The notes beneath the pieces were generated by a model that was not told the origin of the DNA, made no database searches, and was given only the letters and a program-made list of their open reading frames with translations. A program made the position numbers and the translations under genes. Shown here one piece after another: positions 1 through 64,000 of a stretch of 64,000 nt of DNA. Each line of letters starts with the position of its first letter. The first letter of the stretch is position 1. This stretch comes from Octopus sinensis (Eukaryota), in assembly GCF_006345805.1 (NCBI RefSeq), contig NC_043024.1, positions 14,384,001 to 14,448,000 on the forward strand, read 5' to 3'.

Positions 1-23
1 AGTAATGAAAGGGTTAACTCTAT

Positions 24-192
24 AGCACCGCCTCTAGTCGAGCAAATCAACCCCGGGACTTATTCTTTGTAAGCCCAGTACTTATTCTATCGGTCTCTTT
101 TGCCGAACCACTAAGTGACGGGGACGTAAACACACCAGCATCGGTTGTCAAGCAATGCTAGGGGGACAAACACAGACACACAAACACACACA

Positions 193-231
<39 letters not shown>

Positions 232-398
232 ATATATATATACATATATATACGACAGGCTTCTTTCAGTTTCCGTCTACCAAATCCACTCACAAGGCAT
301 TGGTCGGCCCGGGGTTATAGCAGAAGACACTGTGGGACTGAACCTGGAACCATGTGGTTGGTTAGCAAGCTACTTAGCACACAGCCACTCCTGCGCCT
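24..398 (-). mobile_element. SINE family A (tRNA-derived head GGCGCAGGAGTGGCTGTGTGG, CORE-like block, (AAAGAGT)n tail)
   Basis: Match to the many other copies in the window; A/B-box-like head. Confidence 0.85.
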
Positions 399-576
399 GT
401 ATATGGAAAAGAATTGTAATAATTACGATATGTCAATCATAATCACCTAAGGGAATGACTCAAATTAACGAATCAGCGTTACTTTTGATTGCAAGTATAT
501 CAAAATGATTATGAAAATTGCTATATACTGTAAATGCTAAAGATATATACTTCTGGTTTCGTTGCAGAAAGACATG

Positions 577-1211
577 GGATCTTTTCCTTTTGAACGGCAG
601 ACAATTTCTAGTTAACTAAACACTTTAAAATTTCGTATACTGGTAGAATGTGTCAAAATAAAGCATTTTTTTCTCTTGGCTTTCTTGAGAAAATTGTAAT
701 TTGTTTGTTTAACATAGTTTAATTTTTCGAATTTTAACCAAAAATCCTATGCTCTCTTTTGAGCTAAAATCATTTGCTGCATCTAAAACTGAGACAACAT
801 CCTGTAACTAACCCTAAACCTCCCCCCTAACTCTAACCCTAATTTTTTTTTTCTTAATTGTTAAATTAATTTAATTGTTACGCATGTAAAAAAAACTAAA
901 GCAATGGAATTAAATTAATTTAACAATTCAGAAAAAAAAATTAGGGTTAGGGTTAGGGGGGAGGTTTAGGGCTAGTTACAGGATGTTGTCTCAGTTTTAG
1001 ACGCAGCAAATGATTTTAGTTGAATGGAGGTAATCGATTGGTTAAAATTGCCGAAATGCTCGGATTTTCAGATGAAATATGTTACAAACTATAGAATTTT
1101 CTCAATAAAACCAAGAGAAAAAGATCTTTTATAAACACATTCTACCAGTATACGAAGTTTAAAGGTGTTTAGTTAACTAGAAATTGTCTGCCGTTCAAAA
1201 GGAAAAGATCC
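577..1211. mobile_element. Foldback MITE with GGATCTTTTC termini and 8-bp TSD (Merlin-like; hAT not excluded)
   Basis: Largely palindromic; TSD aagacatg at 569-576 and 1212-1219; GG termini with an 8-bp TSD fit Merlin. Confidence 0.7.
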
Positions 1212-1751
1212 AAGACATGCTTTTTCGTTCTCTTGAAACAACCAAAAAGGGATTGCTTAGATCAACGAAGAAATCTGGTAAAACTGACAAAAACGTAGAA
1301 CTTGTTATTTCATAACGGTCTACTGTAATATATTCATTAAAAAGCGTAATATATTACACTAAAAGTTGAATATAGTACATTAAAGTCAGTGGCACAAGCT
1401 AGAGTTATCGTCGAAAAAGCAAGTGGTTGCAAGTCATGGTTTTATTTGCAGCCAAATGGAAGAAGCAAAAAAGAAATGTCTTTGAAAGAAAAACTTCTTC
1501 GTTCAAAAACAAGGATTTGGAATTTTATCTCTTGCAAATAAGTATCCTTTTCTTTTCTTTATTTTTTTAAAAACTTAGGTAGCATTTGAAATACGACTTC
1601 ATCTTTGTTTACTTTCTGAGAATTCTAACAATAATTTTCATTCAACTTTTATTACAACGACCACATAGCCTTCATTCTCTTTGAAAACTGGAAATCATTA
1701 CGAAAACCCCTTTCTTTTCACTACCTTTTCTTTCTTTTTTTTTCATTTTAT

Positions 1752-2118
1752 ACTCTTTTACTCTTTACTCTTTTACTTGTTTCAGTCATTTGACTGCGGC
1801 CATGCTGGAGCACCGCCAGTACTTATTCTATCGGTCTCTTTTGCCGAACCGCTAAGTGACGGGGACGTAAACACACCAACATCGGTTGTCAAGCAATGCT
1901 AGGGGGACAAACACAGACACAAACACATACACACACATATATATATATACATATATACGACGGGCTGCTTTCAGTTTCCGTCTACCAAATCCACTCACAA
2001 GGCATTGGTCGGCCCGAGGCTATAGCAGAAGACACTTGCCCAAGATGCCATGCAGTGGGACTGAACCCGGAACCATGTGGTTGATTAGCAAGCTACTTAC
2101 CACACAGCCACTCCTGCG
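1752..2118 (-). mobile_element. SINE family A
   Basis: Full-length copy. Confidence 0.85.
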
Positions 2119-2146
2119 CTCTCTAGAATTATTTGAATTATAAATC

Positions 2147-2700
2147 CTATTTAGAATTATAAATTTTCATTTTCATTTTCCTACACATCTTCATTACCTG
2201 CTCCCACACTCTCCCTCCCTCACATATATTCCTCCTTTTCCCGCTCCTCTCTTCCCCCTTATCTCTCTTTATACCTACTCTTTCCCTCTCTCTCTTCCAT
2301 ATCTTACTCTTTTTCTCATCTCTCTCTCTCTCCCTTTCATATCTTCCCCTTTTCTCACTTCTCTTTCCTTTCCATCTCACATCTTCCTCTCCTCCTGTCA
2401 CTTCACCCTCTTCCTTATATACTTCTCCTTTTCCCCCTCTTCTCATTCCGTTTCTCCCTTTCTCTCACATCCGTCATCCTTTCCTGTCTCTCCTTCACTC
2501 TGTCTCTCTTTCTCTTCCCCTCCTCTCATTCACTCCTCAACCTCCCTCTGTCTCTCTAACACCCCCTCTCTTTCCTCATATCAACCTCTCTCTTTCCTTC
2601 ATAGCACCTCTCTCTTTCCTTCATATCTCCCTCTCTCTTTCCCTATCCCCCTCTGTGTTTCTTCTTTTCTACCTCCCTCTATCTCTGTCTTCCTCTTTAT
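2147..2700. repeat. Pyrimidine-rich (CT/TTC/CCT) low-complexity tract
   Basis: Composition. Confidence 0.85.
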
Positions 2701-2709
2701 CCTCTACTC

Positions 2710-2928
2710 CAGTGCTTTTCAACCTTTTTGCTGGAGCGGAACCCCAAGGAAACATTCCACTGGCTTGAGGAACCCCTGTGCAATAATTTAATAGTCTTAT
2801 GCACACATATCTGCACAGGAGACTTAAAAGTTACTGCCGATTCTAGCAGTTTTGTAACTTCTTGCGGAACCCCTGGACTGTACTGGTGGAACCCTGAGGT
2901 TCCGCGGAACCCTGGTTGAAGACAACTG
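2710..2928. mobile_element. hAT-type MITE
   Basis: cagtgcttttcaac...gttgaagacaactg TIRs; 8-bp TSD ctctactc. Confidence 0.85.
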
Positions 2929-3371
2929 CTCTACTCCAACTCTTGGCTTTAAAAAAACGAAGATGGCACCAAAGTGAGAGAAGAAAGAATTAAATCTTCT
3001 GTTGTGAGCATGAATGATTGCTAGTGGCAATCCGCCAAACAACATCATCACTGCTGCACTGAAAAACAATGGCTTTCACAGAACCATTGATCAGATAGAG
3101 TGGAAGAAGAATTAATTCATCTGATCTTATATGTTTATGAGACCATACATTGACACCCTGGATGACAATTGAAAAACTATTGTGGCAAGGCTGATAAGGA
3201 TAGAGAAGATGAAAAGGAACCAAAACCCCGGAAGTCTGTTTGATCCAGTGGTTCCTGTGAACGACCAGGCAGAAAAGGATAGGGGAGCCAAGGAAGCAGC
3301 AACTAGAAGCCCCTCTGTGGTCCTACAAATGAACAAAGCCTTCACCCCATTGGACAACCAGAGGAAAAAAG

Positions 3372-3791
3372 GGATGTTTTCGGTTTGAAAGGCAGTTTTT
3401 TCTAGCGGTGTCATATGAAATTGTCACCCATAATTATGACCCTAGAATCGATCTATTGCATTTCAATCTGTTTTAGGGTTAGGGTTAGGGGTGGGGGGAA
3501 GGGTATCTTTTTTTTCCTTCAGAAATGTAAATAAACCCAATCTGTTTCTTAAACGGGGGACATATTCATACGGCACAGAATGTTTTCACCTCAATAGACG
3601 TCATTGATTGGTTGAAATTGCAGAAATTGAAGAAACAGAACAACAAATATCTTACAAACTATAGAATTTTCTCAAGAAAGCCAAGAGAAAAAGATGTTTT
3701 GTAAACACATTCTACCAGTATACGAAGTTTAAAAGTGTTTAGTTATGTGGAAATTATTTTTTAAAAACTGCCAGTCAAACCGAAAAGATCC
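3372..3791. mobile_element. Related MITE of the same family
   Basis: ggat(g)ttttcgg...ccgaaaagatcc; TSD gaaaaaag/gaaaaatg (7/8). Confidence 0.7.
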
Positions 3792-4028
3792 GAAAAATGT
3801 TCCCACCACAAGAAAAGGAAGGATGTAACACAAACATAAAGAAGGAAAGGAAGAAAAGGGAAAAGGCAAAAATGAAACAACCAAAACTGGTAAACGCTAT
3901 GTTATGTCAATAGTTTCAAATTAGCACAACTGAGAAAAGTTAGAGATTTCATACAAAAGAGTACAGAAAGGAGAGACGGGCTTAGATTGTGTGTATGTTT
4001 GTTTCTATACAATGATTTCTCTTGAATA

Positions 4029-4816
4029 TCTTTATATATAAAAGTGAGGTAGTGTGCTGTCTGTCTCCTACGATTTAGATTCCTAACTACTCCCACATTT
4101 TGCGGTGCAGTTTAACCAAAACCGGGTATCTTATAGTCGTGATTCATATCGAGCCCTTCTGAGTATTAGCGCGCGTCTACGATGAGTCTACGATTTAAAA
4201 AATAATTTACCATCATCATTTTTTTCCATTTTAATGCATTTTTTCGCTATTATATAAGGGAAGTAACTCTCTAAAAATGTCTACGATGAGTCAACGATTA
4301 AAAAAAAATTTACCATAATTTTTTTTCCATTTTTAATGCATTTTTTTGCTAATTTTTGGCTATAACTCTAAAAATGCTTATATAGTTATTTCCCTTACAA
4401 ACCTGAGCAACGCCGCGATACTGCTAGTCTTTATATATAAAAGTGAGGTTGTGTGCTGTCTGTCTCCTACGATTTAGATTCCTAACACTCCCACATTTTG
4501 TGGTGCAGTTGAACCAAAACCGGGTATTTATAGTCGTGATTCATATCGAGCCCTTCTGGGTTAGCGCACGTCTACGATGAGTCTACGATTTAAAAATAAT
4601 TTACCATCAATTTTTCCCATTTTTATGCATTTTTGGCATATATAAGGGAAGTAACTCTCTAAAAATTATTATTAAATCTCAGAACGTAAAAATCTACAGT
4701 TACACCCCACCTTTCTGGTTAGCCATATTGAGATGGCTATTATACTTTACATCTCTAAAAATGCTTATATAGTTATTTCCCTTACAAACCCGAGCAACGC
4801 CGGGCGATACTGCTAG
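4029..4816 (+). mobile_element. Two head-to-tail non-autonomous Helitrons (4029-4427, 4428-4816)
   Basis: 5' TC, 3' gagcaacgccgggcgatactgCTAG; A|T insertion without TSD; CTAG|TC junction. Confidence 0.8.
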
Positions 4817-4853
4817 TAATATATATTACAATTTCTCTATTCTGAAATTTCAG

Positions 4854-4895
4854 CATCACCTACAGCACTTCCATACTCTGCATCTATACCGACAG
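4854..4895 (+). CDS. Microexon 1 (42 nt, phase 1-1) of mucin-like S/T/P stalk: (A)SPTALPYSASIPT
   Basis: tttcAG|CATCACC...CCGACAG|GTcagt; homologous to 16 other copies; first residue in brackets assumes a G from the preceding exon. Confidence 0.85.
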
Positions 4896-5183
4896 GTCAG
4901 TGAATATATTTATGTAATATAAATTTATGTTTATTTTGTCAATCAAGATATATCATCATCATCATTTAGTGTCTGTTTTCCATGAAGGCCTGTGTTAGAC
5001 AATTTGACTGAAACTGGTAAGCTGGGGAGGTGCAGCAATTTCCAAATGAATTTTGGCATTGTTGCTATGACTGGATGTCCTTCCTAATGCCCCCTCTCCA
5101 AGAGTATAATGGGTGTCTTTTACATGCCATTGGCATGGATGATTTCACTTGGCCTGACAAGTGTTCTCAGGGATGGCATATAG

Positions 5184-5538
5184 CCGGGTTCAGTCCCACT
5201 GCGTGGCACCTTGGGCAATTGTCTTCTGCCATAGCCTCGAGCTGACCAAAGTCTTGTGAGTGGATTTGGTAGACGGAAACTGAAAGAAGCCCGTCGTATA
5301 TATGTATATATATGTGTATTTGTGCATGTATGTTTGTGTGTCTGTGTTTGTCCCATCCAACATCGCTTGACAACCGATGCTGGTGTGTTTATGTCCCCGT
5401 CACTAAGCGGTTCAGGAAAAGAGACCGATAGAATAAGTACTGGGCTTACAAAGAATAAGTCCCGGGGTCGAGTTGCTCGATTAAAAGCGGTGCTCCAGCA
5501 TGGCCGCAGTCAAATGACTGAAACAAGTAAAAGAGAAA
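5184..5538 (+). mobile_element. SINE family A, 5'-truncated
   Basis: Homology to family. Confidence 0.85.
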
Positions 5539-5751
5539 GAGAAACAAATAGCCAAAGATCTTGGTCACTTGTCATTACCTTTAGGGTCAACGATCATGCC
5601 TTACCACCTCCCCCCATGTCTTCCTGCATTGACCTCTTGCGCAAGTTCACTCCGCATATAGAAATCCACACTTCTTTACACAGTTATCCTTATTCGTATG
5701 CATCACAGGACCATAGCACCACAGCTGCCTCTGTTACACATCACATCCAAC

Positions 5752-6167
5752 GGTGGCGAGCTGGCAGAATCGTTAGCATGCCAGGTGAAATGTGTAGCCG
5801 TATTCCGTCTGCCGTTTACGTTCTGGGTTCAAATTCCGCCGAGGGCCACTTTGCCTTTCATCCTTTCGGGGTTGATAAATTAAGTACCAGTGACACACTG
5901 CGGTCGATGTAATCGACTTAATCCGTTTGTCTGTCCTTGTTTGTCCCCTCTGTGTTTAGCCCCTTGTGGGTAGTAAAGAAATAGGTATTTTGTCTGCTGT
6001 TACGTTCTGAGTTCAAATTCTGCTAAGGTCCACTTTGCCTTTCATCCTTTTGGGGTCGATAAATTAAGTAACAGTTACACAGTGGGGTCGATGTAATCGA
6101 CTTAATCCGTTTGTCTGTCCTTGTTTGTCCTCTCTGTGTTTAGCCCCTTGTGGGTAGTAAAGAAATA
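5752..6167 (+). mobile_element. SINE family B (Meta-domain-like gcctttcatcctttcggggtcgataaa...agtacc), dimeric body
   Basis: One head plus two bodies within a 16-bp TSD acacatcacatccaac (5736-5751, 6169-6184). Confidence 0.85.
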
Positions 6168-6545
6168 TACACATCACATCCAACGTCTCTTATGTCAAAC
6201 TTTTCTCTCAAGATGCTTACGCACCGTTCTACATGCACAATGACGTTACACATCCAGCAAAGAATACTAGCTTCATTTCTTTCAAGTCTACACATACCCT
6301 CAGTGGTAACAGCCCTTGTTTCACTATTGTGTAGCACATGCACTGCCCTGTAGCATAGCTATGTGCGTCTAGGCATCATGCAGTTCACCTTTCACTCTGA
6401 AGAAGAGGCTCTTTGTTGCGAGCAGAGGTAAGCGCTAGCTGGACTCTGCCCAGCCTATTCTTATTCTCCCAGTTATGCTCTTAATGCATCCACGTCCATT
6501 ACTAACTTGGTCACCTAGATAATGGAAGCTATCTACTACATCTAG

Positions 6546-8178
6546 GTGGTGAGCTGGCAGAAACGTTAGCACGTCGGGCGAAATGCGTCGCTGTATTTCG
6601 TCTGCTGTTACGTTCTGAGTTCAAATTCTGCCGAGGTCGACTTTGCCTTTCATCCTTTCGGGGTCGATAAATTAAGTACCAGTTACGGACTGGGGTCGAT
6701 ATAATCGACTTAATCCGTTTGTCTGTCCTTGTTTGTCCCCTCTGTGTTTAGCCCCTTGTGGGTAGTAAAGAAATAGGTACTTCGCCTGTCTGAGTTCAAA
6801 TTCTGCCGAGGTCGACTTTGCCTTTCATCCTTTCGGGGTCGATAAATTAAGTACCAGTTACGGACTGGGGTCGATATAATCGACTTAATCCGTTTGTCTG
6901 TCCTTGTTTGTCCCCTCTGTGTTTAGCCCCTTGTGGGTAGTAAAGAAATAGGTACTTCGCCTGTCTGAGTTCAAATTCTGCCGAGGTCGACTTTGCCTTT
7001 CATCCTTTCGGGGTCGATAAATTAAGTACCAGTTACGGACTGGGGTCGATATAATCGACTTAATCCGTTTGTCTGTCCTTGTTTGTCCCCTCTGTGTTTA
7101 GCCCCTTGTGTGGGTAGTAAAGAAATAGGTACTTCGCCTGTCTGAGTTCAAATTCTGCCGAGGTCGACTTTGCCTTTCATCCTTCGGGGTCGATAAATTA
7201 AGTACCAGTTACGGACTGGGGTCGATATAATCGACTTAATCCGTTTGTCTGTCCTTGTTTGTCCCCTCTGTGTTTAGCCCCTTGTGGGTAGTAAAGAAAT
7301 AGGTACTTCGCCTGTCTGAGTTCAAATTCTGCCGAGGTCGACTTTGCCTTTCATCCTTTCGGGGTCGATAAATTAAGTACCAGTTACGCACTGGGGTCGA
7401 TATAATCGACTTAATCAGTTTGTCTGTCCTTGTTTGTCCCCTCTGTGTTTAGCCCCTTGTGGGTAGTAAAGAAATAGGTACTTCGCCTGTCTGAGTTCAA
7501 ATTCTGCCGAGGTCGACTTTGCCTTTCATCCTTTTGGGGTCGAAAATTAAGTACCAGTTACGGACTGGGGTCGATATAATCGACTTAATCCGTTTGTCTG
7601 TCCTTGTTTGTCCCCTCTGTGTTTAGCCCCTTGTGGGTAGTAAAGAAATAGGTACTTCGCCTGTCTGAGTTCAAATTCTGCCGAGGTCGACTTTGCCTTT
7701 CATCCTTTCGGGGTCGATAAATTAAGTACCAGTTACGGACTGGGGTCGATATAATCGACTTAATCCGTTTGTCTGTCCTTGTTTGTCCCCTCTGTGTTTA
7801 GCCCCTTGTGGGTAGTAGTAAAGAAATAGGTACTTCGCCTGTCTGAGTTCAAATTCTGCCGAGGTCGACTTTGCCTTTCATCCTTTCGGGGTCGATAAAT
7901 TAAGTACCAGTTACGCACTGGGGTCGATATAATCGACTTAATCAGTTTGTCTGTCCTTGTTTGTCCCCTCTGTGTTTAGCCCCTTGTGGGTAGTAAAGAA
8001 ATAGGTACTTCGCCTGTCTGAGTTCAAATTCTGCCGAGGTCGACTTTGCCTTTCATCCTTTCGGGGTCGATAAATTAAGTACCAGTTACGCACTGGGGTC
8101 GATGTAATCGACTTAATCCGTTTGTCTGTCCTTGTTTGTCCCCTCTGTGTTTAGCCCCTTGTGGGTAGTAAAGAAATA
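6546..8178 (+). repeat. SINE family B concatemer: one head plus nine ~175-bp bodies
   Basis: Eight repeats of the junction aaataggtacttcgcctgtctgagttc; single 16-bp TSD tatctactacatctag (6530-6545, 8179-8194). Confidence 0.92.
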
Positions 8179-8459
8179 TATCTACTACATCTAGCTTACC
8201 CCACTGGCAGTTGATGGGATATATTTTCTGTACATTTTCACTGTTTACTGTATCTATGTACCCACAGATATCATACAGTCACCCTTTCACTCGAGGGAGA
8301 GGGAGAGGTTTTGTTGCCTGGAGAGGCAAGAGCCCTCTGAACTTTGGCCAGCCTATTCTTATTCTCGCTCTTACACTTTCATTGTATCCATGGTCACCTG
8401 GATAACAGTAACTATCTATTACCTCTAGCTTGCAACAGTGTCAGCTCATACTCTCTCTT

Positions 8460-8862
8460 ACTCTATCTTTTACTCTTTTACTTGTTTCAGTCATTTGACT
8501 GCGGCCATGCTGGAGCACCACCTTTAGTCAAGCAAATCAACCCTGGGACTTATTCTTTGGAAGCCCAGTACTTATTCTATCGGTCTCTTTTGCTGAACCG
8601 CTAAGTGACGGGGACGTAAACACACCAGCATCAGTTGTCAAGCAATGCTAGGGGGACAAACACAGACACACACACGCATACATATATATATACATATATA
8701 CGACGGGCTTCTTTCAGTTTCTGTCTACCAAATCCACTTACAAGGCTTTGGTTGGCCCGGAGCTATAGCTGAAGACACTTGCACAAGAATGCCACGCAGT
8801 GGGACTGAACCTGGAACCATGTGGCTGGTAAGCAAACTACTTACCACACAGCCACTCCTGCG
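8460..8862 (-). mobile_element. SINE family A
   Basis: Homology to family. Confidence 0.85.
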
Positions 8863-9202
8863 CACTGTCTTGTGCACTGTCTTGTAGTATGGTTGTTGGA
8901 ACACAGGCATTATACTGTCTACCTTTCACTCTGCGGGAGAGGTTCTTTGTTGCCAGCAGAGGTAAGAGCTCTCAGAAAATAACCCAGCCTATTCTTATAC
9001 ACCTCCTCTCTAACTCATGACAGCATGGAAAGTGGGCATTAAATGAAGATGATGATGATGATATATAAATATATGTTCATGGGTATATATATATATATAT
9101 AACGGGAAGCTTTATGAAAATAAACAAAAGACGAAGGCAGGTGGAGTACACACAAACAATTGTATTAGTATGGCACTCAGGAATATAAATAAAATGAAAC
9201 AA

Positions 9203-9241
9203 GTCTTTTACGTTTCGAGCCTACGCTCTTCGACAGAAAGA
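9203..9241 (-). ncRNA. Minimal type-I hammerhead-like motif in a ~200-bp repeat (other copies 15301-15337 +, 16620-16658 -, 42400-42438 +, 47852-47889 +, 51419-51456 +, 53158-53196 +)
   Basis: TCTTT-CTGTCGA-A-GAGC gtag GCTC-GAAAC-GTA-AAAGA; stems I and II pair; core position 6 is non-canonical. Confidence 0.5.
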
Positions 9242-10131
9242 TACACAGAAAAGAAACACGGAGAGAAACAAGGAGAGAAAAAAAATGCGTGCAGAAGCTA
9301 GCGATTCAACATGATATATATATATATATATATATTATATAATTAGGGCTTAGTAAAATAAATTACTTTGCCACATACTGAACTTAGTAGAAATAGCAGC
9401 CAAAAAAAATTTTCTTAGCATTTCTACTACTTAAAGAAAATTTCTCTCAGATAATGCTTACTCCAGACAGCCCACGAAGGTTTGGAGGTAAATACAGAAA
9501 AATATCACAAGTACATAGATCGTTTGAGTACGTCAACGTTTCAAGATTAGCCAAATAAAATCAGCATTTCTATCGTCAGCTCAAAATTTCTTAATTGGAT
9601 TTGGAAACACTAAAAAGAAGGAACTTTACCTATCAGCGAACTTATCGCTTCAGATGAACCACTCCGACTAACAGTGTCAACAAATTCAAAATGCGCAGGC
9701 GTAAATTTCTTCAATCCCCTTCCACCCACGTGGTCTATCTAGCAAACATTATATTTTAACCGCGAGAACCGAGGCAGTATGACCGAGAGAAATGAATTAT
9801 AATATCAACAATTGAGGGTTGATATATATCAATTGTTGATATATATATATATATATATTTATATTTGTATGCATAGACATAGAAGTATGTATGTAAAATG
9901 ACAATATAAGACAATATTAGACTTTCGTGAGCAACAAAAGCCTAAAATATTTTAGCCAGAAAATCTTGAATGGAAGCTATTTTAAAAGGCAAATTCTATG
10001 CCATGCCATTACTTTGAAATTTCTACAAGTGAGAAATGTTTGAGATTTCATGCAAAAGAGTCAAGAAAGGGGAGATGTGCTTAGATTGTGTATCTGTGTG
10101 TATAAAATGATTTCTCTTCAATATAATATAT

Positions 10132-10355
10132 ATTGCAGTGTGGAAGGTGTTTGTAAGCCATTTAAGAAACACACAAAAGCCGTTCGATTCACTTCAACAT
10201 TTAAGTTTAATTTGTCAAAATATTTTCGTCGCTGAAATCCACGACCTGTTCACTGACAAAAATCCGTGCTGCATCTGAGAAAGTAACAGTTAGTTCGTCA
10301 TATATATGTACGTATATATTCTTAAATGGCTTATAAACACCTTCCATGCTGCAAT
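10132..10355. mobile_element. MITE-like element with ~37-bp inverted repeats
   Basis: attgcagtgtggaaggtgtttgtaagccatttaagaa / ttcttaaatggcttataaacaccttccatgctgcaat. Confidence 0.6.
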
Positions 10356-10418
10356 TGTTTTCGTTCCAGCACACGATCTCAGATCAAATCACTTGCTATG
10401 TGAGTACATCTCCGTAAA

Positions 10419-10821
10419 TCTTTATATATAAAAGTGAAGTTGTGTGTCTGTCTCCTACGATTTAGATTCCTAACTACTCCCACATTTTGCGGAGCAGTTT
10501 AACCAAAAGTGGGTATCATATAGTCGTGATTCATATCGAGCCCTTCTGGGTATTAGCACGCGTCTATGATGAGTCTACGATTTAAAAAAAAAATTTACCA
10601 TCATCATTTTTTTCCATTTTAATGCATTTTTTCGCTATTATATAAGGGAAGTAACTCTCTAAAAATGTCTACGATGAGTCAACGATATTTTTAAAAAATT
10701 ACCATCATTTTTTTTTTCATTTTTAATGCATTTTTTTGCTATTTTTTGGCTATAACTCTCTAAAAATGCTTATATAGTTATTTCCCTTACAAACCTGAGC
10801 AACGCCGGGCGATACTGCTAG
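10419..10821 (+). mobile_element. Non-autonomous Helitron, same family
   Basis: TCtttatatataaaagtg...gcaacgccgggcgatactgCTAG. Confidence 0.8.
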
Positions 10822-10859
10822 TATATATATATTACAATTTCTCTTTTCTGAAATTTCAG

Positions 10860-10901
10860 GATCTCCAACAACATTTGCTTACTCTGCATCAATACCAACA
10901 G
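10860..10901 (+). CDS. Microexon 2 (42 nt): (G)SPTTFAYSASIPT
   Basis: tttcAG|GATCTCC...CCAACAG|GTtagt. Confidence 0.8.
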
Positions 10902-11053
10902 GTTAGTGAGTATATTTATGTAATATAAACTTGTGTTTATTTTGTAAATCAAGCTATATCATAATTGTGATCATCATCATGACCATCATCATTATTTAGT
11001 GACTGCTTTCCATGCTGACATGGGTTAGGTCACCCGGGGCAGATTTTTTTAAA

Positions 11054-11283
11054 GGCGGTGAGCTGGCAGAAACGTTAGCACGCCGGGCGAAATGCTTAGC
11101 AGTATTTCGTCTGCGTTACATTGTGTGTTCAAATTCCGCCGAGGTCGACTTTGCCTTTCATCCTTTCGGGGTCGATAAATTAAGTACCAGTTACGCACTG
11201 GGGTCAATGTAATCGACTTAATACCTATGTCTGTCCTTGTTTGTCCCCTCTGTGTTTAGCCCCTTGTGGGTAATAAAGAAATA
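11054..11283 (+). mobile_element. SINE family B monomer
   Basis: Homology to family. Confidence 0.85.
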
Positions 11284-11436
11284 GATATTTTAACTGAAAC
11301 TGGTAAGCCGGAGAGGTGCAGTAAGTTCCAGTTGGATTTGGCATGGTTTCTATTGCTGGATGCCCTTCCTAATGCCAGCCACTACAATTTCACTTTCCTT
11401 GACGCGTCCTCTCAAAGATGCCATATCACCAAAGGT

Positions 11437-11856
11437 GGAAGCACTCCGTCGGTTACGACGATGAGGGTTCCGGTTGTTCCGATAACCAGAACAGCCTGCT
11501 CATGAAATTAACGTGTAAGTGGCTGAGCACTCCACAGACACGTGTACCCTTAACGTAGTTCTCGGGGATATTCAGCGTGACACAGAGAGTGACAAGGCCG
11601 GACCTTTGAAATACAGGTACAACAGAAACAGGAAGTAAGAGTGAGAGAAAGTTGTGGTGAAAGAGTACAGCAGGGATCACCACCATCCCCTGCTGGAGCC
11701 TCGTGGAGCTTTAGGTGTTTTCAGTCAATAAACACTCACAACGCCCGGTCTGGGAATCGAAAACGCCAACCCAAGACCACGAGTCCGCTGCCCTAACCAC
11801 TGGGCCATTGCACCTCCACTGGGCCATTGCGCCTCCACTGGGCCATTGCGCCTCCA
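11437..11856 (-). mobile_element. SINE family C (tRNA-like head GTGGAGGCGCAATGGCCCAGTGGTTAG), head triplicated as a 20-bp repeat
   Basis: Homology to 21210-21593; ccactgggccattgc(g/a)cct x3. Confidence 0.8.
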
Positions 11857-12579
11857 AAGGTATCGGTCACTTGTCATTGCCTCTGTGAAACCCAATGTTC
11901 AACAATCATGCTTCCGCACCTCCTCCCATGTCTTCCTGGATCTAGCTCTTCCACAGTTTCCCCACCCCCCCAGGGTTAGAGATCCACAATTCTTGACACA
12001 GCTGTCCTCATCCGTATGCATCACAGGACCAGACCAGCACAGTCGTCTCTGTTACACACCACATACAATGTCCCTTATGCCCAACTCTTGTCTCAAGATG
12101 TTTACACCCTATTGTACATGCACACTGACATTGCATATCCAGCAAAGCATACAAGCTTAATTTCATTCATGCCTACACCTGTGTCCTCACTGGTCTCACT
12201 CCATGTTTCACTGCCGTGTAGCATGTATTATGCCCTGTGGCTTGGCCGTATGCATGCAGGTATCATGCAGTCTGCCTTTCATTCTGAAGGTTTGTTGCCA
12301 ACAGAGGCTAGATCTCTTTCAACTTTGCCCAGCCTATTTTTATTCTTGCAAAAGTTTATGCTCTGAGAGTATCCATCTCCACTACTAAATTGGTCCCCTA
12401 GATATCAGAATCTATCTACTACCTCTAGCTTACCCAACTGGCAGTTGAGGGAAGACAATCGGAGGTTTATGCATATCAACAGGTTTAATAAATATATTCA
12501 ACTTACACCACTTCTCTAACCCTTGTGAGTGTAGAAAGTGGACATTAAATGAAGATGGTGTATATATATATATATATAT

Positions 12580-12988
12580 ACTCTTTTACTTGTTTCAGTC
12601 ATTTGACTGTGGTCATGCTGGAGCACCACCTTTAGTCAAGCAAATCGATCCCAGGACTTTACTTATTCTATTGTTCTCTTTTGCCGAACAGTTAAGTTAT
12701 GGGGACCTAAACACACCAGCATCAGTTGTCAAGCAATGTTGGGGGGGGGGCAATACAGACACACAAACATACACACACACACACACACACATATATATAT
12801 GTCAGGCTTCTTTCAGTTTCCGTCTACCAAATCCACTCACAAGGCTTTGATTAGCCCAAGGCTATAGTAGAAGACACTTGCCCAAGGTGCCACACAATGG
12901 GACTGAACCCAGAACAATGTGGTTCGTAAGCAAGCTACTTACCACACACCCACTCCTATATATATATATATATATATACATCATCTTC

Positions 12989-13022
<34 letters not shown>

Positions 13023-14210
13023 TCATCATCGTTTAATGTCCATTTTCCATGCTGGCATGGATTGGATTGTCTGACTGGCAACTGGGGACCCAGGAAGCTC
13101 CACCAGGTTCCAGTCCGATCTGGCAGTGTTTCTACTGCCGGATGCCCTTCCTAACAGCAATCACTCCGAGAGTGTAGTTGTTGCTTTTTATGTGCCACTA
13201 GCGCAGGAGGCTGGCAATGGCCACAATTGGTTGGTGCTTTTTACGTGTCACCGGCACGAAAGCCAGTCATATATGTATCTATATACAAAAATACATATAT
13301 TTATCTATATGGCTACATATGTATATATATATATATATACTCTTACTCTTTACTCTTTTACTTGTTTCAGTCATTTGACTGCGGCCATGCTGGAGCACAG
13401 CCTTCAATCGAGCAACTCGATCCTGGGACTTATTCTTTTTTAGCCCAGTACTTATTCTATCGGTCTCTTTTGCTGAACTGCTAAGTAACGGGGACATAAA
13501 CACACCAGCATCGGTTGTCAAGCAATGCCAGGGGGACAGACACACAAACACGTACACGCATATATATATACATATATATACGACGGGCTTCTTTCAGTTT
13601 CCGTCTACCAAATTCACTCACAAGGCTTTCGTCGGCCTGAGGCTGTAGTAGAAGACACTCGCCCAAGGTGCCACGCAGTGGGACTGAACCCGGAACCATG
13701 TGGTTGGTAAACAAGTTACTTACCACATAGCCACTCCTGCGATGATGATATATATATATATCATCATCATCATCATTTAACATCTGCTTTCCATGCTGGC
13801 ATGGGTTGGATGGTTTGACTGAGAACTGGTGAGCCAGATGGTTGCACCAGGCTCCAGTCTGATCTGATATATATATATATATATACATACACATATATAT
13901 ATATACTCTTTTACTCTTTTACTTGTTTCAGTCATTTGACTGTGGCCATGCTGGAGCACCGCCTTTAGTCGAGCAAATCGACCCTGGGACTTTGTAAGTG
14001 ACAGGGACGTAAACACACCAGCATCGGTTGTCAAGCAATGCTAGGGGGACAAACACAAACACACACATACATATATATACATATACATATATACGACAGG
14101 CTTCTTTCAGTTTCCGTCTACCCGGGGCTATAGCAGAAGACACTTGCCCAAGATGCCACGCAGTGGGACTGAACCCGGAACCATGTGGTTGGTTTGCAAG
14201 CTACTTATAT
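12580..14210 (-). mobile_element. Cluster of three SINE A copies (12580-12957, 13340-13741, 13905-14210) interleaved with RTE-tail elements
   Basis: Homology to family. Confidence 0.8.
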
Positions 14211-14488
14211 AAATTTTTTTGTAGAAGTTAAAAAATTCAGTCGTCAGTACCTGGCATCTGAAAACGAAATCCTGCTTACAGTGATTTATAAGGCTTTGAT
14301 GGGATTCATGTTTATATTAAGAATTCCTATAACAAAAAATTATAAAAACAATTAAAAGATAATAAAAATATAACTAAAATAATAAGACGTAAAATGTAAA
14401 TGAAGTGAGATATAAGAACATGGAGACCATGTATGCATGTGGAGATACATGTATTCATGGGAGAATAAATATAGTTCAGTAACATCAT

Positions 14489-14654
14489 AGGCGCAGGAGT
14501 GGCTGTGTGGTAAGTAGCTTGCTTACCAACCACATGGTTCCGAGTTCAGTCCCACTGCGTGGCATCTTGGGCAAGTGTCTTCTACTATAGCCCCGGGCCG
14601 ACCAATGCCATGTGAGTGGATTTGGTAGACGGAAACTGAAAGAAGCCTGTCGTA

Positions 14655-14710
<56 letters not shown>

Positions 14711-14914
14711 TGTGTGTGTCTGTGTTTGTCCCCCTAGTTTTGCTTGACAACTGATGCTGGTGTATTTACGTCCCCGTCACCTAGCGGTTCGGCAAAAGAG
14801 ACCGATAGAATAAGTACTGGGCTTACAAAGAATAAGTCCTGGGGTCGATTTGCTCGACTAAAGGCGGTGCTCCAGCATAGCCGCAGTCAAATGACTGAAA
14901 CAAGTAAAAGAGTA
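14489..14914 (+). mobile_element. SINE family A
   Basis: Full-length copy. Confidence 0.85.
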
Positions 14915-15486
14915 AGGTAAGTGTCGCTTAAAAGCCATCGAAAGTAAAAATCAGTTAAAAACCTAAAGCCCTTTCAGAAAATATTAAGGGGCTGTAGGAA
15001 CAGTCCATGTTCAAGTCCATTGAATAGTATTTCCTTCTTCAGGGTTTACTGTTTGTGGTAAGATTCAGTTCAAATTCTGCATAATTAATTCCTATATATA
15101 GAGGCAACAATTTAATAACTGCAGGTGTTACATAAAGAATATTTTCAGGATTAAATAAAAAGAAAACACACTTAAAATATGACATACCTGTGTGTATGTG
15201 TGTGCGTACATAAATATATACATTCAAAATGTGGCCGTGTGTGTACTGTTGGCGATTTTTTATCCTCTGTCTTCCCTTCTCTGAATCTTTCCTTCCCCTA
15301 TGTTTCTGACGAAGAGCTCCACTCGAAGTGTTAAACCCTCCTTTCCTTCTTTCCTGAGCGTCCAATAATAGTATATTTGTTCCATGTCCTCGTGTTGTTG
15401 TGTTTTTTTGTGCTTTCATGTTTGGATTAACTATATATATATATATATATATATATAAATATACATGTGTGTGTATATATATATAC

Positions 15487-15545
<59 letters not shown>

Positions 15546-15567
15546 ATATACATACATATATACACAT

Positions 15568-15872
15568 GTGGAGGTGCAATGGCCCAGTGGTTAGGGCAGC
15601 AGACTCACGGTCATAGGATCACGGTTTCGATTCCTAGACCGGGTGTTGTGAGTGTTTATTGAGCGAAAACACCTAAAGCTCCGCGAGGCTCCAGCCGGGG
15701 GTGGTGGTGATCCCTGCTGTACTCTTTCACCACAACTTTCACTCATTCTTCTGTTGGCCTGCTCGCTCAGCCAGCGGGGTGGCGTCATTTGAAGGCTAAA
15801 ACAATGCGAAGTGCGTTGTGACCAGTGATGTGTAGCAACATCTGATAGCCTGGTTGGTCAAAGTGATCACGG
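15568..15872 (+). mobile_element. SINE family C (alternative 3' body)
   Basis: Same head; body shared with 18736-19031 and 45894-46205. Confidence 0.8.
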
Positions 15873-16782
15873 TAATATATACACATACATATACATACAT
15901 ACATATATACATATATACACATATATATATATACATATATACATATATATACATATATACATATATACATACAATTGGCGTTAGGAAGGGCATCCAGCCG
16001 TAGAAACACTGCCAGATCTGACTGGGCCTGACAAAGCCTTCCAGCTTCACAGACCCCAGTTGAACCGCCAACCCATGCTAGCATGGAAAGCGGACGCTAA
16101 ATGATGATGATGATGATGATGATAATACACATACATACATATATATTTATATATAATTCGCAAAATGTGTAGTAAAGAAACATACCAAAATATACTAAAT
16201 ACACAAATGAACAGAAAACACAGAAAGTCACCGACTCCTTTTCAGTTATTGGCCAGAGGTTTGAGTGCAATTTTGGCCATTATCGGTAATGTTGTTCCAC
16301 TTTGGAGGCACCAGCCAGAGACTTGCCAGGAATGGGAACAAAGCATAACAAAACGAGACTGGCTCAAGACGAGACCGTTTGTACATGGATGAGGGACAAG
16401 ACGAGAAACAGAATAAAGGCTTAGGGCCACATGAAGACAAAAATTAGAATGACGATAATACATATACAGCCAAAAATGCCTTAGAGCTGCAAGACAAGAC
16501 AAAAATGAGTATACCTATATATAACGGGAAGGTTTACGAAAATAAAGAAAAGACGAAGGCAGGTGGAGTACAAACAAACAAATGTATTAGTATGGCGCTC
16601 AGGAATAGAAATAGAACAAGTCTTTTACGTTTCGAGCCTATGCTCTTCGACAGAAAGATACACAGAAAAAAACAAGGAGAGAAACAAAGAGAGAAAAAAA
16701 TGCATGTAGTAGCTAACGATCTATCATGGCGTCTTATATATATATGTGTATATGTGTCTGTGTATGTATTTATACAAGTTTC

Positions 16783-16813
<31 letters not shown>

Positions 16814-17341
16814 TATATATTATATATATATATATATACAAAATGAGAAAATGGAGAAATATATGTAAATCAATCATCAACCATCAGATAATACCCAATC
16901 AATACTTTATTAAACCATTACACAACAGCAATGACATTATACATAATATATTGCAAATATAACTAGACATGGAAATAGAAATAGAAAATACAATTACATC
17001 ATAGCTGACAGCTGTTTTGGCCATGAAGACAGGTATGTCCCATTTAACCTATTAGCCATATAAAGCAGGTATAAATGAGACATTAACAAGAATGTCTCAC
17101 GGCCTCTTCAGAGAATTTAATATAAGTGTGAAAAAAATTTACATATAAATATAAAAATATAAAATATAAAAATGTGTGCATAGACACTCATAATTCTACA
17201 CATATATATATACACATTAATACAATATAAACAAAATATATCAGTATACATTAACAAACACAATTATTTTCCATATTGAACTCATAGTTCTATAACCAAT
17301 AGCAAGGAAATACATGTACACTCACATTTAAATTTAAAGCA

Positions 17342-17380
<39 letters not shown>

Positions 17381-17977
17381 ATACACACACTCATAAAAGC
17401 AGAAGTATGTACGTGATGTATATATATATAAAACGCGCGTAGTCTTTTTACTACTATTTACAATTTATTGTACTTTATTGATTTTTAGAATAAGGTTTTT
17501 ATAGTATATGTTTTCTATATGGTGTGAATAACATCTTTCATTATTGAATTGTTTAATAGAGGCTTTTCTCTAAATTATATGTATATATTTTTTGTGTCGT
17601 TTATTTGAATGTTTTGCTTTCTTGTCCCATTTTGTATTTTTATATATATTTTTTATACATATATATATACACACACACACACATAAACACAGAAGCATCA
17701 ATGTAAAACAACAATATAATGAGATAGCATATTTCACTTTTTAGCCCATCAAGAGGAACAAAAGTTTAAAAACTAGTAAATAGTAAATGCAGGGTATTTT
17801 AAAGGCAAACACTATGTCATGTCAATAGTTTTAAATTACCACACCTGAGTAAAGTTACAGATTTCATGCAAAAAGAGTACAGAAAGGGGAGACGGGTGTA
17901 GATTGTGAGTCTGTGTGTATACAAAGATTTCTCTTCAAGATAATATATATTGCAAGTTCCATATTCTAACATTTCAG

Positions 17978-18010
17978 CGTCAACACCATACTCTGCATCA
18001 ATACCAACAG
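17978..18010 (+). CDS. Microexon 3 (33 nt, in-frame 9-nt shorter): (A)STPYSASIPT
   Basis: tttcAG|CGTCAAC...CCAACAG|GTcagt; length still a multiple of 3. Confidence 0.8.
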
Positions 18011-18704
18011 GTCAGTGGTTATATATTTATGTAATATAAACTAATCTACAATTTGTAATTCAAGATATATCATAATCATGATCACCATCATCATTTAGAG
18101 TCTGCTTTCCATGCTAGCATGGGTTAGACACTATCACAGAAACTAGTAAGCCAGAGAGGTGCAGCAATTTCCAGTTTAATTTGGCATGGTTTGAATGACT
18201 TTTTGCCATTCCTAATGCCAACCACTCCAAGAGTATAATGGGTGCTTTTACATGCCACTGGTATGGATTTTTTTATGCACCACAAGCATGGGTGCCACTG
18301 GCATCGGCCACGACTATAATTTCACTTGGCTTGACAAGTCTTCTCAAGGATGGCTTATGCCAAAGGTATCGGTCAAATCCCATTACTATTGTAAGACCAA
18401 ATGTTCAACTATCATGCTTCACCATCTCCTCCTATGTCTTCCTATGCCTAGCTCTTCTACAGGTTCCCTCCACAGTTAGAGATCCGCACTTCTTTACACA
18501 GCTGTATTCATCCATATGCATCACATGACCATACCACTACCGTCATCTCTCTTACACACCACATACAATGTCTCTTATGCCGAACTTTTCTGTCAAGATG
18601 CTTTTGGGATTGGCTCAAAACGAGACCATTAGTAGACGGATGAGGGACAAGTCAATAAACAGAATAAAGGATTAGGGCCACACAAAGGAAACAATTACAT
18701 TGAT

Positions 18705-18735
<31 letters not shown>

Positions 18736-18736
<1 letters not shown>

Positions 18737-19029
18737 CATGTGATCACGTGACCGACCAGTCCATCAGATGTAGTTACACATCGCTGGTCACAATGCATTC
18801 ACATTGTTTTAGCCTTCGAATGACGCCACCCCACTGGCTGAGCGAGCAGGCCAACAGAAGAAAGAGTGGTGAAAGAATACAGCGGGGATCACCACCATCC
18901 CCTGCCGGAGCCTTGTGGAGCTTTTAGGTGTTTTCGCGCAATAAACACTCACAACGCCCGGTCTGGGTATCGAAACCACGATCCTACGACCACGAGTCCG
19001 CTGCCCTAACCACTGGGCCATTGCGCCTC

Positions 19030-19031
<2 letters not shown>
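18736..19031 (-). mobile_element. SINE family C
   Basis: Homology to family. Confidence 0.8.
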
Positions 19032-19067
<36 letters not shown>

Positions 19068-19406
19068 ACAAAAAATGCCTTACCTGCATGACAAGACAAA
19101 AATGTTTATATACAAATGTGTGTGTGTGTGTCTGTCAGTCTCTTTGTGCGCATGTGTGTGCTTATGTATTTATACATGTATGTGTATATATGTATATATA
19201 CTCACACTCATAAAAGCAGGAGTACGATATACGTGGATAGTGTCATATTTCATTCTTTTGTAATTTATGATGAACAAAATCCTTAAAAAATTAACCAGAA
19301 AATGTTGCATGCAAGATATTTTAAAAGGCAAATCCTATCATGTGAATAGTTTTAAATTACCACATGTGAGAAAAGTTAGAGATTTCATGCAAAAGAGTAA
19401 AGAGTA

Positions 19407-19790
19407 ACCAACCTCATGGTTCTGGGTTCAGTCCCACTGCGTGGCATCTTGGGCAAGTGTCTTCTGCTATAGCCCCGAGCCGACCAATGCCTTGTGAGTG
19501 GATTTGGTAGATGGAAACTGAAAGAAGCCTGTCGTATATATGTATATATATATATGTGTGTGTGTGAGTGTGTGTATGTGTTTGTGTGTCTGTGTTTGTC
19601 CCCCTAGCATTGCTTGACAACCGATGCTGGTGTGTTTACGTCCCCGTCACTTAGCGATTTGGCAAAAGAGACCGATAGAATAAGTACTGGGCTTACAAAA
19701 AGAATAAGTCCCGGGGTCGATTTGCTTGACTAAAGGCGGTGCGCCAGCATGGCCGCAGTCAAATGAGTGAAACAAGTAAAAGAGTAAAGA
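19407..19790 (+). mobile_element. SINE family A, 5'-truncated, upstream of microexon 4
   Basis: Same insertion as 30897-31280. Confidence 0.85.
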
Positions 19791-19886
19791 GTGTATGTGC
19801 TTAGATTGTGAGTTTGTGTGGGTATTAAATGATTTCTCTTCAATATAATATATATATATTACAATTTCTGTATCCTAAAATTTCAG

Positions 19887-19928
19887 TATCGTCTGCAGTA
19901 CCTCCATATTCAGCATCTATACCGACAG
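19887..19928 (+). CDS. Microexon 4 (42 nt): (V)SSAVPPYSASIPT
   Basis: tttcAG|TATCGTC...CCGACAG|GTcagt. Confidence 0.85.
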
Positions 19929-20575
19929 GTCAGTGAATGTATTTATGTAATTTAAGCTTATATTTATTTTGTAAATGAAGACACATCATCATTTCATGTC
20001 TGCTTTCCATGGAGATACATTGGCTGAAACTGGTAAGCCGGAGAGGTGCAGCAAGTTCTAGTCACATTTGGCATTGTTGCAACGGCTGGATGCCCTTCCG
20101 AATGCTAACCACTTAGATGACATTGGCATTGGCCACGACTATTATTTCATATAGTTTGATGAGTATTCTCAAGGGTGGCAAAGCTCCAAAGATCTTGCTC
20201 CCATATCATTGCCTCTGTGGGACCTGTTGTGATTGGCTCATGGTTATGTTTGTATTTTGCATTTTGTTGGTTAATTGTTTTTTTTCATTAGGGGGTAATA
20301 ATGTTGTGATTTTTAGTTTTGATCACGTGATTTTGATTGAGTCGATTGCTGTTATATGCCTGCTGTGTGACTCTGCAGAGATCTATTCTGTTTGCAGACA
20401 ACTTGTTCAGCATTGAATTTAGTTAGTCGAGAACATGGCAACTCACTGGATAAGAATGTTATTGCGTTGAAGTTTGATTTTGCTTACAATTTAGCAATCT
20501 TTGTTTGTATTGTATATTGCTGTATTTTTAGTTGATTAAATTGTTATAAACCCAAACTCGAATATCAAAGTTTAA

Positions 20576-20796
20576 CCCTTTAGCATTTAAACCGGCCATA
20601 TCTGGCCAGAAGTATTCTACCTGTTCTATGGTCAAACTGGCCAGATCTGGTCTCTCACACGAACCCTACAATATCGTTTTAAAAATTAACAGCTACCTCA
20701 TCAAAATCTCAGAGTTACAAGATAATGCATGATTAGTTCAAAACAATGTGGATAAAAAAGGATTAATTTTGGCAGAATAATGCAAACACTAAAGGG
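20576..20796. mobile_element. piggyBac-like MITE
   Basis: TTAA|CCCTTTAG...CTAAAGGG|TTAA; degenerate relatives start near 55765 and 58594. Confidence 0.75.
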
Positions 20797-21209
20797 TTAA
20801 AAGGTTTCCCATACAGTCTCTCCAGAGTTTGAATTGCTTCTGAGTAATTCTCACATTCACTTATGAGTTCGTAAACGTCTTTATCTATGTGTGCTATTAA
20901 ACACCTAAGTTTGCTTTCATCCGTGTTAGGCGGTTCTGCAGGAAATGATTCTAAAAAATATTGATATTCAAGTTTGGGTTTTTAACAAGACCCAGTGTTC
21001 AAGGATTATGCTTCACCATCTCCTCCCAAGTCTTCCTGGGTCTGCCTCTTCCGCAGGTTTCCTTAACCATTAGAGACACACAATTCTTTACACAGCTGTC
21101 TTCATACGTATGCATCACAACACCATACCAGCACAGTCATGACTTTTACACACCACATACAATGTCCTTTATGCCCATCTCTTGTCTCAAGATGCTTACA
21201 TTCTGTTAT

Positions 21210-21593
21210 GTGGAGGCGCAATGGCCCAGTGGTTAGGACAGCGGACTCGCGGTCATAGGATCGTGGTTTCGATTCCTTGACCGGGTGTTGTGAGTGTTTA
21301 TTGAGCGAAAACACCTAAAGCTCCACGAGGCTCCGGCAGGGGATGGTGGTGATCCCTGCTGTACTCTTTCCCCACAACTTTCTCTCACTCTTACTTCTTG
21401 TTTCTGTTGTACCTGTATTTCAAGGGGCCGGCCTTGTCACTCTCTGTGTCACGCTGAATATCCCCGAGAACTACATTAAGGGTACACGTGTCTGTGGAGT
21501 GCTCAGCCACTTACACATTAATTTCACGAGCAGACTGTTCCGTTGATTTGGATCAACCAGAACCCTCGTTGTCGTAACCGACGGAGTGCTTCA
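21210..21593 (+). mobile_element. SINE family C
   Basis: TSD acattctgttat. Confidence 0.85.
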
Positions 21594-22213
21594 GACATTC
21601 TGTTATATATGCACACTGACATTGTACATCCAGCAAAGCATACAAGCTTCATTTCTTTCAAGCCTACACATGTCCTCAGTGGTTTCAGCTCATGTTTCAC
21701 TGCTATGTAGCTTGTAAACTGCTGTATAGTATGGCTGTTTGCATGTAGTAATCATACAGTCTAACTTTCAGTGCGAGGGAGAGTCTTTTGTTGCCACCAG
21801 AGGTAAAAGCTCTCTCAAATTTGCGCAGCCTTTTCTTATTCTCACAATTATGCTCTCAGAACAACCATGTCAACTACTAACATGTTCACCTTGATAACGG
21901 AAGCTATTTGTTACCTCTGGCTTACCACACTGGCAGTTGATGGGATATATTTTCTGTATCTTTTCTTTGTTTAGTATACCTGTGTACTTTCCACACACAA
22001 AAACTTTTTCCCTGTTAATTTTCCTTTGACATCAATATAATACTCTGATATATACACAAACATTAGTTCATTTTCCAATGAGGTAGAAAAGTTAGAGATT
22101 TCATACAAAAGAGTAAAGAAAGGAGAAATGTGCTTAGACTGTGTGTCTGTGTGTATACAAAGATTTCTCTTCAATATAATATGTATTTTAATTTCTATAT
22201 CCTAATATTTCAG

Positions 22214-22255
22214 CATCATCTGCAGTACCTCCATACTCTGCATCTATACCAACAG
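22214..22255 (+). CDS. Microexon 5 (42 nt): (A)SSAVPPYSASIPT
   Basis: tttcAG|CATCATC...CCAACAG|GTcagt. Confidence 0.85.
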
Positions 22256-22764
22256 GTCAGTGATTATATATTTATGTAATATAAACTTATGTATAATTTG
22301 TATATCAAGATATATCATAATTATGATCATCATCATTTAGTGTCTGCTTTCCATGCTGGCATGGGTTAGACACTTTCACTAAAACTGAACAGCCAGAGAG
22401 GTGCAGCAAATTCCAGTTGGATTTGGCATGGTTTCCATGGCTGCATGCCATTCCTAATGCCAAACACACCAAGAGTATAATGGATGCTTTTTACATGCCA
22501 TCGGCATTGATGGTTTTGTGTGCCACAAATATGAGTAGCAGTTACATGACATTGGCACCAGCCATGGCAATGATTTCTCTTACATTGACTTGATGTCTCA
22601 AGGATGGCACATCCACAAAGTTATTGGTCACTGTGAGACCCAATGTTCAACTATCACGCTCCAACATCTACATCGTGGGTCTACATCTTCCTCAGGTTCC
22701 CACCACAGTTAGAGATCCCCACTTCTTTATACAGCTGTACTCGTCCGTAAGCACTACATGACTA

Positions 22765-23790
22765 TCAGCATAGAGGAGCTCCCAGGGGCATCCTGTCTTG
22801 AATTCCTCTGTTATTGCCTGGATGACTATGATGAATAAAAGGGGCTGAGGACTAATTTTTGGTTGACCCCTACCCTTACCTGGAATTCTTCACTGTACTT
22901 GTTGCCAACCCTCACCTTACTGACAGCATCCCTGTACATGGCTTGCTCAGCTCTTACTAACCATTAATTGACCACCAGATAAGGCGATCGGGCGACCCCG
23001 TCAAAGGCTTTCTTGATGTCAATGAAATCCAGACACAGAGGTTTATCCTTGGCTAGGTATTTCTCCTGTAGCTGTCTTGCTAGAAATATAGCAACAGTGG
23101 TACTTTTCCCTGGTATGAACCCAAACTTCATCTCGTCTAGACTGACTCTCTCCCTAATTAGTTGGGCTATGACCTTCTCCGTGACCTTCATTACCTGAGC
23201 CAACAACTTGATACCTCTGTAATTACTTGTATCTAAAGCATCACCTTTACCTTTGTAGCAGTTGACTATGATGCTGCTACACCAGTCATTGGGTATGACT
23301 CCTTCATGTGTCACCTGGTTAACTATATGGGTGACCAGGCTACAGCCGACACCACCAGATATTTTGAGCATCTCTGAGGTGATTCCTGATGGACCAGGGG
23401 CTTTCCCTATCTTCATACCTTTAATTGCTTTATTTACCAAAGTAGCTGGCCCCTCTGTTGGGTTGGCATTTGGCAGATTTTGTTTCTCCCATTCATTCTC
23501 TTTATTTAGCAACCTTTCATAGTGGCATCTCCAAACCTCTCTCTTTGCAGCCTCATTTAACACAAGAGAGCCATTATCCATGCAGACACATTTCTCTCCT
23601 ACGACATCCCGATTCTCTCTCACACACTGTCTTGCAACACAAAATACCTCAAGTCATTGGTCCTCACGGTGCAGAACATTGGCAAATTTTTCCTTATCTA
23701 CTTCCCCTCTGGCTAAATAAATCTGTCTCCTACCTTCCCTTCTGGCATTCTGAAACAATTCCCTGCTACCACTGTTATCCCACGCTTAAT
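22765..23790 (-). mobile_element. RTE-clade LINE reverse transcriptase fragment
   Basis: ORF 22964-23623: KAPGPSGITSEMLK...YKGKGDALDTSNYRGIKLL...QEKYLAKDKPL...DIKKAFD. Confidence 0.9.
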
Positions 23791-24619
23791 AAATAAGCAC
23801 AGAAACATATACTGTATACAGAAACGAATAGAAAACACAGAATGTTACCAACTCCTCGTCTGTTGTCGGTCAGAGAGCTGAGATCAGTTTCAGTCATTAT
23901 CGATAATATTGCTTCCACTCTGGAGTTGCTGGTGTAAAGGAACTGGTTGTGTCTTTACACTGTTTGGGTGCAACACAATTTCCTTTCTTTTGTTTCCAGA
24001 AACTACCAGTTAGGAACAAGAACGCAACCTTAAAAATATATATGACTCTTTATTCTCTTATTTACAAAAGAAGGCACGTTGGTATATTGGTAACCACTTG
24101 GTTCGATATAGCAAGGCTGAAGTTTAACACTTGTAAGATAAACCTCACAACAAATTCAGCAGCAACAGAGTAGGTCATATCCCAAGCGTCTGGGACAGGA
24201 GAATAGGCTAACCACACGTTTAATACGTCTTCTCTCTTCAATAGCCGTGTCTCAAGTCACCAACGCTAACAAGGAACGCGATAGAATTTTCTTCCCCAGT
24301 CTCTAGCGCATGTGCATGAGGGAACTTCCTTAGGCCTTTCCAGAAGGTTCCAGCCCCGCACACGCACACTAAAGAATGACGTCCCACACACGCACACTGG
24401 AAAATGACGTCACTACACTGGCAAGAAACTTGGTGGTAATGGAACCAAATCATAACAGAATGCAACTGGCTTGAACTGGGACCATTAGTAGATGAATGAG
24501 GGACAAAACAATAAACAGAATAAGAGGTTAGAGCCATACGAAGACAACAATTAATATGATAATAATACATATACAGCAAAGAATGCCTTAGAGCTGCAAG
24601 ACAACAAAAATCTGTGTAT

Positions 24620-25045
24620 ACTCTACTCTTTACGCTTTTACTTGTTTCAGTCATTTGACTGCGGCCATGCTGGAGCACCACCTTTAGTCAAGCAAATCGA
24701 TGCCGGGACTTATTCTTTGTAAGCCCAGTACTTATCCTATCAGTCTCTTTTGCCGAACCGCTAAGTGACGGGGACATAAACACACCAGCATCGGTTGTCA
24801 AGCAATGCTAGGGGGACAAGCACAGACACACAAACACACACACATACATATATATACATATATATATATATATATACATATATACGACGGGCTTCTTTCA
24901 GTTTCTGTCTACCAAATCCACTCACAAGGCTTTGGTCGGCCCTAGGCTATAGCAGAAGACACTTGCCCAAGATGCCACACAGTGGGACTGAACCCGGAAC
25001 CATGTGGTTGGTAAGCAAGCTACTTACCACACAGCCACTCCTGCA
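24620..25045 (-). mobile_element. SINE family A
   Basis: Homology to family. Confidence 0.85.
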
Positions 25046-25428
25046 TCTATATATATATATATTTATATGTATGTGTGTGTGTGTGTGTCTGTGTGTATGC
25101 ATATGTAGATGTGTGTTTGTGTGTGTGTATGTATTTATACATATATGCATATACACACACTCATACAAGCAGGAGTATGATATACATGGATAGTGTCATA
25201 TTTCATTCTTTTGCCCTTTTTGATGAACAAAATCCTTGCATGTAAGATATTTTAAAAGGCAAATCCTGTCATGTGAATAGTTTTAAATTGCCACATGTGA
25301 GAAAAGTTTGAGATTTCATGCAAAAGAGTAAAGAAAGGGGAGATGTGCTTAGATTGTGTATTTGCATGTATAAAATGATTTCTATTCAATATAATATATA
25401 TTACAATTTCTGTATCCTAAAATTTCAG

Positions 25429-25470
25429 TATCGTCTGCAGTACCTCCATATTCAGCATCTATACCGACAG
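25429..25470 (+). CDS. Microexon 6 (42 nt): (V)SSAVPPYSASIPT
   Basis: tttcAG|TATCGTC...CCGACAG|GTcagt. Confidence 0.85.
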
Positions 25471-25718
25471 GTCAGTGAATGTATTTATGTAATATACACT
25501 TATGTTTATTTCTTAAATTAAGACACATCATCATCATCATCATCATTTAGCGTCTACTTTCCATGGAGGCACGGTTTAGACACTTTGACTGAAACTGGTA
25601 AGCCGGGGAGGTGCAGCAATTTTCAGTCGCATTTGATATTGCTGCTACGGCTGGATGCCCTTCCTAATGCCAACCACTTAGATGACATTGGCATCGGTCA
25701 CGACTATTATTTCATATA

Positions 25719-26530
25719 TATTTCTTTACTACCCACAAGGGGCTAAACACAGAGGGGACAAACAAGGATAGACAAAGGGATTAAGTCGATTACATCGACC
25801 CCAGTGCATAATTGGTACTTATTTAATCGACTCCGAAAGGATGAAAGACAAAGTTGACTTCGGCGGAATTTGAACTCGGAACGTAATGACAGAGGAAATA
25901 CGGCTACGCAGGTCGCTCGGCATGCTAACGTTTCTGCCAGCTCGCCGCCTTTTCATATAGTTTTACAAATCTTCTCAATGGTGGCATATCGCCAAAGGTC
26001 TTGCTCTTCCTCAGGTTTCCTTAACACACAATTCTTTATACAGCTGTCTTCATACGTATGCATCACAACACCATACCAGCTCAGTCATGTCTTTTACACA
26101 CTACAATGTCTCTTAGGTCCATCTTACACTCTGTCGTACATGCACACCGACGTTGCCCATCCAGCGAAGCATACTAACTTCGATTCTTTCAAGCCTACAT
26201 GTCCTCAGTGGTCTCAGCTCATGTTTCACTGCTGTGTAGCATGTACACTGCCATGTAGTATGGCTGCTGGAATGTAGTAATCCTACAGTCTGCCTTTCTT
26301 ATTCTTTATTGCCCACAAGGGGTTAAACATAGTGGCGACAAACAAGGACAGACAAAGGGATTAAATCGATTACATCGACCACAGTGTATAACTGGTACTT
26401 AATTTATTGACCTCGAAAGGATGAAAGGCAAAGTTGATCTTGTTGGAATTTGAACTCAGAATGTAACGGCAGACGAAATACCGCTAAGTGTTTCACCCAG
26501 TGTGCTAACGTTTCTGCCAGCTCGCTGCCT
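25719..26530 (-). mobile_element. Two SINE B monomers (25719-25949, ~26300-26530)
   Basis: Homology to family. Confidence 0.8.
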
Positions 26531-26989
26531 TTATAGTCTGCCTTCCAGTCTGAGGGAGAGTCTTCTGTAGGCAGCAGGGGTAAGGACTGTCTCAAATTTT
26601 ACCCAGCCTATTCTTATTCTTGAAGTTACATTCTGAGAAGACCCACGTCCACTACTAAGATGTTCACCTTGATAATGGATGCTATCTATTCCTTCTGATT
26701 TACCACACTGGGAGTTGATGGGATATATTTTCTGTACCTGTTCGGTGTTTAGTATACCTGAGTACTTTCCACACACCAAAACATTTATCCTTGTTAATCT
26801 TCCTTTGACATCGATATAATCCTCTGATATATACACAAAAATTAATTAATTTCCCAATGAGAAAGGCTGCGAGAGAAGACAATCAGAGTTTTATACATAT
26901 GAACTGTTCTAAACATATATTCAGCATATAACTGGTCTCTAACCCATGCCAACTTGGAAAGTAGACGTTAAAAGATGATGATGATGATG

Positions 26990-27024
<35 letters not shown>

Positions 27025-27806
27025 CATATACGAATATATGTACATATATATATACGCATATACATATATATATACAAACATATATATACATATATCATCA
27101 TCATCATCATTTAACGTCTGTTTTCCATGCTAGCATGGGTTGGAAGTTTCGACTGGCATCTGGGAAGCCAGGAGGCTGCACCAGGCCCAGTCTGATCTGG
27201 CAATGTTTCTACGGCTGGATGCCCTTCCTAATGCCAACCACTCCATGAGTGTAGTGGGTGCATTTTACATGCCACCGGCACGGAGGACAGTCAAGATGGT
27301 GCTGGCATCGACCACATTCGGATGGTGCATTTTACATGCCACCGGCACAGGTATCATAACTACAATTTCCATTTGATGTTTATTTTGATGTACTTGACTC
27401 AGTAGGTCTCCACAAGCACATACATATATATATGGCTACATATGTATATATGTGTACTTCAATATATTTATGTGTGCATATATATGTATATATTTGTTTA
27501 TATATATGTGTGTTCATGTGTGTGTATTTACATATGTGTGTATATATTTATATACATACACACATATAAACATAGAGTTATATATGTAAAATGAAAGTTA
27601 GCCAGAAAAGCTTGAATGCAAGATATTTTAAAAGGCAAACATTATGTCATGTGACTAGTTTTAAATTGCCACATGTGAGAAAAGTTAGAGATTTCATACA
27701 AAAGAGTAAAGAAAGGGGAGATGTACTTAGATTATGTGTCTCTGTGTATAAAATAATTTCTCTTCAATAAAATATATATTACAATTTCTATATCTTAAAA
27801 TTTCAG

Positions 27807-27848
27807 CATCATCTACAGTACCTCCATACTCAGCATCTATACCAACAG
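27807..27848 (+). CDS. Microexon 7 (42 nt): (A)SSTVPPYSASIPT
   Basis: tttcAG|CATCATC...CCAACAG|GTcagt. Confidence 0.85.
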
Positions 27849-28201
27849 GTCAGTGGTTATATATTTATGTAATATAAACTCATGTACAATTTGTAAATCA
27901 AGATATATCATAATCATGATCATCATCATCATTTAGTGTCTGCTTTCCATGCTAGCATGGATTAGACACTTTCATTGAAACTGGTAAGCCAGAGAGGTGC
28001 AGCAATTTCCAGTTTGATTTTGTATGGTTTCCATGGCTGCACGCCATTCCTAATGGCAACCACTCCAAGAGTATAATGAGTGATTTTTACATGCTAACAG
28101 CATTAATGTTTTTATGTGCCACAAGCATGGGTGCCACTTACATAACATTGGCACCGGGTGTAATAACAATTTCACTTACATTGACAAGACTTATCAACGA
28201 T

Positions 28202-28603
28202 GGCGCAGTAGCGGCTGTGTGGTAAGTAGCTTGTTTACCAACCACATGGTTCTGGGTTCAGTCCCACTGTGTGGCATCTTGGGCAAGTGTCTTCTACTAT
28301 AGCCCCGGGCTGACCAATGCCTTGTGAGTGGATTTGGTAGAGAGAAACTGAAAGAAGCCTGTTGTATATAGATATGTGTGTGTGTGTTTGTGTGTCTGTA
28401 TTTGTCTCCCTAGCATTGCTTGACAACTGATGCTGGTGTGTTTATGTCCCCGTTACTTAGCGGTTTCGGCAAAAGAGACCGATAGAATAAGTACTGGGCT
28501 TACAAAAGAATAAGTCCCGGGGTCGAGTTGCTCAATTAAAGGCGGTGCTCCAGCATGGCCGCAGTCAAATAACTGAAACAAGTAAAAGAGTAAAGAGTAA
28601 AGA
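28202..28603 (+). mobile_element. SINE family A
   Basis: Homology to family. Confidence 0.85.
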
Positions 28604-29237
28604 GAGATGGAATGTCACAAAATGTTTCTGTCACATGTCATTGTCTGTGTGAGACCTAATGTTCAACTATCAGGCTTGACCATCTCCTCCCATGACCTAC
28701 TGGATCTAGCTCTTCCACAGGTTTGCTCCATAGATAGAAACCCACATCTGTTTTCATCCATATGCATCACAAGACCATACCTGCACAATCGTCTCTCTTA
28801 CACACCTCATACAATATTTCTTGTACCAAACTTTGCTGTCAAGATGCTTACACCCTATGGTACATATACACTGACATTACACATCCAGCAAAGCATACAA
28901 GCTTCGTCTCTTTCAAGCTTACACATGACCTCAGTGATCACATCCCAGGTTGCACTACCATGTAGCATGTATACTGCCATATGGCACAGCTGTTTGCACG
29001 TAATAATCTTAGAGTCTAACTTTCAGTGTGAGGGAGAGTCTTTGCTGCCACCAGGGGTGCAAAACTTTTTAAAAGGTAAACGCTATGTCATGTCAATATT
29101 TTAAATTACCACAAGTGAGAAAAGTTATACAAAAGAGTATAGAAAGGAGAGAACTGCTTAGATTGTGTGTCTGTGTGTATACAAAGAATTCTCTTCAATA
29201 TAATATGTATTACAATTTCTATATCCTAAAATTTCAG

Positions 29238-29279
29238 CATCATCTACAGTACCTCCATACTCTGCATCTATACCAACAG
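29238..29279 (+). CDS. Microexon 8 (42 nt): (A)SSTVPPYSASIPT
   Basis: tttcAG|CATCATC...CCAACAG|GTcagt. Confidence 0.85.
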
Positions 29280-29302
29280 GTCAGTGAATATATACTTATG
29301 TA

Positions 29303-30580
29303 TCAGGTCATCCCATAAGGTCTGTCTGAATTTTGAATAAAGAAAACAAGTGATCAAATGTTATATTTAATTGAAATTTAATCATCAATGTACTTTCCTT
29401 GATTATCTATGACTTCCTTCCATCTATTTACAAGCTTTTTAATCCCATCAATGTAAATCTCTTTTGATTTCAAAGCAAAGAACTCTGAAATGTCAGTTTC
29501 GACCTCCTCCTGGCTTGCGAAAGTTATGTCCCCCAAATGATTCCGTAAACTGCGAAACAAATGGTAGTCTGAAGGAGCAAGGTCGGGAGAATAAGGTGGA
29601 TGAGGAAGTTTTTCCTAACCAAGCTCTTCGATCTTCTCTGATGTGATCTTTGCTGTGTGGGGTCGTGCATTGTCCTGATGAAACATCACTCCTTTTCGAT
29701 TCACTAAAGGGGGTCTGGTTTTCTTCAAAACCTGGTTCAAATGCTCTAATTGCTGACAGTAGACTTAAGTATTCATTGTTGCATTAGGTGGTAACAATTC
29801 AAAGTGAATTACTCCTCTGCAATCCCACCAGATACAGAGAAGAAACTTTTTTCCATGAAATTCCCTTCTCGGTTGTGGTTGAGCTTTTTCCCTTTTACCA
29901 AGCCACTGTTTACGACATTTAACATTTCAATAGAAGATCTATTTTTCGTCATAAGTCAATCCACAAAGAGTGAAATGAGTTCACGAGAATGGAGAGAAGA
30001 GCAGATGTCAACTTGGGATTTGCAGTTGCTTTCAGAGAATTCACGAGGCACACATTTTCCAAGTTTAGGAACCTTTCCAAGTTGTTGAAGATGACGATGA
30101 ACAGTTGTTTGTTTTGAACTAAGCTTTATTGCCAATTTTTCAACTGATAATGCAGGATTTTCTTCAAGTAATGCCTCAAGGAGCTTATCATCAAACTTGA
30201 TTAGATGTCCTGTTCGATCTTCATCTTCAAGGCTGAAATCTCCACTTCTGAATTTTGCAAACCACCTTCTGCAAGTTCTTTCATTCAAACATTCTTTCCC
30301 ATAAACTGAGTGCATGTTTCGAGTTGCTTCGGCTGCAGAGTTTCCATTTTTGTACTCATAAAGCATTATGTGCCTCAAATGCTCTTTGGATACTTCCATG
30401 TTAGAAAGGGTTTTAATCAAAGGAATTTTAATTCTATTATTCTGTAAAATAATATTTAATTAGTTTAAATGTACACAAATGCATAAAAATAATTATAATT
30501 CTATTACACATTCTAAAATACTATTAAATTTCATTAAATTATAAACGGTAAAATCAGACAGAACTTATGGGATGACCTGA
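29303..30580 (-). mobile_element. Near full-length mariner transposon with disrupted transposase
   Basis: ~30-bp TIRs tcaggtcatcccataag, TA TSD; ORF pieces 29956-30420 (HTH region, RHIMLYEYKNG...RRWFAKFRSGDFSLED) and PHPPYSPDLAPSDYHLFRSL...KKLVNRWKEVIDNQGKYID. Confidence 0.95.
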
Positions 30581-30896
30581 TACATATATATATGTACATA
30601 TATATTCAGATATATATATATATATATATATACAGCTGTAAACTCACTCTTACCTTCACCTTGCTTAACTAATTAAATAATGGCTTTTTAGCACGATAGA
30701 TACACTTCTATTCGTTGTTTTTCCTCCGTTTTCTTATCATATTTCAGTTTTTAGCCCTTTATGAATGAAATCCTTAAAAAATTAGCCAGAAACTATTGCA
30801 TGCAAGATATTTTAAAGGCAAATCCTGTCATGTGAATAGTTTTAAATTACCACATGTGAGAAAAGTTAGAGATTTTATGCAAAAGAGTAAAGAGTA

Positions 30897-31280
30897 ACCA
30901 ACCTCATGGTTCTGGGTTCAGTCCCACTGTGTGGCATCTTGGGCAAGTGTCTTCTGCTATAGCCCCGAGCCGACCAATGCCTTGTGAGTGGATTTGGTAG
31001 ATGGAAACTGAAAGAAGCCTGTCGTATATATGTATATATATATGTGTGTGTGTGAGTGTGTGTATGTGTTTGTGTGTCTGTGTTTGTCCCCCTAGCATTG
31101 CTTGACAACCGATGCTGGTGTGTTTACGTCCCCGTCACTTAGCGATTTGGCAAAAGAGACCGATAGAATAAGTACTGGGCTTACAAAAAGAATAAGTCCC
31201 GGGGTCGATTTGCTTGACTAAAGGCGGTGCGCCAGCATGGCCGCAGTCAAATGAGTGAAACAAGTAAAAGAGTAAAGAGT
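30897..31280 (+). mobile_element. SINE family A, 5'-truncated, upstream of microexon 9
   Basis: Same insertion as 19407-19790. Confidence 0.85.
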
Positions 31281-31368
31281 GTATGTGCTTAGATTGTGTG
31301 TCTGTGTGTATAAAATGATTTCTATTCAATAAAATATATATTACAATTTCTGTATCCTAAAATTTCAG

Positions 31369-31410
31369 TATCGTCTGCAGTACCTCCATATTCAGCATCT
31401 ATACCAACAG
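31369..31410 (+). CDS. Microexon 9 (42 nt): (V)SSAVPPYSASIPT
   Basis: tttcAG|TATCGTC...CCAACAG|GTcagt. Confidence 0.85.
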
Positions 31411-32469
31411 GTCAGTGATTATATATTTATTTAATATAAGCTTATGTTTATTTCTTAAATCAAGATATGTCCTCATTATCATCATCATCATTTAGCATCT
31501 GCTTTCAATGGAGTCATGGATTAGATACTTTGACTGAAACTGGTAAGCCGGGGAGGTGTAGCAATTTAACTTCGCATTTGGTATTGTTGCTATGGCTGGA
31601 TGCCCTTCCTAATGCCAACCACTTTGATGACACTGGCATCAGCCACGACTATTATTTCATATAGTTTGATGAGTCTTCTCAAGGGTGACAAAGCTCCAAA
31701 GATCTTGCTCCCATGTCATTACCTCTTTGAGACCCAATGTTGAATGATTATGCTTCACCATCTCCTCCCATGTCTTCCTGAGTCTACCTCTTCCCTAGGT
31801 TTTGTCCCCGAATTCTTTACACAGCTGTCCTGATATGTATACATGACAAGATCATACTAGCACAATCATGACTTTTACACAGCACATCAATGTCCCTGAT
31901 GCCCAACTCTTGTCTCAAGATGCTTACACTCTGTTGTACATGCACACTGACATTTCACTTCAGCAAAGCATACCAGCTTCATTTCTTTCAAGCCTACACA
32001 TGTCCTCATTGGTCTCAGATCGTGTTTCTCTGACATGTAGCATGTACACTGCCCGGTAGCATGGCTGTTTGCCCACAGATATCATACAGTCAGCCTTTCA
32101 CTCTGAGGAAGAGGTTTTGTTGCCATCAGAGGTAGGAGCTCTCTGAACTATGGCCAGCCTATTCTTATTCTCGTTGTTACACTTTCATTGTATCCACGTC
32201 CACTACTAACTTGTTCACCTACATAACAGAAGCTAGCTCTTAGCTCTAGCGGACCACACTGTCAGTTGATGGGATATATTTTCTGTATATTTTAGGTGTT
32301 TAGTGTACCTGTGTACACCAAAATTCATTTGTTTCTCACTGACAAAGGCTGCGGGAGAAAACAATCTAAGTGATATGCATATAAAACTGGTTTAATAAAT
32401 ATATTCAACTTACACTTACACTCTAACCCATGCTAGCTAGGGAAGTGGACATTAAAAGATGATTATATA

Positions 32470-32509
<40 letters not shown>

Positions 32510-32899
32510 TATATATGTACATATCTGGCTATATATGTATGACCCGACCGGCCTCGTGCCGGTGGCACGTAAAAGGCACCATCCGTTCGTGTCCGTTGCC
32601 AACCTCGCCTGGCCCCCGTGCCGGTGGCACATAAAAAGCACCATCCATTCGTGGCCGTTTGCCAGCTCTGTCTGGCACCTGTTCTGGTGGCACATAAAAA
32701 GCACCCACTACACTCATGGAGTGGTTGGCGTTAGGAAGGGCATCCAGCTGTAGAAACATTGCCAGATCAGACTGGGCCTGGTGCAGCCTTCTGGCTTCCC
32801 ATACCCCAGTTGAACCGTCCAACCAATGCTAGCATGGAAAACGGGCGCTAAACGATGATGATGATGATGATGATGATTTGTGTGTTTATATATATATAC

Positions 32900-32973
<74 letters not shown>

Positions 32974-33051
32974 GAATATATATTTGTGTATATGTGTGTG
33001 TGTGACAGAGTGCTTTTACATGTGTGTGTGTGTATATACATACACACATAG

Positions 33052-33378
33052 TAGAGTGCAATATCCCAGTGGTTAGTGCAGTGGACTTATGGTCATGGGG
33101 TCACAGTTTCGATTCCCAGACTGGGCATTGTGAGTGTTGGTGAACCCTGCTGTATTATTTCACCACAACATTCTCTCACTCTTTCTTCCTGGTTCTTCTG
33201 TACCTGTACGTCAAAGGGCTAGACTGTCTGTGTCATGCTGACTCTCCACGAGGACTACGTTAAGGGTAAAAGTGTCTGTGGAATACTCGACCACTTGCAC
33301 ATTAATTTCACGTGCAGGCTGTTCTGTTGAACAGAGCAACTGGAACCCTCCCCATTGTAACCAACGGAATGCCACCAT
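33052..33378 (+). mobile_element. SINE family C, diverged
   Basis: Degenerate homology. Confidence 0.65.
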
Positions 33379-33384
33379 GTATAT

Positions 33385-33585
33385 CAGTGCTTTTCAACAT
33401 TTTTGCTGGAGCGGAACCCCAAGGAAACATTCCACTGGCTGGAGGAACCCCTGTGCAATAATTTAATAGTCTTATGCACACATATCTGCACAGGAGACTT
33501 AAAAGTTACTGCCGATTCTAGCAGTTTTGTAACTTCTTGCAGAACCCCTGGACTGTTCTGGCGGAACCCTGGTTGAAAACCACTG
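33385..33585. mobile_element. hAT-type MITE, second copy
   Basis: Same body as 2710-2928; 8-bp TSD atgtatat. Confidence 0.85.
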
Positions 33586-33948
33586 ATGTATATATATATA
33601 TTAATAGTTATCGCCATACTAATATGGCAGTCTATAAATATAAGACTAAAGCTGTCGCTGATTAGCTCCAAGAGGCCACCGCCTCTAGCTAGCTATATGA
33701 CACATGAACCTGCGTCCATTACAACCTTCGAACAGGTTGTAATGGACGCAGGTTTGTGTATCATATAGCTAGCTAGAGGCGGTGGCCTCTTGGAGCTAAT
33801 CAGTGACAGCTTTAGTCTTATATTTATAGACTGCCATATTAGTATGGCGATAATTATCAATATCCAGTAACGCTGCCGTAATCTCCTTTAGAGAGACTTA
33901 GTAATTTTAATATTTCTATTATATATATACATATATGTTTATATATAT

Positions 33949-34088
33949 AGGCGCAGGAGTGGCTGTGTGGTAAGTAGCTTGCTTACCAAACACATTGTTC
34001 CAGGTTCAGTGTCTTCTACTGTGGGCTGACCAAAGCCTTGTGAGTGGATTTGGTAGACGGAAACTAAAAGAAGCCCGTCGTATATATG

Positions 34089-34119
<31 letters not shown>

Positions 34120-34310
34120 ATGTTTGTATGTCTGTGTTTGTCCCCCTAGCATTGCTTAACAACCGATGCTGGTGTGTTTACGTCGCCATCACTTAGCGAT
34201 AGAATAAGTACTGGGCTTACAAAGAATAAGTCCCGGGGTCGATTTGTTCGACTAAAGGCGGTACTCCAGCATGGCCGCAGTCAAATGACTGAAACAAGTA
34301 AAAGAGTAAA
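33949..34310 (+). mobile_element. SINE family A with internal deletions
   Basis: Homology to family. Confidence 0.8.
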
Positions 34311-34612
34311 GAATATGTAAACACAATGTTGTATATGTAAAACCACAATATAAGAAGATAATATGTTTCACTCTTTAGCCCATCATGTGGAACCTGAAAA
34401 TATTTGCTAGAAAATTCTTGAACACAAGATATTTTAAAAAGCAAACTCTATGTCATGTGAATAGTTTTAAATTACCACAAGTGAGAAAAGTTAGAGATTT
34501 CATACCAAATAGTACAGAAAGGAAAAATGTGCTTAGACTGTGTGTCTCTGTGTATAAAATAATTTCTCTTCAATATAATATGTATTACAATTTCTATATC
34601 CTAATATTTCAG

Positions 34613-34654
34613 CATCATCTACAGTACCTCCATACTCTGGATCTATACCAACAG
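34613..34654 (+). CDS. Microexon 10 (42 nt): (A)SSTVPPYSGSIPT
   Basis: tttcAG|CATCATC...CCAACAG|GTcagt. Confidence 0.85.
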
Positions 34655-35030
34655 GTCAGTGATTATATATTTATGTAATATAAACTTATGTACAATTTGT
34701 AACTCAAGATATATCATAATCATGATCATCATCATCATTTAGTGTCTGCTTTCCATGCTGGCATGGGTTTGACACTTTCACTGAAACTGGTAAGCCAGAG
34801 AGGTGCAGCAAGTTCCAGTTGGATTTGGTATGGTTTCCATGGCTGCATGCCATTCCTAATGCCAACCACTCCAAGATTATAGTGGGTGCTTTTTACATAC
34901 CACTGGCAATGATGGTTTTGAGTGACACAAGCATGGGTGCCATGTACAAGACATTGGCACCAGCCACGACTACATTTTCACTTATGTTGATGAGTCTTCT
35001 CGAGAATGGCATATCACAAAAGCTATCAGT

Positions 35031-35440
35031 CAGGAGTGGCTGTGTGGTAAGTAGCTTGCTAACCAGCCACATGGTTCTGGGTTCAGTTCCACTGCATGGC
35101 ATCTTGGGCAAGTGTCTTCTGCTATAGCCCTGGGCCGACCAATGCCTTGTGAGTGGATTTGGTAGACGGAAAACTGAAAGAAGCCTGTCGTATATATGTA
35201 TATATATATATGTGTGTGTGTGTTTGTGTGTCTGTGTTTGTCCCCCTAGCATTGCTTGACAACCGATGCTGGTGTGTTTACGTCCCCGTCACTTAGCGGT
35301 TCAGCAAAAGAGATTGATAGAATAAGTACTGGGCTTACAAAGAATAAGTCCCGGGGTTGATTTGCTCGACTAAAGGCAGTGCTCCAGCATGGTCGCAGTC
35401 AAATGACTGAAACAAGTAAAAGAGTAAAAGAGTAAAAGAG
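35031..35440 (+). mobile_element. SINE family A
   Basis: Homology to family. Confidence 0.85.
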
Positions 35441-36328
35441 AGTCACTCGAATTTGCCTCAGTGAGACCCATTGTTCAACTATCATGCTTCACCATCTCCT
35501 GCTATGTCTTCCTATGTCTAGCTCTTCTACAGGTTCTCTCCACAGTTAGAGTTCCATGCTTCTTTTCACAGCTGTATTCATCCATACGCATCACAACACC
35601 ATACCAGCACCATCGTCTCTCTTACACACCACATACAATGTCTCTTATGCCGAACTTTTTTCTCAAGATTCTTACACATTATTGTACATGTTCAATAACA
35701 TTGCACATTCAGCCAAGCAAACAATATTTATTTCTTTCAAGTCTACACATGTCCTCTGTGGTCTCAGCCCATGTTTCACTGCCATATAGCATGGCTGTTT
35801 GCTTGCAGTAATCCTACAATCTACCTTTCGGTCTGAGCGAGAATCTTCTGTAGCATAGTTAAGATCCCTCTCAAATTTGACCAGCCTATTCTTATTCTCA
35901 CAATTATGCTCTCAGAACATCCACATTCACAACTAACGTTAACACCTAGATAATGGAAGCTCTCTACTACATCTATCTTATCTCGCTGTCAGCTGATGGG
36001 ACATATTTTCTGTAACATTTTCAGAGTTTATTGTGCCTATGTACCTTCCACACACAAAAGCTATTTTCCTTTGACCACAATATATCGCACTGTAATACAC
36101 ACCAAAATAAATTTGTTTCCCAACAATAAATGCTGCGAGAGAAGACAATCAGTGTTTAAAACATATCAACATGTTAAATAAATATATTCAACTTAAACCT
36201 GCTCTGTAACCCATGCCATCTTGGAAAGTGTAAGTTAAACGTAGATGATAATATATAAATATATATTTATGGCTATATACAAATATATATACACTCACAC
36301 ATATATATATACACTACATATATATATG

Positions 36329-36373
<45 letters not shown>

Positions 36374-36533
36374 TGGTAAAAAAAGGTAAGATAACAAAAG
36401 AAAGAAAGAGACCTCAATATTATGTAAATAGAGGAAATTTATCTGTAGAATAATATGTGACAATTATTCGGTAGCCAAGATAAAACTCTGAGTTTCGGAT
36501 GCTGAGGTGGAAATCCACACCACCATCTCTTCG

Positions 36534-36602
<69 letters not shown>

Positions 36603-37144
36603 TTTATTTAAAGCAGCAGAAAATTCAACAAAACCTGTTACTCTGAGTTTCCTGTTTCCGTTTGTCGGACAGTTTCACATTTATGTGTTTACTCCGGTAT
36701 ATATATATACAGACATACATATACACATACATACATACAGATACACTTTCATATATATTTATATATAATTCAAAAAATGTTTAATAAATAAAATTATGGA
36801 CTTTTACTAAATACACAAACGAATATAAAACGCAGAATGTCACCAGTTTCTCTTCTATAATTTCCCAGAGAATTGAGCGCAGTTTTGGCCATTATCGATA
36901 ATATTACTTTCACTCTGGAATCACCGGCAAGAAATTTGGTGGTAATGGAACCAAAACATAACGAAGCGAGACTGGCTCAAAATGAGACCATTAGTAGATT
37001 GATGAGGGACAAAGCAATTCACAGAATAGGGCTTAGGGCCACACGAAGAAAACAATTAAAATGGCAACAATACATATACAGCAAAAAATGCCTTAGAACT
37101 GCAAGGCAAGGCAAAAACGTGTGTGTATATATATCTGTGGTGTG

Positions 37145-37175
<31 letters not shown>

Positions 37176-37291
37176 TGTGTGTGCAAAAGAGTAAAGAAAG
37201 TGGAGATGTGCTTACATTGTGTGTCTGTGTATATACAAAGTATTCTCTTCAATATAATATGTATTACAATTTCTGTATCCTAACATTTCAG

Positions 37292-37333
37292 CATCATCTG
37301 CAGTACCTCCATACTCTGCATCTATACCAACAG
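37292..37333 (+). CDS. Microexon 11 (42 nt): (A)SSAVPPYSASIPT
   Basis: tttcAG|CATCATC...CCAACAG|GTcagt. Confidence 0.85.
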
Positions 37334-37386
37334 GTCAGTGATTGCATTTATGTAATATAAGCTATGTTTATTTTTAAATCAAGATA

Positions 37387-37760
37387 TGCGCAGGAGTGGC
37401 TGTGTGGTAAGTAGCTTGCTAAACCACACACGGTTGCGGGTTCAGTCCCACTGCGTGGCATCTTGGGCAAGTGTCTTCTGCTATAGCCCCGGGCCGACCA
37501 ATGCCTTGTGAGTGGATTTGGTAGACGGAAACTGAAAGAGCCTGTCGTATATATGTATATATATGTGTATGTGTGTGTGTTTGTGTGTCTGTGTTTGTCC
37601 CCCTAGCATTGCTTGACAACCGATGCCGGTGTGTTTACATCCCCGTCACTTAGTGGTTCGGCAAAAAAGAGACCGATAGAATAAGTACTAAAAGGTGGTG
37701 CTCCAGCATGGCCACAGTCAAATGACTGAAACAAGTAAAAGAGTAAAAGAGTAAAAGAGT
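37387..37760 (+). mobile_element. SINE family A
   Basis: Homology to family. Confidence 0.85.
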
Positions 37761-38002
37761 ATATGTCCTCATTATCATCATCATCATTCAGGGTGATAAA
37801 ACACGGGATAAATGTAAGCACCTGTATATGCCAGCTAGTAGCATTGTGATACAAGTCTTTGGTGTAGCAATAGCACGCGGCTGAAGAAGGCTTTTGATCT
37901 ATCTGTTATATCGATTATGCATTGATGTAAGAATAAGTTGTTCTATAACATATGTACCGCAACATCCTTTGCGTCCTGTTTTTCATTTATTTCATTTGAT
38001 AC

Positions 38003-38072
<70 letters not shown>

Positions 38073-38074
38073 GT

Positions 38075-38470
38075 ATGTATATACTTTGATAGGTTTTGGC
38101 CATTATTGGCCCAGGCCATGTCTAACTTAATAGCACCACCTGGTGAAGTCTTTCAAGTCAGAATTTGGGCACTATGGCCCACTCATGTAGAGAGTTATTG
38201 TTTACAGAGACATATCCGGTGGTAGGGGGTTTATCCGGGATTTCTTGAAGGAATCTGTCCAAAGACTTCTTGAACCCTATAGGTCAGTTTTCTGTTTTAA
38301 TGTGTTTGGTGTAATGTTAAAGAGAGCGGGGCCATTGAGGTGAAATAATTGTGCCGTATTGTTGTTATGAGATGAGAGTGCGATTTTTGTTTTGGCGGAT
38401 GGCACGGGGCCCAAGCCTTGGATGTACCTTAAAGGTGATGCCAACATCATTTGGGCAAGCTGATGGAATA
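38075..38470 (-). mobile_element. CR1-like LINE C-terminal fragment
   Basis: Minus strand reads ...NGPALFNITP...FKKSLDRFLQEIPDKP-like, typical of CR1-group ORF2 ends. Confidence 0.55.
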
Positions 38471-38586
38471 TTTTCCATATTATATGTATGTATGTATATA
38501 TATATGTATGTATATATATATGTATGTATGTATATATATATACATATATATTACTATATATATATATATATATTATATATACATAC

Positions 38587-38617
<31 letters not shown>

Positions 38618-38719
38618 CATACATATATTATATACATATATATATATATATACATACATATATATATATACATATATATATATCATATATATATATATAT
38701 ACATACATATATATAATAC

Positions 38720-38761
<42 letters not shown>

Positions 38762-38786
38762 ATATATAACATATATATATATATAC

Positions 38787-38835
<49 letters not shown>
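38470..38835. repeat. Long imperfect (TA)n/(TACA)n microsatellite (one of dozens in the window)
   Basis: Composition. Confidence 0.95.
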
Positions 38836-38839
<4 letters not shown>

Positions 38840-39141
38840 ATATACACTCACTCATAAAACCAGAAGTACAATATAAGGAGATAGTGGCATATTTCACTGT
38901 TTAGCCGTTTATGATGAATGAAATCCTTAAAAAATTAGCCAGATAATATTGCATGTAAGATATTTTAAAAGGCAAATCCTATCATGTGAATAGTTTTAAA
39001 TTAACACATGTGGGAAAAGTTAGAGATTTCATGCAAAAGAGTCAAGAAAGGGGAAATGTGCTTAGATTGTGAGTCTTTGTGTATAAAATGATTTCTATTC
39101 AATAAAATATATATTACAATTTCTGTATCCTAAAATTTCAG

Positions 39142-39183
39142 TATCGTCTGCAGTACCTCCATATTCAGCATCTATACCAACAG
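39142..39183 (+). CDS. Microexon 12 (42 nt): (V)SSAVPPYSASIPT
   Basis: tttcAG|TATCGTC...CCAACAG|GTcagt. Confidence 0.85.
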
Positions 39184-40127
39184 GTCAGTGATTATATATT
39201 TATTTAATATAAACTTCTGTTTCTTTTTTAAATCTACACACATCATCATCACTTAGCGTCTGCTTTCCATGCTGGCATGGATTAGATACTTTGACTGAAA
39301 CTGGTAAACTGGAGTGGTGCAGCAATTTCCAGTCACATTTGGCATTGTTGCTATGGCTGGATGCCCTTCATAATGCCAACCACTTTGATGACACTGGCAT
39401 CAGCCACGTCTATTATTTCACATAATTTGACAAGCCTTCTCGAGGGTGGCAAAGCTCCAAAGATCTTGCTCTCATGTCATTACCTCTTTGAGACCCAATG
39501 TTCAATGATTATGCTTCACCATCTCCTCCTGTCTTCCTGGGTCTACCTCTTCCCCAGCTTTCACCCACTGTTGCCAGCAGATGTAAGAGCTCTTTGGATT
39601 TTTCCCAACCCATTTTTATTCTCGCAATTATGCTCTTAGGATATCCACATCCACAACTGACTTGGTCACCTAGATAACAGATTCTATCTACTTTCTCCAG
39701 CTTACCATACTGGCAGTTGATGGCATATATTTCCTGTACATTTTCGGTGTTTATTGTACCTAGGTACCTTCCACACCCCAAAACTGTTTTCCCTGTTATC
39801 CTTCATTTCATATTGATGTATTAATCTTATCTATACACCAAAATTAATTTGTTTTTCAACGATTAAGACTGTGAGAGAAGACATTTGAATTTATATGCAT
39901 ATCACCAAGTTTAAGAAATATATTCAACTTACACCACATCAGTAACCATTATAGCATGGAAAGTGGACATTAAATGAAGATGATTTATATATAACAGGAT
40001 GCTTTATGAAAATAAACAAAAGACGAAGGCAGGTTTACGGAAATAAACAAAAGACGAAGGCAGGTGGAATACAAACAAACAATTGTATTAGTATGGCGCT
40101 CAGGAATATAAATAAAATATATATATA

Positions 40128-40693
40128 TCCAGCTGTAGAAACTGCCAGATCAGATTGGAGTCTGGTTCGTCAGACGTCAGTCAAATCGTCCAACCCATGC
40201 TAGCATGGAAAGCGGACATTAAATGATGATGATGATGATGATATATATATATATATATATATCATCATCATCATCATTGTTTAGCGTCCGCTTTCCATGC
40301 TAGCATGGGTTGGACGATATATATATATATATGTATGTATATATCATCATCATCATCGTTTAACGTCCGCTTTCCATGCTAGCATGGGTTGGACGGTTCA
40401 ACTGGGGTCTGGCAAGCCCGAAGGCTGCACCAGGCCAGTCAGATCTGGCAGTGTTTCTACAGCTGGATGCCCTTCCTAACGCCAACCACTCCGAGAGTGT
40501 AGTGGGTGATTTTATGTGCCACCGACACAGGTGCCAGACGAGGCTGGCAGACGGCCACGCTCGGATGGTGTTTTTTATGTGCCACCGACACAGGTGCCAG
40601 ACGAGGCTGGCAGACGGCCACGCTCGGATGGTGTTTTCTTATGTGCCACCGACACAGGTGCCAGACGAGGCTGGCGAACGGCCACGCTCGGAT

Positions 40694-40695
<2 letters not shown>
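40128..40695. mobile_element. RTE-tail non-autonomous elements (…agcatggaaagcggacgttaaa(tga)n end) in both orientations, with three ~63-bp internal tandem repeats at 40513-40695; relatives at 13021-13265, 15975-16125, 27096-27420, 32530-32878, 44912-45498, 53297-53433
   Basis: Shared gttaggaagggcatccagc...catggaaagcggac(g/a)ttaaa(tga)n 3' end. Confidence 0.7.
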
Positions 40696-40728
<33 letters not shown>

Positions 40729-41091
40729 TTGGAAAAGGATGTGTGGCATTCAGTTAAATAATGACATAAATAATATATGTATATATATGTGTGCGTGTTT
40801 GGCCGGGGGGGGGGGCAGGACGTCATCAACTGTGTGGTTAGACATGTGGTTAGAAAATGTTTCTAATCTTTCCTTTCCACAAACTACATAACACAATGTG
40901 CAAAACTGTTCTGAACGGAAATAAGGGCAATAATATAACAACCAGTTAATGATGAGGATTAATAAGTATAAACAAGTTACAGAATATCGGTACACCTGGC
41001 AAACCGTGATGCTTAAGAGCATGTGGATTGATCAAAAAGGTATTCCAAAAGTTCAGCTGGTTGGAGCATTCTAAAAGGTACTAAAGTTTTC

Positions 41092-41509
41092 GGATCTTTT
41101 CGGTTTGAACGGCAGATTTTCCTAGCGGTGTTATATGAAATTGTCACCCATAATTATGACCCAAGTATCGATCTATTGCATTTCAATCTGTTTTAGGGTT
41201 AGGGTTAGGGGTGGGGGGAAGGGTATCTTTTTTGTCTTCAGAAATGTAAATAAACCCAATCTGTTTCTTAAAAGAGGGACATAGTCATACGGCACAGAAT
41301 GTTTCCGCCTCAATAGATGTCATTGATTGGTTGAAATTGCAAAAATTGAAGAAAAACAACAACAAATATCTTACAAACTATAGAATTTTCTTAATAAAGC
41401 CAAGAGAAAAAGATGTTTTATAAACACATTCTACCAGTATACGAAATTTAAAAGTGTTTTGTTACGTGGAAATTATTTTAAAAAACTGCCGTTCAAACCG
41501 AAAAGATCC
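41092..41509. mobile_element. Related MITE of the same family
   Basis: ggatcttttcgg...ccgaaaagatcc; perfect TSD aagttttc. Confidence 0.75.
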
Positions 41510-42523
41510 AAGTTTTCAAGAACTCAACTGTCAGTTAAACATATTTGTAATCTGATGAGTACACTATGTATGAAAGTGCTAATTTTATTAAGATTCCATA
41601 ATACAAAACGTTAAAACCAGGCTATGTTTTAATTTTATTCAACATATATGGTGGCTGCCCCCTCGTTATCGAGTATGGCCATTGCACGAAGCTTAATCAA
41701 TGTTGTTATCGTGCAATGCCCATGCAAAAAGATTTTTTTTTAAGTGAGGAAAGGCTGTGCACTGAGTCAATCCCACTCACCAAGCAACAGCAGCCATAAT
41801 CCGAAAAGAAAAACAAGTCAACATCATCGGTAACCACTGAGCCGCAGGTTTTATGTCGGAGTTATCCCAGTTACCTGAGTTACCTTCTTCTAGAAGGATG
41901 CCCTAACAAAGGCTAGGAGTCCTTCACTCCCAATGGTTTAACCGTGCGATCGGGTATTCAGTCCAATTATTTCTATGTCCCCGCGCATGATACAGCCTTA
42001 AGACATTTATTGGATGGGTGTTGACTCTCAAGAGTTCCTCTGCCCTTTGACGGGTTTTGTTTGTCATCCCTCAGGGTGTCCAATAAACACACTCTTCACC
42101 AAGCAAGCTTGGTGGGGTTGCCGGTTTAGTCTCCGATGACCCGACCATGCAACAGGTTGTACTGAGTTACATATGTATATATATATATATATATATACAT
42201 ACACACACGCACACATCAAAACCACCAGCCCTCTTTCTCACGCACATACGTACTCTCTTACACACATGCGCACCTTCATTTTGGGATCACTTTTACTTTG
42301 TTATCTCCCCTACTACTCCACTCTTCTGTGTGACCCTTCTGTCCAACAGTCACAATGATAGATCGTTAGCCACTACACACATTTTTTTCTCTCCTTGTTT
42401 CTTTCTGTGGAAGAGCGTAGGCTCGAAACGTAAATGACTTTTTCAATTCCCGATCATTAAACTAAAACATCTGTTTGTTTTGTACACCACCTGTCTTCGT
42501 CTTTTGTTTTTTTCATGAATTCT

Positions 42524-42578
<55 letters not shown>

Positions 42579-42841
42579 CATGTATGTGTGTGTGTAAACA
42601 CACACATAACCACAGGAGTATATATGTAAACAATAGTATCATATTTCACTCTTTAGCCCTTCATGATGAGGAAAAAGCTAAAAAAATTTACACAGAAAAT
42701 CTTGAAAGCAAGATATTTCAAAAGGCAAATACTATGTCATGTCAATACTCTTTAATTACCACAAGTGAGAAAAGTTAGAGATGAAAGGGGAGTTGTGCTT
42801 AGATTGCATGTCTGTTTGTATACAATGATTTGTCTTGAATA

Positions 42842-43144
42842 TCTATATATAAAACTGAAGTTGTGTGTGTGTCTGTCTACTCCGATTTAGATTCCTAACT
42901 ACTCCCACATTTTGTGGTGCAGTTTAACCAAAAGCGGGTATCTTATAGCCGTGATTCATATCGAGCCCTTCTGGGTATTAGCGTGCATCTATGATGAGTC
43001 TACGATTTAAAAAAAAATTTACCATCATTTTGTCCGATTTTTAATGCATTTTTTGCTCGGTTTATATAAGGGAAGTAACTCTCTAAAAATGCTTATATAG
43101 TTATTTCCCTTACAAACCCGAGCAACGCCGGGCGATACTGTTAG
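42842..43144 (+). mobile_element. Non-autonomous Helitron, same family (internally shorter)
   Basis: TCtatatataaaactg...gcaacgccgggcgatactgTTAG. Confidence 0.8.
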
Positions 43145-43181
43145 TAATATATATTACAATTTCTATATTCTGAAATTTCAG

Positions 43182-43223
43182 CATCGTCTGCAGTACCTCC
43201 ATACTCTGTATCTACACCGACAG
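43182..43223 (+). CDS. Microexon 13 (42 nt): (A)SSAVPPYSVSTPT
   Basis: tttcAG|CATCGTC...CCGACAG|GTcagt. Confidence 0.85.
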
Positions 43224-43279
43224 GTCAGTGAATATATTTATATAATATAAACTTATGTTAATTTTGTAAATCAATATAC

Positions 43280-44030
43280 ATCATCATCATCATTTAATGT
43301 CTGCTTTCCATGCTGGCATGGGTTAGAGAGTTTGACTGAAACTGGTAAGCCAGAGAGGTGCAGCAAGTTCCAGTCGGATTCGGCATCGTTTCTACGGTTG
43401 GATGCCCTTCCTAATGCCAACCACTCAAAGAATGTAATGGGTGCTTTTTTACATGTCATGGGCATAGATGCTGTTATATCCCACCGGCACGGGTGCCAGT
43501 TATGTGACACTGGCATCGGCCATGATTTCACTTGGTTTGAGGGGTCTTCTTAAGCATAGCATATCGCCAAAAATCTCAGTCACTTGTCATTGCCTCCATG
43601 AGGTCCAGTGTTTGAAGATCATGCCTCACCACTTCATCCTGTGACTTCCTGGGTCTGCACCTTCCACAGGTTTCCTCCACAGAGATCAGCACTTCTTTAC
43701 ATGCCTGTTCTCGTCTGCATGCATCCCAATGCAGTTGTCTCCCTTGCACACCACATCTGATGCCTCTTATGCCCAACTTTTCCTTGAAGACGCTTACACT
43801 CTGTTCTACATGTGCACTGACATTGTACATCCAGTGAAGCCTACTAGTTTCATTTCTTTCAAGCCTATGCATGACCTCGTTGGTCACAGCCCACATTTCC
43901 CTACTGTGTAGCACAGCTGTTTTCATGCAGGCATCATACAATCTGCCTTTTCACTCTGAGAGAGAGGTCCTTAGATACCAACAGAGATGGGAGCTCTCTG
44001 AACTTTGCCCAGCCTATTCTTAATCTTAGT
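43280..44030 (-). mobile_element. Old antisense RTE 3' fragment belonging to the repeated intron cassette (homologues at ~4950-9060 interrupted, 11860-12450, 18090-18600, 20990-22075, 25540-26880, 27930-29060, 31470-32330, 34730-36130, 39240-39870)
   Basis: ORF 43576-43941 (LYDAC-like...RLERNE...CGRCRPRK); each copy starts at a (CAT)n tail just downstream of a microexon. Confidence 0.75.
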
Positions 44031-44034
44031 AATA

Positions 44035-44265
44035 TATTTCTTTACTACCCACAAGGGGCTAAACACAGAGAGGACAAACAAGGACAGACAAAGGGATTAA
44101 GTCGATTACATTGACCCCAGTGCGTAACTGGTACTTAATTTATGGACCCCGAAAGGATGAAAGGCAAAGTTGACCTCGGCGGAATTTGAACTCAGAACGT
44201 AACGGCAAACGAAATACCGCTAAGCATTTCGCCCGGTGTGCTAACGTTTCTGCCATCTCGCCACC
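44035..44265 (-). mobile_element. SINE family B monomer
   Basis: TSD ttaatcttagtaata. Confidence 0.85.
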
Positions 44266-44494
44266 TTAATCTTAGTAATAGTTTATTATTTACTATACAC
44301 TAAAATAATTTTCTTTTCACCAATAGGGGCTGTGAGACTAGACAATCCAATTATATTCATATCAACTGGTGTAATAAATACATTCAACTTACACCTTCTC
44401 TCTAATCTATGCAAGCATGGAAAGTGGACATTAAATGAAGTTGATAGTGTGTGTATATATATATATGTGTGTGTGTTTATGGCTAGGAGACCTC

Positions 44495-44908
44495 TCTTTC
44501 TCTCTTTCTCTCTTTTACTTGTTTCAGTCATTTGACTGCGGCCATGCTGGAGCACCGCCTTTAGTCGAGCAACTTGACCCCGGGACTTATTCTTTGTAAG
44601 CTCAGTACTTATTCTATTGGTCTCTTTTGCCGAACCGCTAAGTGACAGGGACATAAACATCGGTTGTCAAGCAATGCTAGGGGGACAGACACAGACACAC
44701 AAATATATACGCACACAAATATATATATATATATATATACATATATACGACAGGCTTCTTCCAGTTTCCGTCTACCAAATCCACTCACAAGGCTTTGGTT
44801 AGCCCGAGGCTATAGCAGAAGACACTTGCCCAAGGTGCCATGTAGTGGGACTGAACCCGGAACCATGTGGTTGGTAAGCAAGCTACTTACCACACAGCCA
44901 CTCCTGCA
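44495..44908 (-). mobile_element. SINE family A
   Basis: Homology to family. Confidence 0.85.
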
Positions 44909-45215
44909 CCTATTGAGTCAAGTACATCAACATCAAAATAAAAATCAAATAGAAATTGTAGTTGTGATACCCATGCCAGTGGCACGTAAAAAGAGCCATC
45001 TAAATGTGGTCAATGCGAGCGTCGCCTGACTGGCGTCCATGTCGGTGACATGTAAAAAGCACCAACCGATTGTGGCCGTTTGTCAGCCAGTGTAAAAAGC
45101 ACCCACTACACTTGTGTAGTGGTTGGTGTTAGGAAGGGCATCCAGCTGTAGAAACACTATCAGATCAGACTGGAGCCTGGTGCAGCCTTCTGGCTTCCCA
45201 GACCCTGGTCGAACC

Positions 45216-45437
45216 TATTTCTTTACTACCCACAAGGGGCTAAACACAGAGAGGGCAAACAGGCACAGACAAACAGATTAAGTCGATTATATCGACCAAA
45301 GTGCGTAACTGGTACGTATTTAATCGACCCCGAAAGGATGAAAGGCAAAGTCGACCTTGGCGGAATTTGAACTTAGAACGTAAAGACGGACGAAATACGG
45401 CTACGCATTTCGCCCGGCGTGCTAACGATTCTGCCAG
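45216..45437 (-). mobile_element. SINE family B nested in an RTE-tail element
   Basis: Homology; flanking ccagacc(c/t)ggtcg duplication. Confidence 0.8.
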
Positions 45438-45893
45438 ACCCCGGTCGGACTGTCCAGCCCATACTAGCATGGGAAACGGATGTTAAACGATGATGATGAT
45501 ATGAATATATATAAATATATATATATGTGTATAATATGTATGTTAGTATGTTTATGGCTACACACACACACACACACACATATATAAAATTATTTATGAA
45601 TGAGAAAAAGAAGAAAATGGCGTAATTTGACATATAGACATAAATTTATTCAAAGATATTCAAATCAGTAAAATATTGATTTGAATATCTTTGAATAAAC
45701 TGATGCATATATGTCGATATTTCTCTATTTTCTTCATTTTATCATTCATAAATGATTTAAATACCAATATCCATCATTGCAAAACTAATGCATTTAGCTT
45801 TTCACTAAACACTGGTAAAGACCGGAGAACTAAGATGCAAACATCTCTTAAAGGATTATAGGTCCTTGGCATAATTGAATTTATATATATTAT

Positions 45894-46205
45894 GTGGAGG
45901 CGCATGGCCCAGTGGTTAGGGCAGCGGACTCGCGGTTGTGGGATCGCGGTTTCGATTCCCAGACAAGGCGTTGTGAGTGTTTATTGAGCGAAAACACCTA
46001 AAGATCCACGAGACTCCGACAGGGGGTAGTGGCGATCCCTGCTGTACTCTTTCACCACAACTTTCTCTCACTCTTTCTTCTGTTGGCCTGCTTGCTTGGC
46101 CAGCGGGGTGGCGTTATTCGAAGGCTAAAACAATGCGAAGTGCATTGTGACCAGTGATGTGTAGCAACATCTGATAACCTGGTTAGTTACGGTGATCATG
46201 GTGAT
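45894..46205 (+). mobile_element. SINE family C
   Basis: Homology to family. Confidence 0.8.
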
Positions 46206-46214
46206 ATATATTAT

Positions 46215-46612
46215 AGGTGCAGAAGTGGCTGTGTGGTAAGTAGCTTGCTTATCAACCACATGGTCCCGGGTTCAGTCCCACTGCATGGCACCTTGGGCAA
46301 GTGTATTCTACTATAGCCTCAAGCCTTGTGTGTGGATTTGGTAGACGGAAACTGGAAGAAACCCATCGTATATATGTATATATATATATATTTGTGTGTG
46401 TGTTTGTCTGTCTGTGTTTGTCCCCCCAACATCGTTTGACAACCGATGCTGGTGTGTTTACGTCCCTGTAACTTAGCAGTTCGGCAAAAGAGACCAATCG
46501 AATAAGTACTAGGCTTACAAGGAATAAGTCCTGGGGTCGATTTCCTCGACTAAAGGTGGTGCTCCAGCATGGCTGCAGTCAAATGACTGAAACAAGTAAA
46601 AGAGTAAAAGAG
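46215..46612 (+). mobile_element. SINE family A
   Basis: Homology to family. Confidence 0.85.
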
Positions 46613-46968
46613 TATATGTATACATGCACTCACACACTCAAACAAACACATACGCACGTGCGTGCATAAACACAGAAGTATATATATAGAACAACAATAT
46701 AAAGAAGTAGTATCATATTTCACTCTTTAGCCCTTCAAGATGAGCAAAAACCTAAAAAATTAATCAGAAAATCTTAAAAGCAAGATATTTTAAAAGACAA
46801 ATACTATGTCGTGTCAATACTTTTAAATCCCCACAACTGAGAAAAGTTAGAGATTTCATGCAAAAGAATTCGGAAAAGGCAGATGTGCTTGGATTATTTG
46901 TCTGTTTGTATTCAATGCTTTCTCTTCAATATAATATGTATTACAATTTCTATATTTGGAAATTTCAG

Positions 46969-47010
46969 CATTGTCTACAGTACCTCCATACTCTGGATCT
47001 ATACCAACAG
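46969..47010 (+). CDS. Microexon 14 (42 nt): (A)LSTVPPYSGSIPT
   Basis: tttcAG|CATTGTC...CCAACAG|GTcagt. Confidence 0.85.
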
Positions 47011-47437
47011 GTCAGTGATTATATATTTACTCTTTTACTTGTTTCAGTCATTTGACTGTGGCCATGCTGATGCACCGCCATTAGTTGAGCAAATCGACCC
47101 GGACTTCTCCTTACTTCTTATAATAAGCTCGAAACCTAAAAGACCTTTCCATTTTTCCTGATCGTCAAACTAATACACTTGGTTGTTGTTTCTCTTTGTT
47201 TTTCCATAAATTTGAACAAAACCCTAAAACAATTACCCAGAAAATCATGAATACAAGAGATTTAAAAGGGCAAATACTATGTCATGTCAATACTCTTTAA
47301 TTACCACAAGTGAGAAAAGCTAGAGATTTCATACAAAAGAGTACAGAAAGGGGAGATGTCCTCAGATTGTTTGTTCGTATACAATGATTTTTCTTGAATA
47401 TGATATATATTACAATTTCTATATCCTAATATTTCAG

Positions 47438-47479
47438 CATCATCTACAGTACCTCCATACTCTGGATCTATACCGACAG
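47438..47479 (+). CDS. Microexon 15 (42 nt): (A)SSTVPPYSGSIPT
   Basis: tttcAG|CATCATC...CCGACAG|GTcagt. Confidence 0.85.
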
Positions 47480-48384
47480 GTCAGTGAATATATATTTATG
47501 TAATATAAACTCATGTACAATTTGTAAATCAAGATAATATAAACTTATGTTTATTTTGTAAATATCATCATCATCATCGTCTGCTTTCCATGATGGGATG
47601 GGCTAGACATTTTAACTAAAACTGGTTAGCCAGAGAGTTGCGACAAGTTCCAGTCAGATTTGGCATGGTTTCTACAACTGGATGCTCTTCCTAATGCCGA
47701 CCACCCCAAGAGTATAATGGGTGCTTTTTACACCATGAATTATCTCCCATTCCTTTAACCTCTCCTTATTATCAGCTCCCTTTCGTTCAACCTTTTTTAC
47801 CCTAACATTCGCCATGCTTTTTCATTCTCTCTCTATTTACTTCCTCTAATTCCTTTGTGACGAAGAGCATAAGCTCGAAACTTAAAAGACCTTTCCAGTT
47901 TTCCTGATCGTCAAACTAATACACTTGATTATTGTTTCGCTTTGTTTTCCCATAAATTTGAACTATATATATGTGTGTATGTATGACGATTGGAAGGGCA
48001 TATACCTGTAAAAATCCTGCGAAAATAGTTAGTTAAACGATGATGATGATGAAATATATATATATATATATATATCAATAATATATAAATATATATATAT
48101 ATATATATAATAATAATAATGATAATATAAATAATTTATGAATATATGCATATATATTTATATATATCATAATATAAATAACATATAAATATATGCATAT
48201 ACAATGATTATATACATATATGTACATACCTACATATATATGTATACATACATGCATATATGTGTACAGGACATCAAAAAAACGTTGAACACAATGAGAA
48301 ACGAAAACACAAAAACAAAAACATAGAAATGAGACCTACAACCTGAAGAATATCCCCCTTCTTCAGTTGTCCTCAACCACTCCA

Positions 48385-48865
48385 CAGGTTTATTCTTATT
48401 TTTATAAGAATGCCATATTAGTATGGCGATAACTATTATTTTCCGGGAACGCTGCCGTTGTTCTCTTTTAGAGAGACTTAGTAATTTTAATATTTCTATT
48501 ATTGAAAACAAGTGGATGTATTCCACCGAAGCTAGGTAAATAAAACCATCGAACAGAGATTGTCGGAAGCGACACCTACTGGCTGGCTACGCTGCATTGA
48601 AAAGGGGCAATACCCCGAAACGCGTCTGTAGCTGCCGGTCAAGTAGTGTGGAGCGACTGACCTCCCTTGTTCGAAGGTTATATGGATACAGTTTGTGTAT
48701 CAAATAGCTAACTTAAGGCAATGGCCTCATGGAGCTAATAAGCGGACAGCTTTATTCTTATTTTTATAAGAATGCCATATTAGTATGGCGATAACTATTA
48801 TTTTCCAGGAACGCTGCCGTTGTTCTCTTTTAGAGAAACTTAGTAATTTTAATATTTCTATTATA
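48385..48865 (+). mobile_element. Penelope-like terminal repeat in partial tandem, with degenerate minimal hammerhead at 48591-48632; relative at 50370-50705
   Basis: Direct partial repeat (48385-48503 vs 48750-48865); GCTGCA-TTGAAAA-GGGG caata CCCC-GAAAC-GC-GTC-TGTAGC. Confidence 0.6.
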
Positions 48866-49388
48866 TATATATATATATATATAGAAAATAGTAAAAAGTG
48901 AAAAAACTACAGAAGGCTTGTTTTAAAAGGTTAAAAAATATATATTTGAGTCAATATGTCTGAAGAATGTTATAAATCTTTTTCATACAATGACATAGTT
49001 TTTGAAGAAATGACCGGTTTCGCGTTCAGCTTTTCAAATTTCTTACATTGTTATGTTTACGTTGAGAAGAGATATCATTATGTTTATATATATATAAAAA
49101 CACAGAAGTACATATGTAAAACAACAATATAAGGAGATAATATCTTATTTCACTCTTTTGCCCTTCACAAGGAACAAAGCCCCCCAAAAATTACCCAAAA
49201 CTCTTGAAAGCAAGATATTTTAAAAGGCAAATACAATGTCATGTCAATACTTTTACATTGCCATAAGTGCGTAAAGTTAGAGATTTCATGCAAAAGGGTA
49301 GAGAAAGGGGCTTAGATTGTATGTCTGTGTGTATACAATTTCTCGTTAATATAATACATATTACAATTTCTACATTCTGAAATTTCAG

Positions 49389-49430
49389 CATCACCTCCAG
49401 CACCTCCATACTCTGTATCTATACCGACAG
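49389..49430 (+). CDS. Microexon 16 (42 nt): (A)SPPAPPYSVSIPT
   Basis: tttcAG|CATCACC...CCGACAG|GTctgt (weaker donor). Confidence 0.75.
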
Positions 49431-50320
49431 GTCTGTGAATATATTTATATAATATAAACTTATGTTTATTTTGTAAATTAAGATATATCATCATCCTCAT
49501 CTTCATCATCATCATCATCATTTAGTGTCTCTTTTCCATGCTGGCATGGGTTAGAGAGTTTAACTGAAACTGGTAAGCCAGAGAGGTGCCGCAAGTTCCC
49601 GTCTGATTTGGCATGGTGTCTACAGCTGGATGGTCTTCCTAACATCAACCCCTCCAAGAGCGTAATGGGTGCTTTTTACATGCCTCATGCGTGGGTCCTT
49701 TTATGCACCTGAAGTATGGGTGCCAGTCATGTGACTCTAGCATCGGTCATTACTACGATTTCACTTGGCTTGACGAGTCTTATTAACTTTTATATCCTGC
49801 CACAGATTGGTATAAATAAATATGTGTAGTGGAGGTTTAATCAATGTTCACACGAGTACTTTGCAAGACTACCAGGAATGGGTGGGGGTTCCTCCTCGCT
49901 GGCTTGCTGCCTTCTTCCCCTCCTCCTCTTCCTGCCCACCCTGTCCACTCTGTTGATTCCCCCATCTTGCACCCTGGCCCCTTGCTTCCATCCCTCTCAG
50001 TTTCCGATGCTACAACTGTCAGAGACACGGTCTCCTCTGGAGCCTTCTTCGGTTCCTCTACAGGGTGTAAAGCACCTGGCTCTCATGTGTCACAACTGTC
50101 CAAACTTACAGCACCTCAGCGTGCACTAAGGATACTGCTTGGTGCATGGTTATTGAGAAAGACTGTGCTCAAGGCTGTGATGTAATGTCAAACTCATTTG
50201 GAAAGTATGAATAAAAATTGAATGGAAATGAGCAATGAAGTGAGATGCTCTGTCTATTAGTTGACAGTTGTTTTATAAGCTGTGTTAGTTATATAAGTAG
50301 CACTACATCATGCATCACAA

Positions 50321-50358
<38 letters not shown>

Positions 50359-50706
50359 CTATTTTTGAAAACCAGTGGATGTATTCCACTGAATTTAGGT
50401 AAATAATCCTTCAAACAGACGGTCAGTAGCGACGCCTGCTGGGTTCGGCTACTCTGCATTGATAAAGGGCAAATACTCAGAAACATGTCTGCAGATGCCT
50501 GACCAGCAAGGGGAAGCGGCTGACCTCCCCTGTTTGAAGATTATAATGGACACAGGTTCGTGTGTCACATAGCAAGCTAGAGGCGATGACCTCTTGGAGC
50601 TAATCATCGGCAGCTTTCGTCCTATATTTATGGACTACCATATTAGTTTGGCGATAACTATTAATATCCTGTACCACTGCTGTAGTCTCCTTTAGAGAGA
50701 CTCAGA

Positions 50707-50752
<46 letters not shown>

Positions 50753-51186
50753 TATATATATATATATACCTTCAGCAACAACACACCCTATAAGCTGAGT
50801 GACTACTACTAAATTCAGGCCATGACAGATGTTGCTAAAGCTGAGGATTTTGAACTTAGAGAGAATGATAATGTTTACATATCACCTGAGGAAACACATC
50901 TAGTTCTCATAATGCAGGGAAGCACTTACATAATCAACTATCTGAACGCCTTGAGAGCTATGTTTCGTGGAAACAATTGTAGTGATTAAAAAATACATGT
51001 CCAACCATACTCCTTGTTGACCCAAATTTTTTCAGCTATGTATTCGCACACGACAGATGCCCAAACGCAAACCTGGAGGTACACATAATACTACCACTGG
51101 ATAGCACAGGGTAAATCTGGAGGTGGATGAGCTTTATACTGTGCTCTACTACATTCTTAACAGAATATACCATAACTATATATATG

Positions 51187-51231
<45 letters not shown>

Positions 51232-51559
51232 ACCCCATACATACGCCTGTCCAGACCTATCCTAGGGTCATTCAACCCTATTATCTCCCCTTATTTCGCT
51301 CTCGCGTCTCATGTTTGATCTTTGACCTCTGGCCGAAATCAGATCGCCATGTTGATTCGTTAGTTACTGCACGCATTTTTTTCTCTCCTTCTTTCTGTGT
51401 TTTTTTTCTCTCTGTGTATCTTTCTGTTGAAGAGCGTAGGCTCGAAACGTTAAAGACTTGTTTTATTTATATTTCCTGAGCGCCATACTAATACAATTGT
51501 TTGTTTGTTTTCCACCTGCCTTCGTCTTTTGTCTATTTTCATAAAGCTTCCCGTTATAG

Positions 51560-51595
<36 letters not shown>

Positions 51596-53489
51596 GTATA
51601 TATGTATATATATATATATATATATGTATAGGGTGGCGAATACTCGTTATAAATATCATCACGAGTGGCCTAGCATGTATAAAAAGTCAATAGACAACAT
51701 ATTCGTATTTCAAAATAGAAAATTACCCTTTAACAGGCAATTTTACATGCTAGAAATAGCAGCCAACACGGCTAAAAAACCACAATTTTATAGCAAATTT
51801 CGAAGTAAATGAAAAATAAAAACTTTTACCTTGTTATATAGTAATCCTTGTTTAAGTAATCTGAAACCATGGTATAACTGTTATATAACAAGGTAAAGGT
51901 TTTTATTTTTCATTTACTTCGAAATTTGCTATAAAATTGTGTTTTTTTTAGCCGTGTTGGCTGCTATTTCTAGCATGTAAAATTGCCTGTTAAAGGGTAA
52001 TTTTCTATTTTGAAATATGCATAAAGCTAAATAAGGGTAGAAATTGATATTAATCAATTAAAACCTGTGGCTTAGCATATTTTAAAAAGTCCAAAGATTA
52101 AAAATTGTTTTACATACAAAATTTAGAGGACTGACCACTAAAAGTGGACAGCCTATATGCTAAACATAGATGTCAAATCGCCATTTATCATGAAGAATGT
52201 GTTCTCAGGAAAAATCTCAGCAAAAAACCAAAGTGTAAAAATAAGCAAGACACATGAAAATATACGAAATATAAAACGATTACCTATGTACCAATTGGTT
52301 TCACTTGTTAATATTTACATATATGAACACGCAAACATCTACAAGATCATCAGCATAGTCTATCGTTTACAAAACACAATTTCCAGAACTAGATACAGAA
52401 CACTAAACCGAAATCCAGCATGTATAAAGTTCTACAAATTATATTTAGGTGTATCTTTCAAAATATCAAAATAAGCAACAAGGATATCCAGAAGTAATGC
52501 AGTACAATCATTTCATGCAACTCCATTTAATTGAAAACTGCAATCATTACATCATTTTAAAATGAAGAGCAATATATATATATATATAATATCTGTAAAA
52601 TATGTGACAATTATTCGGTTGCCATAATAAACCTCCGAGTTTCGGATGTCGGGGCGGAAACCTGCACCGGCATCTCTTCAGTTATCGAGGCAATCAAGGT
52701 ATGCTATCGGAGTTTTATTATGGCAACCAAATAATTGCCACATATTTCACAGATAAAATCCTCTATTTACATAATATCGAGGTCTCTTTCAGTCTTTTGT
52801 TGTTTTACCATTACTATTTATATATATATTCATATATATATATATATATATATATATTTTATATAAACTCACCACCGTGGAGATGGAGGCTGGATTTACC
52901 AAATGTTTACTTGCTTCCATTACTGGTTGCATATTTTTGTGAACTAACATCTGCCTACATTATGAAGTACCTCTGAGCCCCCCGAAACAGCTGTTGGACT
53001 TGCCACACCATACCTTCTTCCCTTTATTTTTCTGTCCCTTCGCATTCTCTGTAAGCATGCTCTATTAATATATAAATGTCTGTATATTTATACTGGAATA
53101 TTCAACATCTGGGAATTTTCACTATATTTACATTTCTCTTCTTGTTTTTTCTGTGTCCCTTTCTGTAGAAGAGCGTAGGCTCAAAATGTAAAAGACTTTT
53201 TCTATTCCTAAGCGTTATACAAATACATCTGCTTGTTTTCTACACCACCTGTCTTAGTCTCCTGATTTTTTTCGTAAACGTTCCCTATATATATATATCA
53301 TCATCGTTTAACGTCCGTTTTCCGCGCTAGCACGGGTTGGACGGTTTGACCGGGGTCTGGGAAGCCAGGGGCTGCTCCAGGATCGAGTCTGATCTGGCAG
53401 AGTTTCTACTGCTGGATGCCCTTCCTAACGCCAAATATATATAAATATATAAATATAAATATATATATAAATATATAAATATATTTCGT

Positions 53490-53698
53490 TACTACACACA
53501 GAGGACAAACAAGGACAGGCAAACGGATTAAGTCAGTTACATCGAGCCCAGTACATAACTGGTACTTAATTTATCGACCCCGAAAGGATGAACGGCAAAG
53601 TCAACCTCGGCGGAATTTGAACTTAGAATGTAGCGGCAGACGAAATAAGGCTACGCATTTCGCCCGGCGTGCTAATGTTTCTGCCAGCTCGCCGCCTT
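53490..53698 (-). mobile_element. SINE family B, partial
   Basis: Homology to family. Confidence 0.8.
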
Positions 53699-54311
53699 TA
53701 TATATATATATTGCATTTCTAATTCCATGTGTTTATTTGCATCATTACCTCCACATATATCTGCTCACCTGTATTCATTACACAACTAATATTTACCCTG
53801 AATACTTGGTCCTAAATAAAGGTTTCAGAGTACAACTTCAAATCATGTGAACACTATGTTTTCTATACTGAAAATCTTTGAATCTCATGCTTCAACTCTG
53901 TCCCTCTCTCTTTCTCTCTCTCTCACTCTCTCACTCTCTCTCTCTCGCCCCCCTCGCTCTCTCCTCACTCTCTCTCTCTCGCCCCCTCGCTCTCTCCTCT
54001 CTCTCCTCTCTCTCTCTCTCTATATATATATATGTGTGTGTGTGTGTCTGTGTGTTTATACATCACACTTAAGCCATTTCATTTGAAATATAAACATAAA
54101 ATTTACCCAGAAAATCTTGAAACCAAGTTATTTAAAAAGGCAGATTGTGCCATGTCAATACCACTTTTAAATTACCACAAGTGAGAAAAGTTCGAGATTT
54201 TATTCACATGAGTAGAAAATGGGAGATGGGCTTAGATTGTGTGTGTCTGTGTGTATATTGTGATTTGTCTTCAATATAACATAGTAGAATTTCTATATTC
54301 TAAAATTTCAG

Positions 54312-54353
54312 CCTCATCTACAGCAAGACTATATTCTGGGTCCACACAAAGAG
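54312..54353 (+). CDS. Microexon 17 (42 nt, most divergent): (A)SSTARLYSGSTQR
   Basis: tttcAG|CCTCATC...CAAAGAG|GTttgt; same upstream intron cassette as the other units. Confidence 0.7.
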
Positions 54354-54370
54354 GTTTGTGAATATAGTTA

Positions 54371-54560
54371 TCTATATATATATATATAAAATTGAGAATG
54401 TGTGTCTGTCTGTATGTGTGCTTCACTAAAATTCGAGAAGTAACCAGCCGATTTCATTCAGATTTTACACATGCCTTACTTAGGGTGCATGCAGTGTCAT
54501 GGGTCAAAAAATTTTCAACTTGTTGCCTAATGTGAGCCCAGAGCAATCTCTTCTCTCTTA
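54371..54560 (+). mobile_element. Possible 5' part of a different Helitron-like element
   Basis: TC(TA)n-aaaattgagaatgtgtgtctgtctgt start resembles Helitron 5' ends; 3' end not found. Confidence 0.35.
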
Positions 54561-54759
54561 CATTACTTCAGTATTACGCGTCAAAAGTGAAACAATATCA
54601 TCTCAGTTGTAATGTGAGATAATACTTTCAGTTTTAATAGCTTTCACTATTAATACTTTCACTTTGTATATAAATATTAGTTTCATTTCTCTTACTATCA
54701 TTATGATACAGAAACATATTGCTATGAAGTTGCCAAAATGAATGAATATCAGTAACTCC

Positions 54760-55070
54760 TCCATCCAGACTGGTCAACAGATGAGGGTCCAACATTCTTC
54801 ATAACAAGACTAGACCACACTAATGATGCTCCAGAAGTTTATGGGAACTTGGCTACAAAGTTCTTCCCCACCCAGCTTATTCCCCAGATCTTTCTCCTAC
54901 TGACTGCAACTTTTTCAAGCACCTTGATGGTTTCAACCCAATGATGAAAGTGCATTCAAAGAGTTGATCAGCTCCAGAACTCCAGATTTTTATATTACCG
55001 GAATAAACAAACTTGTAACTCATTGGCAAAAATGTGTTCATTGTAATGGCACTTACTTTGATGAATAAAA
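54760..55070 (+). mobile_element. Degenerate mariner transposase C-terminal fragment
   Basis: Translates with frameshifts to LGYKVLPHPAYSPDLSPTDCNFFKHLD...GINKLVTHWQKCVHCNGTYFDE. Confidence 0.85.
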
Positions 55071-55465
55071 TTTACCACATTGTTGTAATATATTGGGATG
55101 AATTTCAAGTTTCAAAACGTTGCTTCCCTTTTACTCAGCCTTTTCTGATGTGGAGAATTTGAAAGTAACACTGCAAGCATTGAACTGTAAAAGTTATTTT
55201 CTTAGGGGGCCATAATTTTCATTTGTAGTACTTTTTATTTTATCCCTTCTATTAATATGTTTAAGAAATCACGAATGTTATTAACTGGCTTTTCTCCCCT
55301 ACGAATCTTGTATTTATAAAAACAATATTTTACTAATGTCTCTACTAAATACAGCAGCAAGCCACACCCTGCCATTAAGTCAATGAATTTAGCTGCTATT
55401 GAGATTTTACCTCATGAATTTCAAATGTGACATTTTAATAAATCCCTTTTTAATTCTTGTTTTAG

Positions 55466-55728
55466 TTGAAAAGTGCAGATTAATGGATGGAATGGCAAAT
55501 GGGAATTTGATCCCAGATTCTGATATCTTCATCCCCACTAAGGAATCTCCAGAAGTGCTACGGCCTTCTGGAATAGGTTGGAAAATAAAGCCAATTACTT
55601 TAGCAAAACTTGAAGTTAAAATTGATAACAACATTTTGAAATATGGAGCAGTCGTGATTTTGCGGAAGCATAAAAATGTAGCTCAATTTCTCATAAGTTA
55701 CGAGACAGAGCATAGAAATATAATATGG
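55466..55728 (+). CDS. Exon A1 (263 nt, phase 1-0): N-terminal part of a discoidin/F5-8 type C-like domain, (V)EKCRLMDGMANGNLIPDSDI...HRNIIW
   Basis: cttgttttAG|TTGAAAAG...ATATGG|GTaagt; open frame; start CxxxDGMxxGxxIPDSxI resembles the C-x-x-LGM-x-x-G-x-IPDxQI start of F5/8C domains (domain identity from motif recognition only). Confidence 0.8.
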
Positions 55729-56507
55729 GTAAGTGACATAAATATTTACTTTTATATTAGTTTAACCCTTTAACATTCAGATATTTTCTGTCAAACGTAA
55801 TCCTTATTCTTTCACATTGTTTTAAATTAATTATGCATTATCTTGTGGCTTTGAGATTTTGATGATGTGATTGTTTATTTTGAGAATGACGCTGTAGTAA
55901 TGGAAGGCATTCAATTTGATACTATTCTGATTTAGCTATCTTTGTACTTGTTGTGATGGGACATCTGAGATATCATTGTATATTTTAATTAAACTCTGAA
56001 TAATGAAAAAGAAGAAATAGCACATTCCATTTGGCAAAACATAATCCAAATTTCATTAAAGAATAAAGTCTAAAATATTTAACGTGAAGGAACAGATGTG
56101 GCCGTGTGGTAAAATCTTGCTTTGAAACCATAAGGTTGCAGGTTAGACCCACTGCAAAAGATGGAGTCATTGCTGGACAGCCTTGACGATGGCTCAATTG
56201 GACCACTGAAGACCAATGGTTAAACCAGACTACAGACAAGAATGTTGAGTCAATTAAAGTGCTCAGAGGGTGGGGTGAACTCTATACTGCTTATACTGAG
56301 GTCTTTTCACTAAATGCAAGCTTTTTCTTTGTTTAGGAAAACAAACAGAATGAATTGGTTTGGTTCTAATTTATTTCTCTGGTGGATATTTTGTTGAACT
56401 TGACGAGGTATTCACAAAGTCTAAATACAAGACGAGACACTAGGTATTTACTTCACTCTGTAAAGCTGTGTTCTCTTAATATCATATCTGGTTCTTTTTT
56501 GCAATAG

Positions 56508-56643
56508 GGTTTCAGAGCAACTGAAAATGGTACCATACCACAAGGAACAAATGCAGACCAGATTCTGATTCGCTTTCGACCGGTAAACTCACAGGATGCA
56601 ATGACTGTCACTCTGTCAATTATTGGCTGTTTCCAAACAATAA
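56508..56643 (+). CDS. Exon B1 (136 nt, phase 0-1): C-terminal part of the domain, GFRATENG...QILIRFRP...TLSIIGCFQTI
   Basis: ttttttgcaatAG|GGTTTC...ACAATAA|GTaagt; ends in IIGC like the E-[LV]-x-GC end of F5/8C domains; phases fit the neighbouring exons. Confidence 0.8.
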
Positions 56644-56788
56644 GTAAGTTAATCATATTTAATTCTATTTGATGTGCTTCAATGTGTTACTGCTGTGTTT
56701 TGTGTCTGTATGTGTTTGTTTTCTTTGCTTCTTTTTTCTTTTATCTCACACATGTATGTATATATATATATGTGTGTGTATATTATTA

Positions 56789-57355
56789 TCGAGATGGTGA
56801 CTGCACTCCAGAAATAAGACGGCGGATAGTACTAGGCGGAGAGGCTATGGTCAGCATGAGCAGGGTCTGGAAGAGTAGAGACATCAGACTCACTACTAAA
56901 TGCAGATTGGTGAATGCAATTGTCTTCCCAATAGCAACATATGGATGCGAGACCTGGACACTAAAGAACGCTGACCAGAAGAAAATTAATGCATTCGAGC
57001 TTTGGTGTTGGAGAAGACTTTCACGAATTCCATGGACAGCGAGGCTCACCAATGGAGAAGTTCTTAAGCAGATCAGTCCGAAAACGTCACTAGAAGCTCG
57101 GATCACCAAGCACAGATTGGCATATTTTGGTCATATTATGCAGAGAGAATCCCTGGAGAAGGACATCATGCTCAGAATGGTCAGTGGCAAGAGGAGAAGA
57201 GGCTGACCAAGAACCCGCTGGCTTGACACCATCAAGAGTGATACCGGAATGGACATAGCCAATCTGAAAGAAGAGGCCCAGGATAGAACTGACTGGAGGA
57301 CACTGATCCAACGTGTAACCAAGAGTCGACTTCGATAGAGCGGATAGATAGAGAG
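56789..57355 (+). mobile_element. 5'-truncated RTE/BovB-like LINE 3' end
   Basis: EIRRRI...YGCETWTL...AFELWCWRRL...YFGHIMQR; 9-bp TSD atattatta. Confidence 0.9.
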
Positions 57356-58294
57356 ATATTATTAGCCCAGACACGGCATCCTGACTACCAGCAATAGGCT
57401 CCCACAGGCTGTGTCTGATAGATCAGAAGACTGTGCAAGCAAGTTCTGCAAACCATTTTGCTTAGGACGGAAGAAGCAGTAGTCAAAGAGTCAGAAAATT
57501 TGACAACAGAAAAAAAAAACCATTGAGTTTAACCAAAATAAAAGAAATTTAATTTAGAGGCAAATAAATATTTAGGAAATAAATAGGCAGTTCTTTAGGG
57601 AGATCTTTAGAGAGTTCTTTCATTTTTCTCAGAAGAGTGTAGATTCCTTTTGGTGAGCTCTTCTTTTATTCAGCAGTCTTCTCTATCGTTTTTGTTCTCT
57701 TCTTTTTCTCAAATTGACTCTGTTTTTACTTCCAAATACACTTTTGTCTCATACCAACTTCATACTCTGCACTCTTTATGTTACCAAGTTCACGCTATTT
57801 TTACAAAAACACCACTGTACACATTGGGATGAATTTCAAGTTTCAAAACGTTGCTTACATTTTACTCAGCCTCATAATATACTCAATGGCATTCCTTTAT
57901 GGTATTTCTTCCAATAACTCCAGGATTAATCTTTTCTTGTCTATGTAACAATTGATGACAACAATCAGCTTTTCTGATGTGGAGAGTTAGAGAGCAACAC
58001 TGCAGACACTGAACTGTAAAAGTTATATTATGAATGAGCCATGGTTTTCATTTGTAGTACTTGGCATTTTATCTCTTCTACTAAATTGTTTAAGAAATCA
58101 CGAATGTTATTAACATGCTTTTCTCCCCTACAAATCTTGTATTTACCAAAACAATATTTTACTAATGTCTCTACTAAATACAGCAGCAAGCCACACCCTG
58201 CCATTAAGTCAATGAATTTAGCTGCTATTGAGATTTTACCTCATGAATTTCAAATGTGACATTTTAATAAATCCCTTTTTAATTCTTGTTTCAG

Positions 58295-58557
58295 TTGAAA
58301 ATTGCAGATTAATGGATGGAATGGCAAATGGGAATTTGATCCCAGATTCTGATATCTTCATCCCCACTAAGGAATCTCCAGAAGTGCTACGGCCTTCTGG
58401 AATAGGTTGGAAAATAAAGCCATTTACTTTAGCAAAACTTGAAGTTAAAATTGATAACAACATTTTGAAATATGGAGCAGTCGTTATTTTGCGGAAGCAT
58501 AAAAATGTAGCTCAATTTCTCATAAGTTACGAGACAGAGCATAGAAATGTAATATGG
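58295..58557 (+). CDS. Exon A2 (263 nt): duplicate of exon A1
   Basis: cttgtttcAG|TTGAAAAT...ATATGG|GTaagt; 4 nt differences from A1. Confidence 0.8.
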
Positions 58558-59339
58558 GTAAGTGACATAAATATTTACTTTTATATTAGTTTAACCCTTT
58601 AACATTCAGATATTTTCTGTCAAACGTAATCCTTATTCTTTCACATTGTTTTAAATTAATTATGCATTATCTTGTGGCTTTGAGATTTTGATGATGTGAT
58701 TGTTTATTTTGAGAATGACACTGTAGTAATGGAAGGCATTCAATTTGATACTATTCTGATTTAGCTATCTTTGTACATGTTGTGATGGGATATCTGAGAT
58801 ATCATTGTATATTTTAATTAAACTCTGAATAATGAAAAAGAAGAAATAGCACATTCCATTTGGCAAAACATAATCCAAATTTCATTAAAGAATAAAGTCT
58901 AAAATATTTAACGTGATGGCACAGATGTGGTCGTGTGGTAAAATCTTGCTTTGAAACCATAATGTTGCAGGTTAGACCCACTGCAAAAGATGATGGAGTC
59001 ATTGCTGGACAGCCTTGACGATGGCTCAATTGGACCACTGAAGACCAATGGTTAAACCAGACTACAGACAAGAATGTTGAGCATATTAAAGTGCTCAGAG
59101 GGTGGGGTGAACTCTATACTGCTTATACTGAGGTCTTTTCACTAAATGCAAGCTTTTTCTTTGTTTAGGAAAACAAACAGAATGAATTGGTTTGGTTCTA
59201 ATTTATTTCTCTGGTGGATATTTTGTTGAACTTGATGAGGTATTCACAAAGTCTAAATACAAGACGAGACACTAGGTATTTACTTCACTCTGTAAAATGG
59301 TGTTCTCTTAATATCATATCTGGTTTTTTTTTGCAATAG

Positions 59340-59475
59340 GGTTTCAGAGCAACTGAAAATGGTACCATACCACAAGGAACAAATGCAGACCAGATTCTGA
59401 TTCGCTTTCGACCGGTAAACTCACAGGAAGCAATGACTGTCACTATGTCAATTATTGGCTGTTTCCAAACAATAA
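59340..59475 (+). CDS. Exon B2 (136 nt): duplicate of exon B1
   Basis: ttttgcaatAG|GGTTTC...ACAATAA|GTaagt; 2 nt differences from B1. Confidence 0.8.
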
Positions 59476-59619
59476 GTAAGTTAATCATATTTAATTCTAT
59501 TTGATGTGCTTCAATGTGTTACTGCTGTGTTTTGTGTCTGTATGTGTTTGTTTTCTTTGCTTCTTTTTTTTTTACCTCACACATGTATGAATATATATAT
59601 ATGTGTGTGTATATTATTA

Positions 59620-60186
59620 TCGAGATGGTGACTGCACTCCAGAAATAAGACGGCGGATAGTACTAGGCGGAGAGGCAATGGTCAGCATGAGCAGGGTCTG
59701 GAAGAGTAGAGACATCAGACCCACTACTAAATGCGGGTTGGTGAACGCAATTGTCTTCCCAATAGCAACATATGGATGCGAGACCTGGACACTAAAGAAA
59801 GCTGACCAGAAGAGAATTAATGCATTTGAGCTTTGGTGTTGGAGAAGACTTTCACGAATTCCATGGACAGCGAGGCTCACCAATGGAGAAGTTCTTAAGC
59901 AGATCAGGCCGAAAACGTCACTAGAAGCTAGGATCACCAAGCACAGATTGGCATATTTTCGTCATATTATGCAGAGAGAATCCCTGGAGATGGACATCAT
60001 GCTCAGAATGGTCAGTGGCAAGAGAGGAAGAGGCCGACCAAGAACCCGCTGCCTTGACACCATCAAGAGTGATACCGGAATGTACATAGCCAATCTGAAA
60101 GAAGTGGCCCAGGATAGAACTGACTAGAGGACTCTGATCCAACGAGTAACCGAGAGTCGACTTCGACTGAGCGGATAGATAGAGAG
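59620..60186 (+). mobile_element. Duplicate of the RTE/BovB-like fragment (inserted before the block duplication)
   Basis: Same boundaries and TSD atattatta. Confidence 0.9.
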
Positions 60187-61387
60187 ATATTATTAGCCCA
60201 GACATGGCATCCTGACTACCAGCAATAGGCTCCCACAGGCTGTATCTGATAGATCAGAAGACTGTGCAAGCAAGTTCTGCAAACCATTTTGCTTAGAATG
60301 GAAGAAGCAGTAGTCAAGGAGTCAGAAGATTTGACAACAGAAAAAAAAAACCATTGAGTTTAACCAAAATAAAAGAAATTTAATTTAGAGGCAAATAAAT
60401 ATTTAGGAAATAAATAGACAGTTCATTAGAGAGATCTTCAGAGAGTTCTTTCATTTATCTCTGAAGAGTGTAGATTCTTTTTGGTGAGCTCTTCTTTTAT
60501 TCAGAGTCTTTTTTTACCTTTTTTGCTGTCTTCTTTTTTTTTTGACTTGACTCTGTTTTTACTTTAGTCTTGTACCAACTTCATACTCTGCATTCTTTAT
60601 GTTGCCAAGGTCACACTATTTTTGCAGCAAGGTGGAAACCTTCCACTTTACAAAGACACCACTATACACATAAACCAACTCACATTCATTGTCACATCCA
60701 ACTGACTTACTAACATTTTCCTTGACACCTAATACTGTGTCAACTGTTCCTCATCCCTGGCACCATGGCACTTCTTGAGAGCCTCACATCGACTGCCTTG
60801 TACTGAATACTACATAAACAATTCACATTGGCTTCCAGCACGAACTCCCAACACAATTTAACTTGCCACATGTCAATGAGTAGGCTTTATAGTTCACCCA
60901 AACAGTAGAAAGAGTGCCAAACCCACACTGCCTCTGCTTTAAGCAGTAACATATCCACAGTAAATGTTTGTTGTCCTGCCTTGGAAAACCAGAGATTAGT
61001 GTTCTAATATGCATCGAACAAAGGAGAAATTATCTCAATATCATTTTTTGCTCATAACAATATGTTATTTTTGTATGTGTGTTATTACATGAATACAGAA
61101 ACACAATCATAAGAATCTCACTCACAGCATGAAAAAAAACTGCTGTATTTGGTGAATAGTCTCTGTCATGATCAAAAACTCCGCATAACTTTAATATTTA
61201 ATTTCTTTGGACTTAAACACTGTATGAAAGAAAATGAAAGACTGAAAATTGAAAAAGGCAATTGTAGAAACATCTCTGCCATTTTAATGCCATTTTAGAA
61301 ATTACGCAAAATGAGTAAACATAGTTTCTAGTGCTATATTTTGTACCCGCCTAAATGTAAAATGAGTTATCTATTTTGCATTTCCAG

Positions 61388-61423
61388 CAACATCAAGCCC
61401 AATGCCAACATTGATTCCAACAG
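61388..61423 (+). CDS. Microexon (36 nt, phase 1-1): (T)TSSPMPTLIPT
   Basis: gcatttccAG|CAACATC...CCAACAG|GTaagt; same CCAACAG (IPT) ending as the 42-nt units but unrelated intron flanks. Confidence 0.75.
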
Positions 61424-61670
61424 GTAAGTAATTATCAACATGGATTCAAACCATTTATATGCTACCGTTTCAATTCATTGTGTATGTGTGTATCAGTACA
61501 AATGCATGTACATCTATATATCTTCATGTCAATATGGGCGGATATGCACATTGGGTTGTAGGATTCTGTAAATGTGTGGAGATATTTCACCATATATTTA
61601 TGTATTGCATATAAGTGTACATGTGTGCTTTGATATGTATGGACATACTCTCCCAATTTCTCTTTCCCCC

Positions 61671-61701
<31 letters not shown>

Positions 61702-62084
61702 CATACATACATACATACTGAGTGTGTGTATGTCTGTCTCATAAAGGAGGGAAAGTAATACAGAGATTGGTACAAAGATAAATAGATAGAAAGATAGATA
61801 GACAGACAGAGATTAATAAAATAATTCCATAATCATCGTTTAACGTCTATTTTTCATGCTGGCATTGGTTAGAGTGGTTTACTGAAATTGGTCTGTTGTG
61901 GAGCTCTACCAGGTGCCAGTTTGATTTGGCTTGGTTTCTATGGCTGGATGCCCTTCGTAATATCAAACCCTCCAAGATTGTAGTCAGTACCTTTTATTTG
62001 TCACTGGCATGGATGATTTTACATCGTTGCAACAGGTAAACATCAGTCTTAAACAGATGGAAAAATACCCGCCTTCCTTGACCC

Positions 62085-62745
62085 TGAAGGTAGGTTGGTC
62101 CTTCTTCAATTGACACTAATCAACAGTAAGGTCTTCAGGCTGGTATATTCAGGCATACACAGATGACATCAACCTCATTGTGTCAAAGTTGGTACACCTA
62201 CAGAGGTTAAGAAAAGCCATCAAGGAATGTGAGGCAGTAGCAGGCACAAAAGTTAACTGGGATAAGTCAATCTGCTTGCAACACAGTACTTGGAGAGATA
62301 AGACAATACCTCCCAAAAACATCTTAGTGCCTTGGATTGAGGGGTCGGTTAAAATGCTCTAGGGATCGGTATAAATGCTCTAGGGATCGGTATAAATGCT
62401 CTAGGGGTTTGGTTTTGACCAGACCTCTCAATAGAGAAGAACTGGAGTGAGGTGATGAGCAGGGTAACCCACCTAACTCAGACCTGGTCTGAGGGCAATA
62501 ACCTGAAGGGGAGGACATAGGTCGCAGGAGTGTTTTCTGCTTCTGTGATTACATATTGCCTAACTATCGTGCCTTGCCCCCATTCGTGGTTGGTCAAGTT
62601 GGAGCAGCTGCTTTTCGACTTTTAGTGGAGGGGTAGAAGACCTCTTGTAAAGCGCTGTCTGCTGCCAGCACCTTCTAAATGGTGGGCTAGAGATGCCTTG
62701 GCTGTAGCTGCACAGACATGTGCTGAGGCTGAGGCATCTATGGCT
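62085..62745 (+). mobile_element. Degenerate L1/Tx1-like LINE RT fragment
   Basis: QAYTDDINLIV...EAVAGTKVNWDKS...; later CCQHLLNGGLEMP-like segment; contains a 21-bp triple repeat at ~62352-62405. Confidence 0.7.
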
Positions 62746-62868
62746 CTACCTGTTTCTTTTTCCGATAGACTACATTGGGATGAATTTCAAGTTTCAAAAC
62801 GTTGCTTACATTTTACTCAGCCTCATAATATACTCAATGGCATTCCTTTATGGTATTTCTTCCAATAA

Positions 62869-64000
62869 AGCCCCAGGCCCATCAGGAATTACTGCAGAGA
62901 TGCTCAAAATATCTGGCAGTGTCGGCTATAACCTAGTCACCCGTATAGTCAACCAGGTGATACACGAAGGAGTCATACCCAATGACTGGTGTAGCAGCAT
63001 ACTAGTCAACTGCTACAAAGGTAAAGGTGATGCCCTGGATACAAATAATTACAGAGGTATCAAGCTGTTGGATCAGGTAATGAAGGTTACGGAGAGGGTC
63101 TTAGCCCAACTAATTAGAGAGAGAGTTAGTTTAGATGAGATGCAGTTTGGGTTTGTCCCAGGGAAAAGCACCATGATGCTATATTCCTGGTAAGGCAGCT
63201 GCAGGAGAAATACCTAGCCAAGGATAAGCCCCTGTACCTGGCTTTGTTGACATGGAGAAAGCCTTTGATAGGGTCCCCCGATCCCTCATCTGGTGGTCAA
63301 TGAGGGAACTAGGGATAGATGAATGGCTGGTGAGGGCTGTGCAAGCCATGTACAGAGATGCCGTAAGTAAGGTTAGAGTTGGCAACATGTACACAGAAGA
63401 ATTCAAAGTAGAGGTTGGGGTCCACCAGGGTTCAGTACTCAGCCCCCTCCTATTTATCATAGTCCTCCAGGCAATAACGGAGGAATTCAAGACCGGTTGC
63501 CCCTGGGAGCTCCTCTATGCTGACGACCTCGCTCTAATCGCTGAGTCACTATCAGAACTGGAGGAGAAGTTCCAGGTGTGGAAGGAGGGTTTAGAATCGA
63601 GGGGCCTTAGAGTCAACCTAGCTAAAACCAAAGTACTAATAAGTAGAAAGGTAGAAAACCCACAAATATCATCAGGAAGATGGCCCTGCTCGATCTGTAG
63701 AAAAGGTGTAGGTAGAGAAACTCTATAAGATGTACCCAGTGTAAGCTATGGACACATAAGAGGTGCAGCAATGTCAAAGGTAGGCTAACTGGGAAGATAG
63801 TTTTTGTATGTGGCAGGTGCTCTGGAGCACAGACCTCCGAAAATCTGCAGAAAACAACTTCTGTCACTTTCGGGGGGAAAAACTAGAAGTAGTTGATAGT
63901 TTCCGCTATCTAGGTGACCAAGTCAGTAGTGGGGGTGGGTGCGCTGAAAGTGTAACTGCTAGAATAAGAATAGCCTGGGCAAAGTTTAGGGAGCTCTTAC
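62869..64000 (+). mobile_element. RTE-clade LINE reverse transcriptase (frameshifted, runs off the window)
   Basis: KAPGPSGITAEMLK, MEKAFDRVP, GVHQGSVLSPLLF, LLYADD motifs. Confidence 0.92.

Follow-up and report, generated by a model that had tools for sequence, protein, structure and literature searches.

The window, the 64,000-nucleotide stretch of Octopus sinensis DNA that we analysed (C28:14384001-14448000), contains a long array of microexon-sized units, followed by larger exons that encode copies of a domain module and by an inter-domain microexon (Table 1). When one unit was compared with the window by BLASTN, exactly 17 matches were found, throughout on the + strand; 16 are 42 nt long and one is 33 nt. 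A TTTCAG acceptor precedes and a GT(C/T)(A/T)GT donor follows all 17 units, each is phase 1-1, and the introns between them measure 427-7076 nt. A preliminary description of this DNA had reported 17 copies with tttcAG and GT splice sites, phase 1 at both ends and a spacing of 0.4-7 kb, and these features are all reproduced here. Position 4854 is not where the array begins, as a diverged 39-nt unit is found 5.5 kb upstream of the window (C28:14378487-14378525).

Table 1. Features of the window (positions within the 64,000-nucleotide stretch).
Feature	Position	Strand	Details
Microexon 1	4854..4895	+	42 nt, phase 1-1, ASPTALPYSASIPT; TTTCAG|…|GTCAGT
SINE-derived tandem array	6614-8178		175-bp
Microexon 2	10860..10901	+	42 nt, GSPTTFAYSASIPT; donor GTTAGT
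Microexon 3	17978..18010	+	33 nt, in-frame 9-nt deletion, ASTPYSASIPT
Microexon 4	19887..19928	+	42 nt, VSSAVPPYSASIPT; shares 1-kb homology block with unit 9, 90%
Microexon 5	22214..22255	+	42 nt, ASSAVPPYSASIPT
RVT_1 fragment	22964-23653	-	
Microexon 6	25429..25470	+	42 nt, VSSAVPPYSASIPT
Microexon 7	27807..27848	+	42 nt, ASSTVPPYSASIPT; shares 1.5-kb homology block with unit 10
Microexon 8	29238..29279	+	42 nt, ASSTVPPYSASIPT
Mariner HTH_48 fragment	29956-30459	-	
Microexon 9	31369..31410	+	42 nt, VSSAVPPYSASIPT
Microexon 10	34613..34654	+	42 nt, ASSTVPPYSGSIPT
Microexon 11	37292..37333	+	42 nt, ASSAVPPYSASIPT
Microexon 12	39142..39183	+	42 nt, VSSAVPPYSASIPT
Microexon 13	43182..43223	+	42 nt, ASSAVPPYSVSTPT
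Microexon 14	46969..47010	+	42 nt, ALSTVPPYSGSIPT
Microexon 15	47438..47479	+	42 nt, ASSTVPPYSGSIPT
Microexon 16	49389..49430	+	42 nt, ASPPAPPYSVSIPT; donor GTCTGT
Microexon 17	54312..54353	+	42 nt, ASSTARLYSGSTQR; most diverged; donor GTTTGT
Domain module copy 1, exon A (exon 55466)	55466..55728	+	263 nt, phase 1 in, phase 0 out; VEKCRLMDG…EHRNIIW|GTAAGT
Domain module copy 1, exon B	56508..56643	+	136 nt, phase 1 out; GFRATENGTIPQG…IIGCFQTI
Domain module copy 2, exon A	58295..58557	+	within 2.7-kb tandem duplicate
Domain module copy 2, exon B	59340..59475	+	
Inter-domain microexon	61388..61423	+	36 nt, phase 1-1, …TSSPMPTLIPT; akin to downstream APSSPTPYLGxSPT spacers
RVT_1 fragment	63228-63728	+	preceded by RT-like ORF 62708-63193

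Joined together, the 17 units give 705 nt, or 235 codons, and their phase-1 frame reads (A/V/G)SSxVPPYSASIPT. Openness is uninformative here, the concatenate being open in all three frames; the correct frame is known because the downstream domain exon and the ortholog protein fix it. The last G of unit 17 and the TT of exon 55466 keep this frame and give V-E-K-C-R-L-M-D-G, so that computation recovers the 235 codons and the in-frame junction claimed earlier, and the O. bimaculoides protein has an equivalent join. Exon 55466 is the first half of a tandemly repeated two-exon module of 133 aa, and it matches two O. bimaculoides protein models (P0011 and P0002) over 87-88 aa. An end of this exon at an internal GGAATAG|GT site was rejected in favor of position 55728. 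The inter-domain microexon shares 82% identity over 119 nt with the inter-domain unit.

The surroundings are as rich in transposons as had been described, with LINE, mariner and SINE debris in the introns; the RT-like ORF gave no Pfam match of its own. Introns filled in this way could mean that the units are a transposon or satellite motif resembling an exon, or that an assembly artefact has inflated their number. False positives in a relaxed scan did come from a 21-nt pseudo-exon carried by a SINE (TCTACTATAG…GTGAGT), and the domain modules between 55.1 and 60.6 kb are duplicates with 95% identity (57965-60623 against 55135-57802). However, the array unit occurs nowhere else in the 2.7-Gb genome: its 23 genome-wide matches all fall in this locus on the + strand of C28, as do those of the inter-domain family (6) and of family C (31 + 21). 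Scanning 264 kb for splice sites, phase and composition returned 65 + strand candidates against 1 on the - strand, which exceeds chance. A transposable element or satellite was rejected, since dispersed copies on both strands are absent and three unit families are confined to one + strand locus. The units also belong to one gene and are collinear in order with the ortholog protein, and the copies are 10-16% apart and separated by different TE insertions, which rules out collapsed or duplicated reads. We regard a repeat motif or an assembly artefact as very improbable and largely refuted.

We conclude, with a probability of roughly 80%, that the 17 units are genuine internal coding microexons of the 5′ repeat region of the O. 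sinensis ortholog of O. bimaculoides LOC106881592. The product of the latter is a computed RefSeq model of 1260 aa (XP_052833088.1; P0011) named ‘uncharacterized protein’, and a search for publications on LOC106881592 found none. Its N-terminus consists of 13 repeats of 14 aa spliced straight onto VENCRFMDG…, the start of a VENC domain; there follow ISPSSTPYLGSTPT and five copies of VSSVSTPYLESTAT, a divergent domain, a GPSV/EVTG linker, another VENC domain, TSSTAVPYSSSIQT, 20-aa repeats and a C-terminal domain. P0011 is collinear with the O. sinensis locus: the order of repeat families and domains is the same, the PYSASIPT repeats join the VENC… exon in the same frame, and the matched exons are 91-100% identical, with the unit at 14736690 matched at 100% and the C-terminal exon (14746989-14747258) at 91%. 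The model begins with MPS… inside a microexon, at a point that corresponds to …FMPT, where the upstream 39-nt unit ends.

The array of 17 is only one part of this gene, which spans at least 369 kb, from C28:14378487 to at least 14747258, and consists almost wholly of phase 1-1 modules, namely microexons and two-exon domain modules. About 100 symmetric microexons of 21-60 nt, some 80 of them beyond the 17, each encode one Ser/Thr/Pro-rich repeat from at least five families (xSSxVPPYSASIPT, APSSPTPYLGxSPT, ASSVSIPYSESTVT, GPSVSSIAVTPS/EVTGTIRPHT and 20-aa repeats). They alternate with about ten copies of the module, eight of which are intact at 399 nt; several are separated by spacers of 36-42 nt. 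Because the 17 units and the domain modules are all symmetric, any subset could be left out with the frame intact, as had been proposed from sequence for the array. The arrays expanded via tandem duplication of 0.5-8-kb blocks carrying one to three exons each, and transposons filled the introns afterwards.

Unit number differs between the O. bimaculoides model and the O. sinensis genome. Set against the O. sinensis genome, the O. bimaculoides model has 13 versus 17-18, 5 versus 10 and 1 versus 5 units; the gene range is 158 kb versus at least 369 kb, and three VENC-type or divergent domains plus the C-terminal one compare with about ten domains in O. sinensis. These counts, and annotated models that differ elsewhere in the gene by entire in-frame cassettes, lend indirect support to in-frame length change. 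The repeats have been homogenised within each species (SSPPPPYSASIPT versus SS(A/T)VPPYSASIPT). Gene predictors had been expected to miss or collapse the array. This is borne out in O. sinensis, where the only model found is LOC118768321, a fragment of 136/147 aa, but not in its sister species O. bimaculoides, where the standard RefSeq pipeline recovers the array. The O. vulgaris model is likewise a fragment (194 aa), which makes this gene a stress test for annotation, and searches of protein databases returned no annotated protein or ORF with the O. sinensis repeat.

Not every copy in the gene is intact. In the distal cluster, the unit at C28:14727673 has had its GT donor destroyed by a 1-nt deletion. 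Together with the lower unit count of the O. bimaculoides model and the position of the most diverged units at the array ends (1, 2 and, most of all, 17), this could indicate that some units are spliced and others are decaying duplicate pseudo-exons in long introns. However, the distal loss shows that decay occurs and thus makes the intactness of the 17 informative: all still have their AG, GT and TTTCAG, a length that is a multiple of three and an open frame. That AG and GT survive in 17/17, despite an 8% per-site-per-copy departure from the majority base in the conserved island, has P = 0.004; with flank-like rates, P for intact splice signals falls to between 8e-4 and 4e-5. The sole indel within an exon is the in-frame 9 nt, and the flanks carry many indels. 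These comparisons show selection on the splice signals of the 17 units, and a partly dead array is improbable.

Selection on the encoded peptide was assessed separately. Within the array, the exons (0.84-0.90) are no better conserved than the immediate intron flanks (0.875-0.90), and the recurrent variable sites show no enrichment at third codon positions (4/11); thus, purifying selection on the peptide is unsupported within the array. Gene conversion could mimic such a conservation island. Between diverged families, exon identity is 0.62-0.67 versus an intron identity of 0.26-0.58 (beyond -20/+10). Across families, the 42-nt length and the phase are kept, and the motif S-S-x-x-x-P-Y-x-x-S-x-x-T persists through synonymous changes in Ser and Tyr codons. 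The conserved P-Y core suggests that the repeat is more than inert filler.

The 235-aa repeat region consists of 26.8% Ser, 11.9% Thr and 20.4% Pro, is free of acidic residues and Lys, and with Ser+Thr at 39% has the composition of mucin-like PTS regions (Ser+Thr of at least about 25%, Pro and tandem repeats). From this composition and the Cys-bounded modules we infer putative secretion and O-glycosylation. Signal-peptide exons were sought in the 45 kb upstream of the window’s first unit, including 34.5 kb upstream of the 39-nt exon, and none was found; the ortholog model has no signal peptide either. No transmembrane segment was found, and by eye the ortholog model contains no hydrophobic stretch long enough. 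Because neither element was found and a series of domain modules follows the region on its C-terminal side, ‘linker’ fits better than the ‘stalk’ of the preliminary description. The product would be an extended, uncharged, mucin-like linker; each unit would contribute about 3-4 nm if it were as extended as mucin, and linker length would shift in 14-aa steps through evolutionary gain and loss of units, and possibly through exon skipping as well.

Two readings of how the array is spliced have to be weighed. According to the first, all 17 (or 18) microexons are always included, length varies between species or alleles rather than between isoforms, and the layout of one exon per repeat is a mere by-product of growth by segmental duplication. 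In agreement with this, the O. bimaculoides model chains its 13 units without a gap, the acceptors and donors are uniformly close to consensus (CAG|GTCAGT matches 8/9 U1-pairing positions), and a search for a consensus RNA structure able to loop out array exons found none. The second is the adjustable spacer originally proposed, in which tissue- or stage-specific skipping tunes the linker in 14-aa steps. Every module has perfect 1-1 symmetry, as this would require; however, growth by duplication demands the same symmetry, so it does not discriminate, and the gap-free ortholog model speaks against skipping.

Other features point away from constant inclusion and toward regulation. Position +3 is a pyrimidine in 17/17 array donors, below consensus, versus GTAAGT in 16/16 donors of domain exons. 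The flanks from -40 to +30 are conserved like the exon, as is common at regulated cassettes, although gene conversion explains this equally well. An in-frame internal YAG at nt 10-12, present in 15/16 full-length units, could add steps of 4 aa. Two other symmetric microexons of the gene are present or absent between annotated models: X1 and X2 of LOC118768321 differ by a 33-nt phase 1-1 microexon (14502971-14503003), and P0002 and P0011 differ by exactly one in-frame 20-aa cassette. These cassette events are known from annotation and concern other microexons, none being at the 17 units. We hold constant inclusion to be plausible at somewhat less than even odds, and regulated skipping of the array to be a more doubtful proposition.

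The gene is a variant of a known design, represented by the spacers of DMBT1 and by titin PEVK. DMBT1 (salivary agglutinin) resembles the octopus gene in that copies of one globular domain take turns with short spacers rich in Ser, Thr and Pro. Each of these spacers, the SIDs, is encoded by an exon of its own, and the single APSSPTPYLGxSPT microexons found between octopus modules correspond directly to them. The DMBT1 domain is SRCR, however, which the octopus module is not (no Pfam match at E up to 10), and DMBT1 has one spacer between domains whereas the octopus gene has runs of 10-50 consecutive spacer exons. The number of DMBT1 units varies genetically, which alters protein size (PMC5435793).

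For an adjustable spacer with one exon per repeat, the best functional analogue is titin PEVK. There, many small symmetric exons each encode one repeat of a disordered extensible segment, and differential skipping sets its length; the octopus array likewise has one repeat per small exon and a uniform symmetric phase (17/17). Skipping is demonstrated in titin; for the 17 octopus units it is a hypothesis. Titin is intracellular, and its PEVK exons of about 75-90 nt, separated by compact introns, encode Pro/Glu/Val/Lys rather than the Ser/Thr/Pro/Tyr of the octopus repeat. The variable exons of CD44 and CD45 are symmetric and skippable, and the symmetric octopus modules could be skipped in the same way. 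Mucin PTS/VNTR repeats usually lie within one large exon; the octopus repeats share their tandem arrangement and mucin-like composition, but each has its own exon over 50 kb.

In the micro-exon genes of Schistosoma, most of the coding sequence lies in symmetric microexons (3-81 bp) with long introns between them, an arrangement that allows in-frame variation (bioRxiv 10.1101/2023.06.21.545858). Unlike the octopus gene, they code for small secreted proteins that lack repeated folded domains, and no single repeat is copied in tandem to make up their exons. Membership in this class, which calls for a small secreted protein and an internal coding sequence composed almost entirely of symmetric microexons between longer terminal exons, was rejected, given a gene of at least 369 kb, an ortholog of 1260 aa and interspersed 263- and 136-nt domain exons. 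We know of no sequence relationship between the two.

Mucin-like regions normally change length solely by repeat instability at the DNA level. With one exon per repeat, length can be altered when segments are duplicated or deleted, and splicing is a second potential route. We tentatively propose, as a rather unlikely reading, an extracellular counterpart of titin PEVK: about 100 symmetric microexons, grouped in arrays of 10-50, would undergo combinatorial splicing and be gained or lost between individuals. The protein would be mucin-like or adhesive, the distance between its lectin-like modules would be set in increments of 7-20 residues, and the P-Y core would be a site of modification or cross-linking. 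If true, a mucin domain would here be encoded in a lineage-specific manner, as an exception to the rule of one large exon. The gene further offers a natural model for the question of how the spliceosome joins dozens of 42-nt exons, nearly identical to one another, over TE-laden introns of several kb and avoids mis-pairing.

Finally, the gene defines a 133-aa module, Cys-bounded and predicted to be beta-rich, that appears lineage-restricted. Discoidin (F5/8 type C) was the first guess for its identity. A Pfam search with the module and the whole ortholog (E up to 10) and a PDB sequence search with the module gave no match. AlphaFold models of the module have pLDDT values of 45 and 54, and Foldseek returned a best E of 0.09 and TM of at most 0.41, with retinoschisin 17th at a probability of 0.14. 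The module has so far been seen only in Octopus species and a few further database records, and two other contigs also hold large arrays of it.

The array of 17 phase 1-1 microexons is confirmed, and the gene to which it belongs reaches well past the region covered by the preliminary description. A BLASTN search of the window, with one unit and its flanking sequence as query, returned exactly 17 copies, all on the plus strand, and boundary extraction gives a length of 42 nt in 16 and of 33 nt in one. TTTCAG stands directly before each unit and GT(C/T)(A/T)GT directly after it; introns between units span 427-7076 nt. Spliced together, the units form a 705-nt concatenate whose phase-1 frame reads (A/V/G)SSxVPPYSASIPT 17 times. 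At the junction, the final G of unit 17 and the TT of exon 55466, the first exon of a two-exon Cys-bounded module, make a Val codon, after which the protein continues with EKCRLMDG…. BLASTN, boundary extraction and the join check thus bear out the coordinates, counts, phases and junction first reported. Because the concatenate is open in each of its three frames, its open frame carries no weight as evidence for coding.

A pyrimidine occupies +3 in the donors of all 17 units, for example at window 4896-4901 (GTCAGT in 14; GTTAGT, GTCTGT and GTTTGT in one each), and in those of the downstream 42-nt families of PY-type microexons as well; donors of the domain exons, which encode modules of the kind begun by exon 55466, are GTAAGT in 16 of 16 (for example at window 55729, 56644, 58558 and 59476). 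The +3 pyrimidine is a systematic, family-wide deviation from the consensus that might have a bearing on regulation. In 15 of the 16 full-length units an in-frame YAG stands at nt 10-12, as with the CAG at window 29247-29249; the internal CAG has a pyrimidine-rich run before it (CATCATCTACAG/TACC). RNAalifold found neither a helix between the conserved upstream and downstream flanks (TATTACA and TGTAATA) nor covariation.

Candidates in a microexon scan of 264 kb had to combine a pyrimidine-rich acceptor with a GT donor carrying G at +5, to be a multiple of three in length and free of stops in phase 1, and to consist of S/T/P/A/G/V to at least 70%; 65 candidates lie on the plus strand versus 1 on the minus strand. 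Genome-wide, the unit has 23 matches in 2.72 Gb, 17 in the window and six in a second cluster 340 kb downstream of the window array, on the same contig and strand, and genome-wide matches confine two further unit families likewise to this locus. The unit is therefore a feature of the locus, not a dispersed repeat, and on the ground of this restriction a transposable-element or satellite origin is rejected.

Protein searches returned an O. vulgaris fragment (P0001), an O. bimaculoides model (P0002) and a third match, XP_036370448/9 of Octopus sinensis. P0002 shares its 90% cluster with P0011 (XP_052833088.1, 'uncharacterized protein LOC106881592 [Octopus bimaculoides]', 1260 aa), whose N-terminus is MPS followed by 13 repeats (ASSTVPSYSASIPT, ASSPPPPYSASIPT and so on) joined directly to VENCRFMDG…. 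The gene model first proposed for the array is thus one that the NCBI pipeline made, in the same frame, for the sister species, and this interpretation is well supported. From there on, P0011 runs collinear with the locus on O. sinensis contig C28. Its initial MPS corresponds to the …FMPT with which a diverged unit of 39 nt at C28:14378487 ends; a TTTTCAG acceptor of its own marks this unit as an internal exon, and the gene's true 5′ end lies further upstream. In O. sinensis the gene spans at least 369 kb and holds about 100 symmetric microexons, with a conservative count of 18 in family A (that of the array), 5 inter-domain, 11 in family B, 52 in C, 2 singletons, 5 in D and 4 of a 60-nt type. 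LOC118768321 of the O. sinensis RefSeq annotation, with isoforms of 136 and 147 aa, covers a fragment of the gene: it opens at a Met within a domain exon, and its short alternative terminal exon reads GLSYCKHMCQV before a stop. The array had been called hidden, which fits the fragmented models of O. sinensis and O. vulgaris but not O. bimaculoides, where it was recovered. No transcript-derived ORF with the repeat was found in a collection of 5.8 billion proteins.

Features of the locus (window positions counted from the first base of the window; C28, C9 and C2 are O. sinensis contigs)
Feature	Position	Strand	Details
Domain exon A	window 55466-55728	+	263 nt, donor GTAAGT
Domain exon B	window 56508-56643	+	136 nt, pairs with 55466-55728
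2.7-kb tandem duplication	window 55135-57802 and 57965-60623		95% identity; third copy just beyond window, C28:14449590
175-bp tandem repeat	window 6614-8178 (also 5800-6167)		intron 1; 8.9 copies, 98% identity
(AT)n microsatellite	window 38477-38844		intron 11; ~186 copies
LINE reverse-transcriptase fragment	window 22964-23653	-	intron
LINE reverse-transcriptase fragment	window 62708-63728	+	intron
Mariner/Mos1-type transposase HTH_48 fragment	window 29956-30459	-	intron
21-nt pseudo-exon	window 14591, 19473, 30963, 37487 and many sites outside		introns
P0011 inter-domain spacer and VSSVSTPYLESTAT repeats	C28:14467852-14484753		O. sinensis ASSVSIPYSESTVT x 10
P0011 divergent domain	C28:14495242/14499892
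LOC118768321 region	C28:14502971-14503003 and 14503974 onward
P0011 long GPSV…/EVTGPIRPHT linker	C28:14509561-14652070		52 O. sinensis units
P0011 VENC domain	C28:14660438, 14666432
Distal-cluster unit	C28:14727673-14727765		1-nt deletion removing GT donor (…ACACAAAAAG/TTTGTG)
P0011 TSSTAVPYSSSIQT	C28:14736690		unit 100% identical
P0011 20-aa repeats			encoded by 60-nt exons
P0011 C-terminal domain	C28:14746989-14747258		91% identical
Arrays of distant module relatives	C9:75.09-75.23 Mb; C2:30.79-30.86 Mb

Together, domain exons A and B amount to 399 nt and encode a phase 1-1 module of 133 aa with a Cys at its start and at its end, which is tandemly repeated in eight intact copies on C28. Dozens of distant relatives (27-40% identity) stand in tandem on C9 and C2 at a spacing of about 2-4 kb; these arrays probably represent additional giant genes belonging to this family. 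Profile searches with the module gave no sequence match in Pfam or PDB, two AlphaFold runs reached a pLDDT of 45 and 54, and Foldseek gave no significant match; for discoidin, our initial guess, all of these were negative or too weak. The 2.7-kb duplicate carries the whole two-exon module together with an ORF that has no Pfam match (window 56673-57206 and 59591-60127) and is possibly retroelement-derived. As protein, the first three modules are 97% identical, so that copy number at this place may be either unstable or wrongly assembled.

Units are also homologous in their introns, over 0.2-1.5 kb and at 72-90% identity, which indicates growth of the array by duplication of genomic blocks, some of them with two or three exons. 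Among units, the exon has a pairwise identity of 0.84-0.90 and the proximal flanks (-40 to -1 and +1 to +30) one of 0.875-0.90, with a drop to 0.53-0.72 farther out; within the array this is a conservation island in which the exon is not better conserved than the splice-proximal introns. Third codon positions make up 4 of the 11 recurrent variable sites within the array, the chance level, and the constraint visible there is thus on splicing signals, not on the peptide. In none of the 68 cells is AG or GT disrupted, with island sites differing from the most common base at a rate of 8% per site and copy; the probability of this intactness is P = 0.004, and 8e-4 to 4e-5 if flank-like rates are used. 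The sole exon indel among the units is 9 nt long and in frame. What decay looks like can be seen in the distal-cluster unit that has lost its donor, probably a dead pseudo-exon. Between diverged families, exon identity is 0.62-0.67 and introns beyond -20/+10 are at background similarity; the 42-nt length, the phase and the motif S-S-x-x-x-P-Y-x-x-S-x-x-T are kept, with synonymous changes of Ser and Tyr codons. Selection on the peptide is shown by this cross-family comparison, not by the within-array data.

The in-frame removability first proposed for the microexons holds for the whole gene: all of its modules are phase 1-1, so that duplication, deletion or skipping of any one of them leaves the frame unchanged. 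Unit numbers in the O. bimaculoides model versus the O. sinensis genome are 13 versus 17-18, 5 versus 10 and 1 versus 5, and the gene ranges over 158 kb versus at least 369 kb. This difference in unit number is an in-frame length change, whether it comes from gene copy number or from skipping in the model. In the annotations, a 33-nt phase 1-1 microexon (C28:14502971-14503003) distinguishes isoform X1 of LOC118768321 from X2, and the two O. bimaculoides models are one in-frame 20-aa cassette apart and otherwise identical over 537 aa. That length might be adjusted by skipping of the 17 exons is plausible and indirectly supported. The internal YAG could serve as an alternative acceptor to give a 30-nt exon (VPPYSASIPT), a 4-aa step of possible regulatory bearing. 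The 235-aa product of the array (S+T 39%, P 20%, Y 7%, acidic residues and Lys absent) would, by its composition, be an extended mucin-like linker. The search upstream for a signal-peptide first exon returned only microsatellite artefacts and then none, and no transmembrane segment was found; the earlier term 'stalk' is therefore unjustified, and 'linker' is safer.

The closest relative of the gene is its uncharacterised ortholog LOC106881592, on which no paper was found; the literature search likewise found none on the loci or on microexon-encoded mucin-like repeats in cephalopods. In the PEVK region of titin, long runs of repeat-sized symmetric exons encode a disordered segment, and the octopus gene is alike in this respect. 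The schistosome micro-exon genes have symmetric microexons and long introns in common with it but, unlike it, encode small proteins without repeated folded domains. DMBT1's SRCR/SID region has the same layout, in which domain exons and short S/T/P spacer exons take turns; its unit number varies between people and alters protein size (PMC5435793). The octopus gene is a fresh version of a known design, not a new type of system; its interest lies chiefly in its scale, in its departure from the usual single-exon coding of mucin-like repeats and in the problem that it poses for splicing and annotation.

The window is eukaryotic DNA of 38% G+C. As the preliminary description had it, transposable elements lie among the units: the introns contain reverse-transcriptase and mariner fragments and the 175-bp tandem array, which by its sequence (…GTTCAAATTC…GGGGTCGATAAATTAAGTACCAG…) looks derived from a SINE-like element. 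The reverse-transcriptase stretches at 22765-23404 and 62867-63523 are 84% identical in inverted orientation. The 175-bp repeat explains a local G+C and AT-skew anomaly in intron 1. A repeat-borne 21-nt pseudo-exon, with TCT(A/G)CTATAG before it and GTGAGT after it, reads A(P/S)GRP(K/M)P and produces false positives in relaxed microexon scans, and TG/TA-rich microsatellites elsewhere give spurious 'YIYIYI/CVCVCV' ORFs.
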